Source: Thalia democratica
Taxonomy: Eukaryota
Assembly (NCBI GenBank): GCA_965202585.1
Contig: OZ241832.1
Span: forward strand, 42,036,001 to 42,100,000
DNA length: 64,000 bases
Reading direction: 5' to 3'
In this document: in pieces, positions 1 to 64,000 of the stretch
Position numbering within the stretch: position 1 is the stretch's first letter
How the letters are laid out: each line of letters begins with the position of its first letter
Notes under the pieces: generated by a model
What the model was told of the DNA's origin: nothing
The model's input: only the letters and a program-made list of their open reading frames with translations
Database searches by the model: none
Translations under genes and position numbers: made by a program

Positions 1-329
1 GAGTCGGCACTTGGCGGCCTTTTGTAAGTCGTGAGACCTTTTTTTTGTTAAAAGTTGCTCGAGGATAGTATTTCATTTAAATGGTCATATTATAGTTACC
101 ACTTTAAACTACAAGTTTTATAAAAAATAAGTGCTGAATTACTAGTCAATTATGTATAGTTATCAATATATTAATCTAATTATACATTTTTCTTGCAAAA
201 ACTTTGTATCTTATCGCTCTTTTTTAGTTTAAAACCTATCAAGGCTGCAGATTTATGGTTTTTTGGGCCGCAGTTAGCCGACCACGTAAATATAGCAATG
301 CTTTTTAACAAGTATGTTGCCGACTCCTG
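1..329. mobile_element. hAT (Charlie-like) MITE; left TIR cut by the window edge
   Basis: Window opens with GAGTCGGCAC; 316-329 GTTGCCGACTCCTG is the reverse complement of CAGGAGTCGGCAAC. GC-rich subterminal gcggcc/gggccgc motifs match those of 15652-15994. Confidence 0.6.
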
Positions 330-954
330 CACTAAATAATTTTTCTAAGTGATAAGCTCTAGTAAATATAATGGACAAAAATATTACTAATTAAAAAAAA
401 ATTAATCAACATTTAGTAAAACAATGTACACATGATAATTATTATTAGTGCTTAATAATAACTGTCTTTGTTAGTTCATGTTATTTAAAAATTACAGAAA
501 AATAAACTGTGCATAAAGTTATGAATAATAAAATTATGAAAACTGTTTATAAACTGCATACACTACGGTATAAGATTTAAACAACAAATTAAGTATATAC
601 ACTATATAGGAGAAAAAATTTTGAATTTGAAGACTTAAAAATGGCTGCTAATGCCGATCCTTGGCTCAGTGCATAAAACACTGTGTTTCTTAATGTTTTT
701 AGGTTTGTGTGTTCGTATTACTTGATTTAATAAAAGAACTTTGCAAAAAATATAGAAAGCTATTAATAACAAAATATCTGTTTGTATTGGAGACTATATC
801 TAACTTAAAAACATAGTTTGTGAACTTTGGGGAACTTTTTTATGTGTGAAGATACACATACAGTAGTAAAAATAACATGCCTAGTATTGTTTTTCAAACG
901 AATTTATTATTCTCAGAACCATACTAAATTAGAATAGAAGTCAAACATTTACGA

Positions 955-1057
955 AGGGACACTTTTGCACGAAGACGCTTTTGCACGAAAAGTCGCTTTT
1001 GAACAAAGACACTTTTGCTCAAAGGGTCACTTTTGCACGAAGACAAATTTTGCACAG
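955..1057. repeat. Tandem ~17-19 bp subrepeat array (GACACTTTTGCACGA), solo arm of a foldback-type element
   Basis: Six imperfect copies of gacacttttgcacga; the same unit forms the TIR arrays at 2637, 17334 and 36131. Confidence 0.7.
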
Positions 1058-1085
1058 GTTGATTTTATTAGTAAAATAAACACAC

Positions 1086-1299
1086 TGTTAACGGATTAAC
1101 ACACTTCAACGAAGCTCTGTAAAAAAGTAATAACTGCTATAGATTTTTATAGGTTAATAGTTAATAACATGATATTTGTAATTATTAATAATTATTATAT
1201 TTTGATAGACACATGTTTATAGCTACTTTAGCTTCTGTTCTTTCCTTACCCTATTTATTTTTTTACACAGCTCCGTAAAAGTGTGTTAATCCGTTAACA
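1086..1299. mobile_element. Small TIR element with TGT...ACA ends
   Basis: TGTTAACGGATTAACACACTT...GCTCTGTAAAAAA is inverted against TTTTTTACACAGCTCCGTAAAAGTGTGTTAATCCGTTAACA (~40 bp arms). Confidence 0.6.
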
Positions 1300-2636
1300 C
1301 ACAGAAACATGTGTTAGTGCAATAAAAGAAGGATACTGTATAATTTGTTATTATTATATATTCCAGTGAACGTTACTTGTTAAAATCGTAATAAAATATG
1401 TGCTAGGTATATTTATGTACAATTTTCAAACAAAATTTTGTCAGTTAATTTAAATATTTTTCTGTAAATATAAGTAAAGAACATCACTATCTAACGCGCT
1501 TTCCAAAAAAAAAAGACGTTTTTGAAGAAGATTTCACAATAACTATCATGGATAAAATTTCTAGCTTATCAAGGTAGTAAGCTGTAGACCAGAGTTTTCA
1601 GAACTTTTGAATTCGTATATGTATTCACATGAAAAATAAAATGTTATTAAATTGTGTTTTAGTTTTCGGCCATTCTCGTTATGTGTTAGCGGTTAATGTT
1701 TTTATTGCTTATAAGTTGTTGTTTATGTATGCTATTTTTACTTTGATAGTGCCAACCTGTATCTGAAAATTCTTCATCGCTGTTACTAATTCCATACAAG
1801 ATTAAACTATTTGCAAATTTAAAGCTGGTTGTTTTAAATTTATAAAGTTTTTTAGTTTAAATTTAAATAAAAGTTTTAAAGTAAAGTTTTAAAAGCTGTT
1901 TAGCTATTCTATATTTCCCTGTATTATGTATTTAGTTTCTTGAACATGGAGAAGGAAAATTTTGGTCTTGAATCCAGCCCCAAACGCCCTATGCGGCTGT
2001 TAAAGGAAATTACAAGAGGAGCTGTAGCTTTCTATATAAAAGTAATCCCGTAACGCAGGCTACAAGCGTTACAAAAGAAGTAAAACAAAAATATTTATAT
2101 CAAAATTAACTATACTGTATAAATTTAAACATCTTAAAACTAACGTAATGAGCTACAAATTGTATATCAAATCAAATATTTAAAACAGACATGAAACTTC
2201 TTTTTTTTAATAATAAACGGTGCAATACAAATTTGCATACCCTTTGATTGAAATATAACAAAAATACTTATTATGTCATCCAAAATTTTAATAAAAAAAA
2301 GTTAACAGTGCAATTAGTATTTACATGCTCCATAATTAAAGCGTATAAAAATTGATATTCATAAAAATAGACATGTATTAGACTTAATGTAAGTAATTAA
2401 AAACCTAAATTTCTTTGATATGCACTACCGCTTGGGTACCGAAGTTGTACACAGCGCAAAATTGCTTTCCTAAGCGGCAGGTTGCTGTATTAATAGGACT
2501 CATGGAATTAAATGTTCATATGTCTTAAAAATGATATTATTAATACTTTATATCTTAAATAGTCCTTTCTAGGTATATTAATTTGCATGAAATAGTACTA
2601 GTTTAGTCTAGTTTGTAAAAACAACTGCTATATATA

Positions 2637-3293
2637 GGTGGGTGTCACTTTTGCACGAGGACACTTTTGCACGGCGCCAACTTTGCACAAGTGGACAATT
2701 TTGCACGACGACTCTTTTGCACGAGCGTCACTTTAGCACGAGGGGACACTTTTGCACAGATTGATAACTATAATTATCAACTATAATTTTGTTTTTTGCT
2801 GCTCTCCATATTACCCCTAACCCTTATCCTCGGTTGGTATTTTTTTATTTTACTATTAGTTTTTTGATTAATAATTTTTATTAGGTACATAGTTTTTTTT
2901 CTATTACTCTTACCCCTAACCCTTACCCTCGGTCGGTAACTTATTTTTTTTACCTTTTTGTTTTTTTATTAGTTTATTTTATTTTTTCTAGTTTTTTATT
3001 TATTTATTATTTTTTTTATTTTTTATTTTTTTTACTTTCACTGTTACCATTAACCCTTACCCTCGGTCGTTAATTTTTCCTTTTTGTTTATTAAATAATC
3101 TTTTTATTTTTTTTTTCTAGTTATATTTTTCTATTTACTTTTTCTTTTTATTTTGTATATAATTTTACTCTAGTGCAAAAATGACCCTTCGTGCAATAGT
3201 GACGCCATGCAAAAGTGTCCCCTCGTGCTAAAGTGATGCTCGTGGAAAAGAGTCGCTGTGCAAAATTTTCCACTTGTGCATAAGTGACCCTAC
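2637..3293. mobile_element. Foldback-type (Mutator/Phantom-like) non-autonomous element with subrepeat TIRs
   Basis: Left array of (GACACTTTTGCACG)n at 2637-2760 is inverted against (GTGCAAAAGTGTC)n at 3173-3293. The interior has three TAACCCTTACCCTCGGTCGG motifs. Confidence 0.75.
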
Positions 3294-3299
3294 GAGAAA

Positions 3300-4085
3300 T
3301 GCTAGGCCGTCGAATATTAAAAAATCAGTTACCTTGGCTCAAATGTTGCGTGAAACGCACCATTGGAAAAATAAATTAAAAGTCTCATTTTTAAAGCGGT
3401 TGGTACGTTTGCTTTACTATTTAGAATGTTTTTAGTTAAATAGAACTTAAACATTTGCACAAAGTCTAACGTTTATTATCTCATCTATATAGTAGTGAAG
3501 CGTGGGTATTGTCGAAGTTCTAGGAGAAGAAAGTCAATACCTTTAACAAACGATGACTGCGTCGTATCCTTAGAAGTGAATGGCAAAGAGAGATCACTAA
3601 CAAGAAAGTATTATAACTTTGTATTTTAATTTTAGTCAACGCAGGCTTTGCTGGCTTGGTCATGCTTTAAAAAAGACCGACAATTAAATTTCAAAGCTTC
3701 TGTTGCGAGGTTGTTGGCAAACGCAGCCGCGGTCGTCAGGAACTAAGATTTAAGGCGTTCTGTAAGTAAGTTCAAACTAAACAGCTTGAATTTCAGCACT
3801 GATGAGTTTGAGGAACTTGCTAAATATCGCGACAAATGGCGATGTTCACAAAAGTTTGAAAGAGATAGAAAAGCAGCACTTTAATAAAACTTAGCAGACA
3901 AAGAAATTAGAACAAATAAAAAATAACTTTTTACTTATTTTTTTAATATTTAGTTACTTTATTTATAATTTTGTAGCATAATTGTGTAATCTGTTTTCAG
4001 TGGTTTGTAATATATAAATCATAACTTTTTTTTTGAGCAAAACAAGCATAGCCGATTTCAGCTGATAAAAGGTATATTGTTATTT
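3300..4085 (+). mobile_element. Decayed RTE-clade LINE 3' end
   Basis: Frame-broken remnants SEAW, RRLCWLGHAL, GKRSRGRQELRFK, FEELAKYRDKWR. The 3' motif AAGCATAGCCGATTTC(A/G)GCTGATA is shared with 38762-38786. Confidence 0.65.
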
Positions 4086-5169
4086 AAATATTTTTGTTGT
4101 ATGAATTTAAAACAGTATAGTAAAATTAAAAAAAATCAGATCAGCCAATATTTCTAAAAAATAATAAGTCATAAAACTAACTTATTTCCACATTTATAAT
4201 AATAATAATAAATGCACAAAATCTGTTGATTCCGTTGTTAAATAAGACAATTGTTAGTATTTTTTTTTCTAAATGTTAAACAGAAGGTACATAGAAATAG
4301 AACAACTTTAATTGATAACTAATTTAAATAAAAGTGTTGTTTTTAAGGTTAATTTTTCAGCTTTTAAAAAAATTGACTTTGAAAATAATGAAGTATGACA
4401 ATATATTTTTTAATGTGCTAAAACATTGTTTTTAATAGTATAAATAAAGATACTTTTAAAAGCTTAATGAAAAATAAACAAGTGTTTTTAGAAAGTTAGT
4501 GAACAAGTAGTAAATATATTTGTAAAACAGATTACTTACAAAAAAACGTCAGTACTTTATTTAAAAATTTAATTATGTATATATATATATATCTATTTTT
4601 AAATTAAAAAAAAAAAACTAACATAGTCTTTTAATATATGTGCAGTAAAATCTTTAGTTATTTAATAAATAAATAAAATAATAATAACTTTTAATTATTT
4701 TCAATCTGTTTTATAAATTTTTTTTAAATGTGATTTTACTTTAGTTTAATATTTTTAATCGGAAAAACGAAACAACGAATCTGCAATACATTTATCACGG
4801 CAGGCTTATCAAAAATTAATTAAGTAAAAACTGTTTTAACTTAACTGATTTAATAAAAGTATCATAAATATATTAATACAGTTACAATTTAAAGCTAGCT
4901 ATAAAGCTTTTGTATATGTTTTTACAACTTTGCACTAAACTTTTAGTACCTAACTTTACCTTTTTTCTTTCGCATTTTATAGCTTATATTAAATATCTTA
5001 CTTGATTGTACAACTCTGAAAAATTAAAACAACTTTTGGTGTATGATTATTATTTTCTATTTAAGATGAAAGAGTTTATAGTAGATTTTTGTCTACTCTG
5101 TTTTATTGAATTTTGTTTTATAGAATACTATCTTAGGCATAATACACCTTAAACCTCTTAATAATAATT

Positions 5170-5288
5170 GTCCTGGACAAGACGTTAAAAAGTATCCAAG
5201 TGGTGTATGACTCAATAACCGAAAGATTTTTCGTGCACCAGGTCCTACGACTAAATATTTTTAATGTTTTTTGTCGTTCAATAAACAA
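5170..5288 (+). repeat. ~120-nt structured dispersed repeat (SINE-like, unidentified), full-length copy
   Basis: GTCCTGGACAAGACGTTAA...GTGGTGTATGACTCAATAACCGAAAG...TCGTGCACCAGGTCCTA...GTCGTTCAATAAACAA. Other copies at 14778-14863(-), 18683-18796(-), 18968-19049(-), 22061-22167(+), 51722-51830(+), 62117-62224(-), 62546-62662(+). Confidence 0.8.
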
Positions 5289-8200
5289 TAATATTGTTAA
5301 AACTAAAATAAATTTAAAATTAAATACTAAGATAAGATTTGAAAGATATAAAAAACATTAAATAATATCGATTCCTTCAAGATATAGCTAATTTTCTTAA
5401 ATTTTGAAAATAAGTTCATTACTATTATTTAAAAGTCTTACAAAAGGAATTTTTTAGTTAAAAAGTGTTCTTCTATAGTTGCCTTCATTTATTTATTTCT
5501 TATTTAAAAAATTGTTAGAATTCCACCAGAAAAAAATATTTGAGTTATGTTATCTAAAAACTAAGTCTTTAGTCTAAAGAAATACAGGTTTTTTAATTTA
5601 AATAAAAACTGACTCATAGTTCCTGCTTAAAGTATTTATACAAAAGCCAATATTATTTTTTGAAAAACATTTTATATACATCCCCCTACGGCTTCAATCT
5701 ACATTTAGTAGTTTATCTTATAGTACAAGCAATTAAAAAAAACTAGGGTTGATTATATACAGCTTAATCTTAATTATAAACTTTTAGTTATCATTATTAA
5801 ATCCTAAATTTTTAATCTTAATTAAATTACCTTAATCTTAAATAAATCTTTAAACACTTTTATTACAGCAAAAAAAATATTTTGAAACTAAGTTTAGCAA
5901 TAAAAACTATAAAAAATTTATAATAAAAGATTTTTATTAGTATTTGTTTTTAGTTTCAAACCATAGACAAATCGTTGTTAAAATTGATTATATAACTGCT
6001 TATTTTTAACTTCAAATTGTAAATTAATATTATTGAACACTTTTAAGATAGCGGAAAAGTATATTGAAACTAAATTTAATATTTAAACAGAAAAAAAAAG
6101 TAAAAGTTAAAAGCATATTGCTTGTCTTTCTTTCAATTTAAATTATAGATACATTGTTCTTAAAATTTTTAGTTTTAAGATATGTCAATGAAGTATTAAT
6201 CTTACAACGTTAAATATCAGAGAGTTTTCAGAGCCGTTTATATCCTGATTAAACATCATCAGGCCACACGATTATTTTTCTTGCAAATGTAGAACTAAAA
6301 AAACCTTGTTATATATTATATTCACTTAGTTAAATTTTGTTTGTACTTTGTAATGGTTTACTTTGTTGTTTAATAAATCAAAAAATAGCTAAATTAGACT
6401 TTTAGACTGTTAAGCAGAGTTGCCACTGCCAGAATGTTTATGTTGCGAAAAATTTCAGTTTAAGTTTATACTGTTATTAAAGGTTATGCTAATATCTTAG
6501 ATGTAAGTTGAATTTTCAGTGTTTATTAGACTGAACCTAAGTAATATAGTTAAATTTTTTGTTATCACCTAAAATAATTGACACAAACAAACGGTGTACA
6601 GCAAATATAATAAATAGTACTTTTGTAAATTACAGGATAGCCATATGATCTGGAAAGTTAAAATTTGTATGAAAAAAAATTACGGATTTTAATTTATTAA
6701 AAAATTGATAATAAGTATTAGAAAATAGTTTAATCTTGAACACTTTTCTTCAGAAAATTATTAAAAATCATAGAACTTTTTATTGTTTTTTATAGATCTA
6801 ACAATATTCAACAACTATTGTCACTGATTGAAGATTTTTAAAAACCTTATTTAGAAAAACATCTGTATGTAAATGCTCAATTTTTTTAAAATTGCTTTTC
6901 TAATAATTTTACAAAATGCAAAGTTACTATTTATGTTAAGTCTAATTCGCTTCCTACTTGTAAAAGCATGATACATTAATTTAGAGTTTTAGACAATCAG
7001 TATTAAATAGTATTGTTATATTTTCAAAAACTCTTAAAATTGGCTATTAAACTCAAAGCTCAGTTTTGACCATAATAGTTACTTGTATTTGCCAAGTCAG
7101 CAAAAAAAAATTTTTTTGTTGTTATTTTTCATTTTAATTATTAAAACTCTAATTTTTCATTATGTTTTTTTTATTTTTGGGTAAGGTTGGTTAGGGATAA
7201 AAGTATAAAACAAAAATTAAAAATTGCTTTAAAAACTTTTGCTGACCAAGTAAAAATGCAAATCAGACTGAGCTTTAGGTTTACTTTTCTTTTGAATTAA
7301 ACGTTGTAAGATCGAAACCTAATTGATATTCGTTAAAACTTTTTAATTGAAGTATTTTAATAACGATGTTTATAGTTTTATAGTTAAATACATACAAACA
7401 GTGTGCTTTTATGTCTTTATATTTACTTTTTGGTTTTAATGTTAAACTGTTTTCAATACACTTTTATTCTATCTGTAAAGTGTCTAATAATATTTACACG
7501 TAGTTTTAACTAATATGTTATATAATCGACCTTGACTTCTATTTTTGAAAAGTTTTGTTTTGGTACTGGTTTTAACTAAAAAATTTTTACGTAAGTCACT
7601 CATTCAAATTTTTTTATAAGTTAATTTTATTTACCGCGTTATTAAAATAAGCTTGCTAAAAACTGATAAGATTATAGTGTAAATTTAGTTATATACAACG
7701 ATTTTTAAATGTCTAGCTAAAATTAGTTACTTACGTCATAAAGAGTTTTAGGTAGAAATCTGTTTAAAAGGTTTAAATTTGAGTAAATTTATACTTTGCT
7801 GATTTGAAATCATTTTAAAGACATTATTGTTAAAATAAAAACATTTGAGAATTTAAGATAATAAAAATTTTAGTTGGAACAAAATTAAAAAATTTATTAC
7901 AAAAAACGACAATAATCGTACTAAAAACACGTTATTTATAAAATTTTAAATTATATATATAGTTTTCACATAAATCTCGTTTTATTTATTAAAAAAAGTA
8001 ACACGTACTATGAGATTTAAAGCATTAGTTTAAACATAATTAGTTATACTATCATGAGAAGCTAATTTCAGAATGTGAGAGTCTACTGACAGTAAAGTAT
8101 TTAGTAAATTAAAAAGTTTGTGCTGCAACATATTTTTTGAATTGTGTTGGCATAGTGTTTGCTAGACAACAATAAACTGTTGCTATCATAAACAACAGCT

Positions 8201-11200
8201 TGAAAGGAAATTTTGCCCTCTACCAACTTTGAATGACTTTTTTCAAAGCTCAAGATTTTTTAGTTAATTCATTCATGCTTACCTTAACATTTAAAAGTAA
8301 ATTAAGTAAAAGTAGTTTAGTACTTGGTTTATAAAAATAATAATCATTAAATTTTTCAATAAACAAATAAAAGCATTTGATTTTGTTCCACCCTTAATTT
8401 AGCAATTTTTAAAATTTGTATATACACTTATTTTTCAAATTTTTTTATTCATCAGCTTTATTGTTATATACTATCAGTTAGTTATTCAATGAGTTATGTA
8501 GAGCAGCAAATTTCTAAAAACATTTTAAAACAAGTAAGTTTTAGTCTAAAAATAAGTAACCATTTTTCATTTCTAAAATATAGATCTTTTTTCAATGCAA
8601 TTCTGATTATGGGAGAGAAGAAGAAAATATTACTGTATAAAGGTATTGTGTAAATCAAAACAATAAGAATTTAAGAATTCAAATAATCAAAAATTTAGTA
8701 AACATGACTTACTTATCTTTAAAGTAAACTTCATCCCCAAAAATGAACCAGAAACCTACAAGTAAATGAAAAATACTTTAATGCTATCAAATTAATCTTT
8801 AACAAAAGTTAAAAATGAAGAATATGGAACATTAACTTAAACTAGCTCTTATTTTTAATATTTTAATCAAAGATAGCACAGTGAAAATTATATATTTTAA
8901 ATATTTGGCTTTAGATTTTCACCACATAAAATGAAATCATGCAAATCATTAGCATATTTGCCAAATCACCAATTTTTTTTTAGGGAATTTTTAATATTAT
9001 TTTTAATTTTATATTAAAACTTTATATTTGGGTTAGATGGGTTGGGATAAAGGTATATATGTATAAAATAATATAAAAAAGCCTTATAAAATTTTGATGA
9101 CTTTACAAATATGCAAATGATTTGCATGGTCTTCAAGCTACTCAAAAACAGTAGTGGAAATTTAATGCTACCTATTTCTGGTAAATAAATGTGTACTAGT
9201 GCACAGTAAGCTTTAAGAGGCACTGCTCTGACTTTGTGTTTAACTAAAATTGTGCACATATAATAATTTAAGCAAAAGTCCTGTGTTCACAAGATTATTA
9301 AGTAGTAAAGTTATATATATTCAAAACCTGTTTTGAAATATTTAAGTTTACTGCATTAATTTTAGAGCTTTATAAAATGTATAACACAATTGCCATCAAA
9401 CCTAAAATTTATTAAGTTAGGCTAAACAATAGAGTAACTAACTGTTTGAAATAAAAAAAAAACTATGAGAAAGCCTTTAAATATTAAATAATTAAAAAGT
9501 AGATTTTAAAAGTATATTGTAAAAATGAAATATTAAATATCACATACTTTTAAAAATTTTACAGAATTTTGTTTTATCTGAACCTTGAAGCATTATATTT
9601 TGAGTAAATTCTTATATTAAAACATATTTAACCTAAAAAATACTTTTTTAAGAAGAAAAAAAATAGGACCTTAAATTTACTAGAAGAATTTTAGAAAATT
9701 AGAAAACCTGGAATTAATAATAAACAACTGATAGCCAACCTCTTATAAAAATTTCTTTCAACTATATTACATAAAAAATTATTTTGAAAATGGTTTAATA
9801 ATATATTGATATTTCTACAAACTAAATTTTACTCCACTTTTGTGCACTTCTTAAAAATACTGGTTTATTCTAAAGGGCATAAAATAACTAAATACTTGAA
9901 GTATAAATTTATAAAGCAGTTGTTTAAAACTGTAAGATTTTTTTATTAAACTGCCTAATCTAATTATAATGTTTAACTCACTCTCAAAAAAATAAATCGT
10001 TTGTGCCTGTTAAGCTAAATATTTTTTTTGGAAAAAGTGGCAAGATATCAGTTTTTATCAGTTCAAATGCTTAAAAACTACATATTTTTTTGATTATATT
10101 ATTAAATTGTGATTTTCTTTCTAAACAGGTATTTGGCTTTTGAAGGCAAATGCCAGTATTTGTCACTACAAATGCTAAAAAATTCCTGAATTCCTAAATA
10201 AATTTTTAGAATGAATTTTGGTTTGTTTGACAAGATAAAATTAAAACTAAATTTATTTCTTAAAACCTTTAATTTTTGAATAACAAAATTTGAGTGTAAT
10301 TATCATTTAGAGAAAAGCAGGGTTTGTGCGCATCAGGCTAAATCAGTTTTTTTTAAGTTGCAAAACATCAGTTTTTTTGCTTGAAAATTTTTGAATTTCA
10401 GTTGATATCATTTCAAATGCTTGAAAACTTCTGAACTAAGAAAAAAATTGAGAATAACTTTTATTTTCTTGAGGAAATCTTATAAAGTGGTGAATTTATT
10501 TCTAAGTATAAACTTAGTTATTTTAAGCAAAATCAGTCAGTATTTTTGAAAAACAAATGCTTAAAACTTTTTGTTGAATCTGTAAAAGAATTTTAAGAAT
10601 CTTTATTACTTTGTTTTGAGTAGATTATATACGTCATAATTATGAAAATTCATTAAACAAAAAAATGCAGTTTAACATTACAGCTTAATTCAAGAACTTA
10701 TCTGTTATTTTGAATTTGTTTACATCAGCTATGTTTTTCATAGCTTAGTTAGTCTAACTTTTTAAATTTGTTATTTGAAAGCTTTACTCCAGAGTTTCCC
10801 TAGGTGGTCAGATATTAGGGGGCCATGTAGGTCATAATTTGAAACTTTTACTAGATATTCTGGAGATTGTTGATGAAAAAAAAGTCTTAGGTGTTTTTAA
10901 TGGTAGTTTTTTTTTGTAATCTTGTTGGAGGGGGCCATGGCTTTTTCAATTTCTTTAAAGGAGGCCTTTTGAAAAAAAGTTTGCAAAATCCTACTTTACT
11001 ACATCAAATCCTTTTTAGATTAAATAAATATTCTAAGAATTTTGTTCATATACTTTACTGTTTGTTTATTAAAATAATTAGAGATATTCATATAACTAAA
11101 ACTTAGCTTTGAAATAAAGGTTTCTAAGTTTCTATCCATATATTCATAGTAAAATTATGTTTTACAAGTGTTGAGTTGATAGTAATTTTTATTTTACTTT

Positions 11201-12149
11201 TTTAGTTTGTTATAACAATTTTAATTAGCAAATTGAAGCTTATTTTAAAATTTACTTATTTATATAAGAAGTTTAAAATAAGTGATCAAAGCATGTATTT
11301 TAAATAACAGTTATATAATAAACTTCTTTTTAACAGTTAATATTATTACAATGACCAATTAAAAATGTTCAAGTTTCTGGGTAAGCGGTTGATAGGTGTT
11401 AAAAAATAACTCGGTTAAGTTTTTATTTTCTTTAAAAGTAGTGTTTGTAAGTATTTTTGTTTTGTTAATTTAATAATTTGAGAAAAGTCAGGTTAGGTTT
11501 AAAAAAAATTGAGCACAACCGTACATAATGTGATTCTAAAAAAATCAGTTTAAAATATTAAAACTGTTGTGCTGTAAGTTCTAGTCTTCAGATTTAGTAA
11601 AGATAGATCATTTTTAAATAAATAAACCTTATTTAAGTTTTACTCTATTAAATCTTGTCTAAATTACTATGGATTGCAAGCAAACTTATTTTTAGTTTTC
11701 TTCTTCTTGTATCCATAGTTTATCAAGATTGGTTTTTTTTTTTGAACTCTTTAATGAGAAATTTATACTCAAAAGACTTTTTAATAATTATTGTTTTATA
11801 TAGAATGTTTCAAGTTACTGCCTTTTAATAAATGAGACTTTATTATTATATTTATAGATGTAAATTTAAACACCTAAACAATGTTAAAAGTTTTTTTTTT
11901 TTTCGAAATATAATATTGTTAAACTACTTAACTTTAAGCTTACAAATAGCCAATATTAGTTTTTTTAAATAAAATCCAATTAATGTATAAAAAATTAAAT
12001 ATGATATCAATTTGTTACTGATAGGTTATGGTATAAATTAATGCTTTTATATATAGTTTTTGACTTTAACTTTGAAATACTAATAACTTTCATATCCACA
12101 ACTTGCAGAAGTTATTGTATGTGTATTTTGTTTATATATATTTAAAGAA

Positions 12150-14670
12150 ATGTCTGTCCCTAAAGAACACAAAAGGTACTCTTTTGATGGAGACGTTGTA
12201 CATATTGAACTTACAGAAGATGGTTATATGCCACCAGAAACAGCAAGGTACTACATTAAGACTAGGACGGCTACACAAGATCAATCAGTAGTTGGGGGGT
12301 ACTGTGGAATTCGAGATTTTGATGCATACATTTCTCCTACTGTAAGTTGTTGTATGATTACTGCTTAATAGTTTAAGAGTTTTTAAATCTTGAAGTGTAT
12401 CTAAATAAAAAATTTTAAGAATGTGAGTATTTAATTAATTTTAAATACGAATTCTTTATACAAACGTTTTAGAAATAATTTCGTGTAATTAAAATTACTC
12501 TGTTTGTTGAAGCCAATAGTAATATTATATTTTAATATTTTTTTAATGATAACAAAAGAAATATGAAATAAAAACTTAATAAGTCAGAATAGTCTTTAAT
12601 GAACAACCTAAATTTTATGTGATATGTTATACAAAATATTTAATAATCTTCTTAAAAGTAATATAAACTATTTCACTTTAAGTTTTAATTATTTCAATGA
12701 CAATCTTTTATATTTAAAACAAAAACTCCCTTTTAATAAAAATGTATATTTTGTAAAACTTATTTTTTATCAAACTTATTAAAGTTTAAATACTTTTTTT
12801 CGTAAGCAAAATATTTAAATGTTTTAAGTAATTTAAAGACATTCCATTAAAATATTTTATGAAGATCATTATATTTATGATTAACTTAAAAAATACCCTA
12901 GTTAATTTTTTAGTGCAGTGTTCAATGTAGCAAAAGTTTAATTATAAATGTAGTATATGGTTAGGTTAAGCCAAGTATAAAAAGTACTGTTAATTAAAAA
13001 AAACAAATCAGAGTAAAGACCAAATTGGTTTTAAAAAAGGTGGTTTAAGGAGTTAGGGGGTCCACCTTGTTTTTTAATTTGTTTAAAAAGTAACAACTCG
13101 GCTCTCAGACGCTATTGACCACTTAACAAAATTAAATGTAAATACTTGAATTTTTTTAGATTAAAGTTAGTCAGTACAATAGTTAGCTAATGAAGGTGTT
13201 AATCAAAGTAACAAAAAGGCTAATTAACTAAAAAACTATTTTCTATGATTTTCAAACAATTTTCTTCAAATCTTTACATTTAGTCATTGTTTTTTTTAAA
13301 TGAATAAAATTAAATCTTATAAATAAAGTTTTAAATTTTGAATAAAAAATAATTTTTTTTGTTTAAAACCCAGCTAATACTCTCGATCTTGATCTAAATC
13401 TTTATTTATATCAATGCTTTGAAATTTTTAACTTAATATTTCTTTTCAACTTAAAATTTAGCCTAAAACTTCGAGGTTTATAGATCGAAAAATAAGGAGA
13501 TATATACTAGCTGATTTTAAAGTTACCAAAAAATGAATATAAATAAATTGTGCTTTATACGCTTGTATCAGAAAGTCTTTCAAAAATACCTATATCTTTA
13601 TAATTTAATACTTTTAATTACTTTAAAAGGTAAATTATTGTTCACGTTTAAAATTTATATATAAAAGCTAATATCGTTTTGCAAAATAAAAACGTTTTTC
13701 CTTCATCACCTTAGTTGTACGAGTAGATTGCTTTCAATTTAGTTTAGACATCAAACAAAATCAATCAAAACAAAAAAATCAAATTTTCAACGAAAAAAAA
13801 TTAAATTAAACTTGAATTATTTCTTTAGCCAACATAATTAAAAAAAAAGTTTCCTTACAAGTAGTTAAAACTTTAATTTTATTTTAGAAATACAAGGCAT
13901 ACCGAAACAATTTGCCAAATAGAAATGGTGCTCCCTACGACTATGTTCCATACATGAAAAGACGTCACGAAATTCCTTGTGGTCGCCCAAGTAATGGTGG
14001 ACAAAATGCTGCTCCGGTTTCTAATGATCAACACACAAATGAAGAACAACAAAGAAACAGTTACGAATCTAGAAAAAGCTCTATCAAAAACCCTTATCCA
14101 GTGGAAGAGCCTAGGTATAGTAACGCTTCTAATCGAAATTCTACTGTTGAGCGTGATAGTGTTGAAAAACCAAGAAACAGTTACGCAGCTGATCGCATGT
14201 CTGCAGCTGGTCAACTATCTGGCCAGGAAACAGGTAATTCACGCCCCTTAAGCATGAAAAGTTCGACAGTAGAAAATACAGAGCATTCACGTCCTGTAAG
14301 CATAAATAGATCGACTATAGAAAAATCAGAGCATCAAGTTGAAAGTCGAAAATCATCTGTTGACCAAAAGTTTGACGCAGAGAATAGTAAACGTGATTCA
14401 ACAGGAAGTCACCGTCATTCAACTGGAAGTAACCGTGATTCAACTGGTAGTAACCGTAATTCAACCGAAGGTAACCGTAATTCAACTGGTAGTAACCGTC
14501 ATTCGACTGAAGGTAACCGTAATTCAACTGAAGGTAACCGTAATTCAACTGAAGGTAACCGTAATTCAACTGATGGTAACCGTAATTCAACTGGTAGTAA
14601 CCGTAATTCAACTGGTAGTAACCGTAATTCAGCTGGCGGTAATCGTGTTTCAACTGAAAGTAATAACTAA
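12150..14670 (+). CDS. Two-exon gene, 324-aa protein of unknown function with a C-terminal 7-aa tandem repeat
   Basis: Exon 1 12150-12341 (MSVPKEH...YISPT, donor gtaagt, phase 0) and exon 2 13888-14670 (acceptor ttttag, KYKAYRNN...STESNN*) join in frame. Both are less AT-rich than the flanks. No family recognised. Confidence 0.8.
14398..14667 (+). repeat. Coding minisatellite, 21-bp unit x ~13 (STGSNRN/STEGNRN)
   Basis: Units such as TCAACTGGTAGTAACCGTAAT and TCAACTGAAGGTAACCGTAAT read directly. Confidence 0.95.
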
Positions 14671-15651
14671 AATGAACAGATTATAAATTTATGTTTGAAA
14701 AAGGTATCTCAGCATCATCAAACGATGAGTAATAATGATTTTTATTGTCATAATAAATCTTAATAACTCAATACTGTTTGTTTATTGATAGAAAAAAAAT
14801 AGCGCTCAAAAATTTTGGTTGAAAGACCTGGTATACGTAAAAACTATTCGGTTATTGAGTCGAATTTAACCAGTGAATTTAGATTTAGTTGTAAACTTGT
14901 ATCAGGTATTTATTTATATAAGAATAAATAAATAAAAAGAATCTAACGATATTTAAGAGTTTACAAAGCTTGTAATGATTTTTAAATTGTTTAAGCTAAA
15001 GTAAGATGTTGTCAAAAATATAAAGTACTTGTATAATATGCAGGTACTATACATTTTTGACAACATCTTAATTTGGTTTTATTGATTACTGTATTTACGA
15101 CTAAGTTAGTTTATTTAAAAATACTTATACAGTGTACAAGTATTTTCAAATAAATAAATTTAGTTCTAGCTTATTAAAGATAATTTTTAAAATTTAAATT
15201 AAATGATACAGTGTGATAGTAAAATAAAAATCAATTATTATCAAAATAATGTTTTTTACAAAATCACTCCACTTTATCAAAAAGTTTCCTTTGTAGTGTA
15301 AATTTCATTCAGTGTAAGTATATTCGATTTATTGTTCAATACTGGTTTGAAATTCATCTAGTTTTTTTTCAGTTATATATTAGTTTGATGTATAAAAGCT
15401 ACCTTCATTTTTTATTATATTTACTATAAATGTAAAAAGAACGCTTATTATATAATGGCGACGCGTGGTCTTTTGTTAGGGGGTGCTGCGGATTTAAAAA
15501 GATCCCCTAGTCTGAAACATTTAGATAAAACTCATAAAGGTTTAAAAAAATGGCAAAGTTTTAAGCAAAAAATCTATAGTATATTATTTTATTTAATTCA
15601 TCGTAATTCAAATGTAGAAACAGAACTTTAATTAGCTAGATATATCTATAC

Positions 15652-15994
15652 CAGGGGTCGGCAAGCTGCGGCCCGCGGGCCAAATGCGGCCTTCAAAGCC
15701 AAAATCTGCGGCCCGCGAGTAACTATTATGGCTGAAAACACACTTTTTCCAAACATTCAAAAAAATAGTTTTGCAATAAAAACTAACAGTTAGGCTTTTA
15801 ATTTAACATCTACTCTTAACTAGTGCCAAATTACTACTTGTTTTGTAATATTTTGGTTTATAATTGTATTTATCTACTACTTACTATTTTTAAATAATTG
15901 CGGCCCTGGAAAACTTTTTTCTAAAAAAGTGCGGCCCGCGAGCAATTTTTTTGGAAAAATTGGCCCGCGAGTTACAAAAGGTTGCCGACCTCTG
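15652..15994. mobile_element. hAT (Charlie-like) MITE
   Basis: TIRs CAGGGGTCGGCAA / TTGCCGACCTCTG; repeated GCGGCCCGCG subterminal motifs; degenerate 8-bp flanks atctatac / tcttatac. Confidence 0.75.
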
Positions 15995-17333
15995 TCTTAT
16001 ACCTTTACAAATTACTCTTTCTTAACAACTATATCTACTTTTTAAATTTTAACTCTATGAGAGTTTCTGTATTTTCACAAATATAAAGTTAATATATAAA
16101 ATTAAAGTAAACTCAATTTCACAAGTATATAAATTAAAACTTAACTACATAGTAATAAAAAACTATTATTTATATGTTATAATAAACGTATAAACAAAAG
16201 TTGAAAAAAAATAGTGCAAGTTATTTGTAAAACAAAACAAAGTTAAAATTATTATATAAAACTGGTCGTACTTTTTTAGATAAATAACTAAGTAAAGTTT
16301 AGTCAGACTTAGTATAAATGTTGTAAAACAAGCTACAGGTAATAATAACTATTATGAAAAATTTTCGTCTCACAAAAAGTTAATATTTTTATCAAACATT
16401 TAGATGTTCTTGAAAAATAATAGAAAATTAAACAGTTTGGCTTTTAATACACAGAATTAACAAATAAAGCAATATCTTTGTAAAAGCTTCTTATTTTCAA
16501 ACTAAAAGTTATAAATTAACCTATAAACATTAAAATCTAATAACCAATAATTACTTATTTTAATCAAAAATCTACAAAATAAGATCTAGCTGTGAAAAAG
16601 TGTTTTACACCGCTCTAATGGTTTAATATCAAATATATTTCAAGTCAACTCATACAGTATTCAAGAAGTAGTACCAAAGTTCTTCAAAATAATGCTCTTT
16701 TGATCAGAATTGAAAAAAAATTGGAATAGAATTAAGACTTTAGGGAACTTAGTTAGTTTTTTGTAACTGGTATATAAATTTTTAGTGTATATCTTACAAG
16801 CTAGAGCAAGTTAAAACATAAAAATTAGACTTTTTTTTTATTGTCAATATCTAACTGTTTTAAAGTTTGAATTCGATTTGTATTCATATTATATACGAAA
16901 GCTTTATAAAACTATTTTAAAAATTGTTATTATTTTGTGTTTTTTACTAAAAGCATATTTAAATTTAATTGAAGTTTTATTTGTTTTTTATTGTAATAAA
17001 AAGTTAATAAAAACGTATTTTTTTGCTTCAGGAAGATAGAAAAATTAAAGTATGTATAAATTATGCAAAACTAAAAAAAAAATTAATACAAAAGCTTTTT
17101 CAGATCTATGATTCTATTAGAAACTAGTTGTATATCAAAAACTACTAGATTAGTTGAACATTTAAACAAAAACTTATAGTTCACCAAAGATTTAAAACAA
17201 TTTCTAATGTGACTTACAAAAAAAAGGGAATAACTTTTTTATTTTGATCTAATTTTTTAGAGCTTCAACTAGGCTACAAATTGATTTTTTTTTAAATAAA
17301 ATAAAGTTTTAAGCAGTGTCTAGTCAAATTCGA

Positions 17334-18161
17334 GGGAACGGGTCAGAAAAGCACGGGTGACATTTTAGCACATAGTGAAACTTTAGCACGGACTGACACT
17401 TTAGCACGGTGTGACAATTTAGCTCGATGTGACACTTTAGCACAGAGTGATACAAAGCACAGAGTGTCACTTTAGCACGGCGTCACTTTAGCACGGAGTG
17501 ACATTTTAGCACAAAATTTATTTTGCACTTTTTATTCTTTGCTTAAATCACATTAGGTACTGTATTGTTTAAAAATCTAAAAACCAACTATGCAACATGT
17601 AAACTAAAAGTTAACAAGCTTTATATGAGTTACAAGTTTAAGCTTTAATTAAACTAAAACAAAAGTAAATTTAAAAACTTAATTAACTTGTTTTACTATT
17701 TAATTTTAGATGTAAAAATTTTAATACTTTAAAGTTTTCGACATAAAACTATTTTAATAAAGTTAGCAATAAATACAAGCTCTAGGATTGTTAAAACTTT
17801 TCTTAAATGCTTTAACTAATTTTAATAAGGCTAAACTTTAAGCATAATTTTTAAATAAAAAGTGATATATTTTTTGATTAAAAACCTTCTTATTTCATTT
17901 TAAGCCCATAGTATAAACTTTATTTATAAATTTTTAAGACAATATTTTTAAAAGTGTTAGAACTAACTTTCACAATTACTTGTTTGTTAAGTTAATTATT
18001 TTAGATAATTAAACATTATTTATCTGAACATTTTAAAATATTTAAAACTATTAGGTGCTAAAATGTCACTCCGTGCTAAAGTGTCACTCGGTGCTAAAGT
18101 GACACCGTGCTAAAGTGTCACCTTGTGCTTAAGTGACGCTGTGCTTTTCTGACACCTACCC
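17334..18161. mobile_element. Foldback-type element with subrepeat TIRs and 8-bp TSD
   Basis: GGGAACGGGTCAGAAAAGCAC...(TGACACTTTAGCACGG)n is inverted against (GTGCTAAAGTGTCAC)n...GTGCTTTTCTGACACCTACCC. Flanks aaattcga / aaagtcga match 7/8. Confidence 0.8.
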
Positions 18162-18169
18162 AAAGTCGA

Positions 18170-18480
18170 AGAGTACAACAGGCTCCTCGTGGAAAATATA
18201 TAAAACAAGTTTCAGGTAAAAAACTGATCTAAATAGTATTAAAATATCAAAAAGATACTGTAAAGCTACTTTAAATGTGTTTTTTAATAATAATAATAAT
18301 TTAAATGAAAACGAATGTATATGATAGATTTTTCTAGTATCAAAAATCAAAATTTTATCATTTAACATGCGAAATTGTTTAAAATTCTAGGTTTATTCAA
18401 CATTTCTCAAGTTTAAGGTTTCTCAGGTTTATTTTACCAAAACTGACAAATTTCAGAGTTTTTTAAGATTACAGGTTTTT
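18170..18480 (-). mobile_element. Degenerate copy of the 29330-29771 MITE family
   Basis: Reverse complement aligns with the interior of 29330-29771; ORF-track peptides share FKVALQYLFDILILF vs [15 protein letters not shown]. Confidence 0.55.
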
Positions 18481-20029
18481 TTATTTGCCTATTTTTTCCT
18501 TAGTTTTTAAGTATTTGTATACGAAGTCTTTTAGCCAAGCATTTAAAAACTTTATAGATTTTGTAGAAAAAGTTTTTAAGTTTTTGAGTAATTTTTAAAA
18601 TAGATTTTGCCATAGTTTTATTTTTTTAGTATTATTGTTTCAAATCATGCCTCGAACTTATACAGAACTTTTTAGATATAGATTATTAAACGATAAAAAA
18701 AGAAGCTAAAAATATTTGCTCCTACGACCTGGTGCACAAAAAACCTTTCGGTTATCCAGTTGCACTCCACGGATACCATAATGTCTTGTCCAGGACATTT
18801 ACCAAGTTACTAGCTTAAATAATTAAAGAGAAGATAGGTTTTTAATGTTTATACTTTATTTATTTATTGCTTTGTTTTCCCCTCCTATAAGGGACCTATG
18901 ATAGTCTCCTACTTTGACTGGTCTTATCTTAAACGTTGTTTTGAATTTCTTAAATCACTAAAAAATTTTGTTTATTAAACGATAAAAAAACGCTCAAAAC
19001 GTTTGGTCTAAGGACGAAAAAAACTTTTGGTTATCGAGTTGTACACCACATGGTTTCATATTTTCTTATGAGCAAATAAAAATTAAATTATAAACTTTTA
19101 AACTGTAAAAAAAAAACAATCAATGAACTGTAAGAAAATAAGCTAAGTTGTGTATTTTAAGGTTTAGGCTTAGACTGTATTTTCATTTTTATGTTATTAG
19201 ACAGGTTTTAGAGTTCATTATGCTTAAAACTTTTTTAAACCTAAACCTTAGAAAATAAAAACATAAGTAGAAAAAACTTTTAGAACTAAAAAAAAACTTT
19301 AACTTAATTGATAAAACGAGATAAACAGTAGTAATAGCAAACATGAAAATGATTGAAAGATGTGTCACAAGTTCTTTAAAGAAGTTAAAGTTGGAATAAG
19401 CTGAAATACTTTTACATTGTACATTGTCAGTATTTAATGCTAAAATGTTACAATTTAGTGTATAATCTCATAAGTTTTTAAGTAAAGCTCAAGTAGTTCT
19501 AATTAAATTGAAAGTTTATTTCGTTTTATTATAAGTTTTATATTTCACGATTGTTTAAATACTAAATCTTATTTACAAAAATTTGTTATATAATTAAAAA
19601 TAATATATCTTTTAACAAACAAATAAGCATTATTTTTAGTTATTTAAGAAAGTATTTAAAAAAAACATAATATTTATCTACCAAATAATAATATATATAA
19701 GTTATTAGTATATTAGTCATAAATTGTTTTAGTTTTTAACAAGAAAAATTAAAGTGCTTTTTTATATTATTAAACTTTATGTGAAAAGTTGAAAATAAGT
19801 CATTTAACGATTCAAAGTATCTTCTTACATTAATAGAACAACGTTAAAGAAAGTAATTTGTTTTTTTTAGTACATTAAGTATAATAAAAAGTATTAAGAC
19901 TTTTTTTTTCACTTTAAAATTTTAGACAAAACTTGAAATAGTTAAATTTACGATCAGTTATAAATGTTACTTTACTAATTTAGTTGCTTATTTAACTTAT
20001 TTGCTTATATACCCAAGTCAGTTTAAAAT

Positions 20030-21180
20030 TTAACGATCTTTTATTATCGACTTACAAAAAACATTGGGTATATTATATAAAACCAGACACTTCTTAAATG
20101 AACAAGCATTATATTTGATCTTTAATTCTTTGCTTATGAGCAATGTTAGATATGGCTTGTTGTGCTGGGGAAGAGCAAATAAAAAATGTATAAATGAAAT
20201 TAATGTTCTCATAAACAGAGCACTTAGATGCATACATTATAAGAAATATGATGACAGTGTAAGAGAATTAAAATCTCAGAAAAAAATATTAAATGTTGAG
20301 AGTCTGTATTTATATGAATTAGGTCTTTTTATGTTTAAGTTTAACAACAATTTGTTACCAGATAACTTAAAAATTACTATAAAAGTGTAAAAAATGTACA
20401 TAATTATCATACCAGGTCTTCAGAAACAAATTTTTTCCTACCTAGATTCAACAGCAAAATAGGTCATAAATCACTATCCTTCCAAGGTAGTAAGTTGTGG
20501 ACTAAGTTACCATTAAGTTTAAAAAGTATAAGTCATTTTGGAAAGTTCCAGCATAAACTTAAAAGTTATCTTATCTTTTAAATAGTAATTCTTAAGGTCA
20601 TTAGTGATCATTCCTACTCCCTATTTACTTTGTTTAAGGAGTTAATAGTACTTGTCATTTAATATCCAAACTTTTATTAATTTTTTATATTTCAGTTTTT
20701 TTTTTGTCCGAAAGTTGATTTGTTTGGTCACAGTAACATTGGTTTAGTCTGGATTTTAGCATTTTCTATCTAACTATTTCTAAGACTGTCGTTAAAGATT
20801 ACTATTTAATAATTCATTTAATATCCAATATTTTGTTTATTTTTTTGAATTTTTTTGTTGGAAAGTAGATTTGTTTGGTTGCATTAACATTGGTTTAGTT
20901 GAGATTTTAGCATTTTCTGTCCAATTATTTTTAAGACTATTCTTTAAGATTACTTTTTTGAATTAAGTTCAGAATACTTACAAACTTTTTTTTTTTAAAT
21001 CTTTTTTCGGCTTACAAACTTTATATACTTTATTATTATATTTCTTTTTTTATTGCATGAAAATGTTAAAAGAATAGTTATAGATGTTTACATTTTAGCA
21101 GAAAATAAAGTATTTTAAAAGCAAGCTGAGATAACTGTTTCAAGCAAATTTATGTTAAAGATAAATCTCTTTTTGAGCAA
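20030..21180 (+). mobile_element. CR1/L2-group LINE 3' fragment (RT C-terminal tail plus 3'UTR)
   Basis: ORF 20064-20390 (LIFNSLLMSNVRYGLLCWG...LNVESLYLYELGLFMFK), followed by HNYHTR and SLSFQGSKLW remnants typical of CR1 ORF2 ends. The 3'UTR holds a ~155-bp tandem duplication (about 20655-20957). Confidence 0.75.
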
Positions 21181-22370
21181 AGCAAAATTATTCTTTTTTA
21201 TGTTTACAAATGTTGTTTTCTTTCTATTATTTCAGTTAAGACTTAGACAAGTTTTTCAAAGAGAAAAGAGTTTTTTTTTTTGATTGATTTAGTGGAAAGA
21301 AATTTGTTGTTGTTAATATCATTGTTGTTAAAATTATTATTGTTTTTTTTTTACGTAATACGTATCTTCATATTTTTATTTATAAAAGTTAATTTCAGTT
21401 GTTGTAAAAATCACTTCTTTAAAATTCTAAAAAAAATCTTACAATAGTTTATGTAGCTATTCAAATGTGAAATATTTTTATTTTTCAACTTAAATCATCC
21501 AAAAAAAACCTTTTTAGCACAAAATACTTAATTAAAATGATATATTTATTCTATACTTTTTATCTAGTTAAATTTTTTTTTTATGGATACAGCTTTATTT
21601 TACTTTGTTTGAATATTGCAGTTTTATGTTATTTTTATTTTTTTTTTAATGTTATAGTTATATTTTACTGTTACTTATTTTTTGATAAGTTAAAATAAGT
21701 TGGTAGTAGAGTCAAAATTCTTAAACACACATAAAAAAAAGGAAATAACTTAACAATATATATATATTTTTTCTCTTTTTAAATCATATAAAAGGGTAAT
21801 TTATTTGCAAAATTCTGGATTAATTTTCAAATTGAAACTTCAGATAAAAACTTAACCTTTTAACGTAATTTATGTGTATATAATGTTAGATATATGTGTG
21901 TGTAAAAATTTTTTAATTTTTTTTTGGAATTTTTTTATTTTTTATTTTAATATTTAATGTTGTAAAGTTTTATAGTGTCACTTTTCATAGAGCTTTTCGT
22001 TTTAGAGTTTAATTTTTTCTTTTTTTTCATTTTTAGCTCATTATAATTTTGATTAAGTTTGGGTATGCAACTCGATGACCGAGAGGTCTTTTTGCTATCC
22101 AGGTCATTGAACCAAAACATTTTTGAGCAAAAATTTTTTTTTTTTTTTTGCTTTTTGTTCAATAAACTATACTTTCTTTTTTTGTTGCTCAATTTACTTC
22201 TTAGCTTATATATCGTCTTTAATTAGTTTGCGTTGAGTTTTGAGAGTTAGTATTTTAAATGCTTTTTTTTATGCTCAGTGAGCCATTAAAAACTGGTGCA
22301 TAATTGCAGAAATAGTGTACCTATTTGACAAGGCACCCCCTTGACACTAACTATAGATAGATAGATTGTT

Positions 22371-22797
22371 TGGTGCACGACTATTCAAATACACAATTCA
22401 GATTATTAAAAAAAATGAAAGGGTCACAACTAAAAAAGTAATGTATATTTGTCAAATATAAAAATTCATACATAGGTCCTATTAATATTAAAATATCTAA
22501 AAGCTGTTTTTTTATTTTTGCAAAACATTAAATATTTTTTGAGATATTTTTTTTAAAGGTAGGTATGGCTTAAATAAAGTAAAAAAACATAGTTATTTTT
22601 AGTAATTTTAAATAAATACCTTGAAAAATATTTAAGATTTTGAAAAAAAAAGTGGCTTGTAGATAGTAATAAGATCTACATTTTTTTTATTTTTTTTAAA
22701 ATTTAAATTACTTTTTGAGATATAGTCTTTTTAATATTTTTTTAAGAGTTTGAATTGTTGGAAGTTTAGTTGTCCAAATTTGAATTTTCATGTAACC
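22371..22797. mobile_element. Mutator-like MITE (GGTTGCACGACTATTC family)
   Basis: Left TGGTGCACGACTATTCAAAT and right TTTGAATTTTCATGTAACC; same family as 48044-48400 and 50327-50746. Confidence 0.6.
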
Positions 22798-22864
22798 ATA
22801 TTTTTCTATAGTATATTTGTATATAAAATATGCAAGATCTTACATTTATATTAACCTAGTATAT

Positions 22865-24033
22865 CAGGGTTGCCACACACTCAGGGAACTCAGGGAATTT
22901 TCAAACTGTAGAAAATCTCAGGGAAACTCAGGGAAACTCAGGGAATTTTGGCATTTTTCTTTTAACTCAGGGAAACTCAGGAAGTTTTGATTTTTTCTCT
23001 AAATTTCAGGGAAGTTTTTGAAAATCTCAGGGAAATTTTTTTCTAGATCTAGAATGAGGTTTAGTTGATCCAGTTTCAATTTTTTGTTCAAAAGTAGTAA
23101 TTTTTATTATTTAAGTGGTTACTTAGAATTTTTTTAGCCTTGTGGCTAGTTCTTTAATATTCTTAGTATTAACATTGTAGTTTTTTTAAGTTTTAAATTT
23201 ATATTTACTTAAGTAAAATCAAACAGTTTAGAGAAATGAAAGTTGTTGTTAACTATTCATTGAAAAGTTCTAATAAACTTTTTATTTTTAGTTACTTACG
23301 TAGTTTAAAAAACACTATGTTGTACTATTAGTTCTTATTTTTTAAATAATAAAGTTATTTGTTATTTGTTTACAACTACTTGTTTTCAGTAAAAAAAATT
23401 AAAATGAATACAGATTAGTGTTGTATTACTTTTTTTAAAAAAATAGAGTAATATATTTTTGTTTATAAATAATAATTTTAAAAGTAGTAGCAGTAATGGT
23501 AATTAATTTTTTAGTGTGAATGTTTTAATATAGTATACTTTACAACTTTTTTGCAGATTTAATTTAAAAGTTGAGAACAGTTGCTAGGAAAGACATACAA
23601 GTCATAATGAAGTTATTATGTATGCATTTAAGTGAGTTCTTCATGTGAAAGAATATATAGTATAATTAAATTTTGTCAATTAAAGTGTCAAACAAATTAA
23701 GCTTTATTCTTTTATGTAGAAAGTTAACTAACAAGTTTACACAAAGTTGTGCAAAAATTTAGTTTTTAATTTTTAATTGGTTTAAACCTTTTAAGATTGA
23801 GTTTTTGAAAACAGTTTTTTTCATAAATTTAATGCAGAAGCATACACATACAACCTTCCTTTTATTATTAAAGAAGACAAATGAAAATGAGGTATTAATA
23901 ATTTGTGTTAGAAGAGAAATTTTTTTTTTAAGATTTGAAAAATACTCAGGGAAACTCAGGGAAATTTAAGGTTACTCAGGGAAATTTTTGGTCACTCAGG
24001 GAAGATTTTTTGGCTCAAAGAGTGGCAACCCTG
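22865..24033. mobile_element. hAT-like MITE with CAGGGTTGCCA TIRs and a 6-bp TSD
   Basis: TIRs CAGGGTTGCCAC / GTGGCAACCCTG; ACTCAGGGAA subrepeats at both ends; exact flanking GTATAT at 22859-22864 and 24034-24039. Confidence 0.85.
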
Positions 24034-24522
24034 GTATATGTACTGCCAAAGCAATTACCTGGAGTTTTAAACAAATTTTACACAAAAACCTTGAATTATT
24101 TTAGATTAGACAGTGAGTAACTATTATATTTAGAAAAATTAGAATTCTATTTCCATTAAAATTCATATAAGGTAGCATTATGATATCTTTTTAGCAATTT
24201 AATTGTGTTAAAAAACTTTTTAGCCTTTAGTTTATATTTCAACTAACCTTAATTAAAAGACTTTTACTAACAAAAACCTAGAAAAAACTTCTAAAAAACA
24301 AGTCATCACCATGATATAAGTTTAAGAGAAAACTAAATTGTGTAAAAATTTTTTAAAGATTTTAAACAGAGCTAGGCTAATTTATAGTGACTCAGGCTAG
24401 ATTATTTTTGCCTAAATGAGTTATAACCCTGTTAAAACTTTAAACTTTTAAAAGTTGTTTTATGTAGTTTCTTTTTTTAATTTTGTCTAACTGGCATAAT
24501 ATAAACTAAGATAGTTATAACT

Positions 24523-25941
24523 ATGTTAATCAACAAAAAATTAAGCAGATATTTAAAATTAAAAATGAACAATGATGACTGTTTTTTGAAACCTTTTCTA
24601 AAACCAATTTCGTTAAAATTAAAGACTCAGTCTGCTTTTACAAGAAAAGAAAACGGGAAAAAAAGGGACAATTCAGTTGAGAACAAAAAGTTAGCAACTA
24701 TAAAAAAATCAAGGTTTTCAAATGGGCCTGACATAAAAGAATCAGTTCTTTATGAGTTACCTGCTGAAGAAAATACTTATGAAAAGAAAGTTGAAAGAGC
24801 CAAAGCTCAAGCTCAAAGAATAGTTGAAAGATTGAGAAAAGAGGGAAAGCTTAAAGTTCCACTACCTTCATTACAAAGTCCAAGTTCTTCCTTATTAAAT
24901 CAAGTATATGTTATGCGTCAAAAAGAAACTAGTGGTATATATATAGCAAAAATAGATATAAATAATCTTCCTCTTGATTTAAGAACTGTTTTAACATCAT
25001 CAGACACAACTAATAAAGTTGAGAAGCAGTTTGTTGCTAAAATAAGTATTAAGGGAAGCTATATAGAAAACTTTGAATTAAAAAAATTAAATCCTTTTAG
25101 AAACCAGTTACATTTAGAAATTCAAGCTACAAATAAAGATTCTGTTGATGGTGCATCAGAATATATCAAGAGTTTTGTTCAAAATTATGGTACAAAGAAA
25201 GTTGTTGTACCAACTGCACAACCTGCTCAAGTAAGTCCAATAATACCTCACATAAATTGCTTTAGTCAACCATCATTACCTACTGGTAATTATTTTCAAG
25301 ATAAAGTTTTTATAAACATTGAACCAGTTACTGGATTTAATATTAAACAAGAAATACAAGGAGTTAACTTTTCAAATTTCAAATATTTATCTTCAAATGG
25401 TTCTAAAGTTTTTTTGAGAGGTCATGGTTCTGGTTTTATTGAGCCAACTTCAGGCAGGGAAGCTTTTGAAGCTATGCATGTTTATATTAGCCACCCAACT
25501 CAATTAGTTGTAAATCAAACAAAACAACTTGTTCAGGATTTGCTTGCAAGTGTGAAACAAAAGGCATTGAGTTTTTCAGAATCCTTAAATTTCTGCGGCA
25601 CAAATACAAACAAGTATGTTCCACTAGATGTTAGAGCTTATGTTCAAAAAGTTCCTGCCCCAGTTCCAACCCCATCTACAGGAAGTGTTCATTCTGATCA
25701 AATTTTAAATAAACCAAAAAGAAAATTTTCTGAAAAAGCTACTAGTTCATATAATAATGTAGTAGGTTATACACACACAAATATAATAAAAAAGAAAGTT
25801 TTTAGTGAAACAAAAGATTTAAATGCTTCTTCAAGTAAAAGAAAGAAGTTTACAGAAGTACTACCTATCAAAGAGGATGAGTTTTCTAAGAAAGTAATTA
25901 GTAATGGACAACCATTCTGGATGACAAACTTTGAAAACTGA
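24523..25941 (+). CDS. KHDC4: KH-domain RNA-binding protein, KHDC4/BLOM7 (KIAA0907) homolog, single exon; alternative start ATG at 24565
   Basis: 472-aa ORF. DKVFINIEPVTGFNIKQEI...SKVFLRGHGSGFIEPTSGREAFEAMHVYISHP matches the KHDC4 second KH signature ([31 protein letters not shown]); IAKIDINNLPLDLRTVLT matches the first KH domain. Confidence 0.88.
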   Translation: MLINKKLSRYLKLKMNNDDCFLKPFLKPISLKLKTQSAFTRKENGKKRDNSVENKKLATIKKSRFSNGPDIKESVLYELPAEENTYEKKVERAKAQAQRIVERLRKEGKLKVPLPSLQSPSSSLLNQVYVMRQKETSGIYIAKIDINNLPLDLRTVLTSSDTTNKVEKQFVAKISIKGSYIENFELKKLNPFRNQLHLEIQATNKDSVDGASEYIKSFVQNYGTKKVVVPTAQPAQVSPIIPHINCFSQPSLPTGNYFQDKVFINIEPVTGFNIKQEIQGVNFSNFKYLSSNGSKVFLRGHGSGFIEPTSGREAFEAMHVYISHPTQLVVNQTKQLVQDLLASVKQKALSFSESLNFCGTNTNKYVPLDVRAYVQKVPAPVPTPSTGSVHSDQILNKPKRKFSEKATSSYNNVVGYTHTNIIKKKVFSETKDLNASSSKRKKFTEVLPIKEDEFSKKVISNGQPFWMTNFEN

Positions 25942-26683
25942 ATTATTAGTTGTAAAGCTTTTACAGTAAACATATGCTTACTTTGAAAATTACTATTTGT
26001 TTTATTGAACTATAATGTAGTTTGATACAGTAATTATAAAATTTTTATGTGATTTGTGCAACTTCTTTAGCTTATGTACTAAATTGAAAATTTCACATGA
26101 ATAAGTGATAAAACATGTTAGAATTAATAAAATATAAGCAAATGTTCATTGCTAAAAATTTTAAAAAATTCTATAGCAAAGCAACAAATTTCTAATACAA
26201 ACATAATTAGATTTATATAGTTAATTAGAAAAGTTAATAGAAGCAGTTTTATAATAAAGTTAATTTTGCTCTATCATTTTGTAGAATCAGATTTTAAGTT
26301 AGGTTTAATTCTTTTGGTTTCAATTTTATATAATATTTTACTGTTTTAATCTTTGTAATTTAAGATCTTATGAATATAGATTGGTTAAGTTGATATGCTT
26401 TGTGGTTTAATTTTGTTAACTATATTGGTTTATAGTTCATTTTAATATCTAAAAAAATGTATGTTTTATACTTATCTTGATAAAATAGTTTGATCTATAA
26501 ATTTAAATATCTTTCAAAACTTTTTTTATTGACTTTTAAACATTGAAAAAAATTATGTCCCAAAGTTTATTGTTAATTTTGATAAATTGATTTTAGTAAA
26601 TATTCTAATTAAACTCCTTTTACTTTTAATCTTAACAATCAGGTATAAATCATGTAAAAAACTTATAAATAATATTAAAAAAC

Positions 26684-29600
26684 ATGGATACTCATTCTGA
26701 GTCTTTTATTGAAGAGATTGATGCTCAAGAGATGGAGCTAAAAGATGTAAGTACAGTGCTAGGTTCAATGCTTGATTGTTAATTTCTGCTAAGTTTTTAT
26801 TGTATTAATTTTGAAAGTTTTATTTAATCAGTTTTTTGAATTGAGATTTTAAAGTTTAGATATTGTTAAGTTTAAACATATAGTTTGTTAGTTCAAAACT
26901 ATATTTGTTTCTACATTACATTTAAACATGAAGTTTATTTCAATCATTTGACTACTTAAGAGCATAGGGGAAGTAAAGAACATTTTTTGAATTTTTATCT
27001 ATTTCTCACATAGTTAACAAAGCAACTCAAATTAAAAAATTTATTTTCAAAACAATGTTTCACTTGTTTGAAACAATGTTTCAAATAAATCAAACAAGAT
27101 CCTCAGTTTAACAATAAAATATGTAAGGTTTTTTTAATATACTATCGTGCAAGAAGACGTTAGGCTAAACTTGAAATCAAACTGGCATGTATATGTAAAA
27201 AACAAACAAAATAAAACTTTTAGTTTAAAACTATCAATTTAGCAAAATCATAATATTAACAGGTGGATTCATGCTAAGGTTAGAAAAATAAAAGCTACTT
27301 AAAAATAATATTACAAGGTAAAAAACTTTAAAAAAATAGACATACTTACAATTAGTAGGCTTGTAAAACCTGTAACTAAAACACTTGAATGAATTACTAA
27401 TTTTACTGCTTAAAAAGTTCAACTACTATTTTCTGACATAATATAAAAGTTATAAAAGAAACCATAGAATACCATGAATATAAAAGTTTCGTAGTAGAAT
27501 ACCATGAATATATATGTTAAAAATACTATTCTTAAAGATATTTCTTTTTGTGATGCGCTAACACTATCAGATGTATTTAAAATAAGATTTCAGTTCAAGT
27601 CCCAAAAGCAAATTTATGACTATCACACGATTATACAAGCTCAAAAATTTGTTGATAACTTGAGAAAATGTTAAGATCATAGAAGAAGGGAGTTCACCTT
27701 ATTTTTATAAGCTAAAACTATTTTGTATAAATTGCTAGCTTATATTATTGTTTTGATTTGTTGAAGCCTAAAAAATTTTTCAGCCTGTTGGGAAAGGTTC
27801 TTTTGGTGTAGTTTACATGGCTCTTTGGCGTGGAACACATGTTGCTGTTAAAATGATTGACTCAGAATCAGAAAGGATTGCCTTCATGACAGAACTGCGA
27901 CAACTGTCCCGTGTGAGCCACCATAATATTATTCGGTTGTATGGAGCTTGCAGGCAGCCAGTCTCTCTTGTTATGGAATTTGCTGAATGTGGTTCATTAT
28001 ACAACTGTAAGTTTTGTTTTTTATGAATTTAAGATTACCAAAAAGTATTTCTTGAATAATATATAAACTTGAACTATTTAGAACATGCCACTAAGTAAAA
28101 CATAAAACATTTGTAAACAGTAAAAAAAAATTTTATATTTAGACAATTTTAATGAAAGTGTGAAAAACATTTAGAATACGGAATATTATTAATTATATTT
28201 AAACACAGTTTAAAAATGTTTATTAGGTTTTTAATCTGTATTTAACAATTTTATATTGAAAATAATTCATTAATTAACCTAATTATAGTCAGTTTTCTTA
28301 ATTTCGCGCTTGTTTTCCATTAAAAAATGAACTTGTGAAACCATAGCAATTTAGGTAAACTTAATGGCATAGGGGGGGGGGGGGGGTCCAACATTTTTTT
28401 TTACTTAAAATAATAGCTTTTATTTAACAGCGTAGTATATACTATCTATAACAGGGTTTCCCAAACTAGTTTACTTAATCACTCCCTTTTCAGAAATTTG
28501 AAAAAAAATCGCCCCCCCCCCCATGATTTTATAAAGTTTTTTTTTTCTTGTGAGTACGCACTTTTGAACCAAAAAAGTTGTATTCGAAATTTTATTTAGT
28601 CTGGAACTTCTTATGCACGCACTTTTGGGCTGTGTTCAAAGTTATTTACAGTACTTGAAAAATAGTTTACAGTTATTTTCTATTAAGTCCAGTAAAGTGT
28701 ATTAAATTACTTAATTATTAAAAAGCGTTGTGTAATCTGTAACCAATTTTGTTTAAAAATGAATTATATTGAAACTAAAGAAACGTTTAGGTTAGTTGTG
28801 GACAACTTTTGTAGTCAGCAAGTCATTTTTACTAAAAAATCCATTCTAGTGTCAACTTGTTAAAAAAATGTGCTTAGGTGGTGCATAATTTATAGAACTA
28901 ACATTTAAGAAAATTATAAAACTGATTTAATATTATTGTGATTTAGGAAGTACTACTGTGAACTTAAAACCAAATTGAAAGCATATTTCAAAATGTTAAG
29001 TATCAAAAAACTAAATTTTATTTGTTTTGCACTAGTAGTTACTTAGCTTAAACTTTTTAAACTATATGTTTTGTAGTAGAATACCATGAATTGAAATAGT
29101 ATTTGACTTGGAATAACCTTTAAAAAACTATACCTTACACCTAACAATATTTTATTTTCTTTGTTTAAATTTTAAAAGACTAAAAATAAAGGTGTTACAG
29201 TTAATATTTTGAACAGAAAGTAACCAATTAAAATAATTTTTATTAGATTTATTTTTTTTTGTAACTGTAGCAGTCTTTTCGATGGCTTATTTAATTCTGT
29301 TCAAAAATGGATTTTATTCTAGCTATCAACAGGGTTGCCACTTTACCTGGAAACCTGGAAAAACCTTGAAAAACCTGGAATTTAACAATTTAGGCTAAAA
29401 AAGACTGGAAAAACCTGGAATTTGAGAAATTTTGAAAAAAACCTGGAAAAACCTGGAATTTTGAACAAAAAACCTGGAAAAACCTGGAATTTTAAACAAT
29501 TTTAACATGTTAATTCGTAAAGTTTTGACTTGACTCTAAAAATCTATCATAAAGACAAAAAATTTTTGTCATCATCAAACTTTTTTTTATTAAAAAAAAC

Positions 29601-32600
29601 ATTTAAAATAGCTTTAGAGTATCTTTTCAATGTTTTTATACTATTTAACACAGTTTCTTACCTTGAACTTAACTTTAAACTAGATATTGACCCAAAAATT
29701 TGTACTTTTAAAAACCTGGAAGAAATTTTGAAAACCTGGAAAAAATTTGGAAAAAACAAGTGGCAACCCTGTATCAACCTATAAAAGTTTAACAGAGGAC
29801 ATAGTGAAAAATTAAAAGCTAGGGTTGAACAATAAAAATAAACAACACATTTTAAATTTCAAAATATTTTGAACTGAGACAAAACCAAAAACAGTTGTAC
29901 TAATAGTTTAAAATTCCTAAATATATAGATTTTTTAATAATAATAAATCAAGTAAGAAAATAAAACTGACGTTAAGAATCTTTTAAGTGAAACAGTGAAA
30001 GTCATTTTAAATAGAAACCTCAAACTTATAATCTTTTAAAGTCAAAAAATATTTTTGAAATAAAAATTTTAATGGTTATCAAGATTTTTTTTATTTATAC
30101 AGATTAAACAAGTAATAACAAAAAACTGTCAAATAAATACCTTTCGAACAAATATTTTTTTCACTATGTCATAAAAACTTTTAGTGTAATATAAAACGAC
30201 AAATATAAACTACAAAATTAGCCAAGTCAAAACATAACTATTAATAATTATAAAACATAAACCACTCAATAAATACAGTAGACTTCCACTTGAGTTTGCA
30301 CTTTGAACAAAATCAAAAAGTGTGAACTCAAAAATGCATTATCCCTTTTTTACGAAATGGCGAACTTCAATATGTTATAATGCAATAATGTTATGAAAAA
30401 ACGTAGAATCCACTAAATTAAAAAATAAACATTCATTAAAAAAGATAGATCTATATGAGCTTTGAAGTATAAAAAAGTTTTTGTTTTATGAATACTTAGT
30501 TAGTTATATACTTTTTTTCATTAAATTTAAGAAAATATAAATTTGCATTTTTCCTGGTGTAAAAAGTGCGAACTCAATAGGAAGTCTACCGTAACTAATA
30601 TTCATTAGGCATTGGGCAAACCTGTTGTAGAATAAATAACTTAATAAAACTGTTATTCTAAAAGAATACTCAAATACAATACAAACCAGATTAAATAAGA
30701 AATATTTTAGAAAATCAAAAAAAAAAAAAACTTACCTAAGATAACGTCTGCTACTGAAGTCTAATCTAATGTTAAGGATGAGCTCCATGACTGCTTGTAA
30801 GTTTTTCTATATCTGGTTCTAAATCAGTCAAATAAAGCCTCAAGTCACCTCCTTTACAAAAACCTAGATTAGATCTTTTGCTCAAAATGCTGATAACTGA
30901 ACTGAAATCTTTCTCAACAACAAAGCTAGAAGGATAAGCTATAAACAATAATCTAACTAGCCTCCCAAATGATTGGACACTTTTGCTTAAGTTTTTGTTG
31001 AGTCGAAAAGCTTTCATATCGTTCTTTTGTAAAATTTACTTTAAGTTCAATGTCAGTTTGCAAGTCTGAGAAAGTTTTCTGTAAGTCCTCGTTTACTTCA
31101 AAAATATCTGCTTCGGAGGAATCCATAATCCACTTTGCGACGTTTAATTGAAAAACTTCAGTAAACCGTTTATCAATATCACATTTAAGCTGTTCCAGAT
31201 AAGATGAAAATACTTCTACTTCACCTTAACTTATTTGAAGTTATAAGTTTTCTAAACTTGCAAACTGTGAAAAATAATTATTTTTGAATTTTTTCAATAA
31301 AGTTCAAGTTGGTTTCTGAAACTGGTTATCTTTTGACTTTCACAAGATTCAAGTTTTTACCTTGTAAAGTTTTTTTTTAGATTGTTGATCTTACCATATA
31401 AGTCTGACATGTAAGCAATGTCTATTTTTCTTTTAGAAAGATTATCTACCAATACTTATCAGAAAAAAATCAATAACAGAATTAAAAACATCCAAAAACT
31501 TTCTAGACAGTTTCCTTTTGATAACCATCTCACTTCTGTATGCATTATCAACTTATCAAAAACTTTGTCATTGTCATTGCACACCTATCTAAACAGACGA
31601 CTTTGTAAAGCATGTCTTTTTATTTTGTTGACAGCTTTTATCACAAAGTTTAATTAGTCCATTAAACGGACGGTCAAGTTTTTTGCAACTAAATGTTGGC
31701 GATATATAACGCAATGAATAGTAAATACGTCAGGGTTTAACTCTCTGTAATATGTGATGAATCCATGATACTTTTCTATTATAGACGGAGCACCATCTGT
31801 TGCAATTCCTATAAGATGTTTTGAAGGTATTTTATTTACTTCAAAATATTTTTCAATTTTTCAAACACAAGCCTTCCTGTGCTATACGTTTCCATTAGTT
31901 AGGAGAACGCTAGTTCTTCGTATGTTGTATCATCAACTATTAAACGCACGCAAACAAGTAAATTACAGTTATTCTCTGGCAAAGTGGACTCGTCAATCTG
32001 CATCGAAAACAAAATTATTGCACATCATTCGAACTAACTGTTGTTCAACACGTTCTGACATTTCATCTATAAGTCTTTTCACAGTGTTGTTGCTTAAAGG
32101 AATAGAGCGTAAAACATTACTGGTGTTTTTATAATGAATGAATTTTTCCAAAACTATTTTAAGACAGTAATAAACGTTGTTTCCCTAATGGTGTGAGGCA
32201 GTCCTTGTTTAGGAACTATGAGAGACAGATAATAAGAAGCTAATAGCCCACCTTTAATACTTAGTGTAGATTTCTTAAACATGTTTGTGATTTTACATTT
32301 TTTATTTTCTCATCTCGACGTTTTCTGAAAAACTCTACATTCTTATCTACAAATTCTGAATGAAATCTACATTTTACGTAAACAAAATGGACTTTTTTGT
32401 TTAAGTTTTACCTCAGGGTCAAATATTAAATGGTAAGCTAAAATTAGTAAAATAAAAAGAAGGAAAATAAAAATTTTATGACTGCCCAAAATTCTAAAAT
32501 CGCCCCCCATTCGCCCCCTTACTAGTTATCGCCCCCCTTTCGCCCCTTTACTAAAATTCGCCCCCCGACTTACTAAAATCGCCCCCAGGGGGACTATATT

Positions 32601-35600
32601 GCCCACTTTGGGAAACCCTGATCTATAAGATACTTTCTACAGAACAAAAAATTCAATTAACTTTTAAGATATAATCAGTTTTGTAAAAACAACAAGCTTA
32701 CAAAGTTTTTAAGTTGGTTCTGATAACAATTGGATCTTCTATTAGAGATTTTCAAGAATAAGATCTTGATAAAAATTCTGTAAAATTACATTGCCTGACA
32801 AAGAATATGATTCTAGTAGTGGGGTAACCCTTAGAACCATACTAGGTTTACTTTTCTCAATACTTAATTTTCCTAAAAAGTTATAGTTTAAATTTACTAT
32901 AGGAACCTTGTTAATAGCACAAGAGTTTTCTAATGTAAATATGAGTAGAAATTAAAAAGATATTCTTAATTTAAAAATATTATTCTATTTTAGTAAGTAA
33001 TAAAATCCTTAATCTGGTATAAGGGACACGTTTAGTTCAAACCTGTACACAATTCCTTCACAAATCAACTCCCACCCGCACAATTCCCACCGGAATCAAT
33101 TTAGAATGAAAAAAAAGGGACCAAGGGTAAGGGTTAGGGGTAACAGTGAAAAAAACTACATTAATAAAAGAAAAAAATAAGTTTCAGGTGGGAATTGTGA
33201 TTATACTCTGGTAAACACACACTTAAATTATAAACAATTGTTTTTAAGTTATTTATTTGTTCTTATATTTAAAATTTTTTATTTAATTTCAAAGCACAAA
33301 CTATTTGTAAATTTCAATAGAAACATATAGTAATTGAACGTAAACTTAGACTTAAAGAGTGACAGCCAAAAAAGCCTGCCCGTATTTACTACTAATGACT
33401 TATAAGAATCAATAGGTTATATTAACTTGCTAGCTAGATAGTACATTGTTGTTATACATAGTCAAAAATAACAGTTAATAACTTAGCACAGAGCATAAAT
33501 GTAAGCACTTAAACTGTCTAAACAGTGCTTCACGGGCCAGGGCTACAGCCTCATTATTCAACAGGACATGCTATGAGCTGGTGTTTGCAATGTGCTGCTG
33601 GTGTTGCTTACCTTCATGCAATGAAGCCAAAACCTATCATACATAGAGATCTAAAGCCTCCAAAGTGAGAAGTTTATATTGTCATAATACTACATGGACT
33701 ACAATGTTTATTAAGTAGATTATATCTAAAAGGTAATAAAAAGTAGCAAAATTTACAAGAATGTTTTAATTAGTTTGCTTTTGACGAATATGGGAGCTGT
33801 TTTGAAAATTTGTGATTTTGGAACTGCTTGTGATCAACACACTTATATGACGAACAATAAGGTTTGTGAGTTTACTTAGTTATTATTAAATATAAATAAA
33901 CAATTAATTCCAATCAAAGAAGTTTATCATTTATAATAAAAAAAGTTAGATAATAGACTCTTTGCAGGGGTCAGCAGCATGGATGGCGCCCGAAGTGTTT
34001 GAAGGATGTCAGTATAGTGAAAAGTGTGATGTTTTCAGTTGGGCTATAATTTTATGGGAGGTATGTGACTTGATGGTGTTTATAAAGAAGTTTAAATATG
34101 AGAGCTTTCTGTTGTTTAATTTTCTAATTTTTACTGTAAGACCAAAAAGTTGTATTAGTTTTCAAAGGATTAAAAAAATCAAGCGTAAAAAAAACATTAC
34201 ACTTTAACAAAAAGTACTGATGCAGTCGTAAGTTAAAACAACTCATACTAAAATATACGTTTTAAAACTTTATAAAAACAAAGTAAAATTAATGTAAGCA
34301 ATCAATGTTGCATACAAAGTGACTTTATTTTTGTTCTCCGTATAACGGGTCACAAATGCACGGAGTCTTATTTGCACAAGCAACTGTTCTAATTAAGAAC
34401 TGTTATTATTTACAACATTTTTTTTTTAAAACGTAGTTTTCCTACTAATAAAAAAAATTTTGCTAATTCGTTTAAAAACTGGACTTTTTGATTAAACTAA
34501 AAAGCAAAGTATCGGTTTATGTAAATGTGTCGCCCCGTGCAATAGTGACACTTCGTGTTAAAGTGACACTCGTGCATTTCTGACACCTAGCCCTTTATAA
34601 CAATTTTTGTGTACTTTTCATGAGTTTTGAATTTTAAGTCTTTAAAATATAATCCGTAATATAATTGTTTGACGTTAAAAAAATTTATATATATAAAAAA
34701 AATACTAAGAAAAATTCCAAAAAAAAGTTATTAGAATTAATATGTATAATTAATAGAATAACTTTTATTAGTAGAAGCTGTTTTCTTCAAATTCTTATTC
34801 TACTTAAATAAGCTAAATATTTTTTTTATGCATTGAAATAATCCATATTTTATACTAAAAAATATTTGAAATTACGCATACGGATAGTTTTGTAAACTGA
34901 TTTTTTTGTAGGTATTGACACGTCGTAAGCCATTTGACGAGCTTGGTGGCCCTGCTTTTCGAATTATGTGGGCTGTTCATTCAGGTACCCGTCCAAGTCT
35001 TATAAAGAATTGTCCTCAACCCATTGAACACCTAATGACTAGGTTTTTATATCTGCATTTATTATTTTCGTCATTGATCACTAACAATATGTTCTAATTT
35101 TTTGTGTTATCATTCGTATAGGATTTAAGTTAAGGCCTAGTTAATGTGCTAACTATTTTATTGTATATGGTAGGTTTTTCAAGCAATAATATTTAGTCGC
35201 ATAAATAATAACACAAGTATAACTCGTATGTTTGAAGACTTAATAATTCAGATCATCTCGATCTGCTAGTTAATAAGCATTACAGCAAATAGTAAACATT
35301 TCAAATTTTCTAAGATGAAGTCTATGTTTAAATCTTAGTTTATGTACATAAATATTACCGCTTGCCAAGAAAAAGTAAATGTAGAGTCATGTTTAAGTAA
35401 AAATATCTATAAGTATTATTTAAGAAACGCGAAAACTGTAGTTCTTAATAATTTTACAGATTAAGTTCCAAAGATTAAATGTAGAAGTTGAAGCTTTTTT
35501 TTAGTGTAGTCAATATAGTTTACATAGTTAATTAGTCCATTACGTTGTCAAGTTTGCTTACCAGATATGGTCTTTTTAAGTAGTTTGTCTTACTACATGA

Positions 35601-38600
35601 CACTTTTAATGGTACAATATACTTTCTTAGTTAAAGGCTTCTTATTAAAGTAACAAAGTTCTTGATGAGAAAACAGAAAAGATAACTTTTGCACTATAAT
35701 TTTGCTATATAACTAAGTATATTTCTAATGAAAATAATTTTTTTTAAATGTAATTTTACTTTGCATCAGTATGCACATTGCACGTTAAGTTATCCGAATT
35801 TTTTTTAATGAAAAATAACATAAGTATTTCAAAAAAACTCATTAATTACAATTTTACTTCATTTTCTGTTTATAATTTTTTAGCAAGCCATTGTGCACAT
35901 TATCAGTTTTTATAATTTTTAACTACTTATATAGAAATCTTTATAAAATAAATTTCTAAAGAAAACAATGTATTTATACTCTTACATAAGAATTTATACA
36001 TTTGAACAAACTGATTTTTTTTGTAGTTTTTATAAAACTTACAAAGTGTTAAGAAGCATAAAAAAATCCTAATAAATTAAAGCTTAGTCAAGTATAGTTG
36101 AATTTGAAAAAAAAAAAAAAATACTCTGATGGGAGCGGGTCAAATATGCACGAAGACATTTTTGCAGGAAGGGTCTAGTATGCATGAAGGGACACTTTTG
36201 CACGTAAGTAAAAAAAAATATTGAAAAAAAACAAGAAAAATTGGTAAAAAAAAAAGTAACCGACCGAGGGTAATGTTAGGGGTAATAGTGATAGTGTTAA
36301 TAAAAAAAAATAGAAAAAGAAATAACAATAAACTAAGAAAAAAGAAAAATAAAACTGACTAAGAGTAAGGGTTAGGGGTAACAGTGGTAGAAAAAAGAAA
36401 CCTTATAAAAAGTAAATAAATAAAAATAAATTATGAAAAGCCAAAAAGAAAAAAATACCCACCGAGGGTAAGGGTTAGGGGTAAAAGTGACAGTAAAAAA
36501 AAGTTAATAATTAATTAAAGTAAATGAAAAAAAAAAATTTTTTACTCGTGCAAAAGTGACCCCTCATGCAAAATTGACCCTTCGTGCAAAAGTGTCCCTT
36601 CGTGCATTTTAGACTCTTACCCACTGAGATAGCTAACATGGCACGATCATGAAACTTTTTACATATCACTTATATTACTAAATGATGGTTAGTGTTACAG
36701 CCAAAATTTTAAACGACTTTACTTAAGACTGATTAAAAGAAAACGACTGTGTTCAATTTTCAAAATATCATTAGATATGATAGTGTAAAAAGATAAAAGG
36801 ATTCTCATTAATTAAAAAAAGGTTAAATTTGTTTTGCACACATGAAAAATAAATTGGTAAAAACTATAAACAAATAAGCAGTATTAAAGCAAACCGTAAA
36901 TGATCAAATAAGTAATCACAAAATGTGAAATTTAGTTCCTGCTATAATAAATTTATTTTAATAAATATACTAATGTTAATAATTTTTTACATAGAAATTT
37001 AACCAAATCTTACGAATAGAACTTAGTAGCAATAAAAAGAAAAACAAATCATACTAGAAACTAAACTTGCTAATATAAAACTCTAACTGTTTTCAATTAA
37101 AATAAAAACTTAAAATGAACCATAAAGTAATTTAATCTTAATTATGTAAAGTTTTAGTTTGTTATTTAATGTAACTTTGTATGTTTTTTAAATAAATTGA
37201 ATCTTTGAAGGTGTTGGTCGCCAGATCCCGAGAAACGCCCGAGCATGGATGAAATTGTGGACGAGATGACGCATCTGTTGCAGTTTTTTCCAGGAGGAAC
37301 AATTCCTCTGGTCTTTCCAGCTTTTAGCGACAATGACTCTAGTCTTGCCTCTTCTGGTACCAGCTCCAGTTATGATTTAACTAACACTGACCGGTTAGTT
37401 CAAATATTTCATCAACTATATTAATAATATTGTCTTGTTGCTAAAATTTTGATAAGTTTAATTAGATTGATTACACGACAGCTCGAATTAAAAAAATTCT
37501 GATTTAGAACATTTAAATTGTTATACTTGAAATTATGAAATACATAGTTTGTCGTAATTAATAAAGAGTTCAAAACTCAAGAATAAGAGAGTAAATTACA
37601 ACAAGATAGAGAATTTAAACGCGTCAGACTAAATCAGATTTTTTTGGAAATGTTAACTTTAAAAAAAATTATCAGTTTTCGTAAGTTTAGACGCTTGAAA
37701 GTTTTAGAATTTCAAAAGAAAAATTAGAATATAGTTTTTTATTTATTTATTTATTTGTGAATTTCTTTCTTAATAAGCAATTGGTTTTTGCAGGCAATAT
37801 GTCAAGTATAAATGCATAACTTTTTTGATTTTCCAATAAAATTAGATAACCTATTTTTATGTTTTGAGTATTATAAACTATAGGAATTAAGTACCAGTGT
37901 GTTGGTCGCTTTATCAATCTTGCACGTCTGAAAGCCAAAGCGGAAGCTGAATAATATCACATTACGTGATCTCGTCTTTGCTGATAATGCTGCACTTGTA
38001 GCTGACTCTGCACAAGGTCCCAGACACTACTAAGTCAGTTTTCATCAGCATGCTCAGATTTTGGTCTTCAATTAGTCTTAATAAACTTAGTTCCAAATTA
38101 AGGGATAGCTACTCTACTATCAATCAAGATCAATGGCAAGTGTATCAAAAATGTAACTTTGTATATCTTGGATCAAATATTTTGTGAAACGCGTCATTAG
38201 ACACATAAATCACTAGTCAAATTAGTAAGTCGTCAGACACGTTTGTTCGTCTGACTGCAGCAGCTTAGGTTTGCCAAAAAATAAGCATTCGCATAATGGA
38301 TAACGTTTATTGAGTCTGTTCATGCAGTACTCTGTAATACGGTAGCGAAACGTGAACGTTTTCTAGCGTGCAGGAGAAGAAAATCAACACTTTTCACCTA
38401 CGATGTCTCTGTCGTATGCTTAGAACTGGATGGCAACAATTTATCAAAAATGAGGAAGTTTTGGTCGAATTGGTCTCATCACTACGTACTTTACCCTCGG
38501 CTTGGTCAGGTAACGGCTTCGTCATGTATCGAGGATAAGCGAAAAGCGAATCACAAAGTCTCTGCTCTATAGCAAGTTGTCGTTGGCAAACAAAACCACT

Positions 38601-41600
38601 TCATTTTAAGGGCGTCTGCAAACGCGACCTAAGTAGAAGAACAAATGACAATCAAATTATAATTATTTTTGCTTATTTATTATTTCTTAGCATCACAGTG
38701 TTTGTAATTGTTCTTTTATTATCGTGTTCCTGTACATAATAACTATTTTTAAAGTTCAATAAGCATAGCCGATTTCGGCTGATAGCGGGATTATTACTGT
38801 GGTTTTTAGTTATTTGTTGGTGCAAGGCTCAGTTTTAAAAAAATTTTAGATAAAGCCTTGGAATAACTTGTTGAAATTTTGGTAATACGTAATAAATTGG
38901 ATTCAAAATAGCTATGCAGCAAGTAGCTTTTCAGTAATTTAAAAAATAAAAACTACCTTTTTTGTAATAGCTTTATACTAAAAATGGACAAGATAACTTG
39001 TATCAAAAAATTCATGGAATAAAATAAGAAAATCTGGAAGGAGTTCAGAAAACCTTGAACGTATTTCCAAAAATTTAGATAATTTAGTATATCACTTAAT
39101 TAAAATACATTGATTAAAGTTAACATGTCACTATTAAAACAATTTTAAAATAAATTTTGTAAATTAAGTGTTTAAAGTTACAAAAATTAATTAAAATTTA
39201 TTTAGCTTAACACAACATTTGTAGTTAAACAGTAATTAAAGAAATTGAATTTGACTAATTTTGAAACTTTTTCATTTTCGTTAAACACAAATATTTTAAA
39301 TGTCACTAATTTGAATCACACTATTTAAATCAAATATAAAAAACAGATGGACTTTTAAATTGTTGCAATTTCAAATGTCATTTTTTTGTAGTTTAAGTTA
39401 TTGTGTTCGATTGTTTGAAATGTTGTTTAAGAAGAGTGGTCTTCACGGTGTGCAGAAATTATTTTACTGTGCACAGAAAAAATAGTAAAGTGTAAAAAGA
39501 AAATGACGTATGTGTTGACATTAAAAAAATTTGTGTTGACTATAAAATGTTGCTCAAGTTCAGGTTTTTTTTCTCCTTGAAACCGGACACAAGTATAATG
39601 TTAAATTAGCACGTATACTATTTGGTGAATTTTCTATTAAAAAAAACTAACTATAGCACTAATTAACAGTTTTTAGCACGATATTTTGATATTAAATTTT
39701 TATTAAACACTAAAAAAAAAACTTTTTTTGTAGCGACTAATTTGTTTTAGTCTAGTGTGCACATAACTATTTCACAGTAATCTACTGTAAACAGCTTTTA
39801 AAAATGGTGAAGAATACTGGTTTATAAAGTCGTATTTTAAGATGTCGTACTTTGAAATGTTTGTTTTTTAATAAACACAATTTTTAACAAAGTTTAAGAC
39901 TGTCGTGGATAAATAAACATTATATGAGTTGTGGGATTCTGAATTGTGAGAATTTGAGTTGTCGTCCACCCACTAGTTCTGAATTAAAAAAAAAACTATT
40001 TTATACAAGTTACTCTTGATTTATATTTATTCAAATAACTTATCCTCACCAAACTAATAAATGCTGCTCCACTGTCTTTGTTATTGTTGTTGGGTGCAAA
40101 ACTATTCAAATTCTGAATATTCTAGTTTTATTAGTTCTGAGTAATTGTTAATTATCTCCTTTAATAAGCATTGAAAGTCAAAAATATTATACCAACATAT
40201 TTTATGTACTTTATCTTCATGAACATTTTTTTTCTAAAAAAAAAGCTATTTTTTGAGATATAAATAAAGTTAGTTTTAAAGCTTACTAAAATGTAGTGAT
40301 TTTTAGTAAATATTTATTTTATGTTTTTTAAAATAACTTTTTTTAAACAATTTTTACCATCTTAATCTTATTAAGTGGACCTACAAGTGCTTTTTTTTAA
40401 ATAATTTTTAGTTGTGGCCCTTTAATATTTTTAAAAAGAATTTGAAATATCATGTAAACATTGTTGCTAATGCAAAACAGTTTTAAGCATAAATTTATAA
40501 ACAAGCTAAGCATAACACTAAATTTAACATTAGCATGTTTGCTTACACATTGTAGCAAAAAAAAAATCTAATTACTTAGATCTGAGCTTCATATGACTGC
40601 AATAACTGAAACCATGAGAAAGCCGCTGTCAAATCAAATGTACAAGGTTATGAGCAGTCAACAGCAGTCTCGTTACGATGATATTCAGTATTACAAAGCA
40701 ACATGTAGAACGCGTAGTCGATCGCACACACCTGAACCTATCTACAAAACTAGTCAGGATGAAACTAAACAATTAGCCTCGGTGGCAACACGTAAGCTTT
40801 TGTGTTTATTTTGTATATGTTTAACCTTTTTTTTATGCGGACTTTTAAAGCTTTAATCAATTTTAAACTGAGTTAAAATAGGTCTTTAAATTTGTATTTT
40901 CGTCTCTTACCTTCTCGTAAACTCAAAGTTTTACGATATATGTTTATAGCAATAGGAATGCGATTTAAGAAGACGCACAGACGGTCTTCATCTTATGGCA
41001 ACACTTTACGTGTGCCATTAGACTGCTTCAAGTTGGCAGGTTACAAATAGATAGAAAATTAGAGTTTTTGTAATTGAATTAGTGAATGTTTTGAAATGAG
41101 TTTTAATTGTAAAGTTTTGGTTTTTATTAAAAGGTAATTGCAATAATTTTTCAAATTAAATTATATAAATTTTGTTTACTGTTTTGACAATAGTTTTGAA
41201 TATACTAAAAGATTAAATAAAATAACTTTGACTTCTTTGCAGACATGCAATTGAAAGGATTCTTTAGCGCTATGTTTTTTTCTTAAGAAATAGTTTTGAT
41301 TTATGTCAAAAAGGGTCTTGATCTAAGTTTTTTTTAAATTTAAACTAAAAATATAAATATAAACCATTATTTTAAGGAAATTGAAGCCTTGTAGATTCAT
41401 TCCTGCATTTAGCACATGACTTATGTTTTATATATATTGTGTTCTAATCAACATAGATATTTTTATATAAAAAATCTCGTGTTTAAACATTTTTGTACAT
41501 AATAAAAAAGTTATAAACAGAGCTATTTCCATTATGATTTTAGGTAAAAGTGTAGTTGACAAAAGTGATCTAGTAGATAGCTTATTTTTCTTTAAAAAAA

Positions 41601-44600
41601 ATCTGGGATAAGTCTGCAAATCAATCAGACCAGCTCAGGTTTCTTTGAATTTAAAAATTATTTTGAAAAACTTACACTGATTCAGGCTAGTTATTGATAA
41701 TTATTTTTGTATTTTACGGTTATTTTCTATCAATAAAACTTACACATATTTTCAATTAGAAGTTTATTACAATACTTTTTTTCTGCCTATTTTAATCGTC
41801 AGTAATTATATAATTCCCAAGTCCTGAGTTAAGGGATTAATTTTAACAATTAAATGCTAAATATAAGGACTTGTAAACTTAATACTTTTTGAATTTTTAA
41901 AGTTTGATTATATTACAAATAAAAATGAAGTTGCTGTAAAATTTTACAAAGAGATATTATGTTTTAATATTTTTAATGTGTATCTAATAAGACATTATTA
42001 AAGTTAAAATAGTAATACAAGACACATAGAAATAAATAATTTTTAGTTTTGAAAAAGTTTAGTATATTTTATTACAAACAAAGTTTTTGTTAACTTTTGT
42101 TTTCTAAATCTTGTATTTTTTATTCATTTAGCGTATTTTATTTATCAGATAAATGTTTTTGCAAAAGTTGCTGTTACTTTTATAAACAACCAAGTTAAAA
42201 CTTCTGTCTTTTAAGTAATTAAACTTACTAAAAGTTTAGTAGGTTGTATTTACAATGGTAAGAAGTAAGAAAACTTGTGTTTTCTTATCACCTATTGAAA
42301 AATGGCAAAATTTCAACTGTTGTTACCGCTTATGTACTTTTTAAAATAGAAAATTATGATTTGTACATTTTTATATGCATGAACTATTTTAAATTCTAAA
42401 AAAAAGTTAGTTATGTGCTTTTATTAAAGAAGTTTTAAATCATTATAAAAATTTAAACTTTTTTAATCAGTCATTAACTTCTCTTGCCATATATACTATA
42501 TAAATATTTTATAGATAAAGCTTTAGTTTTTTTAAGAGCTTGAAAAACTTTGCAATGGTTTCTTTAAAGCATTCTTAAAGTATTAACTTTTTATAGGTTA
42601 AAATTTATAAAATTTTCTGCAGTAGATTTTATCCAAACTGCAATTAATTATAACTGTTGATGTGGTGGTAAAATCATAACTGCTCACCTAATTGTGATGT
42701 TTAATTTTTTGACTTTTTATTTGTAATTTTTAGATTGCTAGTTGGCACAACATTATTAGTATTTCTTGTTATACTTTATAGTTTCATAAAAGTATTAGAA
42801 CTTCGGTTTTACACGGGATAACTGCTTTTAGATATATCATAAACCTTATTAAAATTTGCAGCACTAGGCGAAGAGAATAAAGACTGCAGCAGAAGAAAAT
42901 CTTCAGCTGATCTAATAGCCGAGCTGGAGCAGCAACCCATTGAATCTTCAATAAAAACACCAATCAGTTCTAGATCAGCTAGCCCAGTTCCCAGCATGTT
43001 AGCAAAATGATTTTATTTGCGTCTATACTTTAAAGTTGTAATTCAAAAATACTTATATATAATCATAACACTGAGAAACTTTCAATTTTTCTCAGTTTAA
43101 GTTTTTTCACAGTTTGATAAAGTTTAATTTTGTTTATTAAGTTGAACACAATTAGTACTTGCAATTGATTTAGCTGTTTTTTGACTTACCGATTACGAAT
43201 TTTACTTAAATTTTAAAAGCTTACATAGATTATTTTCAGTACACCTTAACATAACCGTTTGAAGTTACTTAAAATACAAAGTTAATAGAAGTTATATAAA
43301 GCTAACAGACAAATATAATTGCGTTTTGATGGTAAACTAATGATATATCAGTTTAAAAGTTTTATCAACAATACTTTTTTTAAACATTTAATTATTTTTT
43401 TTGGGACTTTTTAGTTTATAAAACAATAAAAAACAAATTCTAATGTTTTTTATTGCGAAAAATATGTTTGTATTTAATGTTGTAAGTTAACATAGAGATC
43501 TTTCTTAATTATTTATTTTGTCTTTTTGAGCTCTAACTTTATTTTCCTTTTTTTACTAATTTGAATAGTAAGAATAAGAACACTTGCTATAAATTAAAAT
43601 AGAAATATTGTATTTCTTCAAATTTTGACTCTATCGTAGTTTAAACTAAAAAATATTGTTTTTAAATTTCAAGAAAAAAAAAAAAGAAAAACTTATATAT
43701 TTTAGATTAACTGCTAACAAAAGAGCTGTATATCAGCAGAAGCAGACTAAAGTTTCACCTTGTTTACCAAACACAAGAGTATCTACATCTTCTAATGATT
43801 TATTAAGTTTGTTAATGATAGATATACTTCTTAAACAATAAAAATATGAAAGCAATTCTTATTGTTTATATTTTGTTTCGGTTATAAGTTTAAATTAAAA
43901 ATTTTAATTTTAAAGTTTATTCTGTTATGTTTTTTTATTGTGTTTAAAAAAGTTCGTATTTCACGAATTAAAAATAAGTTTATCGAACTTAGATCACGCT
44001 AGCTTTTTTATTTTGTTGTTACGTAAATAAAAAGCGCTCAGAGTTTACTATCTTAGTACAAAGTTCCAAAAAAAGACTTATAGAATATTTATAGCCTGAA
44101 AACAATTGTAATAGTCTTTAAATAACAAAGTATTCTCAGTTTAAAGTTTAAGCTGATTTGTTGTTAAGAATATCTAATGTACTTGATAAAACTTAGTTTG
44201 CGTTTAAAAATGTTTGGTTTTTATCTTACTTAGTTTCATTTAGTTTATGTTAAGAGTTTCTTTACATACCAAAAACAAATTTGTTTTTAAAATTTAGTAT
44301 AATAAGTTGATTATTTAATTGAATAATCACAATAAAAATGATCAGGTTACGAGTCGTTACCGAGAGCTTACATAACGCTTGAGCTCCACTTACAACCGCT
44401 ACCTCCGTCCACAAGCTCGCATCAGTCCATGCAAATATACGAAAAACACTGCTTGCTGGCCGAAGAATACCTTAGAATGGAAGTTCGTTTTGCATCGATA
44501 AAATTAAGTGTATATCATAAGATTTAAGTTCTGTATAGAAAATAATATTGAAGTCTTCAGAGTATTTATAGCACAAAGCGAGTAGAAGGTCATCAATATC

Positions 44601-45744
44601 TCAAAGCTCATGAATTTGATCTATATTATATGCATAATTATTTTTTCTTGTTTTCAATAATTTTACAATTAATAACTTTTCGAATTACTTTCATACTAGA
44701 CTGAAATAAAGTCGTGGGAGAAACGCGCTTTACAACTCAGATACGAACTGCAGCGTGAAGAAGAAAATGAAAATGAAGAAATACGACTGCAAAACGAGTA
44801 TCAGATGCTTCTTGCAAGGTTTAAAATATTACTTAAGTTATATAAGTTCTGGCTTTGTTAAGATATTTATTCAGTGCTAAAACTTTTGTTACTAAAGCAA
44901 AACAAGTTAAGTTCAAATATTATATGCGCTCTCATTACTCACTTAATTAAAAGAAAGTCTTGTATTTTGTTTTTATGTATTTTATATTGATTATGTTAAC
45001 ATAAAATAATAACTTAAAGCCGATGTTTTTTATTCGTATAAAGTTTTGTATGTACTAACTATTTTCAAACTCTTTGGTCGACTTATGTTTTGTGTATACG
45101 TTTTATAACAAAAAAGAATTGACTTGTAAGTATCTGTTTTCCAAGATAGAGGTAATTTAGAATTTTCAAAACTTTCGATATGTTAAACTGCATTTCGAAA
45201 TTAATTTTTAGTTCATTTATTATGGAAAACAATTTTAGTAGAAGGGTAAGATATACAAGAAAATCCTTTTGCAAGACCTTTTATTTTCTTCATTTCAAAC
45301 CCCTGATCATCTAGTGTAAATTCCAGTATGAATTTTGTGTTTTCCTATGCAAGTTTCAAATTCATTTTCATGCGAATCGTGAAGCATTGAATAAAAAAAT
45401 CATTTTTAGGAACTAGGTAAAATTAGGAACTTAGTAATTAGTAACTTGATTATTAGGAACTTAGTAAAAGTATGTAAACGATATGCTTTTAATTTATATG
45501 TAAAATGTATAACTAAGATTTCTTATATCTTACTAAAACAAGTTTTTATTTATATTTAAAGTTTAGGTTTAAAAAAACAAAAGTTTTTAGTTGTGTTTTT
45601 TGCAACTATATTTTCAAACCTCAATATTCTAAGAAAATTATAACACAATAAAACAGTTTTTTTAACAGAAATAAGTCACTTAGAAAATGGAAAGAAAAAA
45701 TGAACAATGATCTTAGAACTGTAAGAGGACAGAAATATATTTAA
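26684..45744 (+). CDS. MAP3K7: MAP3K7/TAK1 kinase, 14 exons, 596 aa
   Basis: Exons 26684-26746, 27784-28006, 33526-33664, 33774-33861, 33968-34060, 34912-35042, 37211-37393, 40580-40791, 40950-41039, 42862-42997, 43706-43806, 44346-44482, 44700-44818, 45669-45744. All junctions are GT-AG, phases chain, total 1791 nt. TAK1 hallmarks: [66 protein letters not shown], and a C-terminal TAB2/3-binding-like region [14 protein letters not shown]...RNKSL. Exon 11 boundaries are the least certain. Confidence 0.95.
29330..29771. mobile_element. hAT-like MITE with CAGGGTTGCCA TIRs and a 6-bp TSD, nested in the Buster element
   Basis: AAAAACCTGGAA subrepeats; exact flanking TATCAA at 29324-29329 and 29772-29777. 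Confidence 0.85.
30276..30591. mobile_element. Tc1/mariner (pogo/Tigger-like) MITE, nested in the Buster element
   Basis: TIRs CAGTAGACTTCCACTTGAGTTTGCAC / GTGCGAACTCAATAGGAAGTCTACCG with TA on both sides. Confidence 0.8.
36131..36622. mobile_element. Foldback-type element in TAK1 intron 6
   Basis: GGG...CCC ends, TTTTGCACG subrepeat arms, three internal GAGGGTAAGGGTTAGGGGTAA-type motifs; flanks actctgat / actgagat (6/8). Confidence 0.75.
37880..38795 (+). mobile_element. Decayed RTE-clade (BovB-like) LINE fragment in TAK1 intron 7
   Basis: Frame-broken RT remnants [25 protein letters not shown] (the LFADD motif), [23 protein letters not shown]; 3' motif shared with 4044-4068. Confidence 0.75.
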
Positions 45745-46936
45745 GATAATTCAGTTTTATAAAGTTTAAAAGTTTGTGTGCCTTTTAGTATCATGTATTT
45801 TTTTTGTAATTTAAAAATTAATGCTGCAATATTTTGATCAAAAACGTTATAGAATACCTGATGTATCAAAGATTGTTATTTTATTTTCTAAACTTTCATG
45901 AACATAAGTTTTTTAAAGTTTAGAATACAATCTGTAAGTTCTTGTTGAAATACGTTTTTTTGTTTAGATTTCAGATTCACATAAGAGAGTTAAAATTTGT
46001 ATTAATATCAAACTAACTTAGTTTTTTTAATTGAATTGTTTTGTACCAACTTTAATCCATATATCTAGCATTTTATACTACTATTTCACGCAATTTACTT
46101 CTTAATTCCGTACGTTTTTATCTTTACTGGACCAAGTAAAAAAAAAAACTGTAATGATAAAACTGTGAACTTTTGTAGTTGTTTTAAATAATCGTTGGAG
46201 TAGTTAAACTGCTTAATTTAAAAATATTATTCAATAATTTGTATATTCAACTTAAAATTTTGTCGATTATTGTCAGAATTAAAAAAAAAGTTTCTTAATA
46301 ATATATTAGTGTTCGTAGTAGTTTTTACAAAGTAGTGTTCGATAGAAATTAAAAAAATGGTATATTAATTCCCACCCAATTGTTTAAAACTCAAATCAGT
46401 TCCCACTCAATATATTTTGCACCTCACTTTTGCAAAGAGTGTCGTTTTTGCGCGGCGTCAGTTTTTCAGTCTACTTTTGTGAAATTAAGATAAAATTAAG
46501 TTGACGAAAATTATTTTAATAAAGTTAAGTAAAATCACAATTTATCTAAATCTGTAATATAATTAAAACGAACGTAAATAAAAATAAAATATGTATTAAT
46601 GTAAAACTAAATTTTAATAAAAAATAAATTTGAAGTTTATTTATATATACCTAAAAAAAGATTTAAACGGAGTTAGCTGAAACTAAGTACAACTTTAAAT
46701 AATTGAAATTTATTATAAATCTACCAAAAAAAAGATTTGTTTGAAATTAATTCAGGGTTGTCAAAAAAACATAGAATTTGAAAATTTAGGAAAAAAATAA
46801 ACTGGAATTTTAAACAATTTTTACGTGTAAAGTAATGTAAATTTTATTAGATACAAAAAATATATGGTACAAAATAATTTTTTTTGAAGCCATAACATTT
46901 TATTTATAAGTTTTTATTCTTTTAAGAGTTTATTTT

Positions 46937-46971
46937 GCAAACTAAGTTTCGGTCAAAGACCTCGTCAGTGC
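46937..46971 (-). ncRNA. Minimal type I hammerhead ribozyme motif (family C, left copy)
   Basis: Minus strand reads GCA CUGACGA GGUC UUU GACC GAAA C UUA GUU|UGC: core, 4-bp stem II, minimal stem III, 3-bp stem I. Confidence 0.6.
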
Positions 46972-47039
46972 TTAGATAAAAAAAGTTATACAAATAAAAT
47001 TTGATACAGAATACTATTTGAATAATTTTGTTTTAATAA

Positions 47040-47074
47040 GCACTGAAGAGGTCTTTGACCGAAACTTAGTTTGC
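47040..47074 (+). ncRNA. Minimal type I hammerhead ribozyme motif (family C, right copy)
   Basis: GCA CUGAAGA GGUC UUU GACC GAAA C UUA GUU|UGC; predicted cleavage after 47071. Confidence 0.6.
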
Positions 47075-47189
47075 AAAATAAAGTATTGATCGAAAAAATT
47101 AATTATTTCTCCTCTAGTAGTTAAGATCTTTTTATTAGTTTTCTTAAAATCGAAATATATAGTAATTTATTTATTATAGAATAGCATTA

Positions 47190-47531
47190 CGCAGGGATGA
47201 AAAAACCTGGAATTTGACAATTTAGGCAAAAAATTGTTGAATTCAAGAAGTTTCGAAAAAAAAAACCTGGAGTTTGAACAAAAATCACTAAAAAACCTGG
47301 AATTTTAAAGAATTTTACATGTTATTTGACAAAAATATATCATATACATAAAATTCTTTTGTCATCATCAATTTTATTATTATTAAAAAACACATTTAAA
47401 GTAGCTTTACAGTATCTTTCAAATGTTAGTATACTACTTAATGCAGTTTTTGAACCTTAAACTAGAATTAGACTCAAAAACAAGTACTTTCAAAACATGA
47501 AAGAAATTTCTCAAAAACCAGTGGCCACCCT
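47190..47531. mobile_element. Degenerate copy of the 29330-29771 MITE family
   Basis: CAGGGATG...AAAACCTGGAATTT subrepeats...GTGGCCACCCTA; interior aligns with 29330-29771. A further partial copy starts at ~46753. Confidence 0.6.
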
Positions 47532-48043
47532 AAATAAATATTTTTTGTATCATTTAGAATTTTGTTTGTTATAAAAAACAGCTAAAATACCGTTACAGTA
47601 TATTTTTATAATTTTAAACTATTTAAGACAGTTTTTAGTTTAAATTTAATACTATATAAAAATGGATTAAGTTACTTGTACTTTCAAAAACCTGAAACAA
47701 ATTAAGAAAACCTTGAAGTTAAAAAATAAAACCTTGAAAACTCTTTTAATAAGAAAAAAAAATACACGCTTCGGAAAACAAATTTTTAAAACTTATTCTT
47801 GATTTTTTAGACTAATTTTTATATTTTTACTTCGATATACATTTATTATACATAACTAGCCCAGTGTAAATATTTGGACCTGGTAGTACATACATTTTAT
47901 TGTATAAAAATAACAGTTAAAAGTAGAATTATTGAAAACATTGCTAATAAATAAGTTAGTACTTATTTTCATGTCAAGCTGTAATATAGTTCTGTTTTAT
48001 AAAAGTAACCTTTTTGCTTTAATTTTTTTTTGTTATATTTTAG

Positions 48044-48400
48044 GAGTGCACGACTATTCAAAATCAGACAATTCAAGTTCCGACAAATCAAGTTTTAAAT
48101 ATAACGTTTAAAGGTCAAGAACTCAAAAATCACTATATTTAGATAACATTTATTTTTAGGTCTAATTAATACTTACAAATATTTTTTTTTGCCGAATTTT
48201 AAATACTTTTTTAGCTGTAGCTAAAATACGTTTTAAAACACAGTAATTTTAAGTATTTTTGATGGTTTTAACAAAAAAAAAATTTGTAGCCATTTATTAG
48301 ACCTACACAAACAATAAAAAAAAAAACATTACTTTTAGTTGTGAACTTAAAATAATTCTTAAAGAATTTGAATTGTCCGAATTTGAATAGTCATGCAACC
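48044..48400. mobile_element. Mutator-like MITE with 9-bp TSD
   Basis: TIRs (G)AGTGCACGACTATTCAAA / TTTGAATAGTCATGCAACC; flanks atattttag / atatttaag match 8/9. Confidence 0.75.
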
Positions 48401-49446
48401 ATATTTAAGCATACTAGCCGAACTTTAAGCCTTTTTATGTCATTATGTTTGTTTTGTAACAATATTTTAGACATTTTAGCTATTATTGGCTTCTATGTAT
48501 TTTACACTATCTAAATGTAACAAAATTAATCGTTTTTGCTTCTGCAACGATAGACATTTTGGGGTAGAGTTTGTGGATCAAATCATTTATGTTTTAATGA
48601 TTTCAATCTGTTTAACTACTAATACTTTATTAACAAAATAATTATTAAAATAACGGCCATACTCTTTTAAACTATACGTAAATATGTTTAGAAGACCATA
48701 AAGTACATAGCTTCAAGCTTATACCTACCGACGCTACAACTTGAACGAAACCAATGATTTAAGTATTTGAACACTGCCACAAAAGTGAACTCACAATCAG
48801 TTGTTTTATATACACAGCAAAACTAACTTTTGTTTTTAACCTCAAAAGTTTAAATAATGTATTAAAAACAAACTAGCATAAAACACAAGCTTTTCTAGTA
48901 ACAAAATAACACACAGAATGAATAAAGTAAAAGATCATATGATATACAAAATAAGTAAATAAAACATTATATGACATTGGTATAACAATTTTTATCAAAA
49001 TAAAATATATGAACTTAACACTTTGTATCAACCAGACAAAAATAGCACAATTTGATGATTATAATAAAAGCAACAACGGTTTAAATTTTAATATTTTTCT
49101 ATTTTTGTAAACATAACTTTTTTCCATGACTAAAGCTTTGTATACTCTCTTATTAATAGTAGTCTTTATAAAAAATAAAGTTTATTTTAGTAATGTTAAA
49201 AGGTTCTATGCAAAACTACTTTTAATTTGATACAGTTAAGGTATATAAGTATAAAAACAACAATTTGAAGCTTTGGGTAAACAAAAAACTTGACAAGTTA
49301 CGTTTAGAAACTTAAAAAAAGTGAACATTGTAGATTCTTTTCTGTATAATGTAACCAGTATTTAGTTCGGCCATGATCAACAAAGTTGAGATGTTTCGCT
49401 CTATTAATAATGAGCTTTACCATACGACCATCAACAACAGCATCCA

Positions 49447-49488
49447 ACCTACGACCGGTTTCGTCATTATTAGGACTCATCAGGCAGG
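49447..49488 (-). ncRNA. Type I hammerhead ribozyme (family A, copy 1)
   Basis: Minus strand reads CCUGC CUGAUGA GUC CUAAUAAU GAC GAAA CCGGUC|GUAGGU. Confidence 0.85.
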
Positions 49489-49596
49489 CATGAACAGTGG
49501 CCAGAAACCTCTGTTGCAATCTAGCAAAGCGGGATTAAGAACATATGCACTGAAGGCACCGTTTGTGGGTAAAAAATGAAAAGTTGTCACGACTAT

Positions 49597-49639
49597 ACCT
49601 GCCTGATGAGTCCTAATAATGACGAAACCGGTCGTAGGT
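49597..49639 (+). ncRNA. Type I hammerhead ribozyme (family A, copy 2)
   Basis: ACCUGC CUGAUGA GUC CUAAUAAU GAC GAAA CCGGUC|GUAGGU; predicted cleavage after 49633. Confidence 0.85.
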
Positions 49640-49928
49640 TGTCTCGCATGCTGTTGTTGATGGTCGTTTGGTGAAGTTCATTATCTATTATTGGTGGCGC
49701 GAAACATTTCAACTTTCTTGATGATGGCCGGAATAAACACTGGTTAAAACTGATCAAACGTGCCTGTACTATAATCTCTCAATAAGCTGACCATGTATTA
49801 GACGTTGGGTTGTGAACAATTTAACTGCGCCAATTTTTTTGATTTTACCCTCAAACAGTTGCTTCAGTGCATATGTATTTAAACCCTTTTGGTTAGATTG
49901 CAACAGAGGTTTCTGGCCATTGTTCATG

Positions 49929-49969
49929 CCTGCCTGATGAGTCCTAATAAGGACGAAACCGGTCGTAGG
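49929..49969 (+). ncRNA. Type I hammerhead ribozyme (family A, copy 3)
   Basis: CCUGC CUGAUGA GUCC UAAUAA GGAC GAAA CCGGUC|GUAGG; perfect stem II; predicted cleavage after 49964. Confidence 0.9.
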
Positions 49970-50326
49970 TTGTCTCGGATGCTGTTGTTGATGGTCGTAT
50001 GGTAATGTGCGTTATTTATTAATTCTGTAGAATATAAGAAACTTAAAAACAATTATAACTAAAAAGTTATACAAATTATGCTTTTAATACTTTATTTTTT
50101 GTATATGTGTGTCAATAACTGAGTTTCGATCTTGTAACGTTCAACTCAAAGAGCAAAAAAAAAAAAACCTTTGTAGATCTAAGAAAAATAAAAACAAGTC
50201 ATTGCGACTTATTAAGAAAAGTATTTGTTAATATTTACATTTTTTAAACATTGTAATAAAAAAATGTATACTAGTGTTAATGAAAAAATCAAACAAACTA
50301 AGCTTTAATTTATGTATACTTAGTTA

Positions 50327-50746
50327 AGTTACATGAAAATTCAAATTCGGACAGTTCAAATTCCGACAATTCAAATTCTTAAAAAGATATTTAAGAGACC
50401 ATATCTAAAAAAGTAAAATATATTAAAAAAAATTATAAATAGGTCTCTAGGTCTTATTAATATCTACAAGCCATTTTTCTTATTTGCAAAATTTCGAATA
50501 TTTGAAAAAATAATCACAAATTATTAAAAATTAACATATTTTAAAACTTATTTGAGCCATATCACAAAAATATTTAAAGTTTTGCATAAAATAAAGAATG
50601 GTTTGTAAATATTTTTAAGATCTGAATACCAACTTGTAATTTTTTTGAAATATAAATTACTTTTTAAGTTAGGGCCCTTAAAAATTTTTTTAAAGAACTT
50701 GAATGGTCGGAGTTTGAATTGTCCGAATTTGAATAGTCGTGCAACC
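50327..50746. mobile_element. Mutator-like MITE (same family as 48044-48400)
   Basis: Ends AGTTACATGAAAATTCAAATTCGGAC and GTCCGAATTTGAATAGTCGTGCAACC. Confidence 0.7.
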
Positions 50747-51000
50747 AGTTAAGGTACATTTAGTTTTAGTTGTTATATGAGAGTTATTTTTAATTTAAAT
50801 ATCTTTAGGTATAACTACGACAGACTTTAACTTATAAAGCATTATAATGTATAACTTTTCATGTTTAAAAACAATAACGATTAAAGTGAATAAAAATTGT
50901 AGCTTTTTAAATGTCTTAAGAAAATATAAGTTTACATATTTGAAAGGTTCTCCCCACTAGAAGTAAAACATAAAGGTTTAATCAAAACATTTTGATCATC

Positions 51001-51100
51001 TCAGTATCTAAGGCTTGTGGTCTGATGATCGAAATTGTATGGTCAAACTTTTATTTGAACTTTGAGCTTGTCTCACGGCATAAGAAAGTTTAGGCTTAGA
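51001..51100 (+). repeat. Hammerhead family B downstream sequence without the ribozyme core
   Basis: TCAGT...GCTTGTGGTCTGATGATCGAA...GAGCTTGTCTCACGGCAT...GAAAGTTTAGGCTT matches 60196-60255 and the reverse complement of 60002-60099. Confidence 0.75.
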
Positions 51101-51924
51101 CTCTGTAGACTTTTCCCGACGTTTTTTTCGATCATTAGAAGTAAAATAAAGTACGAACTTGTAACAATAATTTAGTAAAATATAAACTTTTGTGGTACAA
51201 ACATGATTGTACGTACTACTTTCTAAGTAAAAATATTAAAATAGAATGACACTAAAAAACAGAACAAGTTTACATTTAGAAAATATTTTCAGTTTATGTT
51301 GTAAAAAGTACTTACGACAGTTTAATAAAACAACATAATAAAGATGTAAGCAACGTATTCACAGTGAAAGAAACAACACTTTTTTATTTCAAAATAAGGG
51401 CCAGCAAACTGCGAGATATCTCCTGCCTTTTAGTTAAAAAAAACTTATAAGAAATAACAAAAATCGTTTTTGATCATAAAAAATACTGCTAGACTCTCAG
51501 TTTTATTTGAGTGAACACTGAACAGTGGTACTGATTTAATTATTATTTTATCACAATTTTACTTTTAAACACTCTTTTTGTCAAAGTTTCCTTAGAATTA
51601 TATAAGTATTGGATAATATTTTTACTTAATATAATTAATCCATCAAAGTCTTTGTATAGCTAAACTGTTCTGTTTATTTTGAAAGACTCTCGATTCCTGT
51701 TAATAAGGTAACGACACAGAACCTGGAAAAGACATTAAACTGTAACCGTAGTGTACGACTCGATAACCTAAAGTCGTATACAACCAGCTCATTAGATTAA
51801 ACTTTTTGAGCGCTTTTTTGAAGTTTAATACACAGCAAACCATACGTGAGCTTCATTTTTTTAATACATAGTTTTATAAAAAAAAGAACTACTGCTAACT
51901 TAAATTTTCAGTTTCACATTATTA

Positions 51925-52690
51925 GGATTGAGTCTGTGCAGAGAAATTTTACCCGTTTTGTTTGTAATAGATGCAACATTTCAAATGCCTCATACAAAGA
52001 TAGTTGGTGAAGCTCAGATTGGAGTCTCTAGAGTATAGAAGATGGCAGTTTGACTTGATAACACTTTTTAAAATTGTTAATGGTAAATATAAAAAAAATT
52101 TTAATCAGTTTTTTGCTTTTTCTCAGACCAATTATAATTTGAGAGGAAATGATAAAAAGATAAAATGTAAATATAATTTTAATAACAGTCAGTGGCAAAA
52201 TTCTTTTTTCTGCAGAACAATCAATATGTGGAATAGGTTACCGCAGGATGTGGTTTCGTGTGGGAGGGTGGAACATTTTCGATTAAAACTAAAAAAAATT
52301 GATTTAAATAATATAAACACAAGTAAAATACAGTGATTATCGAACAAAAATTCATTTTAAAATATTAGTATCACTACGAATAACTTTTCTTCCCTACTCC
52401 TTCCCCCTACAGATTATAAGTTATTATATATAATTTTTTGTAAACGTGTAATCTTTTATAGTCTATGCATAAGTTTTATATGAGAATTTATTTCGTTTTG
52501 TTTTTTGTGCATTCTAAGTTATAATTTATCATACAGGACTATTAGTTTGTAATTTTTTTTTACTATGTTATGTTTAGATTTTAATTTTTATTGAATGTAA
52601 TTCGTTTGATTCTTTTTTCGTGTGTATTGTTTAAGCGGCTCAGGTTTTAATGCCCGAGTCCATCTTCGCACAATAAATTCCAATAATAAT
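51925..52690 (+). mobile_element. CR1-type LINE 3' fragment
   Basis: IESVQRNFTR, then ORF 52004-52336 (LESLEYRRWQFDLITLFKIVNG...SFFCRTINMWNRLP), followed by 3'UTR. Confidence 0.8.
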
Positions 52691-54515
52691 GATAAATATA
52701 ATACTTTTTCGTATTATGATATTTTTATTAAATATAAATTAAATTAACTTTTAATGGTGTTCCAGACAAATTTTTATAGTCGTTAGTGGTTGTAAATGAA
52801 TGTTAAAATAACAAACCTTTTTATGTTTGTAGTTGTTATTATATCATTTTTAAGAATTATATCTATGTTTAAAAAGTGTATTTTGCTGATTCAATAAGAC
52901 AATCTATAACATAGTCCTAAATATTAGACCAGATCCGAAAAATGTTCAAAAATTTAGTTACCAAGAAAAACTATACCTTTTTTTGATTTTTTCCATCCAT
53001 GTAAATTTTATGACTTATTTTGTTTTAAAATTACTGTTAACTTGTAAAGATTAGAGCACTTAGACCATAAAGCTTAAATTATTTTACCACATAACTTCAA
53101 GTATCGATATTTGATTTCTTCTAAGTGCAAGATTACGATAAAAATAATTTTACGATGTTGTTTAATGCTCCAAAACGCTATATATTTTTTATTTTCTTAA
53201 GCTTAAAGTTTTGACAACTTTAAAGTTCAAATATATAAAGTAATGTACTTTACTATATTATAAGGGTTTAAAAGTCAAACCGAAATATTCACAACTTTCA
53301 TCGTTATAAAACAATTGCATTACTTATATGAAATTAATTCTAGTTGTTTTTCATAGTTATTTTCCTAGTTATCAATTAAAATTATCCAACTTTGTAAACA
53401 ATAGATTTAAAAAGTAATCTTTTTAATTTAAAAGCATAGTTTAAAGAATGCCAGACGGAAGTATTTGATTAGTTTTAAACTTAATGCTTAATTATATTTT
53501 ATATTTTAATTTCCGTGTATTATTTAGTTTTTATTATATAAAGTTTAGATAAGTTTTAGTCTAAAAAATTTTATGAATTAAATGTATGTATGTAATATTT
53601 AGTTGTAATACAGAAAACACTATTTGATAATTTAGTATACTTTTATAGCTAATAAATTAAAAAGAGAGCGCAAAACTATAGATATATAAAATAAAGTTTA
53701 CAAAGTTTTATTTTGAAAAAAAAAACATGTTAGCAAAATTGAATCTATTGTAATTTATCTTTTTACAAAAATCTTTTAATTAAAATAATTGAGTGTTTAT
53801 TGAGTTAGACTACAAGTTTCAATTTTATAAAGTATTTGCAAAATGTTTGTACAAAAAGTTATATTAGTTTCTTTGTAAAATAGTTCAAGTAAGTTTTTCT
53901 AAATTCATTGATAAAATATAAAACGCTAATACTCTTTCTTTTTAATTATAAAATTCAAATACTTTTAAAATTAGACAAAAAATTGTAGATTTTGAAGATC
54001 TTTTTAGCTATACTTAAGAATTTTGTTTTTAATCAGTTTTTAAACATAATCAAAGCAACTAAAGAATTAAACAATAAAGGGAGATTTTAAAAGTAAAATA
54101 AAAATAAATCTAAAAGAATTTTGTAGTAGTAAATTATAGCTTTTATTTTTTACTTTTTAAGTTAATTATTGGTATTTAATACAAAAAGTACAAATATAAA
54201 TAGTAGTTTTATCTATTTTTAAGTGTTATATTTTGTATAAGTTTCAATTTGTGTTAGTTTTTAAAATATTTAAAGCTTCTTAAGATTTTAAAGTATTTTT
54301 GCTTTTTACTAAGCTATACTAACTATGAGTTACAGAGTCAGCTAAAAACTTGCTGATTCGGTAAAAAGTGTTCAACATAATAATTGAATATTTTGAACTG
54401 CGTAAAAAACAATGTTAGTTTGCTTTGAAAAATTCTAAATACATACTAAACTATTTATAAATGACGAATTCACTGTATGTACAAATGAGTATAATTTTTT
54501 GTTTCTATAAACAGG

Positions 54516-57500
54516 ATGATTAACACACAATGTAGCAACGAATTAGAATACACAAATGTAGCAATAACTACAAAAGAAGATTACAGTTATGAAAGTACTG
54601 AACAAAATAGTAAAAGCAAAAATTTGATAAGTAACAAAAACAATGGTTTGTAAAACAATTTAAACTTCTTAAAAAAACTTTCAAAATTAAGTTTGCTCTA
54701 ATTTATTTACAGGTACAATTGATAATTTATACCCGATGAAGACTTTTTCCATACTCAAACCTAACAACAAGTTTGGTGAAATGAAAGGTCTAACTCAAAA
54801 AATGCCTCTATATAACAAATGTTCAAGTTTACAACCAGTTTTTTGCAATGGAGTTGACAATTGTTACTCAAATGAATTTAGTAAAGATTTTAATATTGAT
54901 AAATTAACATCAAATAAAAACGACAAAAGCAATTTTTTGTTTTCAGAATATGATAATAAATTTAAGAAAAATGTTTCAATTTCCAATTTTGTAGAACCCG
55001 AAGACAACAGAAAACAGTGTTTTGCATCGAGTTCTAAAAGTATAAGTCTAAATTCTTTTCAACACACGTCTTTAATTTCGTCTGATAGTTTCAAACAAGA
55101 TAGTATAGAACCTCAAAAAACTGAAAAGTGTACCCTATATCAAAACTTTTATACTTACAACCAAAATTATCAACAACAAAGTTTCCACAATAAGCTGTGG
55201 CTACCTAACTACACATATGCATATTCAAGTCACTCAAAAAAAATTGATGTTCAGTCAAACCTGAAAGAAATGTTTAAAAAAGATTGTACAAGTAATTTAA
55301 TCGGTTATAATTTAAATCAAATTAAGACTAAAGAGTCCGCAAGTTATTACAGTTTGACAAACAAATATTTTGTACCACAGAACGTAGTATCTAAAACACC
55401 AGGTATTTTAAAAGACAAAAAAGCAATTGAGGTAAGTACTGTTTTTCAGTTAAAATTGAATAAAAAACAACTTTAAAACTTTATAAAATTTACTTTTATG
55501 TACCTCAGATTGTAAAAAAATTTCAAAACAAATTCTTAAATTTAAATAACTTGTAAACCGTTTAACCACTACAATTACTTTTATCAGTTATCAGCTGTCG
55601 AAAAGTATAATAAAAATAAGAAGAAAAAAAATAATATAAAATATAAAAAACAAACCTCAAAAAACTACACTAAAGAAAATCGTTTATATAAGTTTCGCAA
55701 GCAACGAGAACTGTGTCATAAGTCTACTTACAATGCAAAATGGGGAGTTAAAGTGTTTGAAGGTATTTTGAAAGTACTTTTAGTTAAATATATGCTTTAA
55801 CATAAAAAATATTTTGAGTAAGTTTAATTTTTTTTATACATACTAAGATTGGACAATTGAAAACAACATTATACAAAGTTTTGTATTTTCTAACCCAAGT
55901 AATCTAGCTTTGATTCTTTCATCATTTTACAACTCTATCCGGAAAAAAAATGGTGACTGGTATTCAGTGAGTTCGATGTTCAATGTTAGAGCAATGTTAA
56001 ACAAACACATTAAATCTATTCGAGGTAATGACTTTGACATCGTTGAAATGGATGAGTTTAGGTATGCTACTTATAGAATAGATTTTTTTTCCTTTCTTAG
56101 TTTTTCTATGTAAGTGACAGATGAAATATAACACTCAAGAATATTAAAACTTTTATTTTAGCGTAATTTTTCATAACATTGTTCAAAAAGCTGATTATTA
56201 AAGATACAAATCTAAACCTATACAAAATGCCGTTGTTACTTTAATTCCAGAGAGGCTAACAAAGTTTTCGAAGAAAAAGTTAGACACATAGAGACAATAC
56301 AAATCCGTCCAACTAAAGAACCTATCAGTGAAGAGGATTTTAATAGAATTTTGAATTTCGACATTTTTAGTAACAAGCAACCTGAGTTTTTACAGTTAAA
56401 AGTAAATTTAATTTTGTATCCTAAATATTTGTAGTTGCATAGGTAAACCTTTGTTGCAACATAATTATATGTTTATTTAATAGTTTAAATCAAAGTTTCA
56501 AAAATTGGTCCATATGGAAGTCATCTTAATAAGTCAGGGAGCTATAAGCTGAAAAGGAGCCAAACGGGGCCGTTACTAGTAAAGGGGCCATAATGCGTAC
56601 TTAGATTCGTTTCATGAGAAATTCAAAGCTTTTTTTATAAAATTAAGAGAGAAAAACGGTTATAGGCATATCTTATCAAAAATAGAAAACATACAATCAA
56701 ATAAATACTTGAACTTAATCATACGTCATATTTTAAACTTATTTTTTAAACTGTTTGCTAACCAAATTTTTTTTCAAATTCATATAACATTTACCACTTC
56801 AAAATGAAACTAGTATAGTTTTGAAAAGCTTTGTGAGATAAAATAAAATGAGTAATTTGTGAATAATAAATTGCAAATAGTATATAAATACTTCTTAATT
56901 ACAATTTTTGAAATAGATTCACTTAAACTTATAAGTCATTGTCATTATGTGTTTATTAAAAAAAAATCGCTAGATAAATTATATTTTGCATTGATGATCG
57001 TTAAAAAAGAAAACATTAATCAGCAGCATTATAAATTAGTGTTTTTATACATTTTTTAAGTTTACTAAAATGTTTATAAATAAAAGTTTGTTCAAAAATC
57101 CTTTAAAAATAATTCTCAATTTCTAAAAAAACGCTTAGCAAAAGATCTTTCTTTTATTAAAACATTTTCAATTCTGCTTATTTATTAGAAAAAAATTATT
57201 ACATACATATTTAAATATAAATATACCACGCGCATACAAAAAAAATATTATTAAGCAAATTATTACGTTTAATAGATTGAATATAAAAAATATATCTTAA
57301 AAAAGCTAAAATAAATCAGTTATTCTTAACTTATTAAACTATGTATTAGTACAAACATTTTGACTTTGTTGAGCTGTCATTTAGTAAGTTGTATTTTAAA
57401 TAAAACTAAATGTATTTTTCTTAAAGATTAAAAAGAACATGTTTAAAGAAATTTTTTATTAAAACTTGAAAAACCACTGACTACATACTTTATAACTTAC

Positions 57501-60500
57501 TAATCATGAATAAAATATTAAAAATGAAGGCATCTGTTCCTATTAAAATTAGTATTTTATCTAGCTTTTAAATCATTTTAAAAGTATTAATCGTAAATTC
57601 TTGCGAAATAAAGCAAATAAATGTAGGTCATTCCATAGTCAAATTTTAGAGTTTAGTTTCCTAATATCACTACTTTATTAAAATGTCTGTAATAAGTGGA
57701 TTTTGAAAGCCATTAAGACACTTTTTATCTAATTGTTTAGGTTAAAAGTAAAGCTAAACAAGAGGTACTTACATAATAATTAATAATAGTTGTAAAAACC
57801 TTCTAACTAAAGTATTAGTTCAACAAGATCTTTTAAACTTGCTCTTTACTAAAAAAATAGTTTTTAACTTTAAGATAAATTATAGAAAAAAATTATTACA
57901 ACATCAAGTAAATTATACATTTAAAAACTGTTTTAGTTTTCAACTTTTATTTTGTTTATGCTACACGTTGCAAATATTAAATAGTAAAATTAATGCTGTT
58001 TTCGGTGAAAATTTGTCTCATAAAAACATAAATGAGTGTTCTAGTTACACAGATTTTCAGAACATTAATTGTATACGCTCTATATACCAATAGGTTACTA
58101 CTTAAACATATAAGATATTTTATAAAATAATTATACTTTTGGCAACAGTCTCATGTTTCAAAAGTTTTCAATAGATTTATTTTTGGTAACTTTATGCCTA
58201 AAAAAGTTAATTGCACCTTTTATAAATCGTATAATAAGTTCACAGAATATATTTTGATAACAAAGAAACTTATGAGCTAAACTATATTAATTTCTTATAA
58301 ATTAAAATCAACAGTAAAAACTTTTATTAATCAAAACAACACAGGTTTGGTATGATTTTACTTATGCTTTTTCGGGAGAGTTTCAAATCTTAGAGCAAAA
58401 TCAAGATACATGGAAGTTAAATGATTTTGTAGCTATGTTTGACCCAGGTATACAAAAAACTTATGTTACTCGAAAAAATGCATCTTTTAAGGACCAACAG
58501 GTTAAATAAACTAGTATTTATTAACTTTAACACAACATCAATCTACAGCTAAACAAGCAAAAATATTATTTCAAATATGTATTGGCGCGGTAGTCTTCAA
58601 GTAATTTAAAATTATAATAGATAATTAAATTAATGTTAACAGGTCCGTCTTTACGAGCTTGCAATTAACTTGTGTCCATTAAAAAGTTTTGCTAACTACA
58701 TTTCTAGACTAAGTCCAACTTCAAATGTATTTTTCCAAGTTGTCCGTTCAAAACTTCACGGTAACGTATGGTACGGACCAGAATCATCAAGTATAAGCAA
58801 GATACAGCTTATGATGCCAAAAATATCTCGTGAGTTTAATCGGCAAACTGCAGCCAACTGGCTAAATCCGAACCACGGAGCAGCATTTTGTAACCCGCGA
58901 CATAGTACAATATGAGCAAATTTATGATTTTTTAAATTTAATTTTTTGTTATCTTAATTTAACTTTAAGTAAACATTATATATATTTTCTAACTAAACAT
59001 TTGTGTCTAAAGAAGTTTAATTTTTTTCTAACTATGCATTTCAAAATTATGGTGGCTCACAAAAATAATTTTAAGAAACGTGAAAAGACTTTTCTTGTTA
59101 ATCTAGCCCATGACTTGTAAAATGCTCCGAGTTTCTGAAAATATCAGTTATTTATATTTATTTAATTTTTATAACCAAAAAGACTTTTATTTTAGATTGT
59201 TTATGCTGAATATCTTTTAGGTATTTAAAAAATAAAAACTCTTTTGTTAATATCTAGTATAAATTAAATATACACAGTAAAATTTTAAAAATAGTCATAA
59301 AATAGAACGTAGTAAAAAATATGATTGCTGAGAACTAAAACATGTTTAACAAATGATATTGTGTTTTAAGTTTATGCAAAAAGCTGTAGAACCAAGCCAC
59401 CTATATAAAACATTTAAGTGTTAAAAAATGTTTTAATTCATTAAGCAACCAAGTTCGCTTTCAAATTTTTTTTTTAAATGTTGTGTATAAAGGCATGAAT
59501 CTTAAAAGCTTAAATACTTTGATTTTGTTAAAAAAAAGTCATTGATTAAAATTAGTTTGATTAAACAATAGTTTTAGTTTGTTATTAAGAATAATATTCG
59601 GATTAAAAAGTAAGAAAAGAGTATGTCAGAATTTTACAGGTTAGAGAATGTTGGTCAGTGTCAGAGTTTAAGATTACTAAACAATTTTTTTTGAAAAAAT
59701 AGCTTAACATGTGAAAAAAAGACATTTATTTACTTATAAAATATGAAAAAATGTAAGTTTTTAGAAAATTAGCAGTAATCTACTATGCGTATCGTTTTAA
59801 AATATAATAGTGTGGTTACAACACCCTAAGCTCGGGGGCAACGTACGGCCCACGGTGTAATTTTAAATTTGAAATAACTTATGCAAAACAAAACAAAAAA
59901 GCTTTTTTATAAAATATGTTTTTAAATGCTATAATACTCTTATTAACTTATATAAAATAAACGCTAATTAAATTTTCGTTTTATTGAAAGTTAGCAGAGC
60001 AGAAGCCTAGACTTTCGAATGCCGTGAGACAAGCTCAAGTTTAACATAAAGGTTGATCATACAAATTCGATCATCAGACCACAAGCTTTCGGTAGACTGG
60101 TATCATGCTTGCATGTATAAACCGTTTGTATATTGATGACTGCAAGTTTTTTGGTTGTAACTGACTGATGAGTCCTAATCAGGACGAAACCGGTCTCAGT
60201 CTACCGAAAGCTTGTAGTCTGATGATCGAGTTGGTATGATCAAACATTATGTTCATTCAAAGTTTTCTTCAAAAAAAACAAGCCAGATCAAATTTACGCG
60301 GTCCGCAAATTATTTTTAATAAGTATGACCCGCGAAAAAACTTTTCTGATTAACCTGGTTCGCCGACTAAAAAAGTTTCCTACCCCTACCTTAAAAAACT
60401 AAATATAAAATGTCTTTTTTTTGCTTTATTTTGGTTACTTAAAAGTTTTTGATGTACTTATATTTTACTATTTAAACGAAACAATATAGTATTTGAGATA

Positions 60501-60917
60501 TTTTCAAGCTGCTTTATACTTTCTTATTGCATCTTTATGCTAATAGAAAGCATTTTAAAACTAGTATTATTTATGTAGATCTAGTAAAAGTTTGCTGATA
60601 TTCAATAACATATATAAATTTTGTATTTACATTCGCTTTAATTAATAAATCATCAAATTATTAAAGACTAAAAAATCAAATGTTTTTTAAAGACTCTAGT
60701 TTATAAGTGATAAATAATCTGTAAAAATATTTCAGGATACGCTCATTTGTCTAAAATATACACAACAAATTCACTAATATCATCATCAAAGTTGTCATTT
60801 ACAATCAACAAGTATTCGGTTGGAATGAGCTGTGATTCTTCGTGCAGTGAGCCTTGTATAGAAATACCTTTTACCAGCTTTATTGCTTCTTTTGCTCAAA
60901 AAATTGTGAACAAATAA
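54516..60917 (+). CDS. Crypton-derived tyrosine-recombinase-like (DUF3504 / KIAA1958-ZMYM-QRICH1-type) protein, 8 exons, 637 aa, catalytic motifs apparently lost
   Basis: Exons 54516-54645, 54713-55431, 55588-55762, 55848-56061, 56251-56401, 58345-58500, 58643-58829, 60736-60917. All GT-AG, phases chain, total 1914 nt. Motifs: AKWGVKVFEDW, ILSSFYNSIRKKNGDWYSVSS, EFREANKVF, PISEEDF, PEFLQLKVWYD, CPLKSFANYISRL, VWYG, MMPKISRYAHLSKIYT. Confidence 0.85.
59830..60388. mobile_element. Degenerate hAT MITE hosting the family B hammerhead insertion
   Basis: Left GGGGGCAACGTACGGCCC and right GCGGTCCGC/GACCCGCG...GTTTCCTACCCCTA; left boundary approximate. Confidence 0.45.
60157..60204 (+). ncRNA. Type I hammerhead ribozyme (family B) in the last intron of the DUF3504-like gene
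   Basis: GUA ACUGA CUGAUGA GUCCU AAUC AGGAC GAAA CCGGUC|UCAGU C UAC; predicted cleavage after 60195. An inverted arm lies at 60002-60099. Confidence 0.9.
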
Positions 60918-61699
60918 GCACTTTTTTATTAATTAAAAGCTTCATTTTATTCAAAAATAAAAGTCTTTTCAAAAGAAATTACGAATAAACTGATAAATAA
61001 GAAATTACACTTAAAGTTGAAAAAAATACTGAAAAAAAAATCTTTGTAAAAGCTGTTAGTTGTGTTGCTTGAAACTTCAAAAATTTTCGAAGTAAAGTAG
61101 GATAGTATTAAATATCTATGTAGAGTTTTTGACAATTAAATAGTAAAACAATCAAATAGTCAAATTCATTTGACTCTTAAATTAATCAAATTCAATTTGT
61201 TTTAAAATTAATACTAATTTTACCTAACTATACACTGGTAAGCTTGAATTTTCGAAAATGTAACATTTTAGTTTTTGTTTATATTTTCATGCATGAATAC
61301 GTTTTTAAATGACATTATAGATAAGCAACATTGTTATGTGCAGTTTGCTAGTTTATCATACTTGAAAAGGTCGCAATTTTTTGCCACCGAAACCTGGTTG
61401 TAAATAAATATATAATTTGCACATCTTTATTTAAGTTTTAACTTCAAAAAACTCTACTACTAATAGCGGTAGTAACTAGTAAGTACTGAATGATGTTTGC
61501 TAGACACATTTAAACATATGACTTAGATGTGTTTAGGCTTTATTAAGAGTATTTAAAAAAATTAAAAAAAGAAGTTTGCAACCCAAAAAACTAATTTCAA
61601 CCCCAAAATTTAGATATTTTTTAAATTTTTCGACTTAAATAGTAATAAAGTCACTAGACATGTCTTAGATTTATAATAAGCTTATACTTAAAGACATAC

Positions 61700-63650
61700 A
61701 TTTAAAGAAATTTCAACTGCTTTTGATATATCATGACATCATGATCATAAAAAATGAGCAACTTTTGTCTGTAGAATGGTAATTTTTTTCTAATATAAAA
61801 AGCAATTTTTCTGCTGTTTTTACTTTTAGCTTCTTTGATTTTGAAAGTCAAATATGTGGAGTCAGTAAACCAGAAAGCTTTTAATAATGTATTGTCATTC
61901 CAATTGCATGTTGATACAGATATAAAATACATTCTAAATTATGAAAAGTTAGCGCCCAGTACAAATCAAGCAGATCTCTTTTATTAAATTTTAAAAGAAA
62001 ATACCAAGTTAATAATCTTGCAACTTATCACGTACATAGGTTTAATAAACTTCGGGTATTCTAACTCATCTATTTTGCAAAGCCTTCTGTTTATTCGAAG
62101 GCTTATAGTTATAACTTATTAAGCGACAAGAGAAAAACGCTCAATATATTTTGTCCTAGGACCTGGGTACGAAAAAACCTTTCGGTTATCGAGTCGTACA
62201 CCACGGATACATTTTGTCCAGGACTGTATAAATGAAACAAATCTAAGCAACCCGCATGTGGAAGTCGTCAAAGTACTGCTTGACTCTGAGTTTCTAGTCA
62301 CTGAACATACTTAAGTACAATCTTGCTTTACTTACAAGGTAACATAACAATTTTACACTTTGTTGTGGTCAGCTATTAACAAGACCTTCTCAAAATATTT
62401 CCTAAGCTGTATGGAGATCTCAGTAATAAGTAATGGACACTTTGGATGACTATGTAGTACATAATCCACATATTTAACGTGTTAAAGCCAGTTTCTGAGT
62501 TGTGTTGTAAAGTTCTTAACAAGATGTGTATCTATGCGTCCATGTGTCCTGGACAAGACGTTAAAAAATATCCGTGGTGTATGACTCGATAACCGAAAGG
62601 TTCTTCGTGCACCAGGTCCTAGGACCAAATTTTTTGAGCGTTTTTTTATATGTCGTTCAATATCATGCCGCCAAAGTTTTTGATCACAAACAGGGAGAGA
62701 ATATGGATTTGGAACATTTTGTTTGTTTAATCAACCATGAGTTACTCAGCTCAACTTATTAACTAATGAAAAACTAGACGGACTCCAAACGAATAAATTA
62801 GAATCTGAAAGGTACCATGCTGGATTTGGAAAGCGAGCAGCTATGTTAAAGTTTAGGAACCAATGCTTCGCATCAAAAGGGATAAGAAATGACTGTGCAT
62901 TACTTATACCTGATTCTTATTAAACTAAGCATGGAAAAAGTTTTAATAAAATTCTTAAATTTCTGAATGATTTGGAGCAAAGGTGGGTAGCAGAACAGAA
63001 AATATAAAAGAAAGAAAAGGGATCAATACGTGCAGAAGCGTCTCAAGCTGTGTAAAATATTGGGTGGGCCTGTAGTAAGCGTGGAAGAGCTGCATTCTAT
63101 TTTATAATCTCATCCTGATTAAAATTAAGTTATTGTTCCTAATGAGTTAATTTAATTTAGAGAGTCAAACAAATCTGTTCTGTCATACAACCCAGAACTT
63201 TTTTAAGTAATTAGTAATACCGAAGAGGAAATATTTCTAAACTTATGTGCTCTTGTTTCAGAAAATGATGGTCGCTCTCTGTGTTCTTTACCAACAAACG
63301 CTGATGCATTATTTATTTTAGGGGCTTCTTCTCCTATATAGAAAAAATGAAAATGTTATGGTAGGGAATTGTTATGCCACGTTAATTGTGAAAGAGTCAT
63401 CAGAAACATAGTATATTGTTACTTAGGAAGGTAAAAATGATGATGAGACTTACAAGATGGACTACCTCATGAGAGTTCAAGCTGAAAAAAATTCGAAGTG
63501 GAAACACCCTTTAAACGTGATTTGATGAACTTGCATTTAGATTCTATTCTTGATTGTGAAATTTATGGGGAATGGAATGTTTCTAATGAAAGATCTATTA
63601 ATTTTTTACTGAGAAATCATATCCAAACAGAATCATCAGTAGAATAGATG
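61700..63650 (+). pseudogene. Heavily decayed DNA-transposase-like ORF (superfamily uncertain), interrupted by two copies of the 120-nt repeat
   Basis: Frame-broken peptides KLGYSNSSILQSL, NETNLSNPHVE, QDLLKIFPKLYGDL, GREYGFG, GLQTNKLESER, CKILGGPVVSVEELHSI continue across insertions at 62117-62224 and 62546-62662. Recognised by pattern only. Confidence 0.5.
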
Positions 63651-64000
63651 TCTTTTAACGAACTTTGAATGATAGTTTTTTGTTTCTTTTTAGATTTTAT
63701 GTTTACCTATTTATTAAAAAAAAAAGTCCATTAGATTTTATAAATCATGTGACGTTTTTTTTATAGTATTATTTTTAAAAGTATTAGCAATTTTGCAGTA
63801 ATGTCAAGTCTTAATACTAAATGATTCAGTGCAATGTTCGTTTTATTTTGAAATGCTATATATTTCTTGTTTTTGCAATCATTAACTTAATGTTTAATGC
63901 CAAACATTATTATCTTGCATAGAAATAAATTTAACTCTTTAATATTTTCTCTATTTGTTGTGATGCAAGTTGAAAAATTACTTAAGGTTTTTCAAAAGAT

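Follow-up and report, generated by a model that had tools for sequence, protein, structure and literature searches.

The LINE 3' end and its short copies

We assign a probability of about 0.95 to the identity of the unit of about 120 nt that recurs in the window (the whole 64-kb stretch of DNA analysed) as a LINE 3' end together with SINE-like copies derived from it. The initial annotation described the unit as an unidentified mobile RNA; the whole of it, including the GTCCTGGAC head, is found at the terminus of the 3' UTR of a sister LINE family. Its view of a SINE-like retroposed element with a selected RNA fold is borne out, and the LINE sharing the 3' tail, for which it proposed to search, was found: the copy at 22061 continues into LINE B, and units of subfamily A2 continue into the sister LINE. 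Five subfamilies bear the head (A1, A1b, A2, A3 and A4), and nt 1-10 are nearly invariant across all of them; B and C are headless LINE ends.

Among 30 LINE-type loci, chosen for LINE-like upstream DNA, 28 were terminated by the A2 unit and the other 2 by a decayed head-bearing unit. In A2, the long and the short copies agree in consensus and in age (5.0% and 5.5%, respectively). The 22061 copy, at first taken for a partial copy, is actually the terminus of a 2.1-kb LINE fragment, and in most of 30 loci it extends at least 1.65 kb upstream. In the window it closes a 5'-truncated LINE of family B (20052..22170, + strand), which shares 89.6% identity with the intact copy L191 in an alignment of 2183 columns. 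This LINE opens at about 20052 with a disrupted C-terminal part of ORF2, followed by about 1.55 kb of 3' UTR. The terminal structured domain of this LINE (22030..22170, + strand) ends with AATAAAC and a TAT-type repeat, and showed 98-100% identity in 40 of 40 scored matches.

An intact relative of the window LINE is 5.8 kb long and has intact ORFs: ORF1, which in Pfam matches Baculo_FP_2nd and not Tnp22, and then an ORF2 of 1124 aa, with a PHD domain at its start, an endonuclease (E 1e-10) and a reverse transcriptase (RT; E 1e-34); no match to RNase H or to a restriction-like nuclease was obtained. By these ORF domains the parent LINE appears CR1/L2-like; the RTs that PDB offered for comparison were all distant. 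It shows variable 5' truncation, a simple-repeat tail and no regular target-site duplication. As a separate observation, a Ciona-type spliced leader (sequence in PMC1488885, Table 1) was present on 17 of 30 LINE 5' ends, the junctions falling at three consecutive AGs in one LINE family, and the LINE's own 5' end seems to be made by processing.

Copies in the window and in the genome

All eight copies claimed for the window were recovered by blastn/nhmmer, and the four sharp ends reported among them are exact GTCCTGGAC starts (5170 and 62546 on the + strand, 18796 and 62224 on the - strand). The corresponding elements, all starting at G1, are a short A1b copy (5170..5288, +), a short head-bearing copy (18678..18796, -), a short copy whose head carries an 8-nt deletion (62112..62224, -) and a short A1 copy (62546..62663, +). 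In the latter, the terminal helix P1 is predicted between 62546-62554 and 62616-62625, the long hairpin H1 at 62575-62614 with its GNRA loop at 62595-62598, and the 3' hairpin H3 between 62634-62640 and 62654-62660, all on the + strand. An older A4 copy with a decayed head lies at about 51720..51834 (+), and an old decayed copy, whose 5' part is past recognition, at 14778..14880 (-). The copy at 19055 is a LINE-type end of another kind: this C-type end (18968..about 19073, -) has the same hairpins, with a GCTC-type 5' part replacing the head, and represents a related LINE end that was inserted in short form.

Two of the copies interrupt a multicopy host repeat (aligned part 62020..62780, +), for which a first look at the genome gave 113 candidates. 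Both (62104-62226 and 62532-62662) are clean insertions, absent from 5 of 5 aligned relatives. Comparison with the empty sites shows that 13 extra bases (62532-62545) precede G1 of the 62546 copy, and that 2 extra bases precede G1 of the 62112-62224 copy, which has TATA on both sides. The interruption first described therefore stands, but not the name of transposase pseudogene given to the target: the interrupted ORF had no Pfam match under E 0.04, and the Atlas clusters that it gave bore no name and fell below the recognition threshold.

The genome is that of a tunicate, judging from its ascidian mitochondrial code. Sampling it at even intervals in 55 stretches of 10 kb, we obtained 27 matches, as compared to 0 with the reversed control, and extrapolation gives roughly 39,000 genome copies; the exact 32-nt head has 246 genome matches, and its reversed pattern 0. 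Like canonical SINEs, the copies are short, non-coding, dispersed and of high copy number, and the short ones share their 3' tail with a partner LINE. This tail was of TAT type in 26 and of AAT type in 22 of 71 short copies, so that the AATAAACAA end proposed at first does occur, but AATAAAC followed by TAT is commoner. The same 71 copies showed no general target-site duplication (3.48 nt as compared to 3.40 nt in the null). A MITE or the terminal repeat of a DNA transposon, an identity that the initial annotation had named as contrary to its reading, was rejected, considering that the element is polar, that its simple-repeat tail varies and that it lacks a fixed duplication. Circular or tandem replication was rejected as well, since the 165-nt repeat in L019/L020 takes in flanking DNA. 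The core pattern had no relatives in metagenome contigs, and other species yielded one LINE fragment, 29% identical. In the literature outside most subscription journals, Repbase, Dfam and supplements, we found no paper on the element, no SINE made solely of LINE 3' UTR and no leader-capped tunicate LINE; the family may be listed already in the repeat libraries of genome-paper supplements.

RNA fold and the head

The stem, internal loop and GNRA-capped hairpin described earlier were reproduced in folding, with z values against shuffles of -2.4 to -4.1 on the plus strand and -1.25 on the minus strand, and the hairpins of the unit covary. Most of the base-pair swaps distinguish one LINE lineage from another. 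This applies to GACC-GAGA-GGTC at 22061, which had been presented as a compensatory change: the swap is present, but the covariation is mainly between lineages. LINE reverse transcriptases recognise 3'-UTR structures, and we take the fold to be a LINE 3'-UTR structure of this kind, because the sister LINE ends in the whole unit and the 22061 copy ends LINE B.

In the head-bearing lineage nt 1-9 are predicted to pair with nt 71-80, forming P1, and the predicted pairing of G1 is 0.95-0.99 in the A1, A2, A3 and A4 consensuses and 0.56 in that of A1b. Since the head hardly varies, P1 shows no covariation (the observed values were attained in 59 of 500 and 47 of 500 shuffles), and such a head suits a sequence signal equally well as a P1 helix. 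A local hairpin, H2 (nt 70-81), which is an alternative to P1, had no double changes; in another alternative fold nt 13-21 can pair with nt 87-96.

Several sources of the head were considered and rejected. A tandem duplication of nt 25-48 gave p values of 0.10-0.22, and no donor element of which the head could be the 5' end was found within 1.3 Mb of genome DNA; 12 apparently head-only matches were 8 opposite-strand matches to the head's own palindrome and 4 decayed full copies. An origin of nt 1-22 from the spliced leader is contradicted by the absence of AG/GT at nt 22 from A2-A4 and of the leader, at 0-1 mismatch, within 300 nt upstream of any of 159 unit copies. A presumed likeness of the head to U2, SRP or snRNA found no Rfam match.

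The exact 5' start

Of 98 head-bearing matches, 94 start at G1 within unrelated flanks, and 4 continue into the LINE 3' UTR. Long forms were seen in 4 of 26 A2 copies as compared to 0 of 64 A1 copies (0/37 plus 0/30, 27 of the latter being independent; p 2e-5). The search for long A1 forms covered 30 of the 246 exact-head sites, and a rare long source of this subfamily could have been overlooked. In assembled contigs from RNA runs the 5' flanks of the unit differ, and words of the head are repeated just ahead of G1 in 4 of 98 copies as compared to 20 of 5000 random cases, as expected of a jump at the template end.

The short copies are retroposons of a non-autonomous kind, and we tentatively favour, at rather less than even odds, the reading that their RNA is trimmed to G1 from longer read-through transcripts. 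The hairpins and the AATAAAC+(TAT/AAT)n tail are likely the signal for the LINE RT, which would bind the hairpins and prime at the tail repeats. The templates would be Pol II read-through RNAs from LINEs or host genes; the base of P1 would stop 5'-to-3' decay or be cut by a cellular nuclease, perhaps with the help of a bound LINE protein, and any copy in a transcribed region could regenerate the same RNA without a promoter of its own. In favour of trimming we count the LINE link, the spike and the pairing of G1, A1 without a long form, the T-runs, the flanks in the RNA contigs, the head-word repeats and the leader; P1 without covariation, the box words of A1 and A4, and the short copies that LINE B and C ends also yield, without P1, count against it. 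With yet more reserve we entertain a wider reading, in which the family is free of promoters altogether: the LINE would be recapped in every cycle by leader trans-splicing of read-through transcripts, and a 3'-UTR fold fixing its own 5' end would have freed a headless SINE. The fold, arising from few changes in the 3' UTR, would either block an exonuclease or be a self-cleaving ribozyme of a new kind, and the headless SINE would regenerate from any host transcript.

We consider it unlikely that an internal Pol III promoter has newly arisen in the head, with SINE transcripts starting at G1 and only those that read through the T-runs being copied. A1 and A4 have an A-box with one mismatch at +5 and a B-box-like word, again with one mismatch, at about +33, and 91% of short copies start with the purine G. 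Nevertheless, A2 has no A-box at +5 and its short copies show the same G1 spike; a 1-mismatch A-box is frequent by chance (an estimated 1 in 4 over 45 nt), and the B-box-like word misses its third T, sits in a covarying stem and is common to LINE C. Runs of 6 or more T ahead of the tail, present in 34 of 39 A1 copies, argue against Pol III, although the first run of A1 is interrupted and the runs may have grown after insertion. The faint likeness to tRNA-Val mentioned in the initial annotation was seen weakly in a comparison with three host tRNA types (Ser, Lys and Val): nt 23-71 are colinear with host tRNA-Val (z 1.9-3.0; 2.8 in one subfamily), starting at nt 23 and not at nt 1, but the value drops to 0.7-1.4 in A4 and in the C and B LINE ends. 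The tRNA-Val origin was dropped as weak and fading in older forms; for a tRNA, SRP or 5S origin of the head, there was no Rfam match at E<=10 and no ARAGORN prediction.

Still less likely is a Pol II start at G1, set either by an initiator in the head or by a promoter lying outside one or a few master loci; for A2 this promoter may be the LINE 3' UTR. The near-invariance of nt 1-10 would suit an initiator, T-runs are no obstacle to Pol II, an AATAAA signal closes the unit, and TT precedes G1 in 14 of 24 short A2 copies (16% by chance), as in the LINE, which could also be a target-site preference. However, no upstream DNA is shared among 39 A1, 4 A1b, 3 A3 and 27 further independent A1 copies, and the same start is kept in four subfamilies; the head is unlike the rest of LINE B, with which it gave no match, and the LINE offers no internal promoter to inherit because its 5' end is a spliced leader.

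It is improbable that the fold with the head represents a new class of self-cleaving ribozyme, cutting 5' of G1. In HDV-like ribozymes G1 is the first pair of the terminal helix; here too G1 opens the terminal helix and, on inspection, the alternative pairing of nt 13-21 with nt 87-96 gives an HDV-like strand order with a CAAA linker. Yet an HDV-like descriptor for P3, L3 and P1.1 in a nested double pseudoknot, lax and with no positive control, had 0 plus-strand matches in the five head-bearing consensuses, the core is inherited from headless LINE ends, and long A2 copies persist with the site uncut. The earlier failure to fit the unit to known ribozymes was upheld, with no Rfam family matching at E<=10: hammerhead, hatchet, twister and pistol gave no core words together with a model match, and a lax pistol word pattern did match, but inspection showed no partner for the pseudoknot, and Rfam gave no match. 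A2 lacks the 11-nt word that also occurs in the hatchet ribozyme (PMC6101554), and a permuted hatchet or pistol, with no model match, was rejected. R2 SIDEs do combine a ribozyme with a LINE 3' end (PMC3414825). Of the proposal that the fixed 5' end reflects a processing or self-cleavage site, processing at G1 is plausible; self-cleavage by a known ribozyme class found no support.

The least probable reading, a truncation hot spot at which reverse transcription of long RNAs stops or joins at G1 with no discrete RNA, would suit the likeness of long and short A2 copies in sequence and age, the TT microhomology at short A2 junctions and the B and C short copies ending near the domain base (in 4 of 30 copies of LINE B the end lies 14-23 nt ahead of GCTC), but P1 would already be unwound once the RT arrives at G1, the upstream U-rich UTR is richer in microhomology than G1, and A1 was amplified without a detected long form.

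Comparison with known systems

Exoribonuclease-resistant RNAs of flaviviruses and plant viruses have a folded 3' UTR domain that fixes the 5' end of a short decay product. The unit resembles them solely in the proposed action, with no sequence or Rfam match, and its product, unlike theirs, would serve as a retroposition template. The eel UnaL2/UnaSINE is a SINE/LINE pair of the stringent type. Such pairs (Ohshima 2013, PMC3747384) are alike in the LINE-derived 3' end of the SINE, the compensatory stem-loop and the simple-repeat tail, but their SINEs have a tRNA, 7SL or 5S head and a Pol III promoter, whereas here everything is LINE 3' UTR, with internal T-runs.

R2 SIDEs, RIME, NARTc and the RTE and Vingi derivatives (PMC5786205, PMC3414825) are likewise short and LINE-derived with an exact 5' end, and they, like the unit, probably come from Pol II transcripts. 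These bipartite elements join a LINE 5' end, carrying a promoter or an HDV-like ribozyme, to the 3' end, whereas the 5' part of our unit belongs to the 3' UTR. The ORF-less bipartite LINEs listed in PMC5786205 are RTE, Ingi, Vingi and R2 alone; the parent of our unit is CR1/L2-like, with no known ribozyme found. L2 subgroup 5 of Metcalfe and Casane (2014, PMC4120745), which has a type IIB ORF1 and a PHD starting ORF2, is alike in the order of ORF1 followed by PHD-endonuclease-RT, but here ORF1 matches Baculo_FP_2nd instead of Tnp22 and the 5' end is a spliced leader. In dinoflagellate retrogenes the retroposed RNA is also reported to open with the host leader, sometimes twice (PMC12014239); ours is a chordate case, in which one LINE family received the leader at three AGs in succession.

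Biological meaning

The fold as such is ordinary, considering that covarying stem-loops at LINE 3' ends are already known. Less ordinary is a successful SINE-like family that is purely LINE 3' UTR, starts at an exact base, has no clear Pol III head and preserves both long and short forms of one subfamily, allowing a direct test of SINE origin without a small-RNA promoter. The spliced leader of the parent LINE would mean that a chordate retrotransposon sets its 5' end via host trans-splicing. Should it block decay or be self-cutting, the fold would count as a new functional RNA, represented by thousands of natural variants; if the promoter-free reading is true, it would represent a route of SINE birth without Pol III.

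Copies, fold and abundance of the unit

All eight copies of the ~120-nt hairpin unit listed in the initial annotation were recovered by sequence search, and four of them show the sharp common start described there, beginning exactly with GTCCTGGAC. The proposal of a structured RNA was borne out by the plus-strand fold, which beats shuffled sequences with z values from -2.4 to -4.1 (-1.25 for the minus strand). Rfam returned no family for the unit (window; one copy at E up to 10), and ARAGORN detected no tRNA in it. The reported faint likeness to tRNA-Val begins at nucleotide 23, counted from the first base (G1), but fades in older forms.

A profile search of 55 evenly spaced 10-kb stretches of the 802-Mb assembly gave 27 matches, with none in 38 stretches and none in the reversed control. 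Extrapolation yields about 39,000 units genome-wide, LINE ends included. In a probable DNA run, the summed contig depth of the unit suggests a similar order (4.0 million as compared to 60-135 for single contigs), although this depth is not a copy number. The last ~50 nt of the unit, preceded by a different 5' part, were matched at L100:761-808, L100:1171-1219 and L094:2698-2747, perhaps representing another family that shares its tail.

The G+C content of the window is 26%, and conserved glycines of mitochondrial COX1 are read from AGA/AGG, as in the ascidian code, which marks the host as a tunicate; marine metatranscriptomes contain near-identical sequence. The window also contains a KHDC4/BLOM7-like gene with KH domains in a single ORF (24505-25941, plus strand), covered by RNA contigs, and a coding tandem repeat of 21 nt (14345-14705, plus strand), which lies within an open frame of 260 aa that matches no Pfam family. 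Elsewhere, a long array with a period of ~16 kb (G000:C6:22.7-24.1 Mb, L037-L063) carries a tRNA-Lys-like fragment in every unit.

The unit is the 3' end of a LINE

All 40 scored relatives of the copy at 22061-22170 (plus strand) were 98-100% identical to it, and in 26 of the 30 loci of its family (B) the common DNA reached far upstream, often exceeding the 1.5 kb retrieved; the 5' ends varied and the tails were of the TAT type. Longer fetches revealed the LINE sharing the 3' tail that the initial annotation had proposed to seek: a 5.8-kb element, intact in loci L191 and L186, composed of ORF1 (Baculo_FP_2nd), a 1124-aa ORF2 that encodes PHD, endonuclease and RT domains, and a 3' UTR of ~1.55 kb ending in the hairpins. 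The window copy spans 20052-22170. The parent of the unit is a LINE. In its ORF1 and PHD-endonuclease-RT layout it resembles L2 subgroup 5 (PMC4120745).

Clustering of 159 matches (score at least 45, core and tail present, 3' flank distinct) gave five head-bearing subfamilies, A1 (39), A1b (4), A2 (49), A3 (3) and A4 (16), besides B (30), C (4) and others (14). Divergence ranged from 2% (B) to 15% (A4), with a low bias where families were drawn as top matches. With an unselected query, DNA upstream of G1 was common to 4 of 30 loci (L123, L131, L138 and L140), the longest of which matches the UTR of LINE B. A query spanning the junction gave 40 scored matches among 966 candidates; since all 30 loci fetched extend upstream by 150 to >1640 nt, several reaching ORF2, a sister LINE (A2) ends in a complete unit. 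The head, too, is LINE 3' UTR. C-type ends carry the same hairpins after a GCTC-type 5' part, and one of them, L070, has upstream DNA in common with A2. The head may have been born in the LINE, or the LINE may have captured a short copy.

Compensatory changes and insertion

When 24 copies, hand-chosen to span the families, were aligned with plain MAFFT, 92% of cells pair, as compared to 32-45% with partners slid. Double-sided changes occur at 9 of 25 pairs (23 cells, a total reached in 0 of 500 shuffles, whose mean was 8.7). The previously noted pair of the GNRA hairpin is among them, as are three others of the long stem and one of the 3' hairpin. These changes mostly reflect one lineage difference, B versus A and C, counted repeatedly, and therefore few events rather than 23. 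For "stringent" LINEs, the 3' ends of LINE and SINE are described as bearing stem-loops in which compensatory changes occur (PMC3747384); the unit and its parent LINE work like such pairs, and we infer that the RT recognises these stem-loops. A small-RNA head, as in canonical SINEs, is absent from the unit, as it is from bipartite derivatives (PMC5786205) and R2 SIDEs (PMC3414825), but the SIDE fold was not found in the unit. No description of it was found in the literature searched, Repbase, Dfam and most subscription journals being outside its scope.

No regular target duplication was detected in 71 copies (3.48 nt versus 3.40 nt for the null). Empty sites were found for both copies said to interrupt a transposase pseudogene, with a repeat of 4 nt plus a few additional bases at the insertion; the 278-aa frame of the host repeat, however, has no Pfam family, its nearest Atlas clusters being unnamed eukaryotic proteins. 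This repeat (62020-63650; also L263-L271) is multicopy, with 113 candidates. Arrays at 938-1057, 2642-3280, 17356-18139, 34510-34569 and 36138-36616, built of inverted pairs of 16-18-nt repeats, resemble the subterminal repeats that non-autonomous DNA transposons carry.

Origin of the start at G1

Unrelated flanks stand directly before G1 in 94 of 98 head-bearing matches, and position 1 is G in 91% of 87 independent short copies. Long and short A2 copies are alike in consensus and age; in 24 of 28 unselected A2 copies the match to LINE upstream DNA stops at most 4 nt before G1. No long form of A1 was seen in 37 + 27 independent copies, 30 of the 246 sites with an exact head having been inspected; compared with the ratio found for A2, p is 2e-5. 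The 5' ends left by ordinary truncation, such as those of long A2 and B copies, scatter over kilobases, and the G1 start therefore needs a cause of its own.

We tentatively favour, with a probability of about 0.40, a model in which the unit-bearing RNA would be a Pol II read-through transcript, trimmed or cut at a terminal helix pairing nt 1-9 with nt 71-80, which would leave G1 as the 5' end. This helix is predicted in the A1, A2, A3 and A4 consensuses, with G1 paired at 0.95-0.99 (0.56 in the four-copy A1b consensus). In C it is replaced by GCTC pairing with GAGC. No covariation was detected in the helix, and short copies without it also derive from B (4 of 30) and C. In 4 of 98 copies, as against 20 of 5000 in the null, head words recur directly before G1; this fits a jump where the RNA physically ends, though it could be plain tandem duplication. 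RNA contigs carry the unit with varied flanks, as expected of read-through, though contigs cannot show RNA ends.

A new Pol III promoter starting transcription at G1 is possible but strained, and we consider it unlikely: A1 and A4 hold boxes with one mismatch, yet A2 has no box at +5 and an equal G1 spike, and at least 6 T precede the tail in 34 of 39 A1 copies. That G1 is a Pol II start, or the product of a master locus, seems less probable, and cleavage at G1 by a new ribozyme improbable. Rfam and a descriptor for HDV, the latter run without a positive control, gave no match of the unit to a known ribozyme class. Hammerhead ribozyme repeats, inverted and direct, lie at 49445-50021, 51005-51113 and 59987-60253 (Rfam E 0.003-0.99, below the gathering score); by their layout we take them to be Penelope-like. 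An RT stop at G1 is the least probable origin.

Spliced leader on LINE 5' ends

The host spliced leader is of the Ciona type (sequence in Table 1 of PMC1488885). It precedes no short copy and was rejected as the source of the head. It also starts other repeats (L101:3927-3990, L114:9108, L229:2892 and L134:2753); L101 has a pair of leaders in head-to-head orientation, with a hammerhead-like core after each. The first exon of a kinase-like gene (26641-26746, plus strand), continued in loose ends, is immediately preceded by a pyrimidine tract and CAG, a possible trans-splice acceptor.

Processing of read-through RNA at the terminal helix is favoured because 17 of 30 LINE 5' ends (L232-L261, ORF1 starts, e.g. 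L186:3748-3762) carry this leader directly before a short 5' UTR (at most 3 mismatches over 15 nt, as against 17 of 3000 by chance; some of the 30 loci are local duplicates). Junctions fall at three successive AGs of the LINE, two leader relics stand in tandem in L248 and L251, and in L240, outside the 17, the leader precedes a different UTR. This suggests that read-through LINE RNA has been trans-spliced repeatedly. The LINE thus appears to rely on transcripts begun outside itself.
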